The notes under the pieces are model-generated. The model made no database searches. It had not been told where the DNA came from and worked only from the letters and a program-made list of their open reading frames with translations. Below are positions 1 to 64,000 of a stretch of 64,000 nucleotides of DNA, one piece after another. The first letter of the stretch is position 1. Each line of letters begins with the position of its first letter. Source of the DNA: a virus (Duplodnaviria; Caudoviricetes); IMG/VR virus record IMGVR_UViG_2862611759_000001. The stretch is one strand, 5' to 3'. The translations under genes and the position numbers were made by a program.

Positions 1-252
1 CAGCTCCAGACGGGTGCCGTCGAGGGAGAAGCCGGTCGTGGCGATGTGCAGGGCGGTGCCGTCGAAGCCCTTGTCGCCGATGACCAGGTTGGATCCGCCG
101 CCGATGACGAGCAGCGGCGTGCCGGAGGCGTCGGCCTCGCGGACGGCGGCGATCACCTCGTCGTCCGTGGTGGCGGTGACGAGCCGGGTGGCGGGCCCGC
201 CGAGCCTGAAGGTCGTCAGCGGGGCGAGGAGGGCGTTGTTCTGTACCTGCAC
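1..252 (-). CDS. murB: UDP-N-acetylenolpyruvoylglucosamine reductase, 5' part (runs off window)
   Basis: Manual minus-strand translation from GTG at 252: MQVQNNALLAPLTTFRLGGPATRLVTATTDDEVIAAVREADASGTPLLVIGGGSNLVIGDKGFDG. It carries the MurB motifs TTFRLGGPA and GGGSNL. Not in the ORF track because it is truncated. Confidence 0.93.
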   Translation of the reverse strand, partial: MQVQNNALLAPLTTFRLGGPATRLVTATTDDEVIAAVREADASGTPLLVIGGGSNLVIGDKGFDGTALHIATTGFSLDGTRLEL

Positions 253-270
253 CCGCCACACCCTACGTGC
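253..270 (-). promoter_or_regulatory. Putative -10 element (TAGGGT) for a leaderless murB transcript
   Basis: Minus strand reads cacgTAGGGTgtggcggGTG: a TAnnnT hexamer 7 nt before the start codon, with no Shine-Dalgarno sequence. Confidence 0.55.
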
Positions 271-397
271 CGCACCGCTACGGGCCGCAGATGCAGGTCA
301 GGAGGCGTGAGCCCGGTCACATCAGGAGAGGGGCGGCAGACTCCCGAGCGGCCGCCCGGCGCCGTCGGGATGCCCGGCCGCCAGTCGCTTCAGTCGT

Positions 398-1114
398 TCA
401 GGCGAGCCCCTTGCCGTTGTCGACGTGCCGGGCGCGAGGGACTCCCGCGTAGCGGGATGACTGGCCGCCGGGCGCCCCACGCATCATCCGCTCGGCATCG
501 GCGCGCCGCTCTTCGACGTCGCTGACCGGATTCACCTCCGTCCAATACACGTCGAGCATCGTGCGAAGCGACACCTGGTCCTGATCCGGCCCGGTGGGCA
601 CCGTGAGCTGGTCCAGGACTCGCCAGAGTTCGTAGTCCTGCTGCTCGGCAACGCCGCCAGCGCGGGCGTGAGCGGCCTGATGCTTGCTCACTGCGAGGGC
701 GAGGAGGCGGAGAGTGTTGCGCTGGGCACCGAAGCTTCGGTCGCCTGCGGATCGGTTCTGGTCCCTCATGATCCGAGCGATCTCGGAGAGGGCCTTCTGC
801 ATCGTCTGGTGGAAGTTGCCAGCGCGGGATCGCCAGCTCTCGTATTCGGCGCGCGTCTCGAACCAATCCCGCTTGCCCTCATAGCCGCGGGCGAGACATT
901 CCTGCTGAAAGACCTCCCGCTCCGCCTTCCGCTTGCGCAGGGCGTGGGCGGTGCGCTGGTGCTTGGCTGCCGCGACGGACTGGGTGCGGCGGATGTTGTC
1001 GGGATGGGTCAGCCCGGCCCAGACGTCGGGGTCGCGGACGGGCGGGTGTACGTGGGCGAGGAGTAACTCCTCGAAGGCTTCGTCGTCGAGCGCGGTGATC
1101 TGACGAGCGTCCAT
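398..1114 (-). CDS. Hypothetical protein (helical, 238 aa)
   Basis: ORF 398..1285; ATG at 1114 (MDARQITAL) preceded by GGAGG. Confidence 0.75.
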   Translation of the reverse strand: MDARQITALDDEAFEELLLAHVHPPVRDPDVWAGLTHPDNIRRTQSVAAAKHQRTAHALRKRKAEREVFQQECLARGYEGKRDWFETRAEYESWRSRAGNFHQTMQKALSEIARIMRDQNRSAGDRSFGAQRNTLRLLALAVSKHQAAHARAGGVAEQQDYELWRVLDQLTVPTGPDQDQVSLRTMLDVYWTEVNPVSDVEERRADAERMMRGAPGGQSSRYAGVPRARHVDNGKGLA

Positions 1115-1294
1115 GAACTGGCCTCCAAGCCGGTCTTGGGCGAATAGTCCCATCTTCCCGTCCCAGGAGGGCCTGCGGCGGCCGATTGGCGAACTGCGGC
1201 CGTTCAAGGGCTGTCTGAGGCCACCAGTCGCCAGAGCGAGGACGGCTAGGAAGGTGGGCGTACGGGCATCACGCCGTACGCCCACCTCACCAGG

Positions 1295-2770
1295 TCAGAA
1301 CGGCGCATCCGAGCTGTAGGCGGCGAGCCCCGGGTTCTGGGCGGCGAACTCCGCGCGCAGCCGGGCGTCCTCAGCATCTACCTGCACGGCAGCAGCTTGC
1401 TGCTCGGCCCGGCGGGCGTCCTCCATGTCCCACTGCCCGACCAGGTCAGCACCTGCCGCTGCAGCTTCCTGTTTCTCCTGGCAGTCGTCACACAGGGCGC
1501 GCCCCGCCCGGACGGACCGGGTGCAGTAAGGGCCGGTGCAGTCCTCCAAGAGCGGCTTCGACGGCGCCACGGGGGCCCGCTGCGGCGGCACTGGCGGCTT
1601 CTCCCCGCTAGGGGGCCGGTTCCGCTGCTGCGCGGCCTTCCAGTCGGCGATTCGGACCGCGCACAGGCGGCAGTCCTCCTCTACGCCCGTGACCTTCACG
1701 CGGCCGTTCTCGCACCCGGCGTCGGCACAGGCGTACTTGTCTCCCCGGCGCAGCGGCCGGACGAGGGCCACGACGGTGCCAACCGGGTTCCGCAGCTGGC
1801 CGGCAGCGACCTTCTCGGCGAAGCCGTGGTGCAGCCAGCGGTACAGGATCCGCTGCCCCATTTCCTCGACGCTCCGCCCGTCCGCGGCCATCGCCGACAG
1901 AATCGCGTCGGCGACGACGGGAAGGCGGACCTGGTCGACGGGCAGCTCAGGCGGCAGGAACGCGAGGACCTGTTCGACCGTGGCCCGCTCGGCGCGGCTG
2001 TGCCGCTTCCCGCCGGCCGCCGCCTTCTTCGTCGAGGGGGAGCGCTGGGTCTTGCCGGACGCGGCGGAGCCGCCTTCGTCCCCAGCAGCCCTACTACCGG
2101 TAGACGAAGGGCTACGCCCGTCCACGGGGCTACGCCCCGACAGGGGCATCCCGTCTTCGCTCTTAGTTTCAGAGAGAACAGTCTTCTTCCTTATATGAGC
2201 CGCCGGGTGACCGACGGTCGGTGGACCGACCGTCGGTGAGCCGTAGGTCGGTCGCGAGTCACCCTCTGGCCAGGGCTCGGCGTTCTCCCTGGTCGCACCG
2301 ACCGACGGGATTCCCGCACCCGGTCGCGACCAGCCCGCCCCGTTCTTGTTCGGGTCCAGGTGCTCCGGCTCGATCCGGTGCGACTTCACGTTCCCGCCGT
2401 CATAGATCTCCGCCAGCATGGCGCTCACGTCCTCGGCCGTGAAGGCGAACGAGTCGACGCTGAACGTCGTGTACCAGGAGCCCCCGCGCTTCGCGACGAG
2501 CTCCCCGTCCTCCTCGACCATCTCGGAGGCGGCCCGCTGCAGCTTGAACTTCACGACGAACGCCTTCTCCACGAGCATTCGCATTGCTTTGGTCAGGGCC
2601 TCACGGCCCTCGACGTGCGTCTTGCACAGGCCCTCGACGGTCACATCCTCGCCGTCACGCGCGCGGATCAGCTTCGTCAACAGGCCCGTCGCCAAGACCG
2701 ACGGCAACGCGTCGATCGCCGTGTTCTCGACCGCCGCGAAACGGTTCGGCCTCGATGCTCGCTTCCTCAT
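1295..2770 (-). CDS. Phage replication initiator / replisome organiser-like protein (N-terminal wHTH, C-terminal Cys clusters)
   Basis: N-terminus FAAVENTAIDALPSVLATGLLTKL...VEGLC...GREALTKAMRML is typical of lambda-O-like initiators; internal PTVG repeats; CxxxC and CxxC motifs. Confidence 0.65.
   Translation of the reverse strand: MRKRASRPNRFAAVENTAIDALPSVLATGLLTKLIRARDGEDVTVEGLCKTHVEGREALTKAMRMLVEKAFVVKFKLQRAASEMVEEDGELVAKRGGSWYTTFSVDSFAFTAEDVSAMLAEIYDGGNVKSHRIEPEHLDPNKNGAGWSRPGAGIPSVGATRENAEPWPEGDSRPTYGSPTVGPPTVGHPAAHIRKKTVLSETKSEDGMPLSGRSPVDGRSPSSTGSRAAGDEGGSAASGKTQRSPSTKKAAAGGKRHSRAERATVEQVLAFLPPELPVDQVRLPVVADAILSAMAADGRSVEEMGQRILYRWLHHGFAEKVAAGQLRNPVGTVVALVRPLRRGDKYACADAGCENGRVKVTGVEEDCRLCAVRIADWKAAQQRNRPPSGEKPPVPPQRAPVAPSKPLLEDCTGPYCTRSVRAGRALCDDCQEKQEAAAAGADLVGQWDMEDARRAEQQAAAVQVDAEDARLRAEFAAQNPGLAAYSSDAPF
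2109..2252. repeat. Iteron-like repeats plus AT-rich patch inside the initiator gene (candidate origin)
   Basis: GGGCTACGCCC at 2109 and 2127; AT-rich 2162-2197; ACCGACGGTCGGT, ACCGACCGTCGGT and GCCGTAGGTCGGT at 2210, 2225 and 2240 (15-bp period). Confidence 0.55.
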
Positions 2771-2992
2771 CGCAGGCCTCCAGCAAACGGCTGGCTCACT
2801 CGGCGCAGTGCGCCGCTTCTGGTGGGCTCCACCGGTGATCCGGGTACAGTCATCCCGTAGACCTGACTTTCACGAGGTGGGTCTTGGTGCAGCGGGCGAC
2901 CACCCGCTGTTGTGCTTCGAAGGCCGGTGAGCTGTGAACTCGCCGGCCTTCGGCATGTCTGGGCTGGCGTATCGCGCGCCAGACGGGCCGGT

Positions 2993-3274
2993 TCACTGGG
3001 TGCTGCGGGGTGCTCTGTCCGGGCCCCGCCCCTTCGGCGGGTGGCTGCGGAAGTAGTCCAGGAACGGCTTGGTGGCCATGACGCGGGCGTTGCCGACCTT
3101 CTCGTACGGGTGCGGCTTGCCTTCGCCGAAGGGCCATTCCTGGTTGTCCTGGCGAGCGATGTACCGAACGCCGTCGGGGGTGATGCTGGTTGCGATCCCT
3201 TGCTCGACGAGGAGCTCGGCGCCCGTCTTGAAGGTGACGAAAGAGGGCAGGTCAGACCTGCCGCCGGGGGTCAC
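2993..3274 (-). CDS. Small DNA-binding protein (excisionase/HTH-like)
   Basis: 93 aa with RBS AAGGA; VTFKTGAELLVEQG...GVRYIAR...WPF pattern and basic tail. Confidence 0.55.
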   Translation of the reverse strand: MTPGGRSDLPSFVTFKTGAELLVEQGIATSITPDGVRYIARQDNQEWPFGEGKPHPYEKVGNARVMATKPFLDYFRSHPPKGRGPDRAPRSTQ

Positions 3275-3481
3275 AGCGAGTCCTTACGGGACGCTGGATT
3301 ACTTCGATGTCTCAGAAGAAGTAGGCTCATGGAGACGGCCTTCCTGATGAGGGTTGGTGCGTCATTGCTGCCGATTTCGCAGATCGGTGGTGCAAGGACG
3401 GCCGGGTGGGGTCGGTAGCCCCTCCGGCCGTTCGCCGTCCTGGATGGAGTCCAGGACTGAACGGTCAGTGCCGCAGCACGG

Positions 3482-4252
3482 TCATGCCTGGTGCCTTCCG
3501 GGAAGAGGCAGTGCCTCGTAGACGAGATCCATCCGGTCTCCCGCGGCAACTACACGGAGCAGCTCCAGCGGGCGACCAGCGTTGTCGCGACTGATCCTTT
3601 CAACCGTGAGCACGGGCAGGGCAAGCCCTGTGCCGAGCTGTGCTCCCTCCTCCTTCGTGGGCATCCGGGCCCCGACGCGCTCGTCGGCCTCAGCTGGCGC
3701 CATTCCTGCAGCGGCCAGCGCTCCGTAGACGCCGCCTGTCACCTTGCCCGGCTGGTCCAGGCCGGCTGCCTGCGCCACGTCGAGCGGGTACCAGGCCTGC
3801 TGGAACTGGACGACCTGCTCCTCTATGTGCGCCTCACGACGCCGGCAGACCAAGGCGTCTTCGGACTCGAGGCCCAGCAGGGCCGCGACATCCGGGGCAC
3901 GCACCTGCTCCACCGACACGGTCTTCATGACGCCCCTCAACCCCTGCGCCTCGCAGGCGGCTTCGAAGGGGCCGAGCTGGCCATCTGAGTCCAGCGAGCC
4001 TTGGTAGCGGCTCAGCGGTATCCGGACGGGTCGCCTATCTCGGACGACGGTTCCGTAGCGACGTCGCACTACGACCAGCCCTTCCTGCGCGAGCACGTCA
4101 ACGGCAGCCCTGACGGTCTGCTTCGACACGCCGAACCGCTCCACCAGGTCGTCGGTGAACGGCAACTTCTTGCCGGGCGGGAGTTCTCCGCTTTCGATCT
4201 GGGCGCGCAGCTCGTCCGCGATGTCGCGGTACTTCGGCTGGGGCTTCGGCAT
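3482..4252 (-). CDS. GntR/HutC-family (KorSA-like) transcriptional repressor with UTRA domain
   Basis: KYRDIADELRAQIESGELPPGKKLP...FGVSKQTVRAAVDVLAQEGLVVVRRRYGTVV, followed by a UTRA-type C-terminus; divergent from the spread/transfer operon. Confidence 0.92.
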   Translation of the reverse strand: MPKPQPKYRDIADELRAQIESGELPPGKKLPFTDDLVERFGVSKQTVRAAVDVLAQEGLVVVRRRYGTVVRDRRPVRIPLSRYQGSLDSDGQLGPFEAACEAQGLRGVMKTVSVEQVRAPDVAALLGLESEDALVCRRREAHIEEQVVQFQQAWYPLDVAQAAGLDQPGKVTGGVYGALAAAGMAPAEADERVGARMPTKEEGAQLGTGLALPVLTVERISRDNAGRPLELLRVVAAGDRMDLVYEALPLPGRHQA

Positions 4253-4293
4253 CCGGTCCTCCTCTCTAATCACGAGACTATTCGCCGCCTAGC

Positions 4294-4325
4294 TTGACAC
4301 GCAAGTCTAGTCCTAGGAATATTGA
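4294..4325 (+). promoter_or_regulatory. Promoter of rightward transfer operon with overlapping operator-like CTAG motifs
   Basis: TTGACA at 4294-4299 followed by gtctagtcctaggaatat; TCCTAGGA palindrome at 4311-4318. Confidence 0.6.
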
Positions 4326-4432
4326 GTTGTGCCGCTGAGGATCCCTCAGAAGCACAACGGTCCCTGGTGGTTGCACACCAGGGACCGCGAAGCAGACCAG
4401 CCCTACCTGCCACACAGGAGGCCAGATCCGCC

Positions 4433-4867
4433 ATGAATCAGGATCGCACGAAGACCCCCACCTCCATCTACACCGCCTCCCACGGCGCGGCTGAGGCCCT
4501 GCGCCGAGCGCGGCTGGACGACGCGAACGTGGCCCGTCCGGCGCGTCGGACGCTCGCTGAGATGGCCCCCGGTTTCGAGCGGCAGCCGGTGCTGCGTCTC
4601 GCCCCGGCGGTCGAGCGGTCCGAGGTCGACGCGGCCCGCGCCGCTGTCCGACGGCTGACCACCTACGTCGAGTCGCCCAGCTTCCAGAGCGTGCCGTGCG
4701 AGACGCAGGCCGCCGCGCTGGACAACCTCCGGTTCGAGAAGAAGCGGCTGGCGAAGCTGACCGCGAGCAACGAGCGCTGCCCGATCTGCGACATGTGGCT
4801 GTGCCCCGGGACGTGCGGCGGCTTCACCCCGTCCGGCCCGGCCTCCGCCTCGAAGGTCGTGGCGTGA
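4433..4867 (+). CDS. Hypothetical protein with C-terminal Cys cluster
   Basis: ATG at 4433 after AGGAGG; CPICDMWLCPGTC motif. Confidence 0.7.
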   Translation: MNQDRTKTPTSIYTASHGAAEALRRARLDDANVARPARRTLAEMAPGFERQPVLRLAPAVERSEVDAARAAVRRLTTYVESPSFQSVPCETQAAALDNLRFEKKRLAKLTASNERCPICDMWLCPGTCGGFTPSGPASASKVVA

Positions 4868-5046
4868 TGGCAGCGGGCGCGGAGTACGACGAGCTGGACC
4901 CGCTGCTGGTCGCTGCGATCGAGGACCACTTCGCCGCCGTCGACCCGATCAGCCTCCTCGCGGACGCGCTGAACGGCGCCGACCCGGAGGCCGGTGTCCT
5001 GGCGTACGAGGCGTTCCTGGGTGAGTCGGTGGAGGGGGAGCTGTGA
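4867..5046 (+). CDS. Small acidic hypothetical protein
   Basis: Overlapping stop/start codons at both ends; MAAGAEYDELD. Confidence 0.6.
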   Translation: MAAGAEYDELDPLLVAAIEDHFAAVDPISLLADALNGADPEAGVLAYEAFLGESVEGEL

Positions 5047-5465
5047 TGGCGAAGGGCTCCTACCCCTGGTATCACCGGCCGGGCGAGCTGCAGCCGCCGG
5101 TTGAGGTCGGTGTTCCGCCGCTCGACGACGAGCTCGAAGGCGTCCTCGACGACACCGCCGGGGTCCACCCCGGGGTCGACATGATCCGCGACGGGATCCG
5201 CCTCCTTGCGCTGGACGCCCTGACGGCGGACCAGACGCAGACGATCCTCTCCACGATCGCCGGGAACGGCACCGACCTGCTGGCCGCGTTCGGGCTGCTG
5301 GTGCAGCGGCTGACGAACGCCGACTCGAACCCGGCGCTCGACGGCCTGGACGCGGAGACGGCCAAGCAGGTCGAGCTGTGCGGCGAGCGGTTCGCGTACG
5401 AGCTGGCGGAGTTCGCGCCGCGTGATCACACCGGCGAGGCCGCCGCCCTCATCGACCGCTCCTGA
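5046..5465 (+). CDS. Hypothetical protein
   Basis: ORF track; coupled start; GC3-rich codons. Confidence 0.75.
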   Translation: MAKGSYPWYHRPGELQPPVEVGVPPLDDELEGVLDDTAGVHPGVDMIRDGIRLLALDALTADQTQTILSTIAGNGTDLLAAFGLLVQRLTNADSNPALDGLDAETAKQVELCGERFAYELAEFAPRDHTGEAAALIDRS

Positions 5466-5537
5466 CCCACCCGCACGGCACCACTGGGGCCCGGCAACGG
5501 GCCGGGCCCCGCTCCCGACCACCTGAGAGGGCCCGCC

Positions 5538-5963
5538 ATGTACACCAACTTCGCGCCCAACCCGGCCGACGCCGTCCCCGAGGAGATCCGCATCCAGAGG
5601 CGGCACCTGGAGAGCGGCCGCCGCGTCCTCAGCACCAACCACATCGTCGCCATCCCCGCTGGCCGGTACCAGGGCGTCGGCGGCGCCGTCATCGAGGCCG
5701 ACCTCCAGGTCAAGTTCTCCCGGAAGCGCAAGCATGGCTCCTTCACCGAGATGCAGGACGGCGTCGCCATCGCCGCCCTCGTCCGCTGCGCTGGCAACGG
5801 CTGCGCCGACCAGGAGCACCAGGTGCCCGCCACCGACGCCGTCCCGCTGAGCGCGGACGCCGACGAGGCCTCCGCCGCCGCACTGGCCCCCCTCGCCGCC
5901 GCCCGGAAGTGGGCGCAGCAGCACGCCGAGACGTGCCGCGCGCTCCCGTACAACGGCCGCTGA
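5538..5963 (+). CDS. Hypothetical protein (CxxxxC...HAETC Zn-like motif)
   Basis: RBS GAGAGGG; WAQQHAETCRALP ending common in Streptomyces mobile elements. Confidence 0.75.
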   Translation: MYTNFAPNPADAVPEEIRIQRRHLESGRRVLSTNHIVAIPAGRYQGVGGAVIEADLQVKFSRKRKHGSFTEMQDGVAIAALVRCAGNGCADQEHQVPATDAVPLSADADEASAAALAPLAAARKWAQQHAETCRALPYNGR

Positions 5964-6018
5964 TCAACACCCTCTGACCGCCCTGCCCGCGCCGGACCGC
6001 GCAGAAGGAGCATCCACC

Positions 6019-6318
6019 GTGGACCACACCCCCGAGAAGATCCTCGCCAAGTACGCCGACGACGTCGCGTTCGTCGTCGAAGACAACCCGGTCGTGGACC
6101 TGTGCGACCTCGGCAACCAGCTCCTCGACGCCGTCCACATCTTCAAGCGGAGCGGCATCAACGGCTTCGAGGACATCAGGGACGCCGTCACCTTCATCGA
6201 CGACGCCGAGTGGCGCGCTCCGGACGCCGCCGCGAAGCAGGTGCTGCTGAACCAGGTCGCCGACCGCCTGAAGGACCTGCCGGACATGGTCGCCGAGTAC
6301 CGCCTCGCCGTCGCCTGA
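6019..6318 (+). CDS. Hypothetical protein
   Basis: RBS AAGGAG; ORF track. Confidence 0.75.
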   Translation: MDHTPEKILAKYADDVAFVVEDNPVVDLCDLGNQLLDAVHIFKRSGINGFEDIRDAVTFIDDAEWRAPDAAAKQVLLNQVADRLKDLPDMVAEYRLAVA

Positions 6319-6408
6319 CCACCCTCCCCACGGTGTCCGGCCCGGGAGCCGACAACGGGCCGGACACCACCCCTCTCCCCGAACCAGAGACCTCACCGAA
6401 GGAGCCCC

Positions 6409-6711
6409 ATGTCCTCGCCCATCGCCAACTCCGTCGTCGTCATCGGTACCGCCTCCGCCAGCACCGTCATCGCCACCCAGGTCTGGATGTCCGGCGCCTC
6501 CGTGATGGCGACGGTGTCCGTCGTCGCCCTGGCCGTCGCGAACGTGGCGTGGGCGGTCAACGCCACGCGGCGCAGCGACTCCCCGAGCAGCACCGTGACC
6601 TGCGGCCAGGACGGGTGCGGCGTCCAGATCGAGATGGCTGGCGTCAGCGCGGACGAGCAGGCCCGCCTCACCGCCATCGCCACCGACCACGCCCGCCACG
6701 GCGCCGCCTGA
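6409..6711 (+). CDS. Small membrane protein
   Basis: RBS AAGGAG; two hydrophobic segments. Confidence 0.7.
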   Translation: MSSPIANSVVVIGTASASTVIATQVWMSGASVMATVSVVALAVANVAWAVNATRRSDSPSSTVTCGQDGCGVQIEMAGVSADEQARLTAIATDHARHGAA

Positions 6712-6785
6712 CCGCTGCGGGCGCCCTGGGGCCGGTCTCCCGGCCCCAGGGCTCCCACCGCCACCTGACCCGAGAGGAGCAGCAC

Positions 6786-6977
6786 ATGTCCCAGAAGGAC
6801 ATCGCCGCGGCGCTCGCCGTGGCAGCCGGCCAGCACTTCACCCGAACCCTCGCCGAGCACGGACCCGACAGCCCCGAAGTGCAGGAGGCCGTCGCCCTCG
6901 CGGACAACGCGCTCGACTACGCGGAGGACGCCGGCTGCACGAAGGCCGACTACCAGGCCGCCCGCATCAACCGCTGA
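6786..6977 (+). CDS. Small hypothetical protein
   Basis: GAGGAG RBS; MSQKDIAAALAV. Confidence 0.7.
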   Translation: MSQKDIAAALAVAAGQHFTRTLAEHGPDSPEVQEAVALADNALDYAEDAGCTKADYQAARINR

Positions 6978-7006
6978 CTCCGAGACCAGGAAGGACACCG
7001 ATCACT

Positions 7007-8542
7007 GTGACCATGACCCCGGCCGGCCCCGTGCCGCCCCAGCCCCTGACCATGGGGGAGTGGCAGCCCCTGCCCACCGGCGGGGTCACCACCCCCCGCA
7101 GCTCTGAGCCCGAGCCGCTGTCGATGGTGCAGAAGGTCCTCATCGGGACCGTCGCCGCCGCCGTTCTGACCATCGCGACCCTCGGGTTCATCGGCTCCTA
7201 CACCGCCGTCACCAAGCTCGCCAGGGCGAAGGGCTTCGGTGCGTTCGCAGACGCGTTCCCGGTCGCCGTCGACGCCGGCATCATCGCCTTCCTCGCCCTC
7301 GACCTCCTCCTCACCTGGCGCCGCATCCCCTACCCCCTGCTCCGCCAGACCGCCTGGGGCCTCACCGCGGCGACGATCGCGTTCAACGCCGTCGCCGCCT
7401 GGCCCGACCCGGTCGGCGTCGGCATGCACGGCGTCATCCCGATCCTGTTCGTCATCGCCGTCGAGGCCGCCCGCCACGCAGTGGGCCGGATCGCCGACAT
7501 CACCGCCGACAAGCACATCGAGTCACCGCCCCTGTCCCGCTGGTTCCTCAACCCCTTCAACACCTTCGTCATCTGGCGCCGCCAGCGGCTGTGGGACATC
7601 CGCTCCTACGCCGCCGTCATCGACCTGGAGCGGCAGGCCCGGATCTACCGCGCGCAGCTGCGTAAGCAGCACGGCCGGCGGTGGCGCCGGAAGGCGTCCG
7701 CCGACCAGCTTCTCGTCCTCGACCTCGTCGCCGACGGCATGAGCGTGGAGGAGGCGATCGATCTCCCCTACCAGGAGGAGAAGCGGCAGGCTGAAGCCGA
7801 AGCGAAGCGGCAGGCCGAAGCGAAGGCGAAGGCTGAAGCCGAAGCTGAAGCGAAGCACGCGGCCGAACTCCGCGACGTCGAAGCCGAAGCGAAGCGCCGG
7901 GCCGAACGTGCCGAAGCTGAAGCGGCCGAAGCCGAAGCGAAGTCCCGGGCCGAAGTCGCGGCCGAAGCGGCCCGGCTCGAAGTGGAAGCGAAGCGCCGTG
8001 AAGCCGAAGCGGCGGCCCGGGTGGTCGAAGCCGAAACCGAAGCGAAGCTCGAAGCCATCGCCCGGCGGCGCCGCGAGGCCGAAGCCGAAGCCGAACTGAA
8101 GCAGCGCGAGCAGCAGGGCCGTGCCCGGGAGATGGAGCGGCAGCAGAAGTTCGCGCAGGCCGCAGCCGAAGCCGAAGAGGTTCGACGCCAGGAGCTGGCC
8201 GCCGCGCAGGACCGGGCGCAGCGTGTGGCGGCCGAAGCCCGGACCCGAAGCGCCACTTCGGTTTCGCTTCGGCCCGGGGCCACGGGTTCGGCTTCAGCTT
8301 CGGGTGCCACTTCAGGTTCGGGTGCCGGAGCGGTCGCCCTCGGCGGGCAGCGCTCGAAGCGCGAATCCGAAGTGGAGCAGGTCCTCGCCCGCCTCCTCGA
8401 AGCCGACAGCCCGGAGGCCGTGTCCCTGGAGGACGTGATGAACGACTTCGGGCTGAAGCAGACCACCGCCTACGACCGCCTGAAGTCCGCCCGGGTCCTC
8501 TTCGAGGACGCGAAGCAGACCACCGACACCCGAAGTGCCTGA
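7007..8542 (+). CDS. DUF2637 / SpdB2-like plasmid spread membrane protein (TM helices, coiled coil, C-terminal HTH)
   Basis: Four TM segments with GSY...L and PVAVDAGI motifs; AEA-rich coiled coil; C-terminal SLEDVMNDFGLKQTTAYDRL helix-turn-helix. Confidence 0.8.
   Translation: MTMTPAGPVPPQPLTMGEWQPLPTGGVTTPRSSEPEPLSMVQKVLIGTVAAAVLTIATLGFIGSYTAVTKLARAKGFGAFADAFPVAVDAGIIAFLALDLLLTWRRIPYPLLRQTAWGLTAATIAFNAVAAWPDPVGVGMHGVIPILFVIAVEAARHAVGRIADITADKHIESPPLSRWFLNPFNTFVIWRRQRLWDIRSYAAVIDLERQARIYRAQLRKQHGRRWRRKASADQLLVLDLVADGMSVEEAIDLPYQEEKRQAEAEAKRQAEAKAKAEAEAEAKHAAELRDVEAEAKRRAERAEAEAAEAEAKSRAEVAAEAARLEVEAKRREAEAAARVVEAETEAKLEAIARRRREAEAEAELKQREQQGRAREMERQQKFAQAAAEAEEVRRQELAAAQDRAQRVAAEARTRSATSVSLRPGATGSASASGATSGSGAGAVALGGQRSKRESEVEQVLARLLEADSPEAVSLEDVMNDFGLKQTTAYDRLKSARVLFEDAKQTTDTRSA
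7791..8330. repeat. Dense (G)CCGAAGC-type short repeats that invert orientation near 8255 (candidate clt/TRS)
   Basis: Dozens of CGAAG/CCGAA cores on the top strand over 7791-8250, then TTCGG/CTTCAG cores over 8256-8325. Confidence 0.6.
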
Positions 8543-8559
8543 CCCAGAAGGAGCCCCCG

Positions 8560-8790
8560 ATGTCGAACCCCCCGAAGACCTGGACCGGCACCACCGTCGC
8601 CGAGGCCATCGACCTCCTGGACGCCGCCCGCGGCCTCCTCCTCGCCAAGATGGCCGCCGCGGTCCCCGGAGACGGACACGGCCAGTGGAAGACCCAGAAG
8701 ACCACCCCGGTCATGGTCACCGTCACCCTCGACCACAGCGCGCTCGACGCCCTGATCGACGCCCGCCACAGCACCCCGGCGGCCGACTGA
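8560..8790 (+). CDS. Hypothetical protein
   Basis: RBS AAGGAG; ORF track. Confidence 0.7.
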   Translation: MSNPPKTWTGTTVAEAIDLLDAARGLLLAKMAAAVPGDGHGQWKTQKTTPVMVTVTLDHSALDALIDARHSTPAAD

Positions 8791-9314
8791 TGGCGACGCA
8801 GAGCCTGCCCGTCACGGCGCCGGCGGCCCGCCGCCCGGCGCCGCGGCCGACTGCCCCGGTCACCCCGCGGCCGCCGCGCGGCCCCCACCGGCTGCACGTA
8901 CCGCTCCCGACGCTGGCCCCGGACCCCCCGACCTGGGGGCAGCGCCTGATCCCCAAGGGCGTCCGGTCCGCGATGGCTGACCTGGGGCTCTGGCAGGAGC
9001 CGCGCCCCTTGAAGCCCTCGTACCACCTGGCCCAGGTGATCGAAGTCCTGACCCGCTACGGCTGGGGCCAGTCCTTCGACTTCTCTCCCACCGGCCGTAT
9101 GTGCATCAGGGGTGCCCAGACCTTTCTGGAATCCACCGGGCATGTGACCGCGATCGACCGGGGGAAGGCCGTGAATTATCTCCAGACCCAACTGGCCCGC
9201 CAGGGTGTGGAGATGGAGTTTTGGGCGTGGAACGACCTTTCCGGCAACACTTTCCAAGGCGTGGAGGCCATGATCTCTGCGGCCTCCGGCCTGGCGCGTA
9301 AGAACGGAGAATAA
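8790..9314 (+). CDS. DUF6197-like hypothetical protein
   Basis: VLTRYGWGQ...GRMCIRGA...WAWND pattern; coupled ATG at 8790. Confidence 0.7.
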   Translation: MATQSLPVTAPAARRPAPRPTAPVTPRPPRGPHRLHVPLPTLAPDPPTWGQRLIPKGVRSAMADLGLWQEPRPLKPSYHLAQVIEVLTRYGWGQSFDFSPTGRMCIRGAQTFLESTGHVTAIDRGKAVNYLQTQLARQGVEMEFWAWNDLSGNTFQGVEAMISAASGLARKNGE

Positions 9315-9315
9315 A

Positions 9316-9963
9316 ATGACACCGGATGAAGAGAGCGCATTCGAAGGAATTCAGGCCGGAATGGTGGCTGGAATGGCCTTCGGGAACGACGCTCCCGACG
9401 TTTCCCCGTACGCCGATGAAAGCCCGTACGGAACGCCGGTCGTGAAGTCCGAGAAGGCTGGTCTGACCCGTCGGGGGAAGGTCGCCGTCGCGGTCGCCGG
9501 GGTCGCGCTCGTCGGCGGCGGGACCATCTGGTTCCAGGTCCACTCGGCGGCCGTCGCGAAGGACGAGAAGGAGGCCGCCGCCCTCCAGATCCAGATGAAG
9601 CAGCTGGAGCTGGAGGAGATGAGGATCCGCAACGCGCAGGCGAGCAGCGACCAGAAGGCCGCGACCGCCTCCGCCGAGAAGGTCCAGGCGGCCGTCGACA
9701 AGTGCGTGAAGGACTCCTTCGCGCTGGCCGACAAGGGCTACGGACCGCCCTCGCGGAGCGCCGTCGTGGCGGACTGCAAGCAGCAGTACGAAACCGTCGA
9801 CGGGTCCCTCATGACGGCCGCCAGCAACGTCCAGGCCGCCGGCCGCGGTGCAGGCGGAGCGGGGAGCGAGGGGATCAACTCCCCGACCCTGCTGGGCCTG
9901 GTCGCCGGAGGCGGCCTGGCCATCGCGGTGTTCGCGCGCAAGGGCAAGAAGGCCGACGCATAG
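9316..9963 (+). CDS. Membrane protein of transfer region
   Basis: N- and C-terminal TM helices flanking a coiled coil with two Cys. Confidence 0.75.
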   Translation: MTPDEESAFEGIQAGMVAGMAFGNDAPDVSPYADESPYGTPVVKSEKAGLTRRGKVAVAVAGVALVGGGTIWFQVHSAAVAKDEKEAAALQIQMKQLELEEMRIRNAQASSDQKAATASAEKVQAAVDKCVKDSFALADKGYGPPSRSAVVADCKQQYETVDGSLMTAASNVQAAGRGAGGAGSEGINSPTLLGLVAGGGLAIAVFARKGKKADA

Positions 9964-10109
9964 TCACGAAAAGTAGTCGAGGTGGTTACTCCTTCCCTGC
10001 TCCCGGCCGCCTGAACAGCGAAAAGGTGCCTCTGGAGGTGCCCTCGCGGCCTTCCCAGTTCGGGAAGCGAGTAGGGAGTAACCACTCTGAGTGACGATCG
10101 AGGGAGAGT

Positions 10110-10667
10110 ATGAGGCACGACAGGACCGGCAGGAGCAACGCGCACGGCGTGGTCTACGTGATCGGATCCGCAGCTGACCGGCGGGTGAAGATCGGCTCTG
10201 CAGGCAACGCGCGCAACCGCCTGATGGAGCTGCAATCGGGCAACCCGAACCCCCTCCGGATCCTGGCGACCGTCGAGGGCGGGCGCCTTCTGGAGAGGCT
10301 GATCCACGAGCACCTGAAGCGCTTCCGGGGGATCGGGGAGTGGTTCGACTTCGGAGAGGCGAACCCCATTCACATGGTCACCGACGCGGTTCAGGCCCTT
10401 CGGGACAAAGGGCTGTTCCCATCTCCGGAAGGGCTGGAAGAGCTCCGGGAAAGCCAGAAGCGATCGCCCTCTGCGCTCACGGTCAAGGAGAAGATCCTGG
10501 CCTCTTTGAAGGCCGGCGTCGCTCCGATGACGGTGCATGAAGTGGCCACGGCGACAGGCGTTTCCGTGCCCCATCTGGGCGTGAAGCTGTCCGAGCTCAA
10601 GAGCGTCGGGCTGGTCAGCAATTCGGAGCGCCGGTGGTCGCTGGTGGTACACGAGGAAGGTGAGTGA
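10110..10667 (+). CDS. GIY-YIG (T5orf172/Mug113-like) nuclease fused to winged HTH
   Basis: VYVIGS...VKIGS...RLMELQSGNP...LERLIHEHL...GEWF; C-terminal MTVHEVATATGVSVPHLGVKLSELKSVGLV. Confidence 0.8.
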   Translation: MRHDRTGRSNAHGVVYVIGSAADRRVKIGSAGNARNRLMELQSGNPNPLRILATVEGGRLLERLIHEHLKRFRGIGEWFDFGEANPIHMVTDAVQALRDKGLFPSPEGLEELRESQKRSPSALTVKEKILASLKAGVAPMTVHEVATATGVSVPHLGVKLSELKSVGLVSNSERRWSLVVHEEGE

Positions 10668-10670
10668 GAG

Positions 10671-12449
10671 ATGGCGGTCGACACGGCGCCCCCGGTCCCC
10701 GGAGGACCGCCCGATCCGCCCGCCGCGGCCGCCGGCGGGACGCCCGCGGCGGCCGGGAACACCGGCATCATGGCCGCCCTGATGGCCGCGGTGGAACCGG
10801 CCAGGCCGGTCACCGCGACCGGTGCCGGGGCCCGGCCGGACGGTGACGACCCGACCGCGAAGGCGGACCCCGGCGGGGTGGTAGGCCGCAGCTCCCCGGG
10901 CGTCACCAGCGAGTCGTTCAAGGCCCCGGAGGACCTGGCCGGCGCCGGGTCCGACGCGGCTGGCGCCCGGTACAAGGAGGGCGTGCTCAAGACCCTGATC
11001 CGGGCGGGCGCGACTCGCTGGGCGAAGGGCGGCGGGACCGCGAACAAGCGCCTGGACGTGGCGAAGGCCAGGGCCGCCGCGCTCCAGGTGAAGGAGACCC
11101 GGACCACCACGGTCACGAAATCGCCCGGACTTCCGCCCCGGAACGGTCCCCAAGGAGGGGCCGGTGGAGGCGGGAATTCGGGCCGCAATTCCAGCGGGAG
11201 CGGCTCAGCAGGTGCCGGGCGTGGTGGGAATGGCGGCGCCACCGGAAGTGGTGGGCGCGGCTCGTCCGGCTCGAATGGGAATGCAGGATCCGGCGGTGGT
11301 CGCGGAGCTAGCGGAAACGGTGGCGGGAGTTCTCCGAAGGAGGCCGGACCGAAGCCCATTAAGGACTCTGGGGCCAAGGGGAAAGACGGCTCATCGGGTA
11401 GCTCGGGGGCTGGTGGAAAGGCGGGCAAGGACGGAAAGCCTGGTGCCGCTGGGAGCGCTGGCGGAACGGTGGCCGGTGGCTCGTCCGGCGGGAACTCCGG
11501 TGCCCCGAACGCCTCGAAGGGCAAGGCGGGCCAGGGCGCGAAGGGCGACCTGAAGAAGGGCGGCGGCCAGGGTTCGGGCGGCTCCTCCGGGAGCAGCGGC
11601 GGCTCCGGTTCGGGTGGCAGCCCTGGCAAGAACGGCAGGGGCGGGAAGGGCGGCGGCTCCGGCTCCGACGGGGCCGGCGGCCGGACCCCGCTTCAGCGCT
11701 CCAGGGAGACGGGCCACAGCGACGGCTCCAAGGTCCGGAACGTGATCGACCACGTCCAGGCGTACGCGCAGGGCGCGAAGGACGGCTACCAGGACAAGAA
11801 GGAGGCGAACGCCGAGGAGCACACGCGGCTGGACAAGGCCCGCGCCGACCACAAGGCGAAGCAGCAGGACCCGAAGAAGGACGACCCGAAGGGGACGGCG
11901 GTCACCGGGCCGAACGGCCAGACGCTCGTCATCGCCCCGCCGGACAAGGAGGACGACGGAGTGAGCACGGACGTGAAGCCCCTTCTGGTGAAGGAGATCG
12001 ACGCGAACACGCTGACCCTGGGCACGGACGGCGCCCGGGGGGCGATCAGCCGGAAGGAGCTGCGGAACTTCAAGCAGTACGAGCGGAAGCTGGAAGCCAA
12101 GGAGACCCACCTGATCAAGGTGGCCGAGGCGTGCAAGTCGCTGGAGGCCGCCGCTCAGGACGAGGCGAAGGACTGCCAGCAGCTGGCCGAGCAGGCGAAG
12201 GCCGTCGAGGGCGGCGAGAAGCTCGCGGCGAAGCTGACGAAGCTGGCCGACGCGGCGAAGGCCCAGGCGGCGGAGGCCGCCGAGCTCCACAAGCGCGCGA
12301 AGCGGGCGGCGGAGATGTGCAAGGTCGTCCTGACCAACATCGGGACCCGGTACGCGCCGCTCTACAAGGCCGTCGTCGACAGCGACGTGACGAAGCCCGC
12401 CGAGCTCCGCTTCTACAACGACAAGGGCTCCTACGCGCCCGCCGCGTAG
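10671..12449 (+). CDS. Gly/Ser-rich transfer-region protein with helical C-terminal domain
   Basis: 592 aa; low-complexity centre; lies two genes upstream of traB. Confidence 0.75.
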   Translation: MAVDTAPPVPGGPPDPPAAAAGGTPAAAGNTGIMAALMAAVEPARPVTATGAGARPDGDDPTAKADPGGVVGRSSPGVTSESFKAPEDLAGAGSDAAGARYKEGVLKTLIRAGATRWAKGGGTANKRLDVAKARAAALQVKETRTTTVTKSPGLPPRNGPQGGAGGGGNSGRNSSGSGSAGAGRGGNGGATGSGGRGSSGSNGNAGSGGGRGASGNGGGSSPKEAGPKPIKDSGAKGKDGSSGSSGAGGKAGKDGKPGAAGSAGGTVAGGSSGGNSGAPNASKGKAGQGAKGDLKKGGGQGSGGSSGSSGGSGSGGSPGKNGRGGKGGGSGSDGAGGRTPLQRSRETGHSDGSKVRNVIDHVQAYAQGAKDGYQDKKEANAEEHTRLDKARADHKAKQQDPKKDDPKGTAVTGPNGQTLVIAPPDKEDDGVSTDVKPLLVKEIDANTLTLGTDGARGAISRKELRNFKQYERKLEAKETHLIKVAEACKSLEAAAQDEAKDCQQLAEQAKAVEGGEKLAAKLTKLADAAKAQAAEAAELHKRAKRAAEMCKVVLTNIGTRYAPLYKAVVDSDVTKPAELRFYNDKGSYAPAA

Positions 12450-12470
12450 GACCGGACGGGAGTACCGATC

Positions 12471-12851
12471 ATGGCAGAGCTGACGTTCAAGGCCCTCGTC
12501 CGCAAGACCGAGGCCAAGGAGAGGGCCCTGGCCCGCAACGCGGAGGGCGTCAAGCAGGCCGCGGACCGCATCAAGGACCTGGCCGACGACACCGCCTCCG
12601 ACGCGGACGCGCTGGGTGCCAAGACCGTGGACCGCGACTCCCTGGCGGAGTGCCAGGAGCTGGCGAGGATCATCCGCGGGGTGTCGGACGGCGCGATCGA
12701 CTACGCGTCGAAGACGGCCGACACCGCGAAGGCCGCGAAGGCCGCCGGGGACCAGGCCCGCACCACCCACGCCGGGTTCCAGGAGGCCTTCGACCGGTCG
12801 GACGTGACGGACCTGGAGAAGGTCTCACGCGACTGGTTCGAGCAGGAGTAG
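12471..12851 (+). CDS. Small helical-hairpin protein preceding traB
   Basis: RBS GGGAG; amphipathic helices; THAGFQEA...SRDWF ending. Confidence 0.8.
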   Translation: MAELTFKALVRKTEAKERALARNAEGVKQAADRIKDLADDTASDADALGAKTVDRDSLAECQELARIIRGVSDGAIDYASKTADTAKAAKAAGDQARTTHAGFQEAFDRSDVTDLEKVSRDWFEQE

Positions 12852-12963
12852 CACCACCGCACCACCCCTACCGACGCGCGGCCGCCCCCCGGGGATCGCG
12901 TTCCCAGCGGCCGGCCGCGCTCCTCGCACGTCACCCCGTTCCCAGACAGGAGAGTCCCGCCTG

Positions 12964-15303
12964 ATGTCCACCACCATCACCAAGACCGTGCCGAACGCGG
13001 AGCCGGCGGAGCGCGCCGCCGCAGCGCTCCAGGTCCTCCTGCCCGTCGGGGTGGGCATCCTGGCCCCGTTCCTGGACCCGAACGCCGCGGCCTACGCCGG
13101 GATCGGCTTCGTGGCAGGAGCGACGTTCGCCGGCGCCAACTACATGAACCGCCTCGGCCGCTGGGCGAACCAGCTCCCCGGGATCGACATCGCGCGGGCG
13201 CACCGCGACACCATGGGAATCTCCACGATCACCACCGGCATGGGCCTCGCCCTGGGGCAGCTGGGCGGCGCCGAGGCGACCGACGCCCTGCTGGCCGGCG
13301 CCCTGGAGCCGCTCTCCATCCCCGGGATCCTGTCGCTGGGCTGGTGGGCCGCGGTCGTCTTCACCGGCTGGCGCCTGCGCCGCGTCTTCGGCCGCCGAAA
13401 GGTCGAGGTGGAGCAGACGCAGGCCCAGCAGGCGGTCCAGGCCGCCCCGGCCAACACCGGCGCCCCGGCCGCCGTGTCCATGGCCGACAAGATGATCGCG
13501 GCCTGGGGGCACGTGATCAGCGACCCGAAGAACGGCCGGCACAAGAACCAGGTGCTCTCCGATGTCGTGATCTACACCGACCGCTGGGAAGGCCGGATCA
13601 CCGCCGCCCTCGGCGACTCCGTGAACGTCGCGAAGGACACCGTCTCCTCCCTCTTCGGCCGCACGGTCGACGACATCGACATGAAGGTAGGCGCGCACTC
13701 CGGCGAGGTCTTCATCACCGTCTGGTACACCCAGCGCGCGGAGCTCGACCCCTCCACCCTCCAAGGCGCCTGGAAGCGAGTCCGCGCACGGGTCCTCCCG
13801 AAGACCCACCTGGAAGAGGTCGGCCACGACGAGAACACCGGCGGCCAGGTGGCGCGCGTCGTCGCCGACGACGACCTGGACGCGCTGCCCCGCGTCGTCA
13901 ACCTCGGCGAGCTCGCCGGCGCGCTGCGCCGGTCCATCGACCTCGTCTCCTACGAGCCGGGCCGGCGCGACCCCCGGCGCGCGATCATCCGCGTCATGGA
14001 CCACAACCCCCTGGAGGCCGGCCACGACTTCCAGGGCCTGGACTCGCTCAAGGCCACCCCGGGCGGCTGGGTCAACATCGGCAAGATCGTCTCCGGCTTC
14101 CCGGCGAAGATCCAGCTGTTCGACCCGAAGCTGGGCGCCCTCCACGTCGTGATCGCTGGCACCACCGGCTCCGGCAAGGGCGGCACGGGCCAGATGATCA
14201 GCCTGGCGTACCACGCCAACAAGATGTCCCAGATCTACGGCGACCCCAAGGGCGCCAGCAACCCGGCAATCCCGAAGATGGCCGCCTACAGCGGCCTTAC
14301 GAAGGAGGGCGCCCTGGGCGCCATGCGGCTGTCCTGGTGGGTCCTGCAGCACCGAATCGAAGAGGCCGCCCGTCTGGAGCTGAAGAACTTCGAGCCGTCC
14401 GCGATGCGGCCGTACTGCGCCACGATCCTGGACGAGGCCGCCCAAATGCTCGCCCCCGGCGCGCCGAACCGCAAGGAAGCCATCAAGATCGTCAAGGACG
14501 GCGCCTCCCTCACCCGCTCCCTGGGCATGCCCTGGGTCCTGATCAACCAGACCGTCAACCTCGACCAGCTCGGCGGCGAGCAGGCCATCCGCGCCAACCT
14601 CATCGCCGGCGGCACCTGGATCATCCTGCGCACCGACAGCGACCAGGTGAACCTCGGCGACCTCCCCCCTGGCTTCGAGGGAATCGACCCCTCCCTGATC
14701 CCGCCGGTGTGGGTGGAGGAGGACGACGCGCTGGTGTACGACCCGACCATGGAGGAGTCGGACCCGCGCCGCACCTTCGGCCTCGGATACGTCGCTGCCC
14801 CCGGCGGCCGTGCCGGGATGATGCGCATCGACACCCTTGAGGACGCCACTGATCACATCCGGCCGGAGAACATCCTCGCGCCGGTCGACGTCCCCTGGTG
14901 GGGCGACGAGGCGTACATGGAGGAGCTGGCCCGCACGCCGATCCCCGGGTTCGAGGAGAAGGACGGCGAAGGCGCTACCGGCGAGGCCGGGACCTCGTTC
15001 CCTGGTGTCGACCTCCCGAAGGCCAAGGAGCTCACTTCGGAGGAGAAGGTGCTGGCTGCCCTCCGCGATGAGTCCGACCCGATGTACGTGGACATGGTCG
15101 ACGTCGGCGACGACATCGACCCTGGCGACGTCGACTACGTGGAGCGGGGCCAGCTTCAGGCCGCCTGTGGGGTCTCGGAGTCCACCTTCGCGAACGTCCT
15201 CAACAAGCTGGAGAAGGCGGGGAAGATCCACCGGATCAAGGAAGGGAAGACCTCGAAGGTGGCTCTCGGCCCGCGGCCGGAGGCCGCCGAGGAGGCCGCC
15301 TGA
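12964..15303 (+). CDS. traB: TraB-like FtsK/SpoIIIE conjugative DNA translocase
   Basis: N-terminal TM segments; Walker A GTTGSGKG; DPKG; Walker B ILDEAAQ; RSLG; C-terminal wHTH (GVSESTFANVLNKLEKAGKIHR). Confidence 0.85.
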   Translation: MSTTITKTVPNAEPAERAAAALQVLLPVGVGILAPFLDPNAAAYAGIGFVAGATFAGANYMNRLGRWANQLPGIDIARAHRDTMGISTITTGMGLALGQLGGAEATDALLAGALEPLSIPGILSLGWWAAVVFTGWRLRRVFGRRKVEVEQTQAQQAVQAAPANTGAPAAVSMADKMIAAWGHVISDPKNGRHKNQVLSDVVIYTDRWEGRITAALGDSVNVAKDTVSSLFGRTVDDIDMKVGAHSGEVFITVWYTQRAELDPSTLQGAWKRVRARVLPKTHLEEVGHDENTGGQVARVVADDDLDALPRVVNLGELAGALRRSIDLVSYEPGRRDPRRAIIRVMDHNPLEAGHDFQGLDSLKATPGGWVNIGKIVSGFPAKIQLFDPKLGALHVVIAGTTGSGKGGTGQMISLAYHANKMSQIYGDPKGASNPAIPKMAAYSGLTKEGALGAMRLSWWVLQHRIEEAARLELKNFEPSAMRPYCATILDEAAQMLAPGAPNRKEAIKIVKDGASLTRSLGMPWVLINQTVNLDQLGGEQAIRANLIAGGTWIILRTDSDQVNLGDLPPGFEGIDPSLIPPVWVEEDDALVYDPTMEESDPRRTFGLGYVAAPGGRAGMMRIDTLEDATDHIRPENILAPVDVPWWGDEAYMEELARTPIPGFEEKDGEGATGEAGTSFPGVDLPKAKELTSEEKVLAALRDESDPMYVDMVDVGDDIDPGDVDYVERGQLQAACGVSESTFANVLNKLEKAGKIHRIKEGKTSKVALGPRPEAAEEAA

Positions 15304-15315
15304 CCCTCGAACCAG

Positions 15316-15357
15316 CTACCCCATATTCTATTGTCTTGACAATAGAATATGGGGTAG
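15316..15357. promoter_or_regulatory. Palindromic operator copy 1 overlapping a promoter
   Basis: Perfect 20-bp inverted repeat CTACCCCATATTCTATTGTC-TT-GACAATAGAATATGGGGTAG. Confidence 0.75.
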
Positions 15358-15425
15358 TGTCGTTTCCGCGCCGCCCACCCCGGCCCACGCACACCGCCCC
15401 TGCCCGACCAGCAGAAAGGCACCCC

Positions 15426-16145
15426 ATGACCTACGACGACGCCTCCGCCCTCTACAGCGACAACCACCTCCGCTGCGTCATCACCAGCTTCGGCGAGAAC
15501 CACACCGACAACCCCACCGGCGACGCCTTGCTCGTAGACACCCGCGCCCTGCGCAACCCCCCGGAGGACCCCGCCGTCCGCGAGCGCATGCTCAACTCCA
15601 ACGGCCTCGACCGAGAGGTCCGCCACTACGTCATGGCCACCCGCGGCGCCCGCGAACTCGTCTCCCGCAACGCCGAGAAGGCCCTGATCCTCCTCGACCC
15701 CAAGAACCAGAAGCGCTGGGTCGGCACCGCCCAGCCCACCCGCGTCGACATCCACGTCATGTGCGGTGGCGGCCGCCACCGCTCCGTCGCCATCGCCGAG
15801 GAGATCGCCGCCTACCTCCGCGCCGCCGACGTCGGCTGCGAGGTCGAGCACCGCCACATCGACCGCCCCATCACCACCAAGCCGACCACCGCCACCGCCG
15901 CCCCGGCCTTCGCCCGCTACACGCTCGAACCCGGGCACATCGACGTCGGCGTCTACGGCTGGGAGCTGAAGGGCATCCGCCCCGACGGCGACGCAATCTC
16001 CGAGATCCACGAGGCCTTCACCCGCGACGAGGCCGCCGATGCCGTGGCCGCCCGCAGCTGGGCCGACCAGCTCATCGGCGCTCCGCAGGACTGGCGCCAC
16101 GTACGCGAGCGCGGCTTCGACCGCTGGGAAGCCGGAACGCTCTGA
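15426..16145 (+). CDS. Stand-alone RapZ C-terminal-like domain protein with extra C-terminal domain
   Basis: ITSFG...DTRALRNP...GLDREVRHYV...CGGGRHRSVAIAEEIA...VEHRHI motifs; RBS GAAAGG. Confidence 0.8.
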   Translation: MTYDDASALYSDNHLRCVITSFGENHTDNPTGDALLVDTRALRNPPEDPAVRERMLNSNGLDREVRHYVMATRGARELVSRNAEKALILLDPKNQKRWVGTAQPTRVDIHVMCGGGRHRSVAIAEEIAAYLRAADVGCEVEHRHIDRPITTKPTTATAAPAFARYTLEPGHIDVGVYGWELKGIRPDGDAISEIHEAFTRDEAADAVAARSWADQLIGAPQDWRHVRERGFDRWEAGTL

Positions 16146-16323
16146 CCCCCCGCCAGGGGAGTACCGGGGATAGCACCTCAGACAAACGCCCGCCCGTGCG
16201 CCACGATGGTTCCTGCAGCGTCCGGGGCGCGCAATTCATGGTGTCCCCGCGCCCGTTACGGGCCCCGGACGTGCAAGAATTCCCCCCAGGTTCGCCCGCG
16301 CACCCCCGTCGCGGAGAACCTCA

Positions 16324-16357
16324 CGGCCCCGCCGGTCTCCCCCGTCCGGCGGGGCCG
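16324..16357. terminator. GC-rich hairpin between convergent genes
   Basis: CGGCCCCGCCGG-N10-CCGGCGGGGCCG. Confidence 0.6.
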
Positions 16358-16371
16358 CTCCATGCCCGGGG

Positions 16372-17076
16372 CTACTTCACCGGCTTCCACACCGAGCAGC
16401 GCTCTGACGTGAACTGCCCGTCCGACGAACGGATCGTCACCGTGATCTTCCGCGCGCTTGTGGCGAAGTTGTTGTCGACGATCTCCCCGGACTCCGAGGT
16501 CCGCTCCCAGTAGCAGCCGTCCATCTTGCCCTCGGCCCGGTACGTCCCCGGCGGGATCGTCTCGTCCTCCCCGGCGGCCGCCGGCTTCGACGACACCACG
16601 AACGTCCCGCTGCCGAACCACCGGTCGTACTTCCCGGACACCGCCTGCTTCAGCACGCCCGTCCACTTCGGGCACAGCTTCGGGATGCCCGCCTGCAAGA
16701 TGGCCTTCCCGTCGCCGTCGAAGTTCCCCGCCTCCGCCAGCCACTGCGGCCGCGACGCTCCCTCGACGCCGCTCACCGGCAGCGATGCGCAGACATCCTC
16801 CACGAACGCCACCGCCGACCCCGCATACAGCTCGTCGACCTGCCAGCCGTTCTCCGCCGCGAGCGCCTTCAGCTCGTCCTGCGGGGAGGCTGGGGTGGCC
16901 GGCGCCGCCGTCGTCGGCTCCACCGGCATCTCGGTGGGCACCACCTCGGCCCCCGTCGTCGGGGTCACCTCTGGCGCCTTCGCCGACGACCCGTCACCAC
17001 CCCCTGAACACCCCGACACCAGCAACACCACAGCCACGCCGACCGCCGCGGCCCCCACCCCTCGTACATGTCTCAT
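16372..17076 (-). CDS. Lipoprotein (cargo/moron)
   Basis: Signal peptide with lipobox LLVSGC; Pro/Thr linker; IPPGTYRAEG...CYWER...IVDNNF C-terminal domain. Confidence 0.85.
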   Translation of the reverse strand: MRHVRGVGAAAVGVAVVLLVSGCSGGGDGSSAKAPEVTPTTGAEVVPTEMPVEPTTAAPATPASPQDELKALAAENGWQVDELYAGSAVAFVEDVCASLPVSGVEGASRPQWLAEAGNFDGDGKAILQAGIPKLCPKWTGVLKQAVSGKYDRWFGSGTFVVSSKPAAAGEDETIPPGTYRAEGKMDGCYWERTSESGEIVDNNFATSARKITVTIRSSDGQFTSERCSVWKPVK

Positions 17077-17185
17077 GCCCGCGAATATGCCACCGCCGTC
17101 GGGCCCGGGGGATCGGATGCGCTCAGATCGGGGATCATCGAACGGAAGGCGCGGGGCCTGACCAGGAGCGGGAGCCCCCACCGCC

Positions 17186-17749
17186 ATGCCCCATTCGCTG
17201 GCCGAGCAGGCCGAAGTCGCCGCCCGCCGCGCCGATCTGATCCGCCTGCGGCTCCGTGGCGTGCCCTTCAACGATCACCGCATCCTCGACCTCGGATACG
17301 CCAGCCCCGGAGCCGCGTCCAAGGACCTCATCCGCGCCCTGGAAGCCCACCGCGACGACGCCGCCGCCGAGGCCTCCGTCTACCGGCAGCAGGAGAACGA
17401 ACGCCTCGACGCCCTCCTCGACGCCGTCTGGAGGCAGGCCACCACCGAGCGCCCCGTCTACGGCAAGGACGGCCAGTTCATCGGCAACGAGGTCGACATG
17501 CGCGCCGTCGACACCGTCCTCAAGCTCATGGACCGCCGCGCCAAGCTCAACGGCCTCGACGCGCCCGTGAAGACCGAGGTGTCCGGGCCCGGCGGGGGAG
17601 CGGTCCGCCTCGACCACGTCGGCCTCGCCGAGCTGAACAGGCTCATCGCCACCGCCGGCGACCCCGACACCGACGAGACGGACGACGACGAGGACGACGA
17701 CCTGCGCTACGTCGACGAGGACGAAGATGACGACCGTACTTCGGCCTGA
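17186..17749 (+). CDS. terS: Terminase small subunit
   Basis: N-terminal HTH (LRLRGVPF...LGYAS); MDRRAKLNGLDAPVK motif; directly upstream of terL. Confidence 0.75.
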   Translation: MPHSLAEQAEVAARRADLIRLRLRGVPFNDHRILDLGYASPGAASKDLIRALEAHRDDAAAEASVYRQQENERLDALLDAVWRQATTERPVYGKDGQFIGNEVDMRAVDTVLKLMDRRAKLNGLDAPVKTEVSGPGGGAVRLDHVGLAELNRLIATAGDPDTDETDDDEDDDLRYVDEDEDDDRTSA

Positions 17750-19328
17750 CCTCGACCCCGACGTCGTCTCCGAGGCCGACGCCACGCTCCGGCTCATCAC
17801 CGCCTACCGGAGGATGCGCCGCGCCGAGCGGCGCCGCGTCGCCCGCCGCGCCAGCCCCGAACTGCGGACCGTCCTCGCCGAAGTCGAGTACGCGATGGCG
17901 CTCGAACGCTCCCCAGGCTCCATGGCCGTCACCCTCACCGACGGCATCGAGATGCAGGCCCCGCACCTGGTCCTCATCGACCGGCTCTTCCAGCGGATGG
18001 CGCGCGGCGAGTCGGTCAAGGCGCTCATCACCATGCCGCCGCGGCACGGGAAGAGCCAGAGAGCAGCCCGGTGGGCGCCGCTGTGGTACCTGTCCCGGCA
18101 CCCCGACCACCGCGTCATGATCGCCTCCTACGGCGCCGACCTCGCCGAGGAGCACTCCCGCTGGATCCGCGACGCCATCAAGACGTACGGCCCCCGCATC
18201 GGCCTCGCCCTCCACGCCGGCTCCCAGGCCGCGGCCCGCTTCGACCTCGCCGACCCCGTCACCGGAGACCGCCTGCGCGGCGGACTCGTCGCCGCCGGTG
18301 TCGGCGGAGGCCTCACCGGCAAGGGCGCCCACCTCGCGATCGTCGACGACCCCATCAAGGACGCCGCCGACGCCGAGTCCCCGACCCTCCGCCGCCGCCT
18401 CTGGTCCTGGTGGACCTCCGTCATCAACACCCGCCTGGAGCCCAACGGCAGCATTCTGGTCATCCAGACCAGGTGGCACGAGCAGGATCTCGCCGGTCGC
18501 CTCCTCGAAGGCGAGGACGCCGACGACTGGATCAAGATCGACCTGCCCGCGATCTGTGACTCCGCCGATGATCCGCTCGGCCGCCCGATCGGCGCCGCAC
18601 TGTGGCCCGGCCGCTTCAACCGGCGCACCCTCAACAAGTTCCGCCGCGCTGTCGGCGAGCGCGTCTGGTGGTCGCTCTACCAGCAGAAGCCCCGCCCGCT
18701 CGAAGGCGGTGTGTGGAAGTGGCCCTGGATCACCGACCACCGCATCGGGCCCGTCGCACTCCGCGGTGTCGACCTCTCCCGCATTGTCGTCGCCGTCGAC
18801 CACGCGGGCGGTGCCGACGACGTCAACGACGAGACGGGCCTCGTCGCGGCCGGCCGCACCGCCGACGGCCACTTCTACGTCGTCGCCGACCAGTCCGACC
18901 GGATGGGCGCCGACACCTGGGGGCACAAGGCCTGCCGTCTCGCCCTGGAAGTCGACGCCGACGCCATCGTCGTCGAGGACAACTTCGGCGGCGACATGGC
19001 CAAGCAGATCATCGTGCAGGCCTGGAAGGAGCTCACGGAGAGCGGCGAGACGAAGGGCCGGCTCATGCCCGCGGTCATCGAGGTCCACGCCAAGCAGGGC
19101 AAGCGGCTGCGCGCGGAGCCGATCGCGCAGCTCTACTCCCAGGGCCTCGTCCACCACGTCGGCGAACACCCCCGCCTCGAAGGGCAGCTCGTCACCTGGA
19201 TTCCCGGCATGGACTCCCCGGACCGCATGGACGCCGCCGTCCACGCCCTCACCGAGCTCGCCGACCCCGCCGCCGCCCCGTCCACGAGCGGCTCGTACTC
19301 CGACCAGCGTCTCGCGGGGCGCCGATGA
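17727..19328 (+). CDS. terL: Terminase large subunit
   Basis: MPPRHGKS Walker A; IVDDPIKD Walker B; QTRWHEQDLAG; LYQQKP; VAVDH nuclease motif; SPDRMDA. Confidence 0.95.
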   Translation: MTTVLRPDLDPDVVSEADATLRLITAYRRMRRAERRRVARRASPELRTVLAEVEYAMALERSPGSMAVTLTDGIEMQAPHLVLIDRLFQRMARGESVKALITMPPRHGKSQRAARWAPLWYLSRHPDHRVMIASYGADLAEEHSRWIRDAIKTYGPRIGLALHAGSQAAARFDLADPVTGDRLRGGLVAAGVGGGLTGKGAHLAIVDDPIKDAADAESPTLRRRLWSWWTSVINTRLEPNGSILVIQTRWHEQDLAGRLLEGEDADDWIKIDLPAICDSADDPLGRPIGAALWPGRFNRRTLNKFRRAVGERVWWSLYQQKPRPLEGGVWKWPWITDHRIGPVALRGVDLSRIVVAVDHAGGADDVNDETGLVAAGRTADGHFYVVADQSDRMGADTWGHKACRLALEVDADAIVVEDNFGGDMAKQIIVQAWKELTESGETKGRLMPAVIEVHAKQGKRLRAEPIAQLYSQGLVHHVGEHPRLEGQLVTWIPGMDSPDRMDAAVHALTELADPAAAPSTSGSYSDQRLAGRR

Positions 19329-19365
19329 GAGATCGAAATCCTTCGGGAATCCAACTCTGAAAGGT

Positions 19366-19395
19366 TCCCGGCTCCAAGAATTCTTGGAGCCGGGA
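19366..19395. repeat. Perfect 30-bp palindrome
   Basis: TCCCGGCTCCAAGAA|TTCTTGGAGCCGGGA. Confidence 0.85.
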
Positions 19396-19529
19396 TTTTC
19401 CACTAGCGAAAATTCTCAGTACATTGGACCTCGGCGCACTGCTCAGTACGCTGAGGTGGGCTCGCGACAACGCGAAGGGCTCCCCGCTGGTTGCGAGGAG
19501 CCGTCGCGGGAGTGTCCCGCTGGGACCGG

Positions 19530-19613
19530 CTACTTCATGATCACCTGGGCTACCAAACCGATTACGGTGATCACGAAGTTCCAAAAGTCCCAGTTGGGAC
19601 CGTCGTCGTCCAT
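19530..19613 (-). CDS. 27-aa hydrophobic peptide MDDDGPNWDFWNFVITVIGLVAQVIMK
   Basis: Manual translation; strong RBS GGAGGGGAG just upstream of the ATG; single TM-like stretch; below the ORF-track cut-off. Confidence 0.6.
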   Translation of the reverse strand: MDDDGPNWDFWNFVITVIGLVAQVIMK

Positions 19614-19939
19614 CTGCTCCCCTCCAACCTCTCGGCAGTCTCACCGGGGTGTGTGCCGGGTGGGACGGGCAGCCGAGTTCCCCGGCCCAGCTGGCGTCGG
19701 AGTCAGGGTTGTTGGGTGGAGACGATCGATTCCGGTACCGAGTTTACGGGCCGTATCGGATCACAAGTTCCAGGCATAGCGCGCTTTTCTGTGTAATGCA
19801 GGCAAACGGCGATTCCCCCATCGGGGTGAATCTTGGCGAGCAGCCACCATCAGACCTCCGCGCCGTCCTTGGGGATCGAGGCCCGCCGCGCCCCGTACGC
19901 TGATCACATGGCGCGGGGCCTGGTAGCGGAGGGTGCCCC

Positions 19940-21793
19940 GTGGGCCTGTTCAGCGGCGTGAAGTCCGTCCTCATCGACGCGTGGGGCTGGGCGAACTACA
20001 AGCCGATCTACTCCGACGCCCTGGGCATGCCGCACCGCCGTGCGTTCCCCGAGGCTGCCGCCTCCTGGGTGCCGGCCGAGGACGAGCGGCGCCTGGCCGC
20101 CTACAAGCTGCTCGCCGCGTACGACAACAACCAGGCGGCCGAGCTGGCCGCGTTCCGGGACGGCGACGCCGCCCGCGAGCGCCGCGAGTTCGGAGACCCG
20201 AGCCTGTTCGTCGAAGCGGTCCTCGCGCACGTCCTGGGCGACGAGCAGACCATCGTCGTGCCCGGCGCTGAACAGACCGCAGCCCAGGACGAGCCGGGCA
20301 CCGACCGCGCGATGGCCGAACGCGTCCAGACCCTGCTCCGCGCCTGGGCCGTGGACGAGCTCCTCGCCATGCGGGTCATGCAGACCGAGCGGAAGGCCGT
20401 CACCTACGGGGACGGCGTCTACCTCCTCGCCTGGGACCCGGCCAAGGGCCGCGTCCGCTGCAAGACCTACGACCCCGGCTTCTACTTCCCCGTCCTCGGC
20501 GAAGACGGCGACGCGACCGACTACCCCGAGCGCGTCCACCTCGCCTGGGAGCTCCCCGAGGACAAGAAGCGCGGCCTGAAGCCGCGGCTTCGCCGCATCA
20601 CCTACGAGCTCGGCTGGATCCACCCAGCCACCACCTCCGGCATCGACCAGACCGGCCGGCCCGTGCGCACCCTGGTCGAGACTGAGCCCGACGACGGCAC
20701 CCCCGCCCAGCCGGTCCTCGGCGTCGGCGACACCATCACCCCAGAGGGCCTGATCGTCCGCCAGTACCCGTGGAACGACACCCCGTCGCACTTCACCTGC
20801 TACCTCACCGACGCCACCTGGGACCTCGGCGACCTCAAGGGCCCCCACGACGTCGACGACCTGCCCATGGACAAGGCGCACTTCGCGACCAACGCCGCAG
20901 GCGAGGTCCTCGACCGGCTCGACCTCTACATCGACTTCCTCCCGATCGTCCACGTGCCCAACACCGTCCCCGACGCCGAGGAGCACTGGGGCACCTCGTC
21001 CCTCGCGAAGGTCTTGCAGGTCTTCGACGAGCTCTCCGGCACCGACACCGACTCCGCGAAGGCCTCCGCGACGACCGGCGCCCCGATCCTCGCGATCTCC
21101 GGCCGCGGCGGCAGCGGCCGGCGCAGCGAGATGGCCGTCGCCCCCGGCACCATCCTCGAACTCGGAGAGGGCGGCCGGCTCGACGCCGTCGACACCTCCC
21201 CGCAGCTCGCCGAGCTCCGCAACCGGACCACGGAGCTCTCGGAGCGGGCCGCGACCATCGCCCGGCTGCCCGCCGTCGCGCTCGGCACCGTCAACCCCAC
21301 CGAGGTCCCCTCCGGCTACGCCCTGGAGATCTCCCTCGGCCCGCTCAACTCCCTCGTCGGCGCCATGCGCCTCGCCCGCGCGCACAAGTACGTCCTGCTG
21401 CTCAAGATGGTGCAGCGCCTCTCCCTGGCCGGGCAGCACCCCGACTGGGCCGGGGTCCGCCCGCAGCCCGCCGAGCTCGCCTTCGGCCCGTACACCCCGA
21501 CCGACAAGGCCGCCGTCCTCGAGCAGGTCACCAACGCGGTCAAGGGCGGCGTCATGTCGCTGGAGACCGGCATCCGCATCCTCGCCGAGGCCGGCTGGCC
21601 CATGGAGGACGCCGAGACCGAGATCCAGCTCATCCAGTCCCGCCGCTTCGAGGACGCCCGGATCCTCGCCGACGCGACCGGCTCCACGAAGGCCGTCGGC
21701 GACTACCTCGGCATCGACATCGAGCCCGACCCGACGCCGCCCACGCCGCAGCTGCCCAATCCTGAGCAGAGCGTCGCGTCCGGTGAGCTATGA
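19940..21793 (+). CDS. Portal protein
   Basis: 617 aa after terL; FLPIVHVPN...WGTSSL and PSGYAL motifs of SPP1 gp6-like portals. Confidence 0.85.
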   Translation: MGLFSGVKSVLIDAWGWANYKPIYSDALGMPHRRAFPEAAASWVPAEDERRLAAYKLLAAYDNNQAAELAAFRDGDAARERREFGDPSLFVEAVLAHVLGDEQTIVVPGAEQTAAQDEPGTDRAMAERVQTLLRAWAVDELLAMRVMQTERKAVTYGDGVYLLAWDPAKGRVRCKTYDPGFYFPVLGEDGDATDYPERVHLAWELPEDKKRGLKPRLRRITYELGWIHPATTSGIDQTGRPVRTLVETEPDDGTPAQPVLGVGDTITPEGLIVRQYPWNDTPSHFTCYLTDATWDLGDLKGPHDVDDLPMDKAHFATNAAGEVLDRLDLYIDFLPIVHVPNTVPDAEEHWGTSSLAKVLQVFDELSGTDTDSAKASATTGAPILAISGRGGSGRRSEMAVAPGTILELGEGGRLDAVDTSPQLAELRNRTTELSERAATIARLPAVALGTVNPTEVPSGYALEISLGPLNSLVGAMRLARAHKYVLLLKMVQRLSLAGQHPDWAGVRPQPAELAFGPYTPTDKAAVLEQVTNAVKGGVMSLETGIRILAEAGWPMEDAETEIQLIQSRRFEDARILADATGSTKAVGDYLGIDIEPDPTPPTPQLPNPEQSVASGEL

Positions 21794-22100
21794 CACAACG
21801 GCTCATACGCGTCGACCGCGATTGACACCTCCACTACCCTCGTGACGTCAGGTAGGCGAATGAGCAGCCCTGCTCACCTCCGCCGAGGCGTAGTTGCATC
21901 GGGTCAGACCCGCTGTGTGCTTGTGTGCAGACGAGCGCACTTTGAGTCGGGTACGCCGAGGCAACTGCGCTGCTGACAAGGACAGCTGAGGGGCCTGGGA
22001 ACGAACAAGAGCCCCGCAGGGTGCCAGCCCTGCGAGGCTCTTGCCTGGCCCGTGCCCGGTCGATATCAGGTTCACGGATATCGGCTGGGCTTCAGCTGTT

Positions 22101-22244
22101 CTACCACCAGACCCGAGCGGCCCTGTACAGCTCCTGACCGGCCTCGGTCGCAGCCCCCTTGAGCAGACCCACCATCACCGCGATGGCGGCCAGCACCAAG
22201 AGGCGGCGGAACAACCTCTTGCGCCTCTCGAACCAACTCCTCAT
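22101..22244 (-). CDS. 47-aa basic single-TM peptide
   Basis: MRSWFERRKRLFRRLLVLAAIAVMVGLLKGAATEAGQELYRAARVWW with RBS AAGGAG. Confidence 0.6.
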   Translation of the reverse strand: MRSWFERRKRLFRRLLVLAAIAVMVGLLKGAATEAGQELYRAARVWW

Positions 22245-22557
22245 GATCGTCTCCTTGTCTCCGAGGGCGGAGTCTGTCTCCGCACGAGGGCGCAGACAGG
22301 AGAGCCAGACGAGTCGTTTCGAGGGGCAGACTACGGCAGCGACGTCTACCAGCACACGCAAAGGGGCCGCACTGTAAGCCTCCTCACTTTCCGTCAAAAA
22401 AGATGCGGGCGGCCGTACTCGATCTTCAGAGGTTTCGCAGCGCGCAGCCGCCTTCATGGAGATCCGGCACGACCTGGGGGAACGACCCGGCGAATGTGTG
22501 CTCTCCTTGGATCAAGGCGCGGGGCCTGACGAACTTCTCTCGGGAGGTAGTGCCCCC

Positions 22558-23397
22558 ATGCGCCGCCCCGCGCTGTACCGCCCTACGCCGGCCGACACCG
22601 CCTGGTCCCACCCGTACGCGGGTGTCGACGCGCTCGCCGTCTTCTACAACTCCGGCGGCACCGAGCCGGTCGTGCCGCCCGCCCCGGTCGTTCCGCCGGC
22701 GCCGAGCCCGGCCGACATCCCGCCGCGCCCGACGCCGCCCGCGCCGCCAGCCCCCGCCGGTCCGGGCCCTCTCCTCGACCGCGACTCCGGCCTGCCGATG
22801 ACCCAGGAGCGCCTGAACACCCTGATGGCGACGCAGCAGGGCCGCGGCCGCCGCAAGCTGCTCCGCGAGCTCGCCGAGGCGTCCGGCCTCTCCATCGACG
22901 TCGACAACTTCGACCCGACCACCTTCGGGACCCTGCTCAAGGGCGCCGAGGACGCACGGAAGGCACAGCTCACCGAGGCGCAGAAGACGGCGGAGGAACT
23001 CACCGCCCGGGAGGCGGCCCTGACGGCCCGGGAGCAGGCCGCGCAGGCCCGCGAGGACGCCGCTGCCGCCCGCGACCGCGAGTCCAAGGTCCGTGCCGCG
23101 CTCGCCCGCCTCAACGCCCACGGTGACGACCAGGACGACGCGTACGAGCTGGTCAAGGGCAAGCTCCCCGACGGCGCCGACGACGCGGCCATCACCGCGG
23201 CCGCCGAAGCGCTCAAGGAGCGCCGCCCGACGCTCTTCGGCGGCACCCCCGCGGCGCCCCCGCTCCCGCCCGCCCCCGGTGGCGCCCCGGCCGGCGGCCC
23301 GCCGCCGCGCACCCCCGCTGGCGGCAAGGACGCCCTCCGAGAGGCGGCCCGCCAGCGCGCGATCGACATGGGGCTGCGCTCGGCCGACGCCGCCTGA
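22558..23397 (+). CDS. Capsid scaffolding protein
   Basis: Pro-rich N-terminus; coiled coil; LKERRPTLFG motif; position between portal and capsid. Confidence 0.8.
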   Translation: MRRPALYRPTPADTAWSHPYAGVDALAVFYNSGGTEPVVPPAPVVPPAPSPADIPPRPTPPAPPAPAGPGPLLDRDSGLPMTQERLNTLMATQQGRGRRKLLRELAEASGLSIDVDNFDPTTFGTLLKGAEDARKAQLTEAQKTAEELTAREAALTAREQAAQAREDAAAARDRESKVRAALARLNAHGDDQDDAYELVKGKLPDGADDAAITAAAEALKERRPTLFGGTPAAPPLPPAPGGAPAGGPPPRTPAGGKDALREAARQRAIDMGLRSADAA

Positions 23398-23423
23398 CCA
23401 ACCCGCACCACCACAGCCTGGGA

Positions 23424-23461
23424 CCACGCCCAACCCCTCGTGGACGGCACCACGCAGTGCC
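23424..23461 (+). promoter_or_regulatory. Two-hairpin late-gene leader motif, copy 1
   Basis: CCACG-loop-CGTGG-AC-GGCAC-CACGCA-GTGCC. Confidence 0.6.
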
Positions 23462-23500
23462 TCACCACCGTTTCCGCGATCACCGCGAAAGGGGTTCGGC

Positions 23501-24235
23501 GTGGACATCCAGCCGTACACCACCAGCGAGACGCTCTCCGTCGGCCGCCCGTGGCTGATGAGCATGCTCGGCATCGAAGCGAACCAGACGGTCACCCTCG
23601 ACCTGACCGCCTTTGACCAGAACATCCACTGGCTGGAGGCGTCGAAGTACCAGCCCGAGAGGCGGCTGAAGTCCGGCATCCCCCTTGGCCGGAACACCGC
23701 CACCGGGCTGTACGAGCCGTACGCGGCCGTCACCAACGAGGTCCAGTCCGTCACCGTCACCGGCGCCCCGACCGGCGGCACATTCACCCTCACGCTCAAC
23801 GGGCAGACCGCCGCCGCCATCGCGTACAACGCGACCGCCGCGGCCGTGCAGGCGGCGCTCGTCGCCCTGTCGAACATCAACCCGGGCGACGTCACCGTCA
23901 CCGGCAACGCCGGCGGCCCCTACACGGTCACGTTCGGCGGCCAGTACCTGGGCGACAACGTGACCCAGATGACCGCCACCGCGTCCCTGACCGGCGGCAC
24001 CACCCCGGGCGTCACCGTCGCCACCACCACGGGCGGCGGCACAGCGACCGCCTCCGACGGCACCCAGCTCTTCGCCGGGTTCCTCTTCACCGAGGTCAGC
24101 TTCTACCCCGGCTCCACCAAGGCCGCCGCGCCGCTGATGGTCCACGGCCAGATCGACGTCGCCAAGCTGCCGGTCGCCTTCGACCCGAAGGACGTCCCGG
24201 CCGGCTCCAACACCCAGTTCGTCTACAAGGTCTGA
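23501..24235 (+). CDS. Head decoration protein with inserted beta-rich (GGTFTL) domain
   Basis: GTG at 23501; LKSGIPLG...GLYEPY and FAGFLF...HGQI..KLP halves split by an NEVQ...GGTFTL domain. Confidence 0.8.
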   Translation: MDIQPYTTSETLSVGRPWLMSMLGIEANQTVTLDLTAFDQNIHWLEASKYQPERRLKSGIPLGRNTATGLYEPYAAVTNEVQSVTVTGAPTGGTFTLTLNGQTAAAIAYNATAAAVQAALVALSNINPGDVTVTGNAGGPYTVTFGGQYLGDNVTQMTATASLTGGTTPGVTVATTTGGGTATASDGTQLFAGFLFTEVSFYPGSTKAAAPLMVHGQIDVAKLPVAFDPKDVPAGSNTQFVYKV

Positions 24236-24245
24236 GGAGGCCCCC

Positions 24246-25310
24246 ATGCCGAACGACATGCTTGAGGTCCTCCTGCGGGACATCAACCCGACCGAGATCA
24301 ACGCCTTCGTGCGCGAGATCCAGACCCCCGCGGACTACGCGCTCACCCAGTCCGTCTTCCCCGAGCGCACCGTGAACTCGGTGAAGTGGCAGATCCGCGG
24401 CACCCGCCGCCGGGTCGCCGCCGCCACGTACCGCGCCTGGGACGCCCAGACCCGCGTCGCCACCCGGCAGATCGAGCGCTGGGCGACCGAGGGCAAGCTC
24501 CTCCCGCTCGGCCAGAAGTACATCATCGGCGAGCTCGAGACCATCCTGGAGAACATCCAGCGCGGCATGGACTCCAAGGACCTCGTGACAGCCATCTACG
24601 ACGATGCGGCCGCGCACGTGCTGTCCGTCAAGCACCGCATGGAGCTCGCCGCCGGCGACTGCCTCGTCGACGGCAAGTTCACGCTTCAGGGCGAGAACAA
24701 CCTCATGCTGGAAGCCGACCACAAGGTCCCCGCGGCGAACATGCCGACCGCCCCGGTCGCCTGGACCAACCCGGCCGCCGACATGCTCGGCGACGAGCTC
24801 CGCTGGATCGAGCTGCTCCGCAAGACCGGCGCCCCGCGCCCGACCCGCGCGCTCACCTCCTACAAGGGCATGGCCCTGGCCATGGCGAACGACAGCTACC
24901 GCGCCGCGTACTACGGCTCGGTCAACAGCGCCTCCACCATCCCCACGGCCGTCCTCGCCCCCAACGAGGTCAACGTCGTCCGCGGCCGCTACGGCCTGCC
25001 GCCGATCGTCGACTACGACGTCACCATCCCGCTGGAGGACGGCACCGACGTCCGCCCGTTGCCCGAGAACATGTTCTTCCTCCTGCCGCCGGACGCCCGC
25101 CAGATGGGCGAGACCCAGTACGGCCTCACCGCCGAGGGGATGGTGCTGTCCTCGGGCGGCAACCCGTCCATCGACCGCGAGGAGGCCCCGGGCATCATCG
25201 TCACCTCCGGCTACGAAGACGACCCGGTCCAGGTGTGGACGAAGGGCGCTGCCGCGGCGATGCCCGTCATGTACACCCCGGACATCCACATCGCCGCGAC
25301 GATCTGGTGA
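24246..25310 (+). CDS. Major capsid protein (lambda E-like family)
   Basis: 354 aa; strong RBS GAGGAGG; RMELAAGDCLVDGKF and DPVQVWTKGAAAAMPV motifs. Confidence 0.88.
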   Translation: MPNDMLEVLLRDINPTEINAFVREIQTPADYALTQSVFPERTVNSVKWQIRGTRRRVAAATYRAWDAQTRVATRQIERWATEGKLLPLGQKYIIGELETILENIQRGMDSKDLVTAIYDDAAAHVLSVKHRMELAAGDCLVDGKFTLQGENNLMLEADHKVPAANMPTAPVAWTNPAADMLGDELRWIELLRKTGAPRPTRALTSYKGMALAMANDSYRAAYYGSVNSASTIPTAVLAPNEVNVVRGRYGLPPIVDYDVTIPLEDGTDVRPLPENMFFLLPPDARQMGETQYGLTAEGMVLSSGGNPSIDREEAPGIIVTSGYEDDPVQVWTKGAAAAMPVMYTPDIHIAATIW

Positions 25311-25315
25311 CCGCC

Positions 25316-25723
25316 ATGACTGCTGCCCAGCTTCGGACCACCGTCTTCGTGAAGGACCCCGACACCCACCAGACCGTCGAGCTGCACCCGGGCACCTGCC
25401 CCGAGCCCCGGCTCGCCGCCCTGGTGACCAACCCGTCCGCCTGGGTCGACGGCAAGCTCCCGCGTCTGCGCCTGCCGCAGAAGCCGGCGCCCGACGCCGA
25501 CCAGCAGGAGACGCCACAGGACCCTCGCCAGGGGGACGGCGACGGCCCGGGGGACACCCCGGGCGCCGACTCCGACACCGGATCCGACAAGGACTCCTCG
25601 CCCTCCGCCGAGCCCGACGAGGGCACCGAGGGCTCCGAGGAGAAGCCGCCCACCCGGGCGGCCAAGAAGACGGCCGCGCGCAAGCCGGCTGAGACCGCCG
25701 CCGAGGGCACCGGCGGTCAGTAA
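25316..25723 (+). CDS. Virion-associated hypothetical protein
   Basis: MTAAQLRTTVFVKDP...VTNPSAW plus disordered tail. Confidence 0.7.
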   Translation: MTAAQLRTTVFVKDPDTHQTVELHPGTCPEPRLAALVTNPSAWVDGKLPRLRLPQKPAPDADQQETPQDPRQGDGDGPGDTPGADSDTGSDKDSSPSAEPDEGTEGSEEKPPTRAAKKTAARKPAETAAEGTGGQ

Positions 25724-25812
25724 GCGAGTACGGGCCCGGCCCCGGTGGGGGCGCCAGGGCCGGACCCGTACCCGTGTCCCTTCCCGCCCCGCCGCCTACC
25801 CGGAGATCCCGC

Positions 25813-26148
25813 ATGGATGCCGCCGTACGCGCCTGGCTCATCTCGCAGCTCGGCACCAGCACCGACCTCGCCGATCTCGACAACCGCTACGCCCGCCTCG
25901 GAGCCGCCCGCCCCGTCGCCCTGGAGCTCCTGCGCGAGCGCCTCGCCGCGCTCATCCACGACCAGCCCAGCACCCTCGCCGTCTCCGGCGTCGTCTCCCT
26001 CTCGTACAGCGAGAACATCCGCGCCCTCGAACGGCACATCGCCGCCCTGGCCAACGGCGAGCCCCCGGCGCCCGACGACCCCACCGGCCCGAGCGGCGCC
26101 CCCGACGGCCTCGGCATCCTCCAACTCGTCGAGCGACCCCGCAGATGA
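25813..26148 (+). CDS. Head-tail adaptor
   Basis: Size and position after capsid; helical. Confidence 0.6.
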   Translation: MDAAVRAWLISQLGTSTDLADLDNRYARLGAARPVALELLRERLAALIHDQPSTLAVSGVVSLSYSENIRALERHIAALANGEPPAPDDPTGPSGAPDGLGILQLVERPRR

Positions 26149-26984
26149 CCACCCCGCTCCAGCCGGCCGCCCCAGAGCGCGACGCCGCCATCGCCTCCGC
26201 CGCGTTCGCGCTCGCCGCCGCCTGGGCCCAGCTGCACCGCGCCCAGCTCGAGACCATCCGCGCCCTCGAACTGCAGCGAGCCGACCGGGCACGCGGCGCG
26301 ATCCAGCGCGTCCGCCGCACCCTGCAGACCTTCACCACCGCGGTCGCCGTCTTCGACCGCGCCGCCCGCGCCGTCGCCGAACGATGGGCAGCCCAGGACC
26401 TCCCGCTGCTCTACCGCTCCGGCGCCACCCTCGCGCTCGCCCGCGCCCTGCGCCACCTCCCGCTCGACCACCGGTCGTTCACCTGGACCGACCGGCACCA
26501 GGCCGCCATCACCAGCCTGTCGGCGCGGTACTACACCGACCTCATCACCCGCATCCAGGAGACCGTCCGCCGCGCGCAGGCCTTCACCCGCACCGCGCAG
26601 GTCCAGGCCCGCACCACGGCCGGCGTCGACCGCCGAGCCCTCCTCGACCGGCACGGACTGGACACCGTCGTCTACCGCAACGCCGCCAAGCACCCCGTGG
26701 ACGCCTGGGCCCGCGCCGCCCTCGGCCAGCAAGCCACCACCACCGTCAACACCGCCGCCCTCACCCTGGGCCGCTACGACCTCGACGCCCACTGGTTCGA
26801 GTGCATCGACGGCAGCGAGTGCGGCTTCACCGGCCACAACGACCTCGACAAGGCCAACGGCACCATCCGCTCCGCCGAAGACGCCGAGACCTGGCCCATC
26901 GCCCACTTCGGCTGCATCCGCCAGTGGATCCCCCGCCCCGACCTCACCACCGCCCCCGGCCTCGAATCAGGAGCAGACCTCTGA
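26145..26984 (+). CDS. Minor capsid (MuF-like) protein
   Basis: C-terminal DGSECG...ANG...PIAHFGCIR motif. Confidence 0.65.
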   Translation: MTTPLQPAAPERDAAIASAAFALAAAWAQLHRAQLETIRALELQRADRARGAIQRVRRTLQTFTTAVAVFDRAARAVAERWAAQDLPLLYRSGATLALARALRHLPLDHRSFTWTDRHQAAITSLSARYYTDLITRIQETVRRAQAFTRTAQVQARTTAGVDRRALLDRHGLDTVVYRNAAKHPVDAWARAALGQQATTTVNTAALTLGRYDLDAHWFECIDGSECGFTGHNDLDKANGTIRSAEDAETWPIAHFGCIRQWIPRPDLTTAPGLESGADL

Positions 26985-27205
26985 TGCGGATCTACATCAC
27001 CGACGGCACCCGCACCGTGCAGCTCACCGCCAGCACGCGCGAGCGGACCAGCCTGAAGGACGCCGAGAAGACCGTCCGCCGCCTGTTCGCCGCGCTCCCC
27101 GGCCCGGCCCCGGACAAGCCGAACCCGATCGGCTTCACCGTCGCCGTGCGCTCCGGCACCGAACTCGCCAACGACTCCGACGGAACCGAGGAGGACCGGG
27201 CGTGA
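26984..27205 (+). CDS. Small hypothetical protein
   Basis: Coupled start; PNPIGF motif. Confidence 0.6.
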   Translation: MRIYITDGTRTVQLTASTRERTSLKDAEKTVRRLFAALPGPAPDKPNPIGFTVAVRSGTELANDSDGTEEDRA

Positions 27206-27579
27206 ACGAACAGACCTTCGCCGACGAACCGCACACCGTCCGCATCACCGCCGACGGCCACACCGCCACCGTCGTCCTCGACGGTGCCGACATGAGCAGG
27301 GCGCTCGCCGGCTACACCCTGGAGCACCGCGTCGGGCAGCCGCCGCTCCTCGTCCTGTACCCCTCGCCCCGCCACTCCGCCGCCTTCGACGGCCTGGCGC
27401 ACGTCGCCGTCGCCGAGACGACCGACCCGGGCCCGGCCGTCGCCGAGTTCCTGCGCCACATCAACCCGACCGCGCTCGACCAGGCCGCGCTCCAGCGCAA
27501 CGACCTCGACGGCTCCCCGAACGAGCTCACGAAGGCGATGCTGGCGCAGCTCATCGACTGGGCGGAGGGCCGCACATGA
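27202..27579 (+). CDS. Hypothetical protein
   Basis: RBS GAGGAGG; coupled. Confidence 0.7.
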   Translation: MNEQTFADEPHTVRITADGHTATVVLDGADMSRALAGYTLEHRVGQPPLLVLYPSPRHSAAFDGLAHVAVAETTDPGPAVAEFLRHINPTALDQAALQRNDLDGSPNELTKAMLAQLIDWAEGRT

Positions 27580-28031
27580 CCATCCCCCTCCCGGGTCTCG
27601 ACCGCGCCCTGGCCGGCGTCGTCCGCTGGATCGACAAGCACCTCCTCGTCGACACCGTCCGCATCGTCCTGCCCGGCGCGGGCGAGCCCGTCCTCAACCC
27701 GGCCACCGGGGAGCTGGAGCACCCGGCTGACACCGTCCTGTACGAAGGGCCCGGCGCCGTCATCCGCCCCACCGCCCAAGGCGACCTCGTCTCCATCCCC
27801 GACTCCCAACTCCCGTGGACCGGCAACATCCGCTCCCGCTACCGGCTCCTCACCCCGCTTGACCACCCCGGCTTCCCCAAGGACGCCCAGGCCACCATCA
27901 CCGCCGTGCACAACCCGGCCAACGCCGACCTGCTCGGCCGCTCCTGGATCTGCTCCGACGCCACCGACGCCGCCACCGTGCAGGCCGTACGCATCACCGG
28001 CCTCGACCAGAACCCCGGGCCCACGCCATGA
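27576..28031 (+). CDS. Head closure / DUF6093-like protein
   Basis: LLVDTVRI...LNPATG...VLYEGPG motif. Confidence 0.7.
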   Translation: MTIPLPGLDRALAGVVRWIDKHLLVDTVRIVLPGAGEPVLNPATGELEHPADTVLYEGPGAVIRPTAQGDLVSIPDSQLPWTGNIRSRYRLLTPLDHPGFPKDAQATITAVHNPANADLLGRSWICSDATDAATVQAVRITGLDQNPGPTP

Positions 28032-28414
28032 CCCCGGACGAGATGGCCGACCGCCTCGACCGCGCCGCCGCCCGGGTCCCCGACGCCATCTACAAGGCGG
28101 TCGACCACACCGGCGTCCTCGGCCAGGCCCGCATCCGCGGCAACGCGTCTGGCCGGCCCGGACCGAACGTCATCACCGGCGCCTACCGGCGCTCCTGGGT
28201 GTCAGTGCCTCGCCGGATCCCGTACGGCGCTCAGTGCACCCTCGGCACCACCGCGCCGCAGAGCCGCCGCCTGGAGTGGGGCTTCACCGGCATCGACTCG
28301 CTGGGCAGGCACTACGACCAGCCGCCGTTCCCGCACGTCGGGCCGGCCATCGACTTCATCACCATGACCCTCCACGCCCAGATGCGCTTCGCCGTCGCGG
28401 AGGTACTCGCATGA
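28028..28414 (+). CDS. HK97 gp10-like neck protein
   Basis: PNVITGAYRRSW...RRLEWG...QPPFPHVGPA. Confidence 0.8.
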   Translation: MTPDEMADRLDRAAARVPDAIYKAVDHTGVLGQARIRGNASGRPGPNVITGAYRRSWVSVPRRIPYGAQCTLGTTAPQSRRLEWGFTGIDSLGRHYDQPPFPHVGPAIDFITMTLHAQMRFAVAEVLA

Positions 28415-28860
28415 TCGAGAAGAGGGCCGTCACCAACGCCGTCCTCGCCCTCCTTGCCGAGACGACCGGCCTGCCCGTCGGCCGCGGCCGCCTCCCCGCC
28501 GGCGCAGGCCTGCGCTACTACGTCCTCTACAGCCTGGACACCGCCGTGTCCGGGCCGCCGCTGGCCGACGAGCACGACGACCTGAGCGTCGTCTACCAGG
28601 TGACGTCGGTGTCGGCCCCCGACCCGGCCAAGCCCGGCAGCGCGGGCAGCGCCGAGCAGGCGGAGTGGCTCGCCGACAAGGCCCGTACGGCGTTCCTCGC
28701 CCGCAATCCGGCCACCGGCCACTGGCTGCACGATCTGCCCGTCCCGGGCGCCGTCGTGATGACCCGTGAGCTCGACACCGAACCCGGGGGAACGAATGAT
28801 CCAGCCGATGCCATCATGAGCTACGTGCAGCGCTTCAGGTTCACCCTGACGCCCGCCTGA
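28411..28860 (+). CDS. Tail terminator protein
   Basis: YYVLY...YQVTSV...AEWLADKAR; directly before tail tube gene. Confidence 0.7.
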   Translation: MIEKRAVTNAVLALLAETTGLPVGRGRLPAGAGLRYYVLYSLDTAVSGPPLADEHDDLSVVYQVTSVSAPDPAKPGSAGSAEQAEWLADKARTAFLARNPATGHWLHDLPVPGAVVMTRELDTEPGGTNDPADAIMSYVQRFRFTLTPA

Positions 28861-28882
28861 CCCCGGTCAGGCTTGACCCGCA

Positions 28883-28922
28883 CCGCGGCGGGACCCCCAC
28901 GCGGACGCCACCACGCAGTGGC
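28883..28922 (+). promoter_or_regulatory. Two-hairpin late-gene leader motif, copy 2
   Basis: CCGCG-loop-CGCGG-AC-GCCAC-CACGCA-GTGGC. Confidence 0.6.
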
Positions 28923-28957
28923 CGCCATCACCACCGCGCCTTCAAGGGGTCCCACGC

Positions 28958-29749
28958 ATGCCCAGGTTCTCCCGTCGTGGCAAGACGAAGATCCTCTTCG
29001 CCACCACCATCGCTTCCAGCGCCTACATCCCCACCCGCGGTGAGCTCGGCACCGCCACCAAGCTGACCAAGGCCGTCGCCGCCGTCGAGGGCTTCCAGCT
29101 CGAGAACAGCCCGATCGACACCCCCGACCTGGAATCCAAGTTCACCTCGAAGATCGAGGGCGAGGACCAGGCCGCCGACTCCACCCTCACCTTCTACGAG
29201 GACGACACCGACGACGCCCTGGAGACCGCCCTGGCCAAGGGCACCAGCGGCTTCGTCATCTTCCTGCGCAAGGGCGACGTCCCCGGCTCCAACTCCATGG
29301 ACGTCTACCCGGTCACCGTCGCCTCGAAGTCCTCGACGATCACCCTCGACAACGAGGCCGCGAAGTGGATGGCGAAGTTCGTCATCACCGACACCCCCGC
29401 CCTGAACCTCTCGGTCCCGCCGGCCGGTACGGACGAGGTCCAGTCGATCGCGATCACCGGCACCCCGACCGGCGGCACCTTCACCTTGACGTTCTCCGGC
29501 CAGACGACCGCGGCCATCGCCTTCAACGCCGCCGCGTCGGCCGTGCAGACCGCCCTCGAAGGCCTCGCCAACATCAACCCCGGAGACGTCGTCTGCGCCG
29601 GCGGCCCGCTCCCGGGCGCCGCCGTCACGGTCACCTTCGGCGGCCAGTACGACGGCCAGAACGTGGCCCAGATGACCGCCTCGGGCGCCGGCCTGACCGG
29701 CGGCACTACCCCCGCCGTCGCCGTCACCACGACCACGCCCGGCGGCTGA
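28958..29749 (+). CDS. Major tail (tube) protein with C-terminal GGTFTL domain
   Basis: PTRGEL...TPDLESKFTSKIEG...MDVYPVTV tube motifs. Confidence 0.88.
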   Translation: MPRFSRRGKTKILFATTIASSAYIPTRGELGTATKLTKAVAAVEGFQLENSPIDTPDLESKFTSKIEGEDQAADSTLTFYEDDTDDALETALAKGTSGFVIFLRKGDVPGSNSMDVYPVTVASKSSTITLDNEAAKWMAKFVITDTPALNLSVPPAGTDEVQSIAITGTPTGGTFTLTFSGQTTAAIAFNAAASAVQTALEGLANINPGDVVCAGGPLPGAAVTVTFGGQYDGQNVAQMTASGAGLTGGTTPAVAVTTTTPGG

Positions 29750-29857
29750 CCCTCCGCCACCCCCACCCCGACTCCCGGCCGGGCGCCCCAGCGTTCGGGA
29801 AGGGGCGCCGCGAGCGCCCGGCCGGGTCCCCCCTTCCCGTGATGGAGGAACACCCCC

Positions 29858-30373
29858 ATGCCCCCGAAGACCCGCACCACCCAGTCGCCGGCCGCCCGAG
29901 CCCGCGCCCGCCAGCGGCCCGTGCTGAAGATGACGATCTGCGACGACGCCGCCATCAAGACCACCCTGGACCTCGCCCGGCATACGCTGCGCCGCGCGAA
30001 GGCCGACGCCGCCAACCGGCCCGGCGACCAGGTCATCGCCGAAGCCGTCACGCTCGCCCAGCAGGAGCTGGACGCCGCACAGGCCGCGTTCGACACCGAG
30101 GCGTACGACCTGCGGTTCCAGGCGCTGCCCCGCGGCGACTTCGAGGGCCTGAAGAAGCTGCACCCGCCCACCGAGGCCCAGGCCGAGGAAGGCTATGAGG
30201 TCAACGTCGAGACGTTCGGCCCGGCTCTGGTCGCTGCGGCGTCCCTGGACGAGCTCACCGTCGATGACGCCCGCAGCTTCCTGGAGACCTGGGGTGAAGC
30301 TGAGGCCGCCCAGCTCTTCAACACGGCCTGGAACGTGCAGAACGAGACCCGCGCGGACGTGGGAAAAGGCTGA
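29858..30373 (+). CDS. Tail assembly chaperone (G)
   Basis: Between tail tube and tape measure; ends in slippery GGGAAAA. Confidence 0.85.
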   Translation: MPPKTRTTQSPAARARARQRPVLKMTICDDAAIKTTLDLARHTLRRAKADAANRPGDQVIAEAVTLAQQELDAAQAAFDTEAYDLRFQALPRGDFEGLKKLHPPTEAQAEEGYEVNVETFGPALVAAASLDELTVDDARSFLETWGEAEAAQLFNTAWNVQNETRADVGKG

Positions 30374-30780
30374 TCGCCGATGACCGGTTCCGCACCGAGC
30401 TGGAGCTGTGCGACCGCTGGGGCATCCCCTACAGCCAGTGGCGCGGCGCCGGGACCGGCACCTGGACCGCCCGGGATCGGGAGATGGCCCTCGCCTACCG
30501 CGACTACACGCGGACCGTGTGCGCGCAGTGCGGGACCCGGCACGAGGACTGGGACCACGGCGGTAGCGACGACACCGAGGACGCCTACGTGGCCGTCGTC
30601 CAGCGGTGCATCGGCTGCCAGGTCATCGCCGACAAGCAGGAGGAAGCCGCCCAGGGCGGCGACCTCCACGGCAAGAAGATCGCGCTCATCCCGTACGCCG
30701 TGCACGCGGCCCGCGAGGTCGAGCGCGACCTGAAGGAACGCGAGCGGCGCGCGCGGCGCCGAGACCGAGACGACGAGTAG
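30361..30780 (+). CDS. Tail assembly chaperone extension (GT) via -1 programmed frameshift
   Basis: G GGA AAA at 30361-30367; the -1 frame is open (RLIADDRFRTELELCDRWGIPYSQW...) into ORF 30484..30780. Confidence 0.85.
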   Translation, partial: GKRLIADDRFRTELELCDRWGIPYSQWRGAGTGTWTARDREMALAYRDYTRTVCAQCGTRHEDWDHGGSDDTEDAYVAVVQRCIGCQVIADKQEEAAQGGDLHGKKIALIPYAVHAAREVERDLKERERRARRRDRDDE

Positions 30781-30795
30781 AAGGAGGGCGGCCTG

Positions 30796-33700
30796 GTGGC
30801 GAACTGGACCCTGTCCGTGGACATCCGGGGCACGGGCAGCAGCCTGTCCCGCGAGCTGCGGCAGGCCGCCACCCACTCCCGCGCGCTCGGCGCCCACACC
30901 CGCACGGCCCGCACCCACGTCGCCGGGCTCGGCCGCGACGCGAACACCGCCGCGCGCCACGTGCGCTCCTTCGGCTCGGCCGCCCGCACCGCCGCCCGCG
31001 ACGTCGACCGCTTCGGCGCCAGCGCAGAGCGCGCGGGGCTCCGCCTGGGCCGGTACGGCGCCGCCGCCCGCACCTCGCAGCAGCACCTGAACGCCCTCAG
31101 CGCGAACTCCCGAACCGCCGGCCGGGACCTGGCCCGCATGTCCGGGCAGATCGACAACGCCGTCCGCGACCTCACCCGCCTCGCCACCGCCGCCGAGCGC
31201 GCGGCCGCCCGCACCAGCAGGGTCGGCGACCGCGGCGCCGCCTCGATGCGCCGCTACGCCGACGAGACCGGCCGGATGCGCCACCAGCTCACCGGCGCGG
31301 CCGCGGTGCTGTCCGGCGGGGCGCTCGTCATGGGCGGCGCCGAGCTGGTCAAGGAGGGCAACGAGTACCAGCAGGCGATGAACACGTTCGGTGCCGTCAC
31401 CGGTGGCACGGCCGTGCAGATGCGCCGGGCGGCGCTGACGGCGAACCAGCTCGGCAACGACCTGAGCCTGCCAGCCGCGACCGCGACCGACGCGGCCGAG
31501 TCCATGGTCGAGCTGGCGAAGGCCGGCTTCCGCACCGAGCAGGCCATCTCCTCGACCCGGGCCTCCCTCGTCCTCGCATCGGCCGCGCAGGTCAACGCCG
31601 CCGACTCCGCGAAGTACCTCGGCGACATGATGGACCAGTTCGGCATGGGCGCCGACCTGGCGCAGGTCGCCGCCGACACCCTCGCCGCGACAGCGAACGC
31701 GGCGTCCGGCGACATCATCGACATCTACTACGCGATGAAGTACGCCGGGCCGGTCGCCCACGGCCTCGGCGTCTCCATGCAGGAAGCCGCCAGCGGCGTC
31801 GGCATGCTCGGCAAAGCCGGCATCCTCGGCCAGACAGCAGGCACCACCCTGCGCGGCATCTTCACCAACCTGGCCAAGCCGACCCCGCAGATGAAGGAAG
31901 GCCTGAAGGCCCTCGGCATCGAGGCGTGGACTGCCGAGGGCCGCTTCAAGGGCCTGCGGTACGTCGTCGAGAAGCTGTCCGCCGCACAGCACGACCTGAC
32001 CCAGCAGGACTTCACCGCCGCCGTCGCCAAGGCCTTCGGGAAGCCCGCCATGTCCGGCGCCATCGCGCTGGCCCACCAGGGCGTCGATTCCTACGACGCG
32101 CTCATCCAGGCCGTCTCCCGCACCGGTGCCGCCTCCGACATCGCAGCCGCCAAGGGCAAAGGCCTCGCCGGCGCCATGCTCCAGCTCAAGACCCAGGCGA
32201 GGCAGACCGGCCTCACCCTCTACACCGGAGCCGCCCCCGGCCTGGAGTACCTCACCCGCGCCGTCACCTCCGGGCTCGCCCAGGCCACCCCGAGGATCGA
32301 GCAGTTCTTCCAGTACGCCAACGACTTCGCGACCCTGTTCGGCCCCGGCATCGCCGCCGACGCCCACCGCACGTTCGGCGCGGTGCAGGACGCCGCCTCG
32401 GACATGCTCGCCCCGTTCACGGACGGCGCGCTCGACCTGGCGGCGACCGCCCTGCACGTCCTGATGACCGCCGGCCGCATGGCCGTCACCGTCCTGGAGA
32501 ACCTTGCCGACGGCGCCACCCCCGTCTTCGAAGCGCTCGGCGACATCACCAACGGCAGCTCGGGCGCCGCGACCGCGCTCGACACCGTCGTCTACGTCCT
32601 CGACCTCGCCGCCTCCGCGATCGAGGTCCTCTCCACCGTCCTCGGCCCCGTCGGCCAGATGGTCGGCGGCCTGGTCTCGATGTTCGGCGCGCTGCCCGGC
32701 CCAGTGCAGTCCGCCGTCTTCGCCATGCTCCTCATGCGCCGGGTCGGGCCCGTCGCCAGCGGCCTCGCCAGCACGGTCGGCGGCCGGCTCACCGGCGCCT
32801 ACCGCAGCCTCGGCGAGCAGATGCGCATCCAGCAGGCCCTCGCCACCGCCTCAGGCACCTCCATCAACCGCTACGGCGCGGCGCTCGCCGTCCTGCAGAC
32901 CCGCGTCACCACCGTCGGGCAGATGGGCGCCGCGTTCCGTACGGCCTCCGGCCAGGCCACCGGCTTCGCCAGCAGCCTGCGCGGCGTCACCGCCGCCGCC
33001 GGGACCGGCCTGCGCACCGCTGTGGGCGGCCTGGTGGGCGCGCTCGGCGGCCCGTGGGGCCTCGCCCTGACCGGCGCCGCCATCGGCCTCGGCATGCTCG
33101 CCTCTCTCCAGCAGAAGGCCGCGGCCGCCGCCCGCGAGCACGAGAACCAGATCGCGAACCTGTCCGCCGCGCTGCGCGAGTCCAACGGCCTCGTCGACGA
33201 GAACGTCCGCCAGGTCGCCATGCAGACCCTCATGGCGACGAAGATCAAGACGACGCTCGACGGCCAGCAGCGCCTCGTCGACGTCGCCAAGCGCGCTCGG
33301 ATCCCCATGTCCGAGCTCGTCGACGCCTACACCAACCAGGGCTCCTCCCTCGACGACCTCCAAGACCGCCTCGCCGCGGCCGCCGCGGCCCAGAAGACGT
33401 GGAACCTGGACGCCGAGACCGGCGTCGGCGCCGAGGGCTTCACCGTCGCCGGGCGCGCCGCCGACGACCTGCGGGTCGGCATCGGCGGCCTCGCCGGCGA
33501 CTTCCGCAAAGCAAAGGACGACGCCGAGGCCTTCGCCCAGGGCGTCGCCAAGGCCGGGAAGAACACCACCGCCTACGACCTGCTCAAGCGGTCCGTCGGC
33601 CAGCTCGCCGACAAGACCGCCGACGCCGACTCCCGTACCCGCGCCCTACGCGAAGCCCTCGACCTGCTGTCCGGCGGGTCGGTGTCCCTCCAGGCCGCGC

Positions 33701-36033
33701 AGGCCCGCGTGAACGAAGCCGTCACCCGCGCCACCGAGGCCATGGCGAACGGCATCGACAAGTCCAAGGGCTACGGCCAGGCACTCATCGGCCAGAACGG
33801 CACGATCAGCACCGTCACCGCCAACGGCCAGGCCCTCTTCGACACCTACAACACGATCGCCGACTCGTCGGCCGCCGCGGCGATCGCCGCGTACGACTTC
33901 GCCCTCTCCCAGAACCAGGGCGTGCCCGCAGCCATCGCCGCCGCGCAGCGGGAGATGAAGAAGGGCCGCGACGCCGCGCTGAAGGTCGCCGACGGCTACG
34001 GCATCGGCGCCGAGGCCGCCGAAAAGATGGCCGACTCCATGGGCCTGATCCCCGGCCAGGTGACCATCCTCCTGCAGACCAAGGGCGTCGACACCGCCCT
34101 CGCCGAGCTCATCGCCATCCAGGCCGAGTTCGCTCGGACGCCGAAGGCGAAGACCATCAAGGTCGACGCCCTCGGCGCCGACGCCAAGCGCGAGCTCGAG
34201 GAGATCGGCTACCAGATCGAGCTGATCCCCGGCACCCGCGAGTACAAGATCACCGCCCCGACGGCCCAGGCCCGAGGGCAGCTCGACCTGCTCATCGAGA
34301 AGCTTGCCGCGACCGACGGCAAGACCCTCGACATTAAGGCGCCTTCGGTCGCCGCCGTCCGTGAGCTGCAGGCCATCCAGGACAAGGTGGCCGCCACCCA
34401 AGGCAAGACCCTCACCATGGCCGCACCGACCGGCGCAGCCCGCGAGCAGCTCCAGCAGCTCGGTTTCTCCATCCGCGACAACGCCCGCGACAAGACGGTC
34501 ACCATCACGGTGCCCACCAACAGCCCCATCTCGGCCGCCGCCCAGATCCAGAACGCCATCGACAACATCCACGGCAAGCAGGTCGGCATCGGCGTCTACA
34601 TGTCGGCGTCGGCTGGCGACCGCGACGCCAACGGCGTCCCGGACATGATCCAGGCCCGCGCGACCGGCGCCGTCGTCGACTACTACGCCACCGGCGGCAT
34701 CCGCGGCCGCGCCGTCGACCCGGGGGACCGGCCGAACCAGCACATCGCGCAGATCGCCCCGGCCGGCTCCTACCGCGTCTGGGGCGAGCGGGAGACCCAG
34801 GGCGAGGGCTACGTCCCCTTCCGGACCGACGCACGCCCCCGCTCCCGCGCGATCACCGAGGAGATCGTCCGGCGCCTCGGCGGCGACCCCTCCGGCATCC
34901 AGTGGAACGCCACCGGGTCCGTCACCGACTGGCGCTACGACCCGCAGACCGGCGCCCTGTTCTCCCCCTCCGACGCCGGGCAGGCCGCGCACCGCACCAA
35001 GAAGGTGAAGGTCAAGGGCAAGGTGAAGGAGGTCGACTTCTTCGACCTCGGCGCCCTGGAGCGCAAGCTGAAGCAGTCGTCCGCGCAGATGCGGTGGTGG
35101 CAGGGCGACCTCGCCGTCGTCGCCGAACGCGCCGGTTCCGACGTCGCGCAGGCCCTCGCGTCCATGGGCGCCGACGGCGTCTCCCTGACCAAGAAGATGG
35201 CGCGCGGCTCGACCAAGTACGTCAACGAGATGGCCGCCGCCCTGCGCGGCCTGGCCACCACCGCGAAGGTGTCGCTGACCGACTACACCCGCTCCCTGAA
35301 CGCCGTCACCGCCACCGACGCGCGATTCGCGCAGAACCTGGCGACCCTCGCGGCCCGCGGCTACGGCGACCTCGCACGGCAGCTCGCCGCCCAGGGCGAC
35401 GAGACCGCCATCAGCCTCGCCGCGTCGGCCGTCGCCGACCGGCGCAAGGCCGGCACCGCGAACACCGCGGCGAAGAAGGCCAACGCGCAGCTCACCAGCG
35501 AGCAGGTGCAGCAGCTCGTCGCCGTCATCGCCTCCATCAGCTCCTCCAAGACCGGCCTGCACGACGTCGCCGCCACCACCGGCCTCGGCGAGGACGAGAT
35601 CATCGACATCGCCAACCGCGCCACCGGACAGATCCGGTCCGCCCTGGGCGCCCGCGCGGGCAAGTTCCTGACCGACCTGGCGAAGGCGAACCGCGGCCAG
35701 GCGTACGCCGACGGCGGCATCCGCGCAGGCATCTACAGCACGAACGCCGGCCTGATGACCTTCGCCGAGCCCAGCACCGGCGGGGAAGCCCTGGTGCCCC
35801 TCGGCGCCCACAAGCGCAGCAAGGCCCTCCCGGTCCTCGCCGAAGCCGCGCGCCGCCACGGCCTCGGCCTGACCGACGTCCGCGGCTCCCAGCAGGTCGT
35901 CGTCCTCAAGGACGCCGGCGACACCAACATCACCGTCTCCACGCTGCGCACGGGCGCCAGCGCCCGCGACATCGCCGCCGAGATCGGCCACCAGCAGCGC
36001 CGAGCGCGTCGAGGGGGAGTGGCAAACCGATGA
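30796..36033 (+). CDS. Tail tape measure protein (TP901-type core)
   Basis: 1745 aa, Ala-rich; ELAKAGF, YAGPVA, GQTAGTTLR and GGPWG motifs. Confidence 0.95.
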   Translation: MANWTLSVDIRGTGSSLSRELRQAATHSRALGAHTRTARTHVAGLGRDANTAARHVRSFGSAARTAARDVDRFGASAERAGLRLGRYGAAARTSQQHLNALSANSRTAGRDLARMSGQIDNAVRDLTRLATAAERAAARTSRVGDRGAASMRRYADETGRMRHQLTGAAAVLSGGALVMGGAELVKEGNEYQQAMNTFGAVTGGTAVQMRRAALTANQLGNDLSLPAATATDAAESMVELAKAGFRTEQAISSTRASLVLASAAQVNAADSAKYLGDMMDQFGMGADLAQVAADTLAATANAASGDIIDIYYAMKYAGPVAHGLGVSMQEAASGVGMLGKAGILGQTAGTTLRGIFTNLAKPTPQMKEGLKALGIEAWTAEGRFKGLRYVVEKLSAAQHDLTQQDFTAAVAKAFGKPAMSGAIALAHQGVDSYDALIQAVSRTGAASDIAAAKGKGLAGAMLQLKTQARQTGLTLYTGAAPGLEYLTRAVTSGLAQATPRIEQFFQYANDFATLFGPGIAADAHRTFGAVQDAASDMLAPFTDGALDLAATALHVLMTAGRMAVTVLENLADGATPVFEALGDITNGSSGAATALDTVVYVLDLAASAIEVLSTVLGPVGQMVGGLVSMFGALPGPVQSAVFAMLLMRRVGPVASGLASTVGGRLTGAYRSLGEQMRIQQALATASGTSINRYGAALAVLQTRVTTVGQMGAAFRTASGQATGFASSLRGVTAAAGTGLRTAVGGLVGALGGPWGLALTGAAIGLGMLASLQQKAAAAAREHENQIANLSAALRESNGLVDENVRQVAMQTLMATKIKTTLDGQQRLVDVAKRARIPMSELVDAYTNQGSSLDDLQDRLAAAAAAQKTWNLDAETGVGAEGFTVAGRAADDLRVGIGGLAGDFRKAKDDAEAFAQGVAKAGKNTTAYDLLKRSVGQLADKTADADSRTRALREALDLLSGGSVSLQAAQARVNEAVTRATEAMANGIDKSKGYGQALIGQNGTISTVTANGQALFDTYNTIADSSAAAAIAAYDFALSQNQGVPAAIAAAQREMKKGRDAALKVADGYGIGAEAAEKMADSMGLIPGQVTILLQTKGVDTALAELIAIQAEFARTPKAKTIKVDALGADAKRELEEIGYQIELIPGTREYKITAPTAQARGQLDLLIEKLAATDGKTLDIKAPSVAAVRELQAIQDKVAATQGKTLTMAAPTGAAREQLQQLGFSIRDNARDKTVTITVPTNSPISAAAQIQNAIDNIHGKQVGIGVYMSASAGDRDANGVPDMIQARATGAVVDYYATGGIRGRAVDPGDRPNQHIAQIAPAGSYRVWGERETQGEGYVPFRTDARPRSRAITEEIVRRLGGDPSGIQWNATGSVTDWRYDPQTGALFSPSDAGQAAHRTKKVKVKGKVKEVDFFDLGALERKLKQSSAQMRWWQGDLAVVAERAGSDVAQALASMGADGVSLTKKMARGSTKYVNEMAAALRGLATTAKVSLTDYTRSLNAVTATDARFAQNLATLAARGYGDLARQLAAQGDETAISLAASAVADRRKAGTANTAAKKANAQLTSEQVQQLVAVIASISSSKTGLHDVAATTGLGEDEIIDIANRATGQIRSALGARAGKFLTDLAKANRGQAYADGGIRAGIYSTNAGLMTFAEPSTGGEALVPLGAHKRSKALPVLAEAARRHGLGLTDVRGSQQVVVLKDAGDTNITVSTLRTGASARDIAAEIGHQQRRARRGGVANR

Positions 36034-36932
36034 CCGACCCGACCCTGACCACCGGGCAGCTCGACCTCGCCGGCGTCGTCATCGGCAAGGGCACCAGCGT
36101 CCAGATCCGCGACATCTCCGGCCTGGGCCGGCCGCCCGTACGCGAGGAGGACTTCGACCAGCCGTCCATGGACGGCGCCTGGCCCGGTCCGGACTACTAC
36201 GCCACCCGCGAGATCCGCATCGACGCCGCCATCCGCACCCCCGGTGACCGCGCGGCCGCCCTCGACGTCCTCGCCGCCCTCCAGCAGCCGCTGCACGCCC
36301 CGGCCGTACGCCTGGCCGGCGGCGCCACGCACACCCTGCGCATCGCCTGGCCCGGCCGGCCCGTCAAGCGCCTCCAGGGCCGCGTCCGGCTCCTCGACGC
36401 CGACGTACGCCAGGCCATCCACGGATACGTCCCCCTCGACATCTCCTTCGCCGCCACCGACCCGCTCTGGTACTCCGACACCGAGACCGTCACCGAGATC
36501 CCCCTCGGCTGGCTCACCGGCGGCGGGTTCCGCGCACCCGTTCACGCCCCGATCCACGTGCAGAACGGCACGGTCGCCGCCGACCGGCCCGGCTGGGTCA
36601 CCAACACCGGCACTGCCGACGCCTGGCCCGTCCTGCGGATCACCGGCCCGTGCGCGAACGTCACCGTCACCCACGTTCCCACCGGCCGGACGCTCGCCCT
36701 TCCCACCGCCAACCTGACCGCCGGCCAGTGGATCGAGATCGACACCCGCCCCGGATTCCGAACCGTCACCAGAGAGAACGGCGGCAACGCGCTCTCTCTG
36801 CTTGCCCCCGCCTCACGGATCGACCAGTTCGCCGTCCCGCCTGGGACCAGCGAGATGCGGTTCACCGCCTTCGACGCCACGAACACCGCCCGCCTGCGCC
36901 TGACCTGGCGCGGCACCTACACCGCCCTCTGA
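36030..36932 (+). CDS. Distal tail protein
   Basis: ATG at 36030; FAATDPLWY, NTGTADAWPVLRITGP and IEIDTRPG motifs. Confidence 0.8.
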   Translation: MTDPTLTTGQLDLAGVVIGKGTSVQIRDISGLGRPPVREEDFDQPSMDGAWPGPDYYATREIRIDAAIRTPGDRAAALDVLAALQQPLHAPAVRLAGGATHTLRIAWPGRPVKRLQGRVRLLDADVRQAIHGYVPLDISFAATDPLWYSDTETVTEIPLGWLTGGGFRAPVHAPIHVQNGTVAADRPGWVTNTGTADAWPVLRITGPCANVTVTHVPTGRTLALPTANLTAGQWIEIDTRPGFRTVTRENGGNALSLLAPASRIDQFAVPPGTSEMRFTAFDATNTARLRLTWRGTYTAL

Positions 36933-36942
36933 GGAGCGTCTC

Positions 36943-37878
36943 GTGCCCCTGATTCCGCAGCCGATCCTCGTCAACGGCGCTGACCACTCCGCCCAGTCCT
37001 TCCGCATGCTTGTGCGCGACCTGTCCCGCGGCAACGAAGGCGTCACCGAGGGGACCGACCTCAAGGTCACCCAGCTCGGCACCCCGGGCGCCGCCGTGCA
37101 GATCGCCGCCGGGTCCGGAGTGGTCCGAGGCCGCGCCAACGCCTTTCAGGGCTCCTACGCCTTCAGCAACGTCGGCTCGGCCAACGTCTCCATCGCACCC
37201 ACCGGCGGCTCGGCGCGCTCGGACATGCTCATCGTCCGCATCGAGGACCCCGAGTACGAGGGCACTCTGAATCCGGCCGTCGACCCGGTCGTCTACTTCC
37301 AGGTCATTTCCAACGTCTCCAGCTCGGCGACCACCATCCCCGACGGCCGCACCGGCATCCCGCTGGCCCGCATCGACCTGCCCGCCAGCACGGCCACGGT
37401 CACCGACGCGCGGATCGTCGACCTGCGGCAGATCGCGAACCCCCGCCGCGACCGCAAGCTGTGGATCGCCTCCCCGGCCTCCATCAGCAACGAGGTCGGC
37501 GGCACCACCGCCACCTACACCAACCTCACCACCGCCCCCGGCTGGGCCGTCCCCGTCCCCCTCTGGGCATCCAAGGCCAACATCAAGTTCGACGTCGGCC
37601 AGATCCGCTTCGCCTCGAACGCCTTCCTCGGCGTCATGCGCGCCTCCTTCGGCGCCTCCCTCGTCACCCAGAACACCCTCCTCGACGACAACGCCACCGG
37701 CCTGCGCCGCTCCACCGTCTTCGTCGCCGACACCCTCACCCTCCCCGACAACTACCGCGGCACCAGCCAGACCGCACGCATCCAGGTCGGCGGCGCACCC
37801 GGAAACGCCGGCCTCGTCTCCGTCGACTCCGCCACCAGCCTCTGCGCCGACATCGAGTTCTTCGAGGCACCCCGGTGA
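36943..37878 (+). CDS. Minor tail protein
   Basis: RSDMLIVRIEDPEY...IPLARI...IVDLR motif. Confidence 0.8.
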   Translation: MPLIPQPILVNGADHSAQSFRMLVRDLSRGNEGVTEGTDLKVTQLGTPGAAVQIAAGSGVVRGRANAFQGSYAFSNVGSANVSIAPTGGSARSDMLIVRIEDPEYEGTLNPAVDPVVYFQVISNVSSSATTIPDGRTGIPLARIDLPASTATVTDARIVDLRQIANPRRDRKLWIASPASISNEVGGTTATYTNLTTAPGWAVPVPLWASKANIKFDVGQIRFASNAFLGVMRASFGASLVTQNTLLDDNATGLRRSTVFVADTLTLPDNYRGTSQTARIQVGGAPGNAGLVSVDSATSLCADIEFFEAPR

Positions 37879-38969
37879 GCACCCGTGTCCTGACCCAGCA
37901 CGTCCTGACGGGTGAGTGGCTCACCCACAACCTTTCGCTACGCGACCTCGCCTATGGGCCCGAGCTCAACGGCCCCGGCGCGCTCACCGGCGCCCTGGCG
38001 CCGAAGCTCGCTGCCCAGAACCTGGCCGCGGTCGACCCCGGCAACACGCTCATCTACGTCGAGGCCGACGGCGAGATCGTGTGGGGCGGCCTCATCTGGG
38101 ACATCCGCCCCCAGAAGAACACCGTCCGCCTTGAAGCCGCGTCCTGGTCGTCGTACCTCCACCACCGCCACGACCTCGACGGCAGGCTCGCCGGCCGCGG
38201 CCCCTACACCTACGCCGACCGCTGCACCGTCATCCGCGACATCTGGGCCTACGCCCAGTCCGTCGTTGACGGCAACCTCGGCGTCGTCGTCGACACCACC
38301 ACATCGACATCCACGGTCGGCACGCCCAGCGACGTCTACACCTTCAACGCCTGGGAGACACCGAACCTGGGCGAGCGCCTGGACGACCTCGTCTCCGGCG
38401 ACGCCACCCCCGACTACACCTGCACCGCCGAGTGGAACACCAGCAAGACCGCCGTGATCAGACGGCTGCGTCTCGGCTGGCCGCGCCTCGGCGCCCGCCG
38501 TACCGACATCTCCTTCGCCTCGGGCGTGAACCTCGTGGAGGACCCCGAGATCGCCCTCGCCGCCGACGAGTACGCCCAGGTAGTCGTCGCCTCCGGCGCC
38601 GGAGACGGCTCGGCCAAGCGCCGCCAGACCTCCGCGGTCCGCAACGGCCGCCTGCGCATGGAGCACGTCCTCGACCTGCCCGACATCCGCACGAACGACG
38701 TCCTCGCGTCCCGCGCCTCCGCCGAACGCATCTCCCGGCAGCGCCTAGGCGCGGTGGAGGAGGTCGTCGTCCGCGACACCCCCGCCGCTCCGCTCGGCTC
38801 CTGGCAGGTCGGCGACGACATCTACACCCGCGTCTACAACCCCTGGACCACCTACACCGGCTGGTGCCGCATCACCGGCTGGACGGTCCGCCCCGATGCC
38901 CCCGGCGGCCCCCAGGCCACCGTGCAGCTCAAGCCCGCAGATCTCTACCAGTACGGAGGAACCTCATGA
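37875..38969 (+). CDS. Minor tail / baseplate hub protein
   Basis: GTG at 37875; ELNGPG...VWGGLIW...SWQVGDDI. Confidence 0.8.
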   Translation: MSTRVLTQHVLTGEWLTHNLSLRDLAYGPELNGPGALTGALAPKLAAQNLAAVDPGNTLIYVEADGEIVWGGLIWDIRPQKNTVRLEAASWSSYLHHRHDLDGRLAGRGPYTYADRCTVIRDIWAYAQSVVDGNLGVVVDTTTSTSTVGTPSDVYTFNAWETPNLGERLDDLVSGDATPDYTCTAEWNTSKTAVIRRLRLGWPRLGARRTDISFASGVNLVEDPEIALAADEYAQVVVASGAGDGSAKRRQTSAVRNGRLRMEHVLDLPDIRTNDVLASRASAERISRQRLGAVEEVVVRDTPAAPLGSWQVGDDIYTRVYNPWTTYTGWCRITGWTVRPDAPGGPQATVQLKPADLYQYGGTS

Positions 38970-40384
38970 CCCAGAACATCGGCGCCACCCTCGCCTCCAT
39001 CGAGCGCCGCCTCGCCGCCGTCGAGCGCACCTCCCGGCTCTCCTCGGCCTCCCTCGACGACACCGCGATCGAGATCCGCGACACCGGCGGCTCGCTGCGC
39101 GCGCTCGTCGGCCAGCAGCCCGACGGCACCACCGCCGTCAACGTCGTCAACGGCCCCGTCCCGCCGACACCGACCACGCCCCTCGTGCAGTCGGTCCTCG
39201 GCGGGATCGCCGCAAGCTGGGACGGCGCCTTCGCCGACGGCTCCATCACGCCCCTCGACTTCGCCAGAGTCGAGGTCCACTCGTCCGCCTCCAGCGGCTT
39301 CACCCCGACCCCCGACACCCTGCAGAGCACCATCGAGACCCCACAGGGCGCCACCGTCACCATCCCGGCCGACACCCCGCTCTACGTCCGCCTCGTCACC
39401 CGCAACACCTCCGGCACCGGCTCCACGGCCTCCGCGCAGAACGGGCCCGTCGCCCCCGCACCCGTCGTCGCCGACGAAGTCCCCGACGACGTCCTCATCG
39501 GCAAGGTCATCCAGACCGGCACCACCGGGCGCCGCGTCGTCATCTCCCCGGACGCCGGCGGCGCCAGCACCCCCGGCGTCGCCCTCTACTCCGGCGACCC
39601 GGGTGAGACCCAGCCGGGCCTCCTCTCCTCCTCCACCCTCGAATTCGGCGGAGACCTCCAGCCCAGGCTCGAACTCCAGGCGCCCACCGCCGACTCCGGC
39701 GGCGCCAAGCTCATGACGGTGTCGCCCGCCGGAGGCCACGGCGGCCAGTGGATGCTCGACACCAACGACACCCGCTCCTACTGCTTCATCCAAGGCATCG
39801 GCGGCGCCAACACCGGCGTCTCCACCATCAAGGCGTTCGCCCAGGACGGCTCCGCAGGGACCTCCTCCCTCGTCCAGGTCACCGGAACCCAGGTCCTCCT
39901 CCAGCGCGGCCTTTCCAGGCTCCTGGTCGAAACAGCCGGCCTCACGGCTGAGGGAGCGCTGACGGTCACCGGCAACCTCCGGGGTGCCTTCCTGACCGTC
40001 GACGACACCAGCTGGAGCGCCTACACCCCGGTTGTCACGGGCGCCGGATCGCCGACGTACACCACCCGCACCGGCTGGTACCGCGTCATCGGCAAAGAGG
40101 TCTACTTCTGCGCCTACATCGTCGTCGGGTCGACCGCAGGATCCGGCAGCAGCCCCATCAGCATCACCGCGCCGACCGACATCGACCGCACCACCCGCCA
40201 GGTCGTCTCCGCCAACGGCGACTCCATGACCGGCAACAGCGGCTCGCTCCAGGCGGTCTCCCTCCCCGGCACCGTCAGCCCCACCTTCGACCGCGTGCGG
40301 AACTCCACCGGCACCAACCTCACCGGCGCCAGCCTGACCGCCGGCGCGACCATCACCATCCAGGGCTCCTACCGCCGCCCCTGA
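38966..40384 (+). CDS. Tail fibre / receptor-binding protein
   Basis: ATG at 38966; FN3-like WDGAF...DFARVEVH segment; C-terminal WSAYTPV...GWYRVIGKEV...ITIQGSY head domain. Confidence 0.75.
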   Translation: MTQNIGATLASIERRLAAVERTSRLSSASLDDTAIEIRDTGGSLRALVGQQPDGTTAVNVVNGPVPPTPTTPLVQSVLGGIAASWDGAFADGSITPLDFARVEVHSSASSGFTPTPDTLQSTIETPQGATVTIPADTPLYVRLVTRNTSGTGSTASAQNGPVAPAPVVADEVPDDVLIGKVIQTGTTGRRVVISPDAGGASTPGVALYSGDPGETQPGLLSSSTLEFGGDLQPRLELQAPTADSGGAKLMTVSPAGGHGGQWMLDTNDTRSYCFIQGIGGANTGVSTIKAFAQDGSAGTSSLVQVTGTQVLLQRGLSRLLVETAGLTAEGALTVTGNLRGAFLTVDDTSWSAYTPVVTGAGSPTYTTRTGWYRVIGKEVYFCAYIVVGSTAGSGSSPISITAPTDIDRTTRQVVSANGDSMTGNSGSLQAVSLPGTVSPTFDRVRNSTGTNLTGASLTAGATITIQGSYRRP

Positions 40385-40452
40385 TCCGGCTCTCGGCGGG
40401 TGGAGCAGGGGGATCACTCCGGCCCCACCCGCCTACCCTGTGACCAGGGCGA

Positions 40453-40497
40453 CCCTCCGCCCACGCTCCACCCCCGAGGGACGCACCACCGAGTGCG
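40453..40497 (+). promoter_or_regulatory. Two-hairpin late-gene leader motif, copy 3
   Basis: CCCTC-loop-GAGGG-A-CGCAC-CACCGA-GTGCG upstream of the lysis cassette. Confidence 0.5.
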
Positions 40498-40544
40498 AAG
40501 ACCCACATCAGCTCTGGGCGCGGGGAAGATCTGGAGCACGGGCC

Positions 40545-40679
40545 ATGCCCGACACCGACACCACCACCGACGAGGTGGCCACCCTTCCTGTCCACGAGGG
40601 CACCACGCCCCCGGAGGGCCAGGTGCGCGGGATGGCCACCGACGACGACCTCGCCGACGCCGAGCGGGGGAACGCCTGA
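40545..40679 (+). CDS. Small acidic peptide preceding endolysin
   Basis: GGAG RBS; MPDTDTTTDEV; TGATG coupling to the lysin. Confidence 0.55.
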   Translation: MPDTDTTTDEVATLPVHEGTTPPEGQVRGMATDDDLADAERGNA

Positions 40680-41740
40680 TGGCCCGGATGCCCGGCGCCA
40701 CCTGGCGCCCCGTCCCGAACTACACGCCGAACGGCCAGCTCGAGGTCCGCGGCCTCGTCGTGCACATCATGGACGGCACCCTCGCGGGCACCGACGCGTG
40801 GTTCCGCAACCCGGCCTCCCAGGCCTCCTCCCACTTCGGCACCAGCCGTGACGGCCGGCTCTACCAGTGGATCGACACCCAGCACCGAGGCTGGGCCCAA
40901 GCCGGCGGGAACAAGAGCTGGCTGTCGATCGAGGACGAGGGGCGCGGCGGCCAGTCGCTCACCGAGCAGCAGCTCGACCGCGTCGCGGAGGTCTTCGCCT
41001 GGGTCGTGAAGACGTACGACGTCCCGCTCAAGGTGGCGACCGGCCCCGACGACCGCGGACTCGGCTACCACGCCATGGGCGGCAAGGCCTGGGGCGGGCA
41101 CACCTCCTGCCCCGGCGCGAAGATCGTGGCCCAGCTCGACGAGATCGTGAAGCGCGCCGCAGCGATCGTCGGGAAGAAGCCCACCCCGGGGACCGGCGGC
41201 GGCTCGAAGACCCCCGCCCGCTACCAGGCCAGCATCAACGGGCTGAAGTACGGCTACGGCGCCACCGGCGGCCACATCACCAAGGTGGGCCAGGCCCTCG
41301 TCGCCCGCGGCTTCGGGAAGCACTACAAGTCCGGGCCCGGCCCGACCTGGTCCGACGCCGACACCCTGAACTACCAGGCCTTCCAGCGCTCTCTCGGTCT
41401 CACGGGCGCGGCCGCCGACGGCGTCCCGGGGGAGGGGAGCCTGAAGAAGCTCCTCGGCACCCTGCCTGGCAAGGCTCCGTCCGCGCCGAAGTACGCGCCG
41501 TTCCCGGGCGCCGGATTCTTCAGCCCCGGCCGGCGTTCCGAGCTCATCACCCTGATGGGCCGCCGACTCGTCGCCGAAGGCTGCTCCGCGTACGCCGTCG
41601 GCCCCGGCGACCACTGGACCGAGGCCGACCGGCTCTCATACGCCAAGTGGCAGCGGAAGTGCGGCTTCTCCGGCGCCGACGCCAACGGCATCCCGGGCCC
41701 CACGACCTGGGCCGCCCTCAAGGTCCCCCAGCCCCTCTGA
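40679..41740 (+). CDS. Endolysin: N-acetylmuramoyl-L-alanine amidase with two peptidoglycan-binding domains
   Basis: LVVH...SSHF...SIEDEG...GYH...HTSCPG zinc-amidase motifs; ADGVPG and ANGIPGPTTW PG-binding repeats. Confidence 0.92.
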   Translation: MARMPGATWRPVPNYTPNGQLEVRGLVVHIMDGTLAGTDAWFRNPASQASSHFGTSRDGRLYQWIDTQHRGWAQAGGNKSWLSIEDEGRGGQSLTEQQLDRVAEVFAWVVKTYDVPLKVATGPDDRGLGYHAMGGKAWGGHTSCPGAKIVAQLDEIVKRAAAIVGKKPTPGTGGGSKTPARYQASINGLKYGYGATGGHITKVGQALVARGFGKHYKSGPGPTWSDADTLNYQAFQRSLGLTGAAADGVPGEGSLKKLLGTLPGKAPSAPKYAPFPGAGFFSPGRRSELITLMGRRLVAEGCSAYAVGPGDHWTEADRLSYAKWQRKCGFSGADANGIPGPTTWAALKVPQPL

Positions 41741-41779
41741 CCCTGCACCTCCACCCCTTCTTCCCTCTGGAGTCCTTCC

Positions 41780-42139
41780 GTGAAGAACCCGCTCATCCTC
41801 GGCCGGGAGCCGGCCGCCTGGCTCACGCTCGTTGCCGTCCTCGTGAAGCTCGCCGCCGCCTTCGGCTGGGACGCCTCCCCGGAGACCCAGGCCAACGTGA
41901 ACGCCGTCGCCGCGGCCGCCATGGGCCTCCTGATCGCCGTCCTCGTCCACGACGGCCTCGGCGCCGCCATCATCGGCGTCGCCCAGGGCGCCCTCGCCCT
42001 CGCCATCGGCTACGGCCTCGACTGGTCCACTGACCGCCAGGCCGTCGTCATGGCCGCCATCACCATCGCCATCGGCATGTGGGACCGCACCCAGGTCACC
42101 GCGAAGGTCCCCAAGAAGCCCGTCCTGCCCACCGTCTGA
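41780..42139 (+). CDS. Holin
   Basis: ILGREPA start; four TM helices; RTQVT; follows the lysin. Confidence 0.8.
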   Translation: MKNPLILGREPAAWLTLVAVLVKLAAAFGWDASPETQANVNAVAAAAMGLLIAVLVHDGLGAAIIGVAQGALALAIGYGLDWSTDRQAVVMAAITIAIGMWDRTQVTAKVPKKPVLPTV

Positions 42140-42195
42140 TCCAGCGCGGCCGGGCGGCGCCACCGCCGCCCGGCACCCCCACCATGGAGACCTCG

Positions 42196-42597
42196 ATGAA
42201 CAGCGGCATCTGGGCGGCCATCGCCACCGCGGTGCTCGCCCTGATCGGCACCGCCTACAACGCCCGACAGCAGCGCGCCGCCGCCCGCGACACCGCGCAG
42301 GAGACGGCGGCCGCCACCGTGGAAGCCGCCGAGGCCACGGCCGAAGTCGACCAACGCCAGCTCGACCAGGCCGCCTTCCACGCAATCCGGACCGCGCTCC
42401 AGGACCAGATCGACGGCCTCCGCGAAGAGATCGGCCAGCTCAAGGCCCAGGTCGCCGAGCTCGGCGAGCACGTCGAATCCCGCGAGCGGCTCCTACGCCA
42501 GGCCATGGTCCACGTCCGGGCCCAAAACCGGCTCCTCACCGCACACGGCATCACCCCCGAACCCGTACCGGCGGAACTGATCCCCTGGAGCATCTGA
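42196..42597 (+). CDS. Single-TM coiled-coil lysis-cassette protein
   Basis: N-terminal TM helix then heptad repeats. Confidence 0.7.
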   Translation: MNSGIWAAIATAVLALIGTAYNARQQRAAARDTAQETAAATVEAAEATAEVDQRQLDQAAFHAIRTALQDQIDGLREEIGQLKAQVAELGEHVESRERLLRQAMVHVRAQNRLLTAHGITPEPVPAELIPWSI

Positions 42598-42764
42598 CCG
42601 CGCCGGAGGATCCCCGCCGGCTGTTGTCCTAGGAAAGTTCAAAGAAAATAAGTCGGTCAAGCAGGCCCATGAGCTCCGCACTCTACAAATGCCTACAGCA
42701 CAGTCCGTCGGCACCTGTACCTTCGATGGAACTGACCTCGTAGCGCCTGCGAGAGGGGCACGTG

Positions 42765-43718
42765 ATGACGATGTTGGACGAGCAGTCCGTGAAACGGCTG
42801 GCGTACATCCGGATGCTCTACGAGCAGGGAGTGTCTCAGGCCCGTCAGCCCCTGCCGATGGGATCGTCGAGCTTGCTCTCACTGCACGATGCGGTGGAGA
42901 TGTTCCTGGTTCTGACCTGTGATGTCCGGAGCGTTCCGGTCGACAAGAACACGACCTTCTTGGACTACTTCAAGAAGGCCAAGGACTTGAGCGGCGCGGC
43001 CGGCATGCGCAGGCTGAACGATGCTCGGAACGGGCTGAAGCACGCTGCGGGATTGCCGTCGGCCGACACGGTGGAGCAGGCCGTTCGCGACACCTTCGCA
43101 TTCTTCGACGACAACGTCCCGCGCGTCTTCGACGCACCCTTGTGGTCGGTCGACACCTCGTACGTCATCCCTCAGGAGGAAGTCCGGAAGTGGGTCAGCC
43201 GAGCGTCGGAGCGATTCGAGGCGGACCAGGGAGGAGCGGGTCTCGCCTTGCTGCAGTTGGCTCTCCTGACGACCCTTCGGGACCCGTCCTGGCCTTACGG
43301 CTCCCTTCTGTCGAAGATCTCCCGAAGGGAAACGCACCTTCGGAAGCTGAGCGGCACCTTCAGGAAGATCTTCGACAGGAGCAACTTCCATGTCGGTGAG
43401 TTCAGCGGCCAGTTGGACCGGCTTGACGACACGGTCGGCGCCCTGCAGGACGCCATGCAGTGGCTGGTCCTGGGAGGCAGCCTGCACCACTACGCCAGGT
43501 TCCAGGCTCTGACCCCTCGGAACATCTTCTGGGGAGGGGACCACGAGGACGAGGCCGCCATGGAGCGAGTGCTCACGAGCCGGGATGTCGTTGGGAGGAA
43601 GCCGACCAGAGAGGAGTTCGAATTCTGTCGGCAGTTCGTCGTAACGACTTCTCTCCGGAAGGCGGACATCGATGCGCACGTCGTGCCGCCGTCGTGGCGA
43701 GCGAGCGACGGGGGCTGA
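42765..43718 (+). CDS. HEPN-like domain protein (putative defence/abortive-infection cargo)
   Basis: LHDAVEMFL helix and RNGLKH (Rx4H) motif; lower GC; AT-rich upstream region; located after the lysis genes. Confidence 0.65.
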   Translation: MTMLDEQSVKRLAYIRMLYEQGVSQARQPLPMGSSSLLSLHDAVEMFLVLTCDVRSVPVDKNTTFLDYFKKAKDLSGAAGMRRLNDARNGLKHAAGLPSADTVEQAVRDTFAFFDDNVPRVFDAPLWSVDTSYVIPQEEVRKWVSRASERFEADQGGAGLALLQLALLTTLRDPSWPYGSLLSKISRRETHLRKLSGTFRKIFDRSNFHVGEFSGQLDRLDDTVGALQDAMQWLVLGGSLHHYARFQALTPRNIFWGGDHEDEAAMERVLTSRDVVGRKPTREEFEFCRQFVVTTSLRKADIDAHVVPPSWRASDGG

Positions 43719-43855
43719 GCCATCCTCGGCCTGGCAGTGGATCCCCGCGAGTGACCCTCTGAGCTTAGGATCGCTCTCACAGAAGTCGTCTGCAACGGAA
43801 CGACTGGTCGTCAGGTGCCCCCGAATGGTGGATGGTTCGGGGGTATCGGTACGTC

Positions 43856-43887
43856 TGGCTCCAGATAATGTTTCTTCTCAAGAGCCA
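43856..43887. other. dif/lox-like recombination site candidate
   Basis: TGGCTCCAGATAA-TGTTTC-TTCTCAAGAGCCA (13-6-13 imperfect inverted repeat). Confidence 0.5.
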
Positions 43888-43910
43888 AGATCACAGGAGG
43901 GGAGAGCGCC

Positions 43911-44225
43911 ATGAGCACGACCACTCCCGCGCCGGACCGGACGCACGACTTCGGCCCCGGCCGACGGTTCTGGGGACACGACTACTCCATCAGCCGGGTC
44001 ACGGACAGCGGTCAGCGCGTCCAGGCCTCGGGCTGGGGTCACGACGGCACCCTGATCCGCGAGGGCGACTTCCTGCTTCTGGAGGCGCGCGGCGGCCGGC
44101 GCTGTACCCGGTACCGGGTGGAGAGCATCGAGCACGTGATGGACCCTGCGGACATGTGGCACGCCGAGCTGGTCTTCGACCCGCGCACGTACGCCACCCA
44201 GGAGGAGAAGGACGCCGCCCGATGA
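43911..44225 (+). CDS. Hypothetical protein
   Basis: RBS AGGAGG; ORF track. Confidence 0.75.
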   Translation: MSTTTPAPDRTHDFGPGRRFWGHDYSISRVTDSGQRVQASGWGHDGTLIREGDFLLLEARGGRRCTRYRVESIEHVMDPADMWHAELVFDPRTYATQEEKDAAR

Positions 44226-44623
44226 GCGAGGTCTTCCTGCGGCTCCTGCCGCACTGCCCGAAGCCGGTGGAGGTCGAGGACCGCGTCGGGGACCGCACCT
44301 ACGTCGCGGAGGTGTGCGGATGCCCTGTTGAGCGAGGCCCTGCAACGCCCGTGCACTGGTTGCTGGAGCACGGGCGCGAGATGCACTGCCCGCATGGTCC
44401 GCGCCACCCAGTCCTCTTCACGACCACCGGCCGACCGATGCTGAAGGCGACCGCTGGCGGCACCGCCTGCGCATCGTGCGCCGCCGGGCTCTACAGCCAT
44501 CACCGGGTCCGGCGCCTCGACGTCGATGTGCTCTGCTGCTACTGCGGCGGCCCGGCAGAGGCGGGTGACGGATGGTACCTGAAGACGCACCCGGCGCTCG
44601 GAGTTCCTGGGGCACGCCGGTGA
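44222..44623 (+). CDS. Cys/His-rich hypothetical protein
   Basis: Coupled ATGA start; CASC and CCYC motifs. Confidence 0.6.
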   Translation: MSEVFLRLLPHCPKPVEVEDRVGDRTYVAEVCGCPVERGPATPVHWLLEHGREMHCPHGPRHPVLFTTTGRPMLKATAGGTACASCAAGLYSHHRVRRLDVDVLCCYCGGPAEAGDGWYLKTHPALGVPGARR

Positions 44624-45789
44624 ACAGCGACGACGACATCGTGGACGCGGAGATCGTCGGCGACCTCGTGCCCGTGCGCGGCCAACTCGTCGCCCCGCTG
44701 GGGGAGCCGGAGGCGGACCCTGACGCCTGGCTGCCTCCGGAGGCGGAGGAGGACGTCCAGGCCGGCATCCCCTGGTCGACCGAGCGGGCGTATGGCGGGG
44801 ACATGCTGCGCTTCGCCGAGTGGTGTGCGGTCGTCGGCCGGCGCCCGATGCCCGCGGCGCCGCAGACGGTGACGGCGTACCTGTCGCACCTGAAGCGGAC
44901 ACCGCGGGAGAAGACCGGTCTCCCGTACAGCCCTTCCTCCATGGGGCGGGTCATCGCGTCGATCCGGGCCGCGCACCGGGCCGAGGGGCACAAGCCGCCG
45001 GACACGATGGGCGCGCGGAAGGTGGTGCGCGGGTATCAGGCTGAGCTGTCGGTGGCGAAGGACCCGCGCGCGATGCCGAGCAAGGCGAGTGCCGCCGACC
45101 GCACCGTGCTCGCCGACGCGCTCGCGCTGCTCGACCGGCAGACGCTGGCCGGGCGCCGGGACGCGGCGCTGATGCTGCTCGGGCACGCGCTGATGTCGCG
45201 CGGCAGCGAGCTGGTGCCGCTGGACTGGCCGGCGAGCTTCACGGAGGCCGACGGCGGGGGGCTCCTCGTCCGTGTGTACCGGAAGAAGAGAAAGAAGTGG
45301 CAGGAGGTCGAGGTGCCGCTCGACCCGGAGCCCGAGCTGTGCGCCGTGCGGTCGGTCCGCGCGCTGGTCGCCGAGATGGAGGCCGCTCTGGCGGGCGAGG
45401 ACCGTACGGCCTTCCCGCTGTTCCAGCGCATCGACCGGTACGGCTACCTGGCGCCGGAGATGACACGGGGCGGCGAGCCGATTGGGGACCCGTCGGGGCG
45501 GATGACGGAAGAGGCCGCGTCGGATGTCGTCGACCGCTCCATCCGGCGCACGGGCCGGCCGGGGAAATGGACCTCGCACGCGCTGCGCCGCGGCGGGGTG
45601 AAGTCGGCGCGGGACGCCGGCGCGGACATCGTCGACATCGGCCGGCACGGCGGGTGGGACGACCGGTCGAAGGCGCTGATCGGCTACATCGACGAGGAGG
45701 ACAGCAAGGGAGCGCGGAACCCGTTGGTGAAGATCGGCCAGGCTGCCCAGGAGCGAGCGCAGAAGAACCGCGGCGGCACCTCCTTGTGA
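44620..45789 (+). CDS. Cre-like tyrosine recombinase
   Basis: SAM-like N-terminal domain; RDAALMLLG...SRGSEL (R), HALRRG (HxxR), HGGW and GYI (catalytic Tyr). Confidence 0.92.
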   Translation: MNSDDDIVDAEIVGDLVPVRGQLVAPLGEPEADPDAWLPPEAEEDVQAGIPWSTERAYGGDMLRFAEWCAVVGRRPMPAAPQTVTAYLSHLKRTPREKTGLPYSPSSMGRVIASIRAAHRAEGHKPPDTMGARKVVRGYQAELSVAKDPRAMPSKASAADRTVLADALALLDRQTLAGRRDAALMLLGHALMSRGSELVPLDWPASFTEADGGGLLVRVYRKKRKKWQEVEVPLDPEPELCAVRSVRALVAEMEAALAGEDRTAFPLFQRIDRYGYLAPEMTRGGEPIGDPSGRMTEEAASDVVDRSIRRTGRPGKWTSHALRRGGVKSARDAGADIVDIGRHGGWDDRSKALIGYIDEEDSKGARNPLVKIGQAAQERAQKNRGGTSL

Positions 45790-45856
45790 CGCACGAGGAC
45801 GCCGTCGCGCGCCCCCGCCCGTACGATCCACTCGGGGTGGGTGGAAGGAGAGTCGG

Positions 45857-47008
45857 GTGGGCCAGACGTACGATGCGCCCTCGGTGCGGCAGGTCGCGGA
45901 GGCCGTAGAGCGGATCGCTCCTCGGGACCGGGAGCTGTGGGACGGCCGGGAGCCGGTTCCCGGCGTCGGGGGTGTCCCTGTGCAGGTGTCGCGTTCGCGG
46001 GCGGATCAGCTCTGGATGGTCGTGGGGATGCTCGACCGGGCGGTCGGCCGCGAGGAGATCCCCGCGCACGCGCGGCGGTCGGCGGCGCGGTTGTTCACCA
46101 GGCCGGCGCTTCGGGCGTTCTGGGAGCTCGCCGAGGCGGGTGAGCTGCGGGCCCGCGCGGAGGATGTGGGCCGGCCCTTGCCGGTGGCGACGCTGCGGAT
46201 CGTACGGGACGTCCTGGCGCTGCTGGCCGACCTGGCGGTACCGGAGAAGGCGGTGTGGCTGCCGGTGGTCGAGCAGCCCGAGCTGAAGGACACGGTGCCG
46301 GCGCGGGACCGGGCGGCTCTGTACCGGGGGCTGGCGGACCTGGCCGCGCATGGGCCGCTGCAGCGCGGCGGGATCGGCATGTCGGGGCCGGAGCGGGACC
46401 GGGTCCTGGCGATGGTCGGGATCGTGCTGGACTCGGGCTCTCGCTCGGGGGAGCTGGCGGCGCTGCGGTTGACGGACCTGGCCGAGGGCCTGGCGGCCGT
46501 CGGGATCCGGCGGCGGCCTCAGCGGGCGTCGGCGTCGCGGATCGGGGAGATCGCCGCCCTGGCAGAGGTGCATCCGTCGGCGGTGGAGGCGGTGCTGTAC
46601 GGGTGGGGGTCCCAGCGTTCAGAGGCGACGCGGCAGCGGGTGCTGGCGGCGGTCGGCGAGCTGGAGCCGGTACCCGAGGTCGAGTGGTACGAGCTGTCTG
46701 CAGGCACTCGGGTGGCGGTGCGGCGGTGGCTGGAGTCCCGGCAGCAGGTGGTCGACGCGCTGCCGTTGGAGGGCGGCCGGTCGGGGCTGTGGGTGACGCT
46801 GCGCGCGACCACGGTGGGCCCGCCGGGCGTGACGCTGCAGCACAAGGGAGTGATGGCGGCGTACGCGAAGGGCGTGACGGCACTGAACTTCTCGATGGCC
46901 GGCCGCTACGGGTGGTCTCCGCTGCCGACGACGATGGAGCAGTTGCGGCGGGCGGTCGACGCGGTGCCGCTGGACGTGCGCCGGGCGCGGGCGCTCGGGG
47001 TGGCGTAA
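45857..47008 (+). CDS. Atypical tyrosine-recombinase-fold protein with inserted LacI-like HTH
   Basis: RVLAMVGIVLDSGSRSGELAALRLTDL box I; IGEIAALAEVHPSAVEAVLYG...SEATRQRVLAAVGEL insert; EQLRR instead of HxxR; no downstream Tyr. Confidence 0.7.
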   Translation: MGQTYDAPSVRQVAEAVERIAPRDRELWDGREPVPGVGGVPVQVSRSRADQLWMVVGMLDRAVGREEIPAHARRSAARLFTRPALRAFWELAEAGELRARAEDVGRPLPVATLRIVRDVLALLADLAVPEKAVWLPVVEQPELKDTVPARDRAALYRGLADLAAHGPLQRGGIGMSGPERDRVLAMVGIVLDSGSRSGELAALRLTDLAEGLAAVGIRRRPQRASASRIGEIAALAEVHPSAVEAVLYGWGSQRSEATRQRVLAAVGELEPVPEVEWYELSAGTRVAVRRWLESRQQVVDALPLEGGRSGLWVTLRATTVGPPGVTLQHKGVMAAYAKGVTALNFSMAGRYGWSPLPTTMEQLRRAVDAVPLDVRRARALGVA

Positions 47009-47196
47009 CCCGTACGGCTCGTACTCACGGGCCCGTTGACGGCGGGCGGCATACGGTCGTTGTGACACCCCCCAGGACGGGTGTGCCCCGAGGGCGGGCC
47101 CCGCGTACTTCGCACGGCGCGGGGCCGCTCCTTGAAGGGGGTGGCGGCCTGGTGAAGGGTTCAGCTAGGCTGCGCTTGCGCGATACGTGTGAACTT

Positions 47197-47233
47197 CGAA
47201 GGCCACCTCCCCGGTTCGGGGTGGTGGCCTTCG
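47197..47233. terminator. Hairpin between convergent transcription units
   Basis: CGAAGGCCACCTCCCCG-GTT-CGGGGTGGTGGCCTTCG. Confidence 0.65.
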
Positions 47234-47246
47234 CCATGCTGCGTGG

Positions 47247-47624
47247 TCAGCGCGCGGTGCGGATGGTGATGCCGTGCCGCGCGGCCATCTCCAGGCACCG
47301 CTGGCAGGACACCGTCAGCTCGGGGCTTTCGTAGAGGCCCCAGAACTTCGCCTGGGGCTTGCAGAGCGCGTCGCCGGTGCTGCGGTTGAGGCGGCCGGAG
47401 TGGAGCGGCTGGTCGAGGACGGCGTGCTCGCCATTGTTCATGTTCGGGCCCTGCCGCAGGTGGTAGGCGGTACGTACGTGGGCGGACGGCACCTGCGGGT
47501 CCACGGGCGGAAGCTGGCGGGCCTCCAGGTACGGCGTGGTCGTCGGAGGGATCGGATCTTTGGCGTCCGGGTGGTCTCGTTCGTACGCGTTCTTCATGGC
47601 GTCGAAGATGCTCTGGAAGCTCAT
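47247..47624 (-). CDS. Hypothetical protein (His/Cys, CQRC)
   Basis: ATG at 47624 with AGGAG RBS. Confidence 0.7.
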   Translation of the reverse strand: MSFQSIFDAMKNAYERDHPDAKDPIPPTTTPYLEARQLPPVDPQVPSAHVRTAYHLRQGPNMNNGEHAVLDQPLHSGRLNRSTGDALCKPQAKFWGLYESPELTVSCQRCLEMAARHGITIRTAR

Positions 47625-47632
47625 GCCTGCTC

Positions 47633-48082
47633 CTACGCGGCGAGGTCGGCGTCGGTCTGGGTGAGGGGGCGGCGGGGGCGGTAGTCGGCGTCGTCGCGGT
47701 CGCGCTCCAGCTCGAAGTGGATGAGCGCGGTCTCGTCGTGTGCGGGAGCGGAAGGGGTGGGCTCGTAGGTGGTGTTCGTGGGGATGGCGAGCGTGTGGGC
47801 GATGCGGTGGACGGTGTAGGTGAGGATCCCGGCGAGGTGGAACTCGCGGGCCTCGCCTCGCAGGCGGCACATGGCCACGACCACGATGTCGCCGCCCTTC
47901 ACGGTGCCGTCCTTGGCGATGCGGGCGGTGGTGGTGCGCAGCTCGTGGATCTCGACGGTGCGGACGGTGGGCTCGGTCTCGCCGGGCTTGAGGTAGGTGA
48001 TGGTGACGGCGTGCTGGCGGTCGATGGCGCGGTAGAGGTCGGTGAGGGTGCGGGTGGTGGTCTGGCGGTTGGTGTGCTTCAT
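47633..48082 (-). CDS. Stand-alone WYL-domain protein
   Basis: LYRAIDRQHAVTITY...RTVEIHEL...AMCRLRGEAREFHLAGI matches the WYL pattern; no HTH. Confidence 0.8.
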   Translation of the reverse strand: MKHTNRQTTTRTLTDLYRAIDRQHAVTITYLKPGETEPTVRTVEIHELRTTTARIAKDGTVKGGDIVVVAMCRLRGEAREFHLAGILTYTVHRIAHTLAIPTNTTYEPTPSAPAHDETALIHFELERDRDDADYRPRRPLTQTDADLAA

Positions 48083-48115
48083 CGGTGCCCCCGTCTTCGT
48101 GGTGTGACTCCACTC

Positions 48116-48225
48116 TACCCATAACCTATTGCGTGCACAATAGGTTATGGGTAATCTTGGCGTCGCAGGGCCACCCCGGCCCGGCACGTGAGTCCATAAC
48201 CTATGGCTCGCGCAATAGAAGATGG
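48116..48225. promoter_or_regulatory. Divergent promoter region with palindromic operator copies 2 and 3
   Basis: CCATAACCTATTG-CGTGCA-CAATAGGTTATGG (48119-48150) and CCATAACCTATGG-CTCGCG-CAATAGAAGATGG (48194-48225). Confidence 0.8.
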
Positions 48226-48303
48226 GAGACTGTGATGGCCCACGCCCCCACGCGCCCTCCGGCCGGACCTCGGACCCGAAGGCGCATGCCGGAAGGACCC
48301 ACC

Positions 48304-48792
48304 ATGGCCCGCTCCACCTCCGAGTCGATCCGCGCCCGCCTCGTCGTCGCCTCCGACAAGCTCCGCCCGACGGACCCGCTCCTCGCCGACGCGCTCGACG
48401 AGGTTCTGGCCCCCCGCGGCTGGGAACTGCTGAAGCTGAAGCCGGCCACCAGGAGCGGCGGCAACCCCAACCTGGCGATCCCCATGCCCCGCGACGTGCG
48501 TGAGCAGCTGAAGGCCCTGGCCTCCGAGTCGCTGACCGCTGACGTGAACGAGGCCTTCACCGCCTTCCTCGCTGGCAAGTTCGTCCCCGACGCCCCGGTC
48601 CGCGCCCGCCGCAACTCCGGCGCCACCGCCGAAACCGTCAACCTGAACGTCACGCCGGACCGCGACCTGATGCAGCAGGTCAAGGACATCGCCCCGGAGC
48701 GGACCCAGGAGTACGGCTGGACGGTCACGCCGGCGCGGGTCGCCGCGGCGTACCTGCTGCAGAAGCACAACATCACCACGGCGAAGGCGTAA
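48304..48792 (+). CDS. Putative tandem ribbon-helix-helix DNA-binding protein
   Basis: Two strand-helix-helix units: PNLAIPMPRDVREQLKALA..SLTADVNEAFTAFL and VNLNVTPDRDLMQQVK..TPARVAAAYL. Confidence 0.6.
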   Translation: MARSTSESIRARLVVASDKLRPTDPLLADALDEVLAPRGWELLKLKPATRSGGNPNLAIPMPRDVREQLKALASESLTADVNEAFTAFLAGKFVPDAPVRARRNSGATAETVNLNVTPDRDLMQQVKDIAPERTQEYGWTVTPARVAAAYLLQKHNITTAKA

Positions 48793-48877
48793 CGCCGGCG
48801 CGCGGCCCCCGGGCCTGGACGCCGACAACCGGGCCCCTTGCCGCACAGCACTGCCACAACCCCATAGGAGAGACCTC

Positions 48878-49876
48878 ATGGCCACGGCCACCGAGGCCCC
48901 CGCCAGCAAGACGGCGGAGGGTCCGACCCAGCACGTCCCGAACCAGCGCGAAGAACTCACCTTCGTGGACGCCACCCGGCCCGCGACGAACGCCATGATC
49001 GCCCTGACCGGCCCGGCCAACGCGGGGAAGTCCTACACCGCCCTGGCCATGGCCGCGGGCATGGGCACGAACATCGGCGTCTGCGACACCGAGCGCGGGC
49101 GTGCCAGCCACTACGCCAGCCTGTTCCCCTTCAAGCACCTGCGGATGCCGGACTTCCGCCCGCAGACCCTGGTACGGGCGCTCGCCGTCGGCGCGCGGCA
49201 GGGCATCGACGTCATGATCATCGACTCCGGCACGCACTACTGGTCCGGGCGAGGCGGCGTCCTTGAACAGGTCGACCGCACGACCAGCGCCTCCCGCTCC
49301 AACAACGCCTTCACCTCGGGCTGGAAGACCATCAAGCCGGTCGAGCACGAGATGTGGGACGCCGTCATGGCCTACCCCGGTCACGTGATCATGACCCTGC
49401 GGGTCAAGACGGCGTACGAGCTGGTCACCAATAAGAACGGCGGGGTCGAGCCCAAGAAGGTCGGGCTGAAGCCGGACCAGCGGGCAGACGCCGAGTACGA
49501 GTTCGACTTCGTCGGCGACCTCGACATGGAACACACCATGACCGTCTCGAAGTGCTCCTACCCGGGCCTGTTCGAGTCCGGCGAGCGGATCGAGCTGCCC
49601 AACACCGAGACCGGCAACAAGATCGTGCGGTGGCTCAGCGAGGGCACGCCGATGCCCACCGTGCAGGACTACGTCGCCAAGGCCCTGAACCCGGAGACGA
49701 CCTACGAGCAGCTGCTCGCCCTGTACCGGGGCGAGCTGTCCCAGCGAGGCCTCCTGGGCGCTGCCCTGTTCGCCCCGGACACCCAGGAGCTGACCACTCT
49801 CGGCGGGCTGATCAGCCGCATCGGCGGTGCGCGCAAGGCCGCCGCGGACGGGAACGACCACGAGAGGAGTGCCTGA
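48878..49876 (+). CDS. AAA_24 / Sak4-like P-loop ATPase (recombination)
   Basis: GPANAGKSYTAL, DTERG, IIDSGTHYW and EYEFD motifs. Confidence 0.85.
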   Translation: MATATEAPASKTAEGPTQHVPNQREELTFVDATRPATNAMIALTGPANAGKSYTALAMAAGMGTNIGVCDTERGRASHYASLFPFKHLRMPDFRPQTLVRALAVGARQGIDVMIIDSGTHYWSGRGGVLEQVDRTTSASRSNNAFTSGWKTIKPVEHEMWDAVMAYPGHVIMTLRVKTAYELVTNKNGGVEPKKVGLKPDQRADAEYEFDFVGDLDMEHTMTVSKCSYPGLFESGERIELPNTETGNKIVRWLSEGTPMPTVQDYVAKALNPETTYEQLLALYRGELSQRGLLGAALFAPDTQELTTLGGLISRIGGARKAAADGNDHERSA

Positions 49877-51627
49877 TGCCGCCCCAGATGCTGAAGAAGC
49901 GCCGTACCGCCACACATCGCCCGGCCGTCAGGCGCCGCCGGTTCCGCCACGACGAGGTGACGGCGGTCGACCTGTTCTCCGGCTTCGGGGGACTGACCAA
50001 GGGCCTCTCCCTGGCCGGTGTCACGACGATCATGGCGGCGAACCACAACGCCTACAAGGTCGAGGTCCACGAGGCGAACCACCCCGAGGCCGAGCACTGG
50101 ATCGCCGACCTGGTCGACCCGGAGGCCGCGGACTACCACTCGGCCCGGGACCTTCCCCCTGCCGACTTCCTGGCGGCCGGCGTGAGCTGCGTGAACCACT
50201 CCCAGGCCAACACGATCAAGGCGTACGAGCAGGGCGTGGGCCTGTTCGAGCTGGAGGACCCCGACTACGAGGCGCGCGTCACCCGCTCCGAGCGGGACCG
50301 GGCCACCGCGAACTGCGTGCTGCACTACGCCGCGCAGCACCGCCCCCGGCTGATCCTCGTCGAGTGCACGACCGAGCTGACCTCATGGGGCCCCGCAGTC
50401 CAGGGCCGCCGGAAGGTGGGCGACGGGTCGACGTACCGCTGGTGGCTGAAGCAGTTCGACATCCTCGGCTACAACCACAAGGTCCTGTACCTCAACAGCC
50501 AGTTCTTCGGGGTGCCGCAGTCCCGCGACCGGGCCTACTGGGCGTTCTGGGACCGGTCCCTGCCCACGCCGGACCTGGAGCACCGTCCGGTGTCCCACTG
50601 CCTGCACTGCGACAAGGACGTCGAGGCCGTGTGGACCTGGCGCACGGGTATCCCGCCGACCGGGTCGGTGCGCTACGGCAAGCAGTACGAGTACCGGTGC
50701 CCGAGCTGCCGCCGGCCGGTCGTCCCGCCGATGACGCCGTCGCTGGCCGCGCTGGACCTGAGCACGCTCGGCACCCGGATCGGGGACCGGCCCAGGCCGC
50801 TCGCGGCCGCGACGATGGCGCGCGCGGAACGCTGCCGCCAGCGGTTCGCCGACTTCCCGGCCGTCCTCATGCCCGCCAAGGCCGTTTACGGCTCCGAGCG
50901 GCATCCCTGGCAGCCGCTGGCGACCCAGACCAGCCAGCAGGAGACGTCGATCCTCTCGACCGGCGCCATCATGGCCGCGGCCGGGAACACCTTCGAGCGG
51001 CCCGGCTCCAACTGCCGCTCGCGGGGCTTCGACGAACCCCTGTGGGCACAGCCGGCCACCAACACCACCGGCATCATCACCCCGCCCATCGCGCTCGCCG
51101 TGGACAACTACCAGGGCGGTCCGCGCGGCGCCGGGGAGCCCCTGCCCACCCAGGTCGGCTCGGAGACCCTCGCCGTGGTGTCCTCCGGGATCATCCCGTT
51201 CCGCAAGAACACGGTCCCCACCGTGCACGGCGAGGCCATGCCGACGTTCACCTCCGACCAGATCCCCGGCCTGCTCACCGCGGCCGGCTGGTTCAAGCAG
51301 AACGGGCCCCTCGGCAACGAGACCGCACCGCACCCGCTGCTCGACCCGCTCGGCACCCTCACCACCCGCGACACCACGGCACTGCTCACGGCCGAGTGGC
51401 GGGCATCCCTGGCCGACCTGCCGCTGGAGGAGTGCTACTTCCGCATGATGGCCGCCCACGAGGTCGGCCGCGGCTGCGGCTTCGACGTCGACTTCGCCGA
51501 CTACAGCGGCACCTTCAAGGTCTGGGGCTCAGCCCGCAACCAGGTCGACGGCTTCGGCAACGCCGTCTCCCCCCAGGTAGGCGCCTGGATCGGCACCCGC
51601 CTGCGCGCCATCCTCCACGCCGCCTGA
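49876..51627 (+). CDS. DNA (cytosine-5) methyltransferase
   Basis: DLFSGFGG (motif I), GVSCVNHS (IV), VECT (VI), PQSRDR (VIII), FGNAV (X). Confidence 0.9.
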   Translation: MPPQMLKKRRTATHRPAVRRRRFRHDEVTAVDLFSGFGGLTKGLSLAGVTTIMAANHNAYKVEVHEANHPEAEHWIADLVDPEAADYHSARDLPPADFLAAGVSCVNHSQANTIKAYEQGVGLFELEDPDYEARVTRSERDRATANCVLHYAAQHRPRLILVECTTELTSWGPAVQGRRKVGDGSTYRWWLKQFDILGYNHKVLYLNSQFFGVPQSRDRAYWAFWDRSLPTPDLEHRPVSHCLHCDKDVEAVWTWRTGIPPTGSVRYGKQYEYRCPSCRRPVVPPMTPSLAALDLSTLGTRIGDRPRPLAAATMARAERCRQRFADFPAVLMPAKAVYGSERHPWQPLATQTSQQETSILSTGAIMAAAGNTFERPGSNCRSRGFDEPLWAQPATNTTGIITPPIALAVDNYQGGPRGAGEPLPTQVGSETLAVVSSGIIPFRKNTVPTVHGEAMPTFTSDQIPGLLTAAGWFKQNGPLGNETAPHPLLDPLGTLTTRDTTALLTAEWRASLADLPLEECYFRMMAAHEVGRGCGFDVDFADYSGTFKVWGSARNQVDGFGNAVSPQVGAWIGTRLRAILHAA

Positions 51628-51682
51628 CCCCGCGCCCCACGGCGGGGCCAACCCACCCACCCCACCCTCTGGAGGCCCCGCC

Positions 51683-51952
51683 GTGGCCCACCCCGCGCTG
51701 CTCACCCTCTCCGTACTGGCCGGCGTCCTCGCCGGGTACGGCGCCGGGACCGTCTACCACCGCCATCGCGACCGGAACCGCGCCGCCGCCGTCCGCCTCA
51801 TCCACAGCTCCCTCGACCGCGACGTCGCCTCCCTGCGCGCCCGGCTCGCCGCGCGCACCACCGCCGACGACGTCCTCACCGAGGCCTGCGACACCGTCGA
51901 CGCCGCCTACGCCCACACCCGCCACTCCCAGGAAGGGGGCCCCACCCAGTGA
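51683..51952 (+). CDS. Small membrane-anchored protein
   Basis: RBS GGAGG; N-terminal TM helix. Confidence 0.65.
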   Translation: MAHPALLTLSVLAGVLAGYGAGTVYHRHRDRNRAAAVRLIHSSLDRDVASLRARLAARTTADDVLTEACDTVDAAYAHTRHSQEGGPTQ

Positions 51953-52806
51953 CCACCACCGAGACCGCCTACACCGACTTCACCGAACACCGCCACTACG
52001 CCTACCGCGGCTGCGCCCCCGACCCGGACCAGCCCCGCATGTCCGCGGCCGACGACACCCTTCCTCTCGACGCCTGGGCGAGGTCTACCGAGGACGGCGG
52101 CCTGCCCCAGGCCCTGCGCCGTGAGTACGAGCGCCGTGCCATCGCCATCTGCAACCGGTGCCCCGTCCTGGCCGCCTGCCGGATCTACGCGAACACCGAG
52201 GTCCCCGGCGGCGGCCTGGCCGAGCCGGACCACATCATGGGCGGGCAGCGGTCCCTCGACCGGCACCGGGCGCTCATCGCCAGCCGCACGGCCCAGCCGG
52301 TTCTGCCAGAACCGGCCCCCACCGCCGCGCTGCCCCCGGCCATCGCGAAGCTCTCCCCGGAGAGCCTCGCGGCCAAGCGCCGCCTCCTGGCCGCGCTCGC
52401 CCGCGAGACCGACGAGGAGCTCGTCGCCTACCGGGCCCACATGGACCTCCGCACCGCGAACTGGCAGCGCTCCGCCCTGTGCACGCTGCTCGGCCTGGAC
52501 AAGGAGACCGCGAGCCGCGAACTCCTCCTCGAAGCGGCGCGCGCCTGCGGGATCCTCCCGGCCCGCACCCGGGTCGTGCCCGACGGCCGCTGGCCGATCG
52601 TCGCCGCCCCCAGCACCAACGGCGCCCGCCAGCGACGCATCGAGCGCGGCCGACCGGTCCAGCTCGTCATCCCGGGCCTGCCCGACTACCCGCGCGTCCG
52701 GCCCGTCCCCGCCCCGGCGGCCGCCCGGCACCTGGTGCTCACGCACCGGGCCCCGGCTGCGTCGCTGCTTCCCCTGCCCGTCCGCATCATGGAGACCGCC
52801 GCGTGA
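51949..52806 (+). CDS. WhiB-like Fe-S transcription factor with C-terminal extension
   Basis: RGC...AIAICNRCPVLAACRIYA...HIMGG four-Cys pattern. Confidence 0.75.
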   Translation: MTTTETAYTDFTEHRHYAYRGCAPDPDQPRMSAADDTLPLDAWARSTEDGGLPQALRREYERRAIAICNRCPVLAACRIYANTEVPGGGLAEPDHIMGGQRSLDRHRALIASRTAQPVLPEPAPTAALPPAIAKLSPESLAAKRRLLAALARETDEELVAYRAHMDLRTANWQRSALCTLLGLDKETASRELLLEAARACGILPARTRVVPDGRWPIVAAPSTNGARQRRIERGRPVQLVIPGLPDYPRVRPVPAPAAARHLVLTHRAPAASLLPLPVRIMETAA

Positions 52807-53180
52807 CCACCCACCCCACCACCCTGCGCCAGGCCGACCAGGCCCTCACCGCCCGCGCGGTCTCCTCCGCCCAGTTCCTGGCCGGCGTCCTCGCGGCCGC
52901 CGAGCTCGACGTCGTGGGCCAGCCGGACAAGCTCCCCGAGCTCCTCTTCCCCGACCTGGACGCCGAAGCCGTACGACGCGTGTGGAACACCGCCCTGACC
53001 GTCGGGTACCGCCTGCGGAAGCTCGCCGAACAGCCCCGCTGGGACGACGCCGCCCTGCGCCGCCTCCGAGGCTCACTGACAGAAGCCGGGTACACCGGCA
53101 TGGGGCAGCTGGCCGAGCGGTCCCTGAACACCCTGCACCCGGCCGACACCGACGTGCGCACCGCCCGGGACCGGACGTGA
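52803..53180 (+). CDS. Hypothetical protein
   Basis: Coupled GTGA start; MTTHPTTLRQAD. Confidence 0.7.
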   Translation: MTTHPTTLRQADQALTARAVSSAQFLAGVLAAAELDVVGQPDKLPELLFPDLDAEAVRRVWNTALTVGYRLRKLAEQPRWDDAALRRLRGSLTEAGYTGMGQLAERSLNTLHPADTDVRTARDRT

Positions 53181-53590
53181 CCCGCGGGCGGGGCCGCCCG
53201 CCGACGTTCACGCCCGACGCCCGCGAGAAGTTCCTCGCGGCGGTCACCGCCGGGGCATACCTGCGTGACGCCGCCGCCCGGGTCGGCGTGACCGGGTACG
53301 TGCCCACGCAGTACGCCACCAAAGACCCCGAGTTCGCCGCCGCGTTCCTCGCCGCTCGGGCCGCCGGCCAGGCCGCCCGGAAAGAGGGGATGGCACACGG
53401 CGAGCGCCGGTACAACGACGAGAGGTGCCGCTGCAAGACGGTCTGCAGACCTGCGGCCACCCGCGCCCGCGCGAGGCGCCGGGCCCGTGCCGCCGAGCAG
53501 CCACCCACCGACGGCCCGAGCAGCCCGGCTCCTCCTACTTCCTTTTCGCTGCTGGTCTCTTCCGTTGGACAGGGCCGCACGGCTGCTTGA
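53177..53590 (+). CDS. HTH plus Zn-motif protein
   Basis: GRPPTFTP...AYLRDAAARVGVT; HGERRY...CRCKTVC. Confidence 0.65.
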   Translation: MTRGRGRPPTFTPDAREKFLAAVTAGAYLRDAAARVGVTGYVPTQYATKDPEFAAAFLAARAAGQAARKEGMAHGERRYNDERCRCKTVCRPAATRARARRRARAAEQPPTDGPSSPAPPTSFSLLVSSVGQGRTAA

Positions 53591-53676
53591 ACGACCGACT
53601 GTCCGATGACCTGGATATCTGATGACAAGTCGGCTCGTACGACACGACCGGACCGATCCGGAAGGGAGGTAGCTCG

Positions 53677-54006
53677 ATGGCGAGCTCAAGGGATAGGCTG
53701 CGCCTGGCGCCAGACGACCACTCAGACACCGAGCGGACCGAGACGCCCGTTGGCCGGAGCCCTGAAAAGGGCGAAGGCCCCGCTGAAGTCCTTCGCCGGC
53801 AAGCGTTGGAGCGGGGCCGTGGCCGACACACCTCGCCAGAAGGTGCCGGCCTCCGTCGGCACACCCACCGGAAGTTAGGTAAGGCCGACATGCAGCAGAG
53901 TAGCCGCCCTCCCTGGAGGGCGACCAGTGGGACCCAGTGCTCCGCCGTGAAGATCACACCGGCGTCGAGCGCGGGCCACACCACGACTACCCCCACCACG
54001 CGATGA
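53677..54006 (+). CDS. Hypothetical protein
   Basis: RBS AAGGGAGG; atypical codon usage. Confidence 0.35.
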   Translation: MASSRDRLRLAPDDHSDTERTETPVGRSPEKGEGPAEVLRRQALERGRGRHTSPEGAGLRRHTHRKLGKADMQQSSRPPWRATSGTQCSAVKITPASSAGHTTTTPTTR

Positions 54007-54260
54007 GCAGCCCGGCCGGGCAGTCCTCGGCCGCCGCTGACCTGACGCTGCCCGAGAGCAGGCGCCAGCTCCTGAAGCTGTCCTCCCTGACGGGCGCCGC
54101 GAGCCCCACGAAGACCGCCGAGGCGCGGCAGTTCGCGCTGGCGATACTCGCCGCCTCTGACCGCGCCGACCATCAGGCAGCCGGGATTCCTCGCCTCGAG
54201 GACCGGCGTGACGAACGAACGAGAGAGAGAGAGAGATCAGATGACGTAGCGACTTCCTAG
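54003..54260 (+). CDS. Hypothetical protein ending in a (GA)8 tract
   Basis: ATGA coupling at 54003; MSSPAGQ. Confidence 0.4.
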   Translation: MSSPAGQSSAAADLTLPESRRQLLKLSSLTGAASPTKTAEARQFALAILAASDRADHQAAGIPRLEDRRDERTRERERSDDVATS

Positions 54261-54469
54261 GCGGGAGGTCCCTGGGCCCCTTGGCGGGGGCACATCCTCA
54301 ACCGCCGGCCGCTGGTGTTGGCGCACCGTGCGCGGCCACTTCCTACGGCTCGAAGTTGGCGCTTCGAGCTAAGGCCCGAACTTCAGATCCCGTTTGGCGA
54401 CGGGGCCCGAGTTTCGAGCGTCCTTCAGGTTCGCACCAGAACCAGCACCCACCGAAGCGGGGCTTTTTC

Positions 54470-55792
54470 ATGCCCTCTTCCGAGAGCAGGAACGGGTACA
54501 TAGTGCAGTACGACGCTGCTGTTTGTCAGCTTCCGCGCGCCCGAGAGGGCGATTCGCGGCTTATCTCCCTCCCCTCGGGTGACATCCCGTGCCAGAGAAC
54601 CGTCTCCGAGCACGTCCTCGTGCGCGGTGCCGAGCAGGAGATCGCGCACACGGCGTCCCGCCGGACGGGCCCCCGCCGGTGGCTCCGCTCGACCCGCTGG
54701 CTCATCCAGGCCGGCTACCACCCACGCGCCAACCGCACGACGCTCGCCGTCGCTGAGGACCTCGCTGCGCGCATGGACTACGACACCGGGCACGCCCGGT
54801 ACTGCCTCGACGAGATGGCCGCCCGCCTCGGCATCAACCGGGCGACCGTGAAGCGGCACGTCGCCGTCCTCCGCGAGCTCGGCGCCCTCGTCTGGGTCGT
54901 GCACGGCACCAAGACCAACGTCCGCCGCGCCCTCGGCCTGACCGGCTACGCCGGCACCGCCACCATCTACGCCGCGGTGATCCCCCCGGTCTACGACCGC
55001 GCCATGGGCCACCGGATCATCGGCTCCGGCTACGAGGCCCGCGCCCTCGCCACCCCCCCGAAGCCTGTGGACAACCCGCCTGTGGAAAACCGCTGTGCGC
55101 CCCCTTCCCTGGTCTCGGTAGATGAGGAGGGTCAGGTGCAGGTAGTGGGTGGTGAAGAAGACACGACGCGCAAGCGCGCGCGGCGAACCGCATCCACCTC
55201 GACCGACAACAAGCGCAACAGCAACGGCGGGGCCGCCCGCCGTTCTCCCGCTCAGGTCGCCCGGGAGCTCCAGGAGACCCGCCTGGTCCGCGCCCTGGTC
55301 AACTGGACGCAGGGCGAGCGGCGGCTCCGGCGGCTCGCGTTCGTGCTGCGGCCGCTCTTCGACCGGGGTCTGACCGGGCAGCAGATCGCCGACGAGCTCA
55401 GCGGCATGTGCCTGGGCTGGCGTCCGAAGCACCCGGCCGCCTTCATCCGCAGCACCCTGGCCCAGGACGCCGCGCGCCTTGCCGAGCTCGACTCCGCCTC
55501 GCACGAGGAGGGCCCCCGGAACGCCGTCGGCGACTGGGCTGGCTGCGCTCTCCCCGTCGCTGAGGGAGCCGGGATCGACGTCGCCGAGGGCGAGATCGAC
55601 CTCAGCACCGAGGACCTCGCCGAGATGCAGCTGCAGGCCACCTCCGACCTCGGCATCGTCCGCGCCTGGATCGCCACCGCGGGCGAGGACGGCGCGCGCA
55701 AGGTGTACGGCGACCGGCTCGTCCGCCTGGCCCAGCTCGAGATCTCCACGAACATCCGCATCAACCCCTGGAAGGACGCCACCTATGCCTGA
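54470..55792 (+). CDS. Plasmid-type replication initiator (RepA-like, wHTH)
   Basis: TTLAVAEDLAARMDYDTGH...MAARLGINRATVKRHVAVLRELGAL wHTH, as in Streptomyces theta-plasmid Rep proteins; internal DnaA boxes; adjacent to dciA-like gene and parBA. Confidence 0.7.
   Translation: MPSSESRNGYIVQYDAAVCQLPRAREGDSRLISLPSGDIPCQRTVSEHVLVRGAEQEIAHTASRRTGPRRWLRSTRWLIQAGYHPRANRTTLAVAEDLAARMDYDTGHARYCLDEMAARLGINRATVKRHVAVLRELGALVWVVHGTKTNVRRALGLTGYAGTATIYAAVIPPVYDRAMGHRIIGSGYEARALATPPKPVDNPPVENRCAPPSLVSVDEEGQVQVVGGEEDTTRKRARRTASTSTDNKRNSNGGAARRSPAQVARELQETRLVRALVNWTQGERRLRRLAFVLRPLFDRGLTGQQIADELSGMCLGWRPKHPAAFIRSTLAQDAARLAELDSASHEEGPRNAVGDWAGCALPVAEGAGIDVAEGEIDLSTEDLAEMQLQATSDLGIVRAWIATAGEDGARKVYGDRLVRLAQLEISTNIRINPWKDATYA
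55066..55089 (-). promoter_or_regulatory. Tandem DnaA boxes
   Basis: TGTGGACAA (=TTGTCCACA, Streptomyces consensus) at 55066 and TGTGGAAAA at 55081. Confidence 0.7.
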
Positions 55793-56597
55793 CGCACCGC
55801 GCCCCTCCGGCGCCGACCTCGCCCGCCAGGCCCTCGCCGCCTACAAGACCGGCCGCCGACCGGGCACCGGACCGGTCAAGCCCGTCCGCCGGCTCCAGCG
55901 CCGCGGCATCGACGGCCGCGACCCCCAGACCTTCGGCGCCGTCCTCGACCGGCTCCGCACCGAGCAGGGCTGGACCGGCCGAGTCCAGGGCGGCAACATC
56001 CTCGCCCGCTGGACCGAGCTCTACCCGCAGTACGACGGGAACGTCCTGGCCGTCGCCTACGACGCCGAACGCCGCCGCCTCGACCTGCGTCCCGGATCCC
56101 CCGCCTACGCCACCCAACTGCGACTCCTCGGCGGACAGCTCTGCCACCAGATCAACGACAAGGTCGGTGCGGATGCCGTCCGCAGCATCCGCGTCCTGCC
56201 GATCGGAACGGTCACCCCCGCCGAGCCAGATCGGTTTACCGCGGTAAACCCCGAGGCCGCCCCGGGCGCCGAGGCAAGGTCGGTCCGGAGCCGGGAAACC
56301 GCGTCGGCCGGCTACCACCAAGCCCTCGCCGCCCACCGAGAGGCCTACCGCCCACCGGCCGCCAGCACCGAGTTCGCCACCCTGTGCGCCGAGGCCGAGG
56401 CCCGCCAGGTCGCCGCCCTTCGCGCCCACCGCGAGGCCCCCGAGGCCCACGCCGAGTACCTGGCCCAACTGGAGCTGCAGCAGCGCGGCCTGCCCAGCGA
56501 CGACTACGAGACCACCATCCAGGCCGCGCTACGCCGGGCCCGCACCGGCCAGCCCACCGGCAGCCGCGAGCCCCGACAGGTCTTCGGCGCTGCCTGA
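55785..56597 (+). CDS. DUF721 / DciA-like helicase loader
   Basis: SGADLARQAL...GRDPQTFGAVLDRL..EQGW...ILARWTEL...SPAYATQLRLL...INDKVG...IRVL. Confidence 0.75.
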   Translation: MPDAPRPSGADLARQALAAYKTGRRPGTGPVKPVRRLQRRGIDGRDPQTFGAVLDRLRTEQGWTGRVQGGNILARWTELYPQYDGNVLAVAYDAERRRLDLRPGSPAYATQLRLLGGQLCHQINDKVGADAVRSIRVLPIGTVTPAEPDRFTAVNPEAAPGAEARSVRSRETASAGYHQALAAHREAYRPPAASTEFATLCAEAEARQVAALRAHREAPEAHAEYLAQLELQQRGLPSDDYETTIQAALRRARTGQPTGSREPRQVFGAA

Positions 56598-56837
56598 CCC
56601 GGGGGAACGATCGGCTGATCCTCCGCCAGCCTGGAAGCTCACGACACCCGCTGGAGGATCCAGGCACCCATCTCCTGCACCATCGGTTCTGCCAGAACCG
56701 GGGTACTCCGTTGTGCGACGTACCTTCAGAACCGGGCATTCAATGGCAATAGGAACGCACTACCCGGACCTGGCGCCGAATCGGTTCTGGCGGAACCGGT
56801 AAGGTCCCCTTCGAATCTCGGCACCACAGGAGGACTC

Positions 56838-58250
56838 ATGCCGCGCAAGGGATCGGGCGGATCACAGAACACGACCGGGGCAGGCATGTCCGACGTGCCT
56901 CTCCGGCCCACCGCGCTCCCCCGGAAGGCGGCGACGAACAGCATCATCGCCAACCCCAGGAACCTGCGCGACGGCGACCTGTGGGAGAACGAGAAGCAGA
57001 TGCAGGACATGGTGCACTCGATCCGCACCGTGGGCCTCATCCAGCCGCTGGTCGTCTGCACCCGCGAGGGATACCTCAAAGCTCATCCCGCGGATGAAGA
57101 ACTGGTCGCGGCCGCCGACTTCGTCATCCTGGCCGGCCACCGCCGACACGCTGCCTGCCTCGAAGCTCCCCTCGACACGGTGCGCATCGAGGTCAACGAC
57201 GACCAGATCCCCAACATGGACCTCCTCATGCTGGAGGAGAACCTGAAGCGCAAGGAGCTGACGGTCCTCCAGGAGGCCGAGGGCTACCGTCGCATCGAGG
57301 CCAAGGGCGACAGTCACGCGACGATCGCCGCGAAGGTGGGCAAGTCCAAGTCGACCATCACCAAGCGCCTCGCAATGCTTCGGCTTCCTGACGAAGCCAA
57401 GCGGGCGCTCCTCGACAAGACGCTCACCATCGACAACGCCTACAACCTCTACACCGCCCTCGGCAGGGAAGAGGGCGGGAGCCTGCACCTGCTGCTCACC
57501 GCCAACGAGATCCTCCGCAGCGACCGCACCCAGACCGCCATGGACGCCGTCAACAGGGTCCTGGCCGGTTCTGCCAGAACCGAAGCAGAACCGTCCTCCG
57601 CCACCCCGTCGAACACCAGGCAGCAGACGGCACCCGCTGCGGTGGCGGTTCTGGCAGAACCGGTTCAGGGCCCCACGGGCGTATCTCAGGACGATGCCTC
57701 CGTCCCTCACGCGCGCACCGAACCGGTTCTGCCAGAACCGGAAAGCGGCTCCGAGGACAGCGAGGCCCGCGAGCTCGTGCCCGCCGCCGAGGCCCCGCCC
57801 GCTGGGCAGCCTGAGCACGACGGATCGCCCGCCGAAGAAGTCAACGAGGTCCGGCAGCATGCGCTCGCGGCCGCGAGGCGCAACGAGTACTGCAAGGAGC
57901 ACGTGGCCGCCTACACCAACCCGGTCGTCGACTCCCACAGCAGCCGGGTGGCCGAGATGGCTGTCCGGCAAGCCTCACCCGCTGCCATCGCCCGCGCCCA
58001 CAAGTGGCTCAAGGAGCACGACGCGGACGCCGCCGGCGTTGGCGAGACCAGCTACCGCGACATGGTCCTCATGCTGGGCGAGCCTGCCCTTTCCCGGTTC
58101 GCCTACGCCGTTGCCCTGGGCGAGGCAGAGAACCGAGCTTCCGACCGCCGCCGACGCATCTGGGACTCCAGGGACGTCGCCTACCTGCAGCACCTGGTCG
58201 ACGTCGGCTACGAGCCGACGTCCTGGGAGAAGCAGCACCTCAGCCGATGA
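56838..58250 (+). CDS. parB: ParB/RepB/Spo0J partition protein
   Basis: NPRNLR, SIRTVGLIQPL, ILAGHRRHAA, ENLKRKEL and HTH SHATIAAKVGKSKSTITKRL. Confidence 0.92.
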   Translation: MPRKGSGGSQNTTGAGMSDVPLRPTALPRKAATNSIIANPRNLRDGDLWENEKQMQDMVHSIRTVGLIQPLVVCTREGYLKAHPADEELVAAADFVILAGHRRHAACLEAPLDTVRIEVNDDQIPNMDLLMLEENLKRKELTVLQEAEGYRRIEAKGDSHATIAAKVGKSKSTITKRLAMLRLPDEAKRALLDKTLTIDNAYNLYTALGREEGGSLHLLLTANEILRSDRTQTAMDAVNRVLAGSARTEAEPSSATPSNTRQQTAPAAVAVLAEPVQGPTGVSQDDASVPHARTEPVLPEPESGSEDSEARELVPAAEAPPAGQPEHDGSPAEEVNEVRQHALAAARRNEYCKEHVAAYTNPVVDSHSSRVAEMAVRQASPAAIARAHKWLKEHDADAAGVGETSYRDMVLMLGEPALSRFAYAVALGEAENRASDRRRRIWDSRDVAYLQHLVDVGYEPTSWEKQHLSR

Positions 58251-58273
58251 CGCGCCCCCGCCCTGGAGCCTCC

Positions 58274-59161
58274 ATGAACCCCACTTACCTGCCCCCGAAG
58301 TACGCCCCTCATCTACAGATCCCGGTCTTCCTCGTGATGAACCGGGCCGGCTCCGTCGGCAAGACGAGTGTCGCCAACAGCGTCTTCACGCTCGCTGCCC
58401 TCCGAGGCTGGACAGGCCTCATCATCGACGCCGACCTGCAGAGCGACATGTCCTTCTGGTTCGGCTACGACGGCGACATGGTGCCGGAGGACACTCCGAC
58501 GATCCACGACCTGATGCTCGGCAGCGCCACTCTCGAAGCCGTGACGGTGCCCGCGCGCACTCGGATCGCGGCCGGACAAGGCGACGACGCCTTCCAGGAG
58601 ATCCCCGGCCTCGACCTCGTCCGCGGCGACATCAAGATGAAGCAGGCAGACGGCGAGCTCGTCAGCGCCAAGGACGCTCTCGCGGTGTTCTGGCTGCAGA
58701 ACGTCATCCGCAAGCAGGTCCCCCAGGGCAAGTACGACTTCATCGTCATCGACGCGCCGGCGTCCTACGGGCGCCTGTCCGAGTCGCTGCTCGTGGCCGC
58801 CACGGACGTCATCACGATGATGAAGCCGATGCGGAAGGAGCTCCGTGGCGCCGCGGCGCTTGCCAAGGAGATCGTCTCGCTCAACGACGACTACGACAGG
58901 CACGACGTACGGGTCTCGCCGACCTGGTACTGCATCAACGACGCCAAGGTCGCCAGCCAGGGCCACTTCTTCAGCAACATTCAGGACGAGGCCCGTGAGA
59001 TCTACGGCGATCGACTCCTTCCCGAGCTGAAGAACGCGGTCATCGTCGCCGAGGCGTACGACGCTCAAGAGCCGCTGCCGATCTGGGCGCCGAAATCCGA
59101 GTCGATGAAGACCATCGGCCTCATCGCGGACCAGCTGGGCTTCCCCGAGAAGAGGGCGTAG
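58274..59161 (+). CDS. parA: ParA-family partition ATPase
   Basis: NRAGSVGKTS, IIDADLQ, YDFIVIDAPAS and LLVAATDVI motifs. Confidence 0.9.
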   Translation: MNPTYLPPKYAPHLQIPVFLVMNRAGSVGKTSVANSVFTLAALRGWTGLIIDADLQSDMSFWFGYDGDMVPEDTPTIHDLMLGSATLEAVTVPARTRIAAGQGDDAFQEIPGLDLVRGDIKMKQADGELVSAKDALAVFWLQNVIRKQVPQGKYDFIVIDAPASYGRLSESLLVAATDVITMMKPMRKELRGAAALAKEIVSLNDDYDRHDVRVSPTWYCINDAKVASQGHFFSNIQDEAREIYGDRLLPELKNAVIVAEAYDAQEPLPIWAPKSESMKTIGLIADQLGFPEKRA

Positions 59162-59731
59162 CCGGTTCTGGCAGAACCGGTCCGTCGCATGCAGCCGGCC
59201 GGTTCTCCGGAAGCGTGTGAGCCGCTGGCCTCGAGCACTGCCAACGTCGTCTGGTCGGTTCTGGCAGAACCGACCAGACGACGCGCTGTTGGTCCGTCGC
59301 AACACATCGCCCCGCAGCCCAGCACTGGATGCCGGTTCTGGCAGAACCGGGGTACCGCCCTGGCGAGGCGTCTGGCTACAATCGCCGTCATCTGACGGGC
59401 GTGCCCCGTGAGGTCTCTGAGCCCCTGTGGGCTGGGTCGTTGTCGGCAAAACTCCGTCCCTTCCTGCAGGGGCTTCTTCATGGCCGGAACACGGCGGCCA
59501 CAGAAACCGACCATTTTCGGCCCAGCGCAGAGCGGTCTGGCGCAAAATGTGTGGTTTGTTTGTGGAGGGTGACGTCAAAAACAGACCGCGCCTCCCCACG
59601 ACGGGCGTTTTGGTGCGACAGTGGCGTACCTGGGGCGGGCGGCAGCCGCCCCGGCCCGACGGATCTGGCCAAGGGGAGTGCCAGGGTCGTCGGAACCCTT
59701 CCCGGACTGCCCCCGGAGCGGAGACGCCCCA

Positions 59732-60076
59732 ATGCCCTCAGCAGAGCACGCCCCCGTGCCCCAGCCGGCCGTCCTTGCCCGGCCCGGCACAGGAAACGTG
59801 ATCCCGCTTGCCGACCGCCGGTGCCCGCAGCGCGCAGCGGAGCGTGCCGCCCGCGCCGACCCGAAGTCCGAGCTCGCCTACACCGTTCAGGCCATGCTCC
59901 TTGCCCGGGGCCAGAGTCTCACCGACCCCGCGACCGCTGAGACCTTCGACGCCACGATGGGTGCCGTCCTCCTCATGGTCGACGGCGCGCGCGCCCAGGC
60001 GCTCATGGACGACAGCGGCTGGCACGCCCTGCGCGCGATGTTCGAGGAGATGAGGCAGGCCCCGACGCTCGTCTGA
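59732..60076 (+). CDS. Hypothetical protein
   Basis: GGAG RBS; NVIPL motif. Confidence 0.65.
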   Translation: MPSAEHAPVPQPAVLARPGTGNVIPLADRRCPQRAAERAARADPKSELAYTVQAMLLARGQSLTDPATAETFDATMGAVLLMVDGARAQALMDDSGWHALRAMFEEMRQAPTLV

Positions 60077-60283
60077 GCCGGTGCGGCTAGGGTCGTGCCG
60101 CACCCGGCGGCCCGTTGCTGCCTGTTGATCTTTCTGTACGGTCAGTTCACCACGGGCCCCATCTGTGCCACGATGGGGCGTCCGGAACACCCGGAGTGAC
60201 AGACTCCGGCCCCGGGCGCGCGTCCCTGGCACTCACCGTCACGCACCGCGCCCTGACGGGGCCGCACAGCGGACGGGGAGACG

Positions 60284-60823
60284 ATGACCGCAGGGGACGA
60301 CACCACGACGCCAGCAGCACGACTCCGGCTCCTGCAGGCCGAGTTCCTCCAGCCCGGCCCGGGCGAGCGTGCCGAGCGCGTCACCACCAGCACGACGCCG
60401 GCGGCGCCGATCCGGCTCAGCGTCTACGAGCACATCCGCGCCAGCGTCGAGGAGGCCGCCGAGCACACCCGCGCCGCGGCCCCCGACGCGGCCCCCAGGC
60501 CCCGTGGACTTGACGAACTGTACGGCTGGATGGTCGCGGAAACTGCGCACCTGGACGCCGAGCGGCAGCAGGCCCGCGACGCCCTGATCTACCGGCAGGG
60601 CCTGGAGCACGCGATCCTCATGGGCGAGGAGTCCGTCATCCGTCGGCACGCCTGCCCCGGCTGTGCCACCTGGAGCCTGTTCTGGCGGCCCGAGCGCCGC
60701 GCCGCTGTCTGCGTGAATCGTTACTGCGCCGACGACGACGGCGTGTCGACGTACTGGACGCTCGCCCAGATCGCCAAGGAGTACATCGCCCGGCAGGCGG
60801 TCTCCGCCCGCCGTGCAACCTGA
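60284..60823 (+). CDS. Hypothetical protein with CxxC...CxxxxC (possible transcription regulator)
   Basis: RBS GGGGAG; CPGC and CVNRYC motifs. Confidence 0.7.
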   Translation: MTAGDDTTTPAARLRLLQAEFLQPGPGERAERVTTSTTPAAPIRLSVYEHIRASVEEAAEHTRAAAPDAAPRPRGLDELYGWMVAETAHLDAERQQARDALIYRQGLEHAILMGEESVIRRHACPGCATWSLFWRPERRAAVCVNRYCADDDGVSTYWTLAQIAKEYIARQAVSARRAT

Positions 60824-60962
60824 TGGCCCTCTCGCGGGTCTAACCTGCATCCTCTGTCCGTCCTCATCACCGTGGCCGCCTAAGCCGGCCGCGCTCAACC
60901 GTTTAACCCGCATACCGGCCGCCGGAGCTGCGAACGATGGCCGCCGATACTCGGGAGCCCCA

Positions 60963-61196
60963 GTGGCCAGCACCATCGCCCAGCCCACCCTGCCCAAGCT
61001 CGACCTGGTGACGTACAAGGAGGCCAAGGCGCTGTTCGCCGAGACTGGTCATGCCGTCTCGGAGAGCACGATGCGCCGATGGATGAAGGAGGGCGGCCGC
61101 GTCACCGTGAGGATGGCCGGCGGCGTCTACGTCTCGTTCTCTGACCTTCTCGTCGCCCACGGGGACTGGGTGGCCGCCGCCGCGACCATCCCCTGA
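60963..61196 (+). CDS. Small HTH DNA-binding protein
   Basis: LVTYKEAKALF...VSESTMRRW; GGGAG RBS. Confidence 0.65.
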   Translation: MASTIAQPTLPKLDLVTYKEAKALFAETGHAVSESTMRRWMKEGGRVTVRMAGGVYVSFSDLLVAHGDWVAAAATIP

Positions 61197-61213
61197 CCCT
61201 CCACCGCCTGCTC

Positions 61214-61246
61214 GCCCCGCCCCGCTTCCCGGGGGCGGGGCTTTTT
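61214..61246 (+). terminator. Rho-independent terminator
   Basis: GCCCCGCCCC-N8-GGGGCGGGGC-TTTTT. Confidence 0.8.
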
Positions 61247-61259
61247 GCTGCCCCCACAC

Positions 61260-61295
61260 AGCCATAACCTATTGCTCGTGCCATAGGTTATGGCT
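61260..61295. promoter_or_regulatory. Palindromic operator copy 4
   Basis: CCATAACCTATTG-CTCGTG-CCATAGGTTATGG (61262-61293), right after a terminator. Confidence 0.8.
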
Positions 61296-61367
61296 TATGG
61301 TGGTGGAGCCGACAACGCACCAGCCCAGCAACGGGCAGGTGGGAGTTCCCAGTTCAGGAGCGCAGCG

Positions 61368-61712
61368 ATGAGCGTCATAAGCCCCGCCCGCCCGACCAGC
61401 CAGACCGCCGACTACGGCGAGCTCGGCCCCCACACCAAGGCCCTCCTCGACCACGCCCTGGAGCAGGCCGACAACACCGTCGACAACGCCGAGTTCCGCA
61501 TCCTCATGGAGACGGCCGCCAGCCTCGCCAAGCTCGACATCCCGCGCGGCCACGACATCGCCAAGTGCGCCTGCCCCGACTGCCACTGCGGCGCCCTCTT
61601 CGACACCGCCGCCCCCGGCCTCCGCACGGTGGAGGACTCCAACGGCTACAACCTGCCGCTCCTCCAGTGCGCCCGCTGCGCCGACGAGCACCCCGTCCCC
61701 GACGAGGACTGA
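61368..61712 (+). CDS. Cys-rich hypothetical protein
   Basis: AGGAG RBS; CACPDCHC and CARC motifs. Confidence 0.7.
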   Translation: MSVISPARPTSQTADYGELGPHTKALLDHALEQADNTVDNAEFRILMETAASLAKLDIPRGHDIAKCACPDCHCGALFDTAAPGLRTVEDSNGYNLPLLQCARCADEHPVPDED

Positions 61713-61810
61713 CCCCCAGCACCGGTCCGGCCGCCAGGTCGAGGAACCCGCTCCCTGGCGGCCGGACCGGACCAACCACAGACCCACCCCGAACGCACCG
61801 GGAGACACCC

Positions 61811-62245
61811 ATGTCCGAGACCGCCCGCCTCCTCCGCGCCGCCCAGCAGGTCCTGCACGAGCACGGCCTCCTCGACTCCGACCTCGGCAACTTCGCCGAC
61901 CCCGATGGACGCCTCGACATCGTCGCCGCCATCTACCGCGCCGCCACCGGCACCACCCCGGACTGCTTCATCAACGCCCCCAAGATCGCCCGGCAGCTCA
62001 TCGACGCGAACGAGTTGGTCACGGACGCCATCCGCTGGGTCTCCGCCGTCCTGCCGACCTACCCCTCGCACGACCAGGGCACTGGCATCGACGACCACAT
62101 CGAGCACCTCGCCTTCTGGGTCCTCGAACCCGACTTCTTCCTTGACCGCTGCCCCAACACCTCCGACGCCATCGGCGTCCTGGGCCGGGCCGCGCAGACC
62201 GCTGACGCGTGCACCGACATCCCCGACCTGCGCCCCGCCGCCTGA
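61811..62245 (+). CDS. DUF6197-like hypothetical protein
   Basis: LLRAAQQVLHEHGL...LDIVAAIYRAATG...W...AIGVLGRAA. Confidence 0.65.
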   Translation: MSETARLLRAAQQVLHEHGLLDSDLGNFADPDGRLDIVAAIYRAATGTTPDCFINAPKIARQLIDANELVTDAIRWVSAVLPTYPSHDQGTGIDDHIEHLAFWVLEPDFFLDRCPNTSDAIGVLGRAAQTADACTDIPDLRPAA

Positions 62246-62316
62246 CCACCCGTCCACCGCACGCCGGGGGCCCGCCCGCCCCCGCCCCCGGCGCCCGCCC
62301 AGAACGGAGTTCCGCC

Positions 62317-62583
62317 ATGAGCCTCATGACCCTCACCACGAGCATCACCGGCGGCCACGACCCCGACCTCTACGCCGGCCGCGCCGACGCCTACGACGAG
62401 CACGCCCAGGGCGCCACCCTCACCGAACTCGCCCACCGCGCCGCCGTCATCGCCGACCTCCACCCCTCCACCGGCTACGCCCTCGGCTACGCCGACCGCG
62501 TCTTGGAGATCCGCCGCGAGGAGCAGGGTCACGTCGCCGTCGAGACCGAGAACGCCCACACCGAGCGCCCCCGCCCCCAGTAG
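62317..62583 (+). CDS. Hypothetical protein
   Basis: GGAG RBS; YAGRADAYDE motif. Confidence 0.65.
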   Translation: MSLMTLTTSITGGHDPDLYAGRADAYDEHAQGATLTELAHRAAVIADLHPSTGYALGYADRVLEIRREEQGHVAVETENAHTERPRPQ

Positions 62584-62605
62584 CCCACGCCCCGAGGACA
62601 CAGCC

Positions 62606-63013
62606 ATGGCGCACAACCTGCGCATCGACCCGACCACGCCCGAAGGCGAAGCGATCGTCACCCTGTTCAACCTCATCCAGGCCGACGAGGAGGAGGACGG
62701 GACATGGAATGCCGTCGACGCCGTCGACACCCTCTGCCGCTGGTTCCGCGAGCGGGGCATCGACATCGACGCCGGCCCGATCGAACCCCACGCGACCGGT
62801 CCCGAACCGCTCATCGTGTCCCGCTTCGACATCGCCATGGAGCCCGCGCCCGAGGAGGACCCGGTCCTCACCATCGGCGCCATCGCTGACAACGCACAGC
62901 CCGTGGCGCTGCTCTTCGACCGCGAGGACCGCGTCAAGGTCGCCCACTGGCTCCTCGGCGGAGAGCAGGACGACATCCGGATCCGGCGTACCCGCCACGC
63001 GGAGCGCTCGTGA
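62606..63013 (+). CDS. Hypothetical protein
   Basis: GAGGA RBS; GTWNAVDAVDTLCRWF. Confidence 0.7.
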   Translation: MAHNLRIDPTTPEGEAIVTLFNLIQADEEEDGTWNAVDAVDTLCRWFRERGIDIDAGPIEPHATGPEPLIVSRFDIAMEPAPEEDPVLTIGAIADNAQPVALLFDREDRVKVAHWLLGGEQDDIRIRRTRHAERS

Positions 63014-63138
63014 CCGGGCCCGCCGCCATCGCCATCGTCCTCGGCCTCATCGCCGCCGCCCTGGTCGCGCTCTCCCAGCACGGCCTCGGCACCCGCACTC
63101 TCCCGCCCCAGGACCCTCCGGACGGAGACCAGCCGTGA
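63010..63138 (+). CDS. Small single-TM peptide
   Basis: Coupled GTGA at both ends; AIAIVLGLIAAALVAL. Confidence 0.5.
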   Translation: MTGPAAIAIVLGLIAAALVALSQHGLGTRTLPPQDPPDGDQP

Positions 63139-63611
63139 CCACCAGCACCCACGCCGCCCCCGCGCCGATACCCGTCCGCCCCCACCCCGCCGCCGACCAC
63201 CGGCCGTTCATCACCGAGGCGCAGACGGCCGCGTACACCGCCGCCCTCCGCGCCGGAGTCACCCGCCTCACCATCACCGGCTGGGAGCAGCAGGCCGACG
63301 GCTCCCTCCTCCAGATCCTCCCCACCGGCGCCGCCCTCGCCTACAGCCCCGGCACCCCCCTCACCGCACTCACCCCCTGCGCGGCCGGCGTACGGCACCC
63401 GCACCCCGTCGCCACCCTCGCCGACCTCCGCAACGCCCAGGCCGACGCCGCCGCCTGCACCTCGGCCCACCGGCCGCCCACACGGCCCGAGCCGACGCCC
63501 GCCGTCCGGCCCCTCGCCGACGCCTTCCCCCACGGCCCCGGCGCGGACACCCAGCCCCTCGACGTCACCACCCTCCGCGCCGACCACGCCCAGGAGCACT
63601 CCCATGGCTGA
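63135..63611 (+). CDS. Hypothetical protein
   Basis: Coupled start; overlaps the next gene start. Confidence 0.6.
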   Translation: MTTSTHAAPAPIPVRPHPAADHRPFITEAQTAAYTAALRAGVTRLTITGWEQQADGSLLQILPTGAALAYSPGTPLTALTPCAAGVRHPHPVATLADLRNAQADAAACTSAHRPPTRPEPTPAVRPLADAFPHGPGADTQPLDVTTLRADHAQEHSHG

Positions 63612-64000
63612 CACCACCACCATCGAGTGGACCGACCGCACCTGGAACCCGACGACGGGCTGCACCCAGATCTCGGCCGGCTGCGACCACTGCTACGCCA
63701 AGACCATCGCCGAGCGCTTCCGCGGCACCGCCGCTTTCCCCCACGGATTCGACGTCCGCATCCGCGACGAGAAGGTCAACGCCCCGCTCTCCTGGCGGCG
63801 CCCGGCGAAGGTCTTCGTCAACTCCATGTCGGACCTGTTCCACCAGGACGTCGACGAGGCCTGGATCGCGAACATCGTTGCCGTCATGGCCGCCGCCCGC
63901 CGCCACACCTTCCAGCTCCTCACCAAGCGGCACGCCCGCATGCGGTCCCTGTTCACCGACCCGAACTTCACCGCCCAGGTGTGTACGCTCGCCCGCGGCA
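63604..64000 (+). CDS. DUF5131 (phage Gp37/Gp68, radical-SAM-like) protein, truncated by window end
   Basis: MADTTTIEWTDRTWNPTTGCTQISAGCDHCYA...FVNSMSDLFH...HTFQLLTKR. Confidence 0.9.
   Translation, partial: MADTTTIEWTDRTWNPTTGCTQISAGCDHCYAKTIAERFRGTAAFPHGFDVRIRDEKVNAPLSWRRPAKVFVNSMSDLFHQDVDEAWIANIVAVMAAARRHTFQLLTKRHARMRSLFTDPNFTAQVCTLARG

Follow-up and report, generated by a model that had tools for sequence, protein, structure and literature searches.

The window analysed here is the first 64 kb of one 95,688-bp contig, the virus record IMGVR_UViG_2862611759_000001. The element described below occupies this entire record and so extends past the window, with no chromosomal flank, and combines the genes of a virus, a plasmid and a conjugation system in a single replicon (Table 1).

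Table 1. Features of the element, in contig coordinates
Feature	Position	Strand	Basis or remark
murB paralogue, N-terminal 87 codons	1..261	-	NCBIfam MurB NF010478 E 1e-24; runs off contig start
g003, conserved 491-aa protein, pZL12.82 homologue	1295..2770	-	tblastn 40% pZL12, 54% CP108353
GntR/UTRA (HutC-type) regulator	3482..4273	-	Pfam GntR E 6e-19, UTRA E 1e-19
Transfer-operon genes upstream of traB: small ORFs, DUF2637, DUF6197, nuclease, 592-aa ORF	4433..12851	+	Pfam
DUF2637 membrane protein	7007-8542	+	Pfam
T5orf172/GIY-YIG-like nuclease	10110-10667	+	Pfam
TraB-type FtsK-like dsDNA translocase, 779 aa	12964..15303	+	
32-bp palindromic operator, copy 1	15321..15352	.	
Further 32-bp operator copies in the window	48119-48150, 48194-48225, 61262-61293		
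RapZ C-terminal-domain protein, downstream of traB	15336..16145	+	Pfam PapZ_C E 5e-21
Small terminase (putative) and large terminase	17186..19328	+	Small: by position, PHROG 645; large: PHROG 38 TerL E 3e-104, Pfam Terminase_6N
Portal, scaffold, head decoration, major capsid protein	19940..25310	+	PHROGs 64, 2303, 3583, 29; Pfam Phage_cap_E E 3e-25
Connectors, tail tube, chaperones, tape measure, Dit, minor tail	25307..40384	+	Pfam Phage_TTP_16, PhageMin_Tail, SPP1_Dit; PHROG tail families
Tail tube	28958-29749	+	
Tape measure	30796-36033	+	
Endolysin (amidase_2 and peptidoglycan-binding repeats) and holin	40679..42139	+	Pfam Amidase_2 E 9e-18; NCBIfam PG_bind_siph; PHROG 9752 holin E 2e-33
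g052, Cre-like tyrosine recombinase	44620..45789	+	phmmer vs PDB
g053, partner with Xer-type tyrosine-recombinase fold	45857..47008	+	Atlas structure
WYL-domain regulator	47633..48082	-	Pfam WYL E 5e-9; adjoins operators at 48119 and 48194
Early/recombination genes: AAA_24 ATPase, C5 cytosine methyltransferase, conserved small ORFs	48878..53180	+	Pfam AAA_24, DNA_methylase
HTH protein (g063) and DciA-family protein	54470..56597	+	Weak HTH matches; DciA Pfam
ParB, ParA, three parS-like palindromes (59161, 59254, 59331)	56886..59350	+	
murB paralogue, C-terminal 159 codons (outside the window)	95207-95686	-	MurB_C match

The full set of virion and lysis genes claimed in an earlier note on this DNA is confirmed at 17186-42139 by Pfam, PHROG and NCBIfam matches. 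All of these genes are uninterrupted reading frames, with full-length matches in relatives at 67-93% identity. In this region the ORF calls leave two gene-free stretches: 19329-19939, which separates TerL from portal, and 21794-22557, which follows portal and has only a doubtful 47-aa ORF.

Upstream of the virion genes lies a transfer module. The GntR/UTRA gene is divergent from a plus-strand operon at 4433-16145, and pZL12.80 is a GntR gene at the same position. The GntR/UTRA protein is a candidate Kor/TraR-type repressor of this operon. The translocase is identified by several lines of evidence: its Walker A (G399-K405) and Walker B (D490-E491) motifs are invariant in 34/34 aligned sequences, its AF2 model (pLDDT 77) has the FtsK motor 6t8o_A (E 3e-11) and TcpA (E 1.7e-10) as best Foldseek matches, and its homologues carry the names of conjugative DNA transfer or FtsK proteins. 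The match to Pfam FtsK_SpoIIIE is below threshold (13.5 bits vs a cut-off of 24, E 0.049) and covers the Walker A region only. The protein has a C-terminal winged HTH, supported by sub-threshold HTH matches at residues 726-768 and by the model, which has helices (692-751) followed by a beta-hairpin (755-768) at pLDDT 80-89. No convincing family of 8-9 bp clt repeats was found in 12440-13000 or 15280-16400. The genes preceding traB, including the DUF2637 membrane protein and small ORFs, may be Spd-like by their position; TM-like segments occur in g010, g012 and g015, and Spd proteins, as far as the account in PMC4170104 goes, are diverse and without similarity to characterised proteins. Of the Kor-Spd-TraB operon proposed earlier, the regulator and the translocase are retained, and the Spd component stands by position only. 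The refuting conditions that the earlier note named have a mixed outcome: boundaries at ~16.2-17.1 kb or 43.8 kb, which would indicate separate tandem elements, are absent, but the block 8915-15305 occurs independently, 85-88% identical, on 56 other plasmids. The swapped transfer module is of minor interest, as are the murB carried as cargo and the shared operator of 32 bp.

The predicted replication module begins with the HTH protein g063, a homologue of pZL12.20c and a putative replication initiator, followed by a DciA-family protein that scores above the Pfam gathering cut-off (35.7 bits vs 24, E 1e-8); the two are 48% and 50% identical to their pZL12 counterparts (tblastn), and a repeat search found no iterons. 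Next to them are the components expected of a ParABS system: a ParA ATPase (Pfam AAA_31/CbiA), a ParB with N-terminal and HTH domains (ParB_N, HTH_ParB; TIGR00180 at 85.7 bits vs a cut-off of 58.45), and repeated parS-like palindromes (span 59161-59350) that directly follow parA. A Rep-DciA-ParBA module had been described here previously, and our data agree on DciA, ParB, ParA and the palindromes, with Rep a putative assignment from the homology of g063 to pZL12.20c. The second initiator of that description is not substantiated, as g003 has no Pfam match and Atlas gives weak HTH_36/DUF6017 leads only; it is possibly a DNA-binding or initiator-like protein.

What had been called a resolvase pair is indeed a pair of recombinases. 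All 17 PDB matches of g052 (phmmer; best E 1.6e-8, residues 65-363) are Cre or the Cre-derived Tre, its catalytic R, HxxR, W and Y align with those of Cre/Tre, and P1 Cre and its Tre derivative are its only solved relatives; against Pfam Phage_integrase it scores below the cut-off (20.3 bits vs 27.1). For g053, which has no sequence match in PDB, the assignment is by fold alone (Atlas structure, TM 0.57-0.67 to PF00589 clusters), and the gene is kept beside the recombinase in pZL12 (60%), CP108353 (74%) and G001:C32 (83%). No lox-like site, sought as an 11-15 bp arm pair with short spacer, was found in 42550-44700 or 45700-47700. Beyond the recombinases, the WYL-domain protein is a homologue of pZL12.31, annotated 'transcriptional regulator', and is a candidate immunity repressor. 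The 32-bp operator has six copies in the contig, 6/6 intergenic, and was found 0 times in 20 shuffles; co-varying palindromes occupy analogous places in CP108353 and differ from the operator in sequence. The early region (48878..53180) is collinear with CP108353 and pZL12.

The two truncated parts of murB at the contig ends point outward, as in a circle opened within the gene. About 112 codons (~0.34 kb) of the murB centre are absent between the ends, and simple joining of the ends places the two pieces in different frames; because of this, circularity of the element is inferred rather than read. Gene order runs across the break in three relatives: the two ends map adjacent on the complete circular plasmid CP108353 and 4-7 kb apart inside the contigs G001:C32 and G002:C27, and reciprocally the ends of G001:C32 map within the element contig at 62245/62317. 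Nucleotide homology between the element murB and chromosomal murB is limited to the coding sequence. In the likely source read run (X1), the element unitigs have depths of 490-567, and a unitig of 1514 nt, with a depth of 258, matches the window only at 184-240, with 4 differences, and continues beyond this match into a canonical MurB N-terminus. This unitig is the host's own, separate chromosomal murB at about half the element depth, a comparison made with one chromosomal unitig, in which contig depth does not equal copy number. The murB paralogue at the contig ends is a cargo gene carried by the element, and the source of the apparent chromosomal flank.

We conclude, with a probability of about 0.85, that the record represents a single, circularly permuted copy of a Streptomyces phage-plasmid of the pZL12 type, which is extrachromosomal. 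At 95,688 bp with bridged ends, it is a self-contained replicon within the range of about 86-100 kb of pZL12-like elements, and it has their collinear virion, transfer, recombinase and rep/par gene set. The confirmed capsid-protein relatives in genome assemblies are found on 89-100 kb contigs in 8/8 cases, and the virion block is common to 37 plasmid records, the 15 listed ones being 87.9-94.1 kb. The earlier note had instead taken the element to be integrated in the chromosome, with the prophage as a fourth state; on this reading a prophage-like block would be inserted site-specifically beside murB. The murB fragment abutting the element at 1-261 and the tyrosine-recombinase genes are in keeping with this, and the authors describing pSLE1 speculated, in the portion of their account used here, that its two integrase genes might permit insertion (PMC4487206). 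However, the far contig end carries the other half of murB, oriented as in a circle and not as in an insertion, relatives bridge the ends, the host has its own murB on a different unitig of about half the depth, and all eight relatives are on contigs of ~90-100 kb. Flanks on both sides, att repeats and often a tRNA target characterise an integrated prophage or AICE; here chromosomal flanks are lacking, a search for att-like direct repeats found none, and Rfam gives 0 tRNA matches. In five genomes, chosen as the highest-identity capsid matches at high contig coordinates (60-78% identity), 0/5 had a TraB match, and the single g053-like match and the single plasmid-type DciA match both fell outside the contig with the host's own dciA. 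Integration as a chromosomal block, and with it the fourth state, is as such highly improbable. An ARAGORN call of tRNA-Gly at 48375-48458 is unconfirmed and has no Rfam support.

A subtler possibility is a mixed state, in which the element is mostly a free plasmid and part of the population is integrated in chromosomal murB by a single crossover in a shared central tract. At 184-213, in the read-unitig comparison, which covers the left contig end, the unitigs specific to the plasmid and those specific to the chromosome run together into shared ones of higher depth (634-662), a topology which suggests that the element and host murB centres are identical. Since the centres are apparently identical, Campbell-type homologous integration in some cells would be possible; the contig also breaks in the murB centre, and the abrupt passage from identity through 4 differences to no similarity resembles a recombination or gene-conversion breakpoint. 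We nonetheless regard a mixed population as quite unlikely, as neither reads nor contigs give evidence of hybrid junctions, the shared-unitig depths are less than the simple sum of 517 and 258, the same graph would be expected if the plasmid were always free and its paralogue partly identical, and relatives are without murB altogether. It is similarly doubtful that the tract identical to that of the host's essential murB is a portable homology patch for reversible recombination of the conjugative phage-plasmid with the chromosome. Were this so, Campbell-type integration and gene conversion at murB could lead to Hfr-like mobilisation of chromosomal DNA or to its packaging, and a fourth state would be homology-based rather than integrase-based. 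That the element is a plasmid whose phage block has decayed and yields no infectious virions could be argued from the two gene-free stretches and the practice of MOB-suite and other typing tools of classing such records simply as plasmids. This is unlikely given that every virion and lysis gene is intact, with full-length matches to relatives, that 37 plasmids have kept the block, and that pZL12, the family type, reportedly has a lytic phage cycle, according to the title of the 2010 paper by Zhong et al. (J Bacteriol 192:3747).

For the free phage-plasmid, all activities are inferred: replication, partition, transfer and lysis, as well as what the recombinase does. Virion production, autonomous replication and conjugative transfer are supported indirectly by intact ORFs and by a depth of about 2:1 against one chromosomal unitig. 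In lysogeny, a low-copy circle would replicate via the candidate HTH initiator and DciA, with ParB/ParA acting on the parS palindromes to partition it. The Cre-like recombinase and its Xer-fold partner may keep the plasmid monomeric, and the former may also re-circularise virion DNA after infection, as in P1. The element could spread either as a siphovirus, with the virion and lysis genes at 17-42 kb, or through mycelial conjugation, in which the TraB translocase would pass on double-stranded DNA; the latter route is probably restrained by the divergent GntR (Kor-type) repressor. The six operator copies probably allow the WYL-domain regulator to act on promoters throughout the element.

This element is a further member of the known pZL12 phage-plasmid family, being collinear with pZL12 (2010) and pSLE1 (2015). 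The gene-sharing comparison proposed in the earlier note gives collinear matches for 80 (G001:C32), 67 (CP108353) and 54 (pZL12, tblastn) of 126 ORFs, and upholds its view of a pZL12 relative uniting phage, plasmid and conjugation modules. The workings of the element are likely to be similar to those of Escherichia coli P1, a prophage-plasmid that is circular, low in copy number and equipped with ParA/ParB/parS and a Cre-type recombinase. P1 differs in being a myovirus of Enterobacteria without known conjugation genes, and outside the recombinase it has no known sequence relationship to the element. PMC12282955 supports part of this P1 biology. In Streptomyces conjugative elements, according to the parts of the literature drawn on here, a GntR/Kor repressor controls a TraB-type FtsK-like translocase that has spread genes beside it (PMC4170104, PMC3583192). 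The plasmids pIJ101, pSVH1 and SCP2 and the AICEs pSAM2 and SLP1 resemble the element in this TraB, GntR/Kor and spread gene set but, unlike it, lack virion genes. AICEs integrate at tRNA genes, in contrast to the element, which is without tRNA or att repeats. Within the family, pZL12 (GQ919031, circular, 90,435 bp) has collinear GntR, membrane protein, FtsK-like Tra, terminase to tape measure and lysin genes, and also shares the recombinase pair, methylases, 20c-type HTH, DciA-type ('Tra3-like'), Par, SSB and type III PKS genes. However, protein identity is only 27-71%, the element TraB, DUF2637 protein and ParA have no tblastn match in pZL12 at E 1e-5, the ParB-ParA order is reversed to ParA-ParB in pZL12, and murB is absent from it. 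The 86-kb circular plasmid pSLE1 of Streptomyces leeuwenhoekii (LN831788) is, from the sections of its description used here, homologous and syntenic to pZL12 and carries phage genes, ParAB, a type III PKS and two integrase-like genes; it is smaller than the element, and those sections do not mention murB (PMC4487206). Its TraB-type protein P0058 is 63% identical to the element TraB. The closest sequenced relatives, NZ_CP108353.1 and G001:C32, are fully collinear with the element and have virion proteins that reach 93% identity, and differ from it in having no murB, in par genes that are not shared, and in TraB, which is 44% identical in G001:C32 and has no match in CP108353.

The element is a real, well-preserved and complete pZL12-type phage-plasmid, and the claim that it represents a phage-plasmid-conjugative element that also integrates does not hold. 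It is a single contig of 95,688 bp, classed as a virus record, and its first 64,000 bases make up the window. The sequence has a GC content of about 70% and lacks Ns, and the contig ends carry no exact direct or inverted repeats of 20-200 bp. ORF calling by third-position GC gave 126 ORFs over the contig, some of the smallest being doubtful, and these were searched with Pfam, PHROGs and NCBIfam profiles; the sole repeats found by TRF were low-complexity and coding. The gene content named by the earlier note is largely present (table below), the exceptions being a second initiator and chromosomal integration.

Features of the element (contig coordinates; strand where reported)
Feature	Position	Strand	Remarks
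murB N-terminal piece	1-261	-	runs off left contig end
GntR/UTRA regulator	3482-4273	-	divergent from transfer operon
Transfer operon	4433-16145	+	DUF2637 membrane protein, several small ORFs, T5orf172/GIY-YIG-like nuclease, 779-aa protein
Virion and lysis block	17186-42139	+	Pfam/PHROGs/NCBIfam
Recombinase pair	44620-47008		
HTH protein, replication-initiator candidate	54470-55792		followed by DciA, ParB, ParA
Ku homologue	75651-76580 (L001:15651-16580)		
Type III polyketide synthase (PhlD/RppA-like) and MmyB-like regulator	79755-81775 (L002:3755-5775)		
MurB C-terminal domain	95207-95686 (L002:19207-19686), outside window	same as N-terminal piece	enters from right end

The element had been taken for one chromosomally integrated block with a fourth state, the murB fragment at its left end being read as flank, and the authors describing the related plasmid pSLE1 speculated that two integrase genes might allow insertion (PMC4487206). 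However, murB wraps the contig ends: its two pieces lie as they would if a circle had been opened within this gene, and an insertion into murB would leave them the other way round. The match to the chromosomal murB of related hosts covers coding sequence only (2-252/256 and 95212-95688); the conserved centre lacks about 112 codons, and a direct end-to-end join is out of frame. Relatives also bridge the break. In CP108353 (NZ_CP108353.1, a complete circular plasmid of 93,006 bp) the genes flanking the two contig ends are neighbours, and in two plasmid contigs, G001:C32 (99,867 bp) and G002:C27 (89,258 bp), those ends fall in the interior at a distance of 4-7 kb from each other, with order and strand kept; conversely, both ends of G001:C32 fall within our contig, at 62245/62317. 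The murB of the phage-plasmid is a paralogue that these three bridging relatives lack on their plasmids, and the G001-G003 hosts have one murB each, elsewhere in the genome. Comparison of the neighbour of murB with viral contigs returned two distant relatives alone, at 53-54% identity, and is uninformative on the junction. Logan contigs of the likely source sequencing run bear most directly on the question. In them, element unitigs over 184-6000 have a depth of 490-567 with zero differences, and a separate unitig of 1514 nt, at depth 258, matches 184-240 only (4 differences) before running on into a canonical MurB N-terminus. It follows that the host has a murB of its own, the element copy being a paralogue at approximately twice the depth, a comparison with one chromosomal unitig in which contig depth is not copy number. 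Element and host unitigs both end at 184, and 184-213 is shared with unitigs of depth 634-662, one of which stops 13 nt past the contig start. This topology suggests that the centre of murB is identical in plasmid and chromosome, and we infer that the assembly broke in murB for this reason. The first codons and flanks of murB differ from the host, which together with an identical centre resembles gene conversion or recombination; an identical centre could also allow homologous recombination between element and host murB. Two apparent joints in this run were discounted as junction evidence, being 24-letter sides of one contig. In a second run, which comes from another study and is labelled with another organism, the listed pieces over 231-6000 are identical to the element (zero differences) at depth 3-5, a depth at which the missing cover of 1-230 is uninformative; the same plasmid is thus present in another sample.

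Integration is also not supported by the family members searched. Searching species-representative assemblies gave 43 stretches that matched the pattern, and all 8 that were confirmed as capsid-protein relatives lie on contigs of 89-100 kb. At least 37 plasmid records carry the virion block (36 from Streptomyces, 1 from Kitasatospora), with sizes of 87.9-94.1 kb among the matches listed (15 of 37), and the phage collection held phage ZL12 alone, as two records of one genome. A capsid match at E<=1e-40 was present in 36 of 401 Streptomyces genomes. Matches of at least 76% identity were on G001:C32, G334:C1 and G164:C50, and matches at megabase coordinates had at most 63%. The five genomes checked further were those with the highest-identity capsid matches (60-78%) at high contig coordinates, several weaker megabase-coordinate matches being left out. 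TraB was matched in none of the five, g053, the second gene of the recombinase pair, in one (39%, on G334:C1, with the host's own dciA on C2), and a plasmid-type full-length DciA match was found among them on G110:C2 only. The chromosomal capsid relatives (at most 63%) were rejected as integrated family members, lacking TraB, g053 or plasmid-type DciA markers with these queries, and therefore look like ordinary prophages. We found no integrated family member among the genomes searched, and no published report of an integrated form of the family. Nor were there long direct repeats at approximately 16.2-17.1 kb or 43.8 kb, where att-like boundaries between tandem elements had been envisaged, and the genes of the transfer/virion junction (16372-17749) are arranged in pZL12 and CP108353 as they are here. 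A tRNA-Gly(ccc) of 84 nt called by ARAGORN at 48375-48458 was dismissed as an att target; it lies inside a conserved ORF, Rfam detected no tRNA, and the call is probably a false positive.

The virion and lysis set was confirmed by profile matches. Its head genes encode TerL, portal, scaffold, decoration protein and major capsid protein, with a PHROG 645 protein placed where a small terminase would be expected. Connector proteins follow, and the tail genes comprise tail tube, two ORFs in the chaperone position, a 1745-aa tape measure, Dit and three minor tail proteins. The lysis genes are those of a holin and of an amidase endolysin that has peptidoglycan-binding repeats. The decoration protein (23724-24055) and the tail tube, at its C-terminus (29421-29761), have a repeated segment in common, with 77-83% nucleotide identity, which is probably an Ig-like surface domain. 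The polyketide synthase and its regulator are kept in pZL12, pSLE1 and CP108353, and Ku is present in CP108353 and G001:C32 and was not found in pZL12.

In the transfer region, the 779-aa protein falls under the Pfam FtsK_SpoIIIE threshold (E 0.049), and its Walker A and Walker B motifs are invariant across 34 aligned homologues, which databases name "conjugative DNA transfer family protein" or FtsK. The best PDB matches to its AlphaFold model (pLDDT 77) are FtsK motor domains (E 3e-11) and the FtsK-like coupling protein TcpA (E 1.7e-10), and its C-terminus is a winged helix: this is the layout of TraB of Streptomyces plasmids. Of the proposed Kor-Spd-TraB operon, the GntR regulator and TraB-type protein stand, but Spd can be assigned by position alone, because Spd proteins are diverse and, in the part of the literature account consulted (PMC4170104), unlike anything characterised. 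No convincing clt-type repeats were found near traB. The stretch 8915-15305, starting within a DUF6197 ORF (8790-9314) and stopping 2 bp past traB, is common to 56 Streptomyces plasmids at 85-88% identity. These measure 62-320 kb among the matches listed (15 of 56), and none overlaps the virion-block plasmids among the matches listed (15 of 37). Strain NBC_01422 has both a 158-kb plasmid with the transfer block and a separate 90-kb pZL12-like plasmid. TraB shares 44% identity with that of G001:C32, whereas virion proteins of the same pair share 67-93%, and the par genes and rep candidate are poorly shared with relatives. The plasmid-side modules therefore move between replicons while the phage side is conserved, and sequence comparison points to a recent exchange of the transfer module with ordinary Streptomyces plasmids. 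The transfer block does occur independently, as had been considered for the modules, but with no tandem-element boundary. Of the 15 listed plasmids with the block, only 2 have the T5orf172/GIY-YIG-like nuclease gene (10110-10667) annotated in the matching stretch; this gene, which lies within the transfer operon, may be a mobile insertion.

The predicted Rep-DciA-ParBA module was borne out for DciA, ParB, ParA and three 19-20 bp palindromes directly after parA that fit putative parS, while Rep is by homology an HTH candidate (g063), upstream of which no iterons were found. The best candidate for the second initiator, g003 (1295-2770), gave weak HTH_36/DUF6017 leads alone and had no significant BLASTP similarity to g063. 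The supposed resolvase pair is better founded for its first member, g052, whose solved relatives are P1 Cre and Cre-derived Tre only and which aligns with them at the R, HxxR, W and Y positions; g053 has a Xer-type fold in its ESM Atlas model, no match in a sequence search of PDB, and no significant BLASTP similarity to g052. No lox-like site was found. A 32-bp palindrome with arms of 13 nt and a spacer of 6 nt is present in six copies (window 15321, 48119, 48194 and 61262; contig 67320 and 88692), all intergenic and absent from 20 shuffles. The copies are spread over transfer, early and accessory regions, two adjoining the gene of a WYL-domain regulator and one directly after traB, and in CP108353 the corresponding places hold related palindromes that differ in sequence and co-vary. 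This fits a putative co-evolving immunity-type repressor/operator set.

Protein families suggest how these modules might work together. The element would be maintained as a low-copy circular prophage-plasmid by the HTH initiator candidate with DciA and by ParB-ParA-parS, with the Cre-like recombinase and its Xer-fold partner resolving dimers. P1 packaging is headful, and if packaging here follows suit, the recombinase pair could also re-circularise terminally redundant virion DNA. Spread would be as a siphovirus or by TraB-mediated conjugation of dsDNA, repressed by the GntR protein, and the WYL regulator could act as an immunity-type repressor with the 32-bp palindromes as operators.

Of the 37 plasmids in the family, MOB-suite typed 34 as non-mobilizable despite their TraB-type genes. 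Relaxase-based typing misses Streptomyces-type conjugation, and surveys that use it will therefore overlook the conjugative side of these phage-plasmids.

The proposed relationship to pZL12, in combining phage, plasmid and conjugation, is upheld by the same module order in pZL12/phage ZL12, whose deposited record is circular (90,435 bp) and which shares the FtsK-like gene, GntR regulator, "integrase/recombinase" with a conserved partner, ParA/ParB and type III polyketide synthase. A 2010 paper on pZL12 reportedly covers, by its title, replication, transfer and the plasmid/lytic phage cycle. The three-way lifestyle is already established for this family by the descriptions of pZL12 and of pSLE1, an 86-kb circular plasmid syntenic with pZL12 (PMC4487206). 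The family unites virion and conjugative spread in one replicon; called a singleton without close relatives in 2020 (PMC7157519), it now counts at least 37 plasmid records.

Follow-up and report, generated by a model that had tools for sequence, protein, structure and literature searches.

The pseudoknot in the leader of T-even gene 32 nucleates the binding of gp32 to the unstructured leader; it occurs as a single copy and is not known to carry an anti-SD sequence. The put RNAs of phage HK022 are two plain stem-loops near the early promoters, and they act on RNA polymerase. In the maturation-gene 5′ UTR of MS2-type RNA phages (Levivirus), an upstream complement pairs with the SD sequence and a metastable hairpin delays this pairing, as outlined in one account of that leader (PMC4615214). 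Here we compare with these systems an RNA motif of ∼45–60 nt with unusually strong covariation. Three copies are carried by each genome of a widespread group of plasmid-phages and prophages from Streptomyces and Kitasatospora. To our knowledge, the post-transcriptional control of actinobacteriophage late genes is almost unexplored.

The DNA analyzed (the window, 64,000 nucleotides, 71% G+C) is the first 64 kb of the 95,688-base (95.7-kb) IMG/VR virus record IMGVR_UViG_2862611759_000001. Among its named relatives the closest is the Streptomyces plasmid-phage ZL12 (pZL12), with 68.6% identity across 71% of a 3.6-kb query. A sequence-only reading of the window had described a covarying two-hairpin motif in copies at 23424, 28883 and 40453, and we found the three copies there (23424–23461, 28883–28922 and 40453–40497), all intergenic and all on the plus strand. 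The stems that it quoted are complementary as written, and the pattern GGACN{1,3}CACCACNNAGTG has three matches in the window, compared with 0.00 expected from 100 shuffles, and three forward and no reverse matches in the whole 95,688-base record. With one mismatch allowed, the hairpin-2 core CACCACSSAGTG gave eight matches, and none of the four inspected was a further copy.

The gene context, assigned by PHROG scans, is also the one originally claimed. Copy 1 lies between the scaffold gene (22456–23397) and the head-decoration gene (23501–24235), after which comes the major capsid gene (24246–25310); copy 2 lies ahead of the major tail protein gene (28958–29749); and copy 3 lies 3′ of a tail-fibre-like gene ending at 40384 and 5′ of a 44-aa ORF (40545–40679), which is followed by the endolysin gene (40679–41740) and the holin gene (from 41780). 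Between the end of the downstream hairpin, HP2, and the start codon lie 39, 35 and 47 nt at copies 1, 2 and 3, in agreement with the earlier estimate of about 35–50 nt. The features of the three copies and their surroundings are collected in Table 1.

Table 1. Positions of the three copies, their parts and neighbouring features in the window.
Feature	Position	Strand	Description
Copy 1 pseudoknot	23419–23445	+	S1a TGGG 23419–22; L1 A 23423; S2a CCACG 23424–28; S1b CCCA 23429–32
Copy 1 pseudoknot, 3′ part	23433–23445	+	L3 ACCCCT 23433–38; S2b CGTGG 23439–43; linker AC 23444–45
Copy 1 HP2	23446–23461	+	GGCAC / loop CACGCA / GTGCC
Head-decoration gene initiation region	23490–23513	+	SD AGGGGTT 23490–96; GTG start 23501–03; complementary to 23418–23438
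GC-rich hairpin after the small gene following the capsid gene	25731–25768	+	Found by eye; possible 3′ boundary of the head unit
Hairpin upstream of copy 2	28855–28872	+	Holds stop TGA 28858–60 of the upstream gene; 4 nt before copy 2; terminator-like, without U tract
Copy 2 pseudoknot	28877–28906	+	S1a CCCGC 28877–81; A 28882; S2a CCGCG 28883–87; S1b GCGGG 28888–92
Copy 2 pseudoknot, 3′ part	28893–28906	+	L3 ACCCCCA 28893–99; S2b CGCGG 28900–04; AC 28905–06
Copy 2 HP2	28907–28922	+	GCCAC / CACGCA / GTGGC
Major tail protein gene SD region	28946–28960	+	SD GGGGTCCC 28946–53; ATG 28958–60
GC hairpin after the major tail gene	29774–29826	+	Strong, 13-bp outer stem; found by eye; possible 3′ boundary of the unit
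Promoter-like motif upstream of copy 3	40409–40439	+	GGGGATCA-N17-TACCCT; −10-like hexamer ends 7 nt before S1a
Copy 3 pseudoknot	40447–40482	+	S1a GGGCG 40447–51; A 40452; S2a CCCTC 40453–57; S1b CGCCC 40458–62
Copy 3 pseudoknot, 3′ part	40463–40482	+	L3 ACGCTCCACCCCC 40463–75; S2b GAGGG 40476–80; AC 40481–82
Copy 3 HP2	40483–40496	+	GCAC / CACCGA / GTGC; fifth pair C40482–G40497 possible
Copy 3 downstream stretch	40516–40547	+	Conserved box GGGCGCGGGG 40516–25; SD GGAG 40533–36; ATG 40545–47 of the 44-aa ORF

Of the two simple hairpins first proposed, the second (HP2) stands, while the first turns out to be one helix (S2) of a predicted H-type pseudoknot. Single-sequence folding did not return stem 1 as it had been drawn; found instead was a helix flanking the 5′ arm of that stem (S1: TGGG/CCCA, CCCGC/GCGGG and GGGCG/CGCCC at copies 1, 2 and 3). 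The loop of the S1 hairpin consists of an A and S2a, and S2a pairs with the downstream segment S2b. This pairing of a hairpin loop with 3′ sequence gives the classical H-type topology, both helices covary, and S1 and S2 are perfectly complementary in all three copies of the window. The module thus reads, in order, S1a, A, S2a, S1b, a C-rich loop L3, S2b, AC and HP2. S1a has 3–8 nt, L1 is the single A, S2a has 5 nt (CCNNN) and follows directly into S1b with 0 nt between them, L3 is pyrimidine-rich and 4–24 nt long, and S2b is NNNGG. S2 is always 5 bp with C-G, C-G as its outer pairs, and S1 is 3–8 bp. The invariant elements are the single A, the CC:GG pairs and the AC linker; the sequence of HP2 is free. 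The ACCCC loop of the sequence-only reading corresponds to S1b plus L3 and is constant neither in sequence nor in length (L3 4–24 nt), and the persisting CACGCA/CACCGA hexaloop is common only to this genome and its close kin, the HP2 loops of other relatives being different (e.g., CTC, CCTT, CCAGA and ACCACA). The geometry places an L1 of 1 nt over the 5-bp S2, and an L3 of 4–24 nt over the 3–8-bp S1. A 1-nt loop 1 is known for pseudoknot stems of 6–7 bp and is tight for 5 bp. Covariation, being read from the letters alone, cannot separate a true pseudoknot from S1 and S2 as alternative hairpins.

To quantify the covariation, 99 distinct cores were aligned in register (MAFFT), picked for perfect S2 and for at least 3 bp of S1. 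A first covariance model built on S2 and HP2 (R1) had recovered sites 1 and 2, but found site 3 only weakly and missed the Kitasatospora forms, and explicit scans and the MAFFT core alignment were used for this reason. In the 99 cores, 95.9% of the paired cells are complementary, compared with 64.1% in shuffles, a percentage that is inflated because the cores were chosen for perfect S2 and ≥3 bp of S1; the two outer S1 pairs, which lie outside this selection, are paired in 86/99 and 58/85 cells. Double changes occur in nine of the ten pairs (all five of S1 and four of the five of S2), and the covariation score of 0.696, compared with 0.173, was reached by none of 500 shuffles. When the partner is shifted along, pairing falls to 44–56%. 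Kinship among the sequences inflates the shuffle tests.

The compensatory changes are easily seen in the S1 sets of each site type: CCGC/GCGG, CCGT/ACGG, TCTC/GAGA and CTC/GAG in one; TGGG/CCCA, AGGG/CCCT and GAGGG/CCCTC, up to TGGGGG/CCCCCA, in another; and GGGCG/CGCCC and AGCG/CGCT in the third. S2a is CCACG, CCGCG or CCCTC according to site type and is fixed within each type over wide divergence, with the Kitasatospora change from CCGCG/CGCGG to CCGTG/CACGG. HP2 is present in 83 of 95 cores, compared with 35.7% of 9,811 control GGAC sites, in the form of 38 distinct stems. It sits 0–3 nt after the AC, so that its position is kept and its sequence is not, and three of its pairs show compensatory changes in 8, 15 and 9 of 39 site-3 leaders. 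The claim of a covarying RNA structure is thus strongly supported and extended: three helices (S1, S2 and HP2) covary across about 100 distinct copies.

The module is widely distributed. All seven near-complete relatives (G001–G004 and G006–G008), as well as phage ZL12, carry three copies at the same three syntenic sites on the gene strand, and copy 2 is present in 9/9 IMG/VR loci retrieved with the tail protein. We then considered 42 loci from species-representative Streptomyces and Kitasatospora genomes, fetched by tail-protein similarity alone. The pseudoknot is found within 210 nt upstream of the tail gene in 41 of them, and the sole miss (L112) has a single S1 mismatch. L1 is A and AC follows S2b in 41/41 pseudoknot-bearing loci, neither of which the scan required; the same scan gave 22 other matches elsewhere in the 42 stretches and 18 on their reverse complements. 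In the strict scan, 78 matches fall on the gene strand and 7 on the other. For site 3, pattern scans of IMG/VR returned 79 stretches, ∼60 of them real and the others chance matches in unrelated contigs; for site 1 they returned at least 120 stretches, many of them in prophage contigs of 20–45 kb. The module occurs in both Streptomyces and Kitasatospora plasmid-phages and prophages, and HP2 sequences are alike within one genome (e.g., G000 and G001). An apparent fourth site (S2 CGCCG/CGGCG; G002, L110, L121 and L112) proved to be a coding coincidence, located inside the tail-protein frame …IDAAIRTPGD… and without HP2, and weak R1 matches elsewhere (e.g., G000 at 74392; L026 and L027) look like coding sequence and have no pseudoknot.

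The 5′ half of the pseudoknot (S2a, S1b and L3) is complementary to the SD/start-codon region 35–80 nt downstream, and the nested MFE folds in the window pair each 5′ half with that initiation region. At copy 1 the initiation region enters a 19-bp interrupted helix, in which AACCCCT pairs with the SD sequence AGGGGTT, CCACGCC with GGCGTGG spanning the GTG start, and CTGGG with TCCAG (7+7(+5) bp). At copy 2 the SD sequence GGGGTCCC is the exact 8-bp complement of GGGACCCC (28890–97), which comprises the last 3 nt of S1b and L3. At copy 3, parts of the stretch 40516–40547 are able to pair with S1b and L3; these candidate partners are invariant among the relatives, so that there is no covariation to read for that pairing.

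In many lineages the pyrimidine loop L3 tracks the SD sequence, including its non-core flanks. The covarying L3/SD pairs of relatives include GCTCCT/AGGAGC, CCTCCCC/GGGGAGG, TGACCCC/GGGGTCA and TCCTTC/GAAGGA, and further CCCTCTCCT/AGGAGAGGG, TTCCTCCC/GGGAGGAA and TCTTCTCC/GGAGAAGA. The duplex energy over 61 instances is −22.1 kcal/mol, compared with −15.6 kcal/mol when shuffled. C-rich loops and G-rich SD sequences show some complementarity from composition alone. At site 1 cognate pairs exceed non-cognate ones, with none of 2000 permutations reaching the observed mean, while at site 2 the cognate pairs are not clearly better (177 and 99 of 2000 permutations equal or exceed the observed value). 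In a wide site-1 set (n = 79), the mean longest perfect complement is 5.46 nt, compared with 4.57 nt permuted and 4.77 nt reversed; a perfect complement of ≥8 nt occurs in 15/79, against 1/79 with reversed L3. The complement reaches ≥6 nt in 34 of the 79 and is ≤4 nt in 31. As judged from these sequences, the anti-SD pairing is real in many lineages, including that of this window, and is not universal in the module. Pseudoknot, AC linker and HP2 are kept also where the anti-SD match is absent, and the module must therefore have a role beyond SD masking. An additional G-box/C-box hairpin, imagined as a relay in long-spacer variants of site 2, fits G003 and L123 but not G002 and was given no weight.

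The anti-SD sequence consists of L3 with part of S1b and S2a, and it is thus contained in the pseudoknot, which provides a competing local structure. Because the anti-SD pairing uses bases of S1b and S2a, and because L3 must span S1, the knot and the SD pairing should be mutually exclusive. The nested MFE folds, in which the initiation region is closed, have energies of −49.6, −39.7 and −46.9 kcal/mol at sites 1, 2 and 3. The knot-compatible folds reach −33.2, −23.5 and −38.3 kcal/mol before S2 is added, and S2 as a free duplex contributes −5.9 to −7.4 kcal/mol. Given how poorly pseudoknot energies are known, the two states are of comparable stability within the uncertainty, which is compatible with a two-state leader.

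We tentatively propose, at a confidence that stops somewhat short of even, that each copy is part of a bistable late-mRNA leader, in which the pseudoknot would lock the anti-SD sequence away so that the ribosome site of the unit's first gene stays open. Each copy would then be a cis-acting structured segment of the late mRNA, made of a compact pseudoknot and a hairpin. In the ON state the pseudoknot would be formed, the anti-SD sequence hidden and the ribosome-binding site of the first gene open; in the OFF state the pseudoknot would be unfolded and the anti-SD sequence paired with the initiation region, closing the site. The inferred parts of this scheme are the occurrence of both folds in vivo, the assignment of the pseudoknot to the ON state, and the cause that tips the balance between them. 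Our best guess for the balance is that the pseudoknot, being 5′-proximal, would fold first during transcription. A factor recognizing the invariant junction may help the pseudoknot; alternatively, cleavage of the A|C linker by RNase E might take the anti-SD sequence away, with HP2 left as a protective 5′-terminal hairpin. The invariance of the A, the CC:GG pairs and the AC points to a specific tertiary junction, to a bound factor or to cutting by RNase E. The translation-activating role once suggested for the motif fits here as a candidate role, given the anti-SD/anti-start sequence that makes up the 5′ half of the pseudoknot. A closable gate ahead of high-demand genes seems odd, and this counts against reading the module as a switch.

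The processing or stabilizing role that had been suggested alongside it stays as the main rival or an additional role beside the translational switch. Here the module would act without translational gating, its pseudoknot and HP2 serving as exonuclease-resistant ends, a reading that we consider unlikely on its own. The knot of copy 3 would begin at or next to the predicted 5′ end of the transcript, and for copies 1 and 2 endonucleolytic cleavage, either upstream of the knot or at the single-stranded A|C, would leave structured ends on both products, 5′ on the downstream mRNA and 3′ on the upstream one; together with the hairpins after the units, this would give longer half-lives to the head, tail-tube and lysis segments. 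It explains why the knot is kept in those lineages that have no anti-SD match, and it agrees with the fixed position and free sequence of HP2 (0–3 nt after AC), with the invariance of the AC linker, and with the GC hairpins at 25731–25768 and 29774–29826. The long covarying complementarity of L3/S1b to the SD sequence is left unexplained by it. The RNase E of mycobacteria cleaves single-stranded RNA on the 5′ side of cytidines, at the motif RN|CNU, in the account that we cite (PMC10641625); the linker context GGA|CG(S) matches this motif only in part, and the preference described there comes from mycobacteria, not from Streptomyces.

The sequence upstream of copy 3 bears on where its transcript begins. 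The promoter-like motif found there has the family consensus GGGGsAAC-N16-CGTAssCTG; its spacing is fixed in 61/61 anchored sequences, and the hexamer is absent in 2 of 63. Between the end of the hexamer and S1a lie 5–10 nt (mode 8), so that transcription is predicted to start at the foot of the pseudoknot, as a stabilizing role would have it, and the site-3 pseudoknot would stand at the very 5′ end of the lysis transcript. The spacing of the motif and its AAC…CGTA pattern resemble those of ECF-sigma promoters. A second occurrence of the motif in each genome lies before the portal gene (19871–19901 in the window), with the box GGCGCGGGG directly after it and without a pseudoknot, and a GGGGsAAC-type motif was not found at copies 1 and 2. 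A motif without a pseudoknot at the portal gene and pseudoknots without the motif at copies 1 and 2 indicate that the pseudoknot is not itself a promoter. A late-promoter signal, named earlier as an alternative identity of the element, is not supported for the motif proper: its compensatory pairing is specific to one strand, which speaks for RNA, pairing is all that is conserved inside it, and the separate promoter-like motif lies near copy 3 only.

A scan for sigma-70 and terminator consensus sequences found nothing at the copies. Between 22300 and 42200 it detected no intrinsic terminator on the plus strand and one match on the minus strand, against 5.4 expected. HP2 lacks a U tract, being followed by TCACC, CGCC and GAAG at copies 1–3, and so does not qualify as an intrinsic terminator. 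The knot was also considered as a stimulator of stop-codon read-through or frameshifting and set aside, since the stop-to-knot spacer is variable (16–62 nt), unlike that of a recoding signal.

A defined trigger is added to the bistable leader if the module is an operator for a trans-acting RNA-binding protein or a small ligand, which we regard as quite unlikely. The binding pocket would be built from the invariant A and AC, the two C-G pairs and the base of HP2, and its occupancy would stabilize the pseudoknot and switch the head, tail and lysis units together. Such a pocket is suggested by the invariant unpaired A and AC and the CC:GG pairs beside freely covarying stems in all three site types, in Streptomyces and Kitasatospora alike, by the constancy of the S2 sequence per site type over wide divergence, and by the likeness of HP2 sequences within single genomes such as G000 and G001. 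The conserved unpaired nucleotides are few for an aptamer, the riboswitch models of Rfam gave no match even with E allowed up to 10, and a conserved phage RNA-binding protein was not found. An ORF with a RapZ C-terminal domain (15336–16142) was examined as the partner protein and rejected, being present in only one of eight relatives.

We also entertain, as an unlikely extension, that the copies are sensors of a new class of phage riboregulator, in which one trans signal would dock on the A/CC:GG/AC junction and unlock the head, tail-tube and lysis units. A protein of the phage or of the host could serve as the signal, or else a small molecule reporting on cell state, and the module would be a post-transcriptional safety catch on the late genes of temperate Streptomyces plasmid-phages; with a cut at the A|C linker, activation could become irreversible.

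In a transcription-level reading modelled on put, which we hold to be improbable, the nascent module would bind RNA polymerase and carry it through the terminator-like hairpins of a late region of >20 kb, each copy recharging the polymerase. The module is structured, strand-specific and present in several copies in one direction of transcription; its two structural domains are joined by a very short linker, as in put; a strong GC hairpin follows within 0.9–2.3 kb of each copy; and copy 3 comes directly after the promoter-like motif. These hairpins have no U tracts, however, and the consensus scan found no intrinsic terminator on the plus strand; moreover, the hairpin nearest to copy 2 is upstream of the module, not downstream, and the anti-SD covariation is unexplained. 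A DNA-level signal (late promoter or operator) or a chance repeat is hardly credible: three or four regulated late units would recall the late promoters of P2 or Mu, and a weak sigma-70-like match (9/12 positions) lies at 28772–28800 upstream of copy 2, but all three helices conserve pairing and not sequence, every copy is on the coding strand, the arm spacings vary, and both the three pattern matches against none expected and the presence of the element in 41/42 independently fetched loci speak against chance.

The bistable leader, if true, would be a clear dsDNA-phage case of SD masking opposed by a pseudoknot, and would offer a portable, tunable part for translation control in high-GC hosts. 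If the module instead acts on stability, it would explain how very different amounts of protein arise from one long operon. In either case the motif is a good candidate for a new Rfam family. The sequence-only reading had proposed it as new, to be given up if it matched an already described family, and no such match was found: a search of the whole window with Rfam 15 at gathering thresholds gave none, and around the three copies matches at E up to 10 were noise only (miRNA and CRISPR-DR models at 8–22 bits, against gathering scores of 39–268). A description of the element was not found in the full-text literature searched, which does not prove its absence from print. The element is likely a new structured RNA motif with a probable logic of a known kind, the masking of the SD sequence through alternative pairing.

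It is instructive to compare the module with described structures. Like the gene 32 knot, it is a compact H-type pseudoknot with a 1-nt loop 1, located tens of nt upstream of a phage ribosome-binding site; the gene 32 knot serves translational control that is autoregulatory via gp32. Like the preQ1-I/II, SAM-II and guanidine-III riboswitches, it is a 5′-leader pseudoknot of 30–45 nt whose folding would decide access to the SD sequence. Unlike those of the riboswitches, its conserved core matches none of theirs and has no Rfam match, its SD sequence lies outside the knot and would be freed by folding, and it occurs in three copies with different stems. With the put RNAs it shares the character of a cis-acting phage RNA with two domains, a very short linker, several copies and covarying stems that need no conserved primary sequence; it differs in having as its first domain a pseudoknot whose complementarity ties it to the ribosome site. 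The pistol ribozyme, often phage-associated, likewise has a hairpin loop pseudoknotted with a downstream segment and then a second hairpin, but the element has no Rfam match and is without the closing helix and the conserved linker nucleotides of pistol. As in the 5′ stem-loop stabilizers of the ompA type, a structured element stands at or near a 5′ end before well-expressed genes, although mRNA stabilizers need neither an anti-SD sequence nor a pseudoknot. The single-stranded A|C between two helices resembles the substrates of actinobacterial RNase E processing, as far as these are described in PMC10641625.

By analogy, the closest known logic is that of the MS2 maturation-gene leader, as that leader is presented in PMC4615214. 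Both features of Levivirus-type SD masking, a covarying upstream complement and a competing local structure, were found in our sequences, the complement being only partial in the wide site-1 set. In both leaders an upstream anti-SD sequence would close the site, and a local, earlier-folding structure that holds the anti-SD sequence would keep it open; in both, the two exclusive structures are backed by covariation. Compared with the leader described in that account, the trap here is a pseudoknot and a hairpin with invariant junction nucleotides, and it stands three times in the operon of a dsDNA phage, before high-demand genes and not before the gene of a one-copy protein.

A promoter-like motif with the consensus GGGGsAAC-N16-CGTAssCTG is conserved in the window and its relatives, with two occurrences per genome: one 5' of the portal gene and one 5' of the lysis cassette, the site of copy 3 of the pseudoknot-hairpin RNA. 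The spacing of the motif resembles that of ECF-sigma promoters. Ahead of the portal gene, the box GGCGCGGGG lies directly 3' of the motif; ahead of the lysis cassette, the motif and the same box are separated by the pseudoknot and hairpin. A Pfam scan of 64 of the 108 candidate ORFs detected no sigma-factor domain. For the sigma-70-like consensus, the sole match between 22300 and 42200 is TCGACA-17-AATGAT at 28772-28800 (+), which agrees at 9 of 12 positions and falls within the gene upstream of copy 2, the copy that precedes the major tail protein gene.

Coordinates of promoter-like motifs and other annotated features
Feature	Position	Strand	Evidence
Promoter-like motif, portal site, with box after	window 19871-19918		motif comparison with relatives
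Promoter-like motif, lysis site	window 40409-40439		motif comparison with relatives
ORF with RapZ C-terminal domain	window 15336-16142	+	Pfam PF22740, E = 4.6e-21
tRNA-Gly(CCC)	window 48375-48458	-	
ORFs matching integrase, C5 cytosine methylase, ParB, WhiB, Ku	window 44572-45786, 49552-51624, 56838-58247; L108 1455-2126, 11654-12580		Pfam

The HP2 hairpins that follow the pseudoknot cores are alike at the three sites inside one genome (G000, G001 and L117) but unlike between genomes; in G001, a near-complete relative, HP2 is sCACC-ACGCA-GGTGs at all three sites. This pattern points to concerted change of the hairpins or to a partner specific to each genome.

Additional hairpins were observed immediately 5' of copy 2 (28855-28872), where the structure includes the stop codon of the preceding gene, and immediately 5' of site 3 in relatives, where the promoter-like motif's conserved G(G/C)AAC sits in the loop. 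In one subgroup, a third small hairpin, formed by the near-palindrome CGCGAT…ATCGCG (23471-23489 and relatives), adjoins the head-decoration gene's Shine-Dalgarno sequence (AAAGGGG).

Two site-1-type cores (GGGACCACGCCC … CGTGGAC) occur in tandem, within about 100 nt, in a distinct prophage group (IMG/VR prophage contigs L249, L263, L272, L285, L286, L314 and L320). L3 of the second core is 25 nt long, and the sequence context on the 3' side differs.

The ORF with the RapZ C-terminal domain, an RNA-binding adaptor domain, sits just 5' of the terminase genes and was found in only one of eight relatives. One domain is shared by the head-decoration protein (at 23735-24031) and the major tail protein, in the latter's C-terminal part (29420-29749); it also matches proteins of many actinophages annotated as 'tail sheath', 'major tail' and 'minor tail'. 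The remaining Pfam matches vary in strength, that to integrase being below the curated cut-off; together with the tRNA gene, the integrase, methylase, ParB, WhiB and Ku matches are content typical of a plasmid-prophage.
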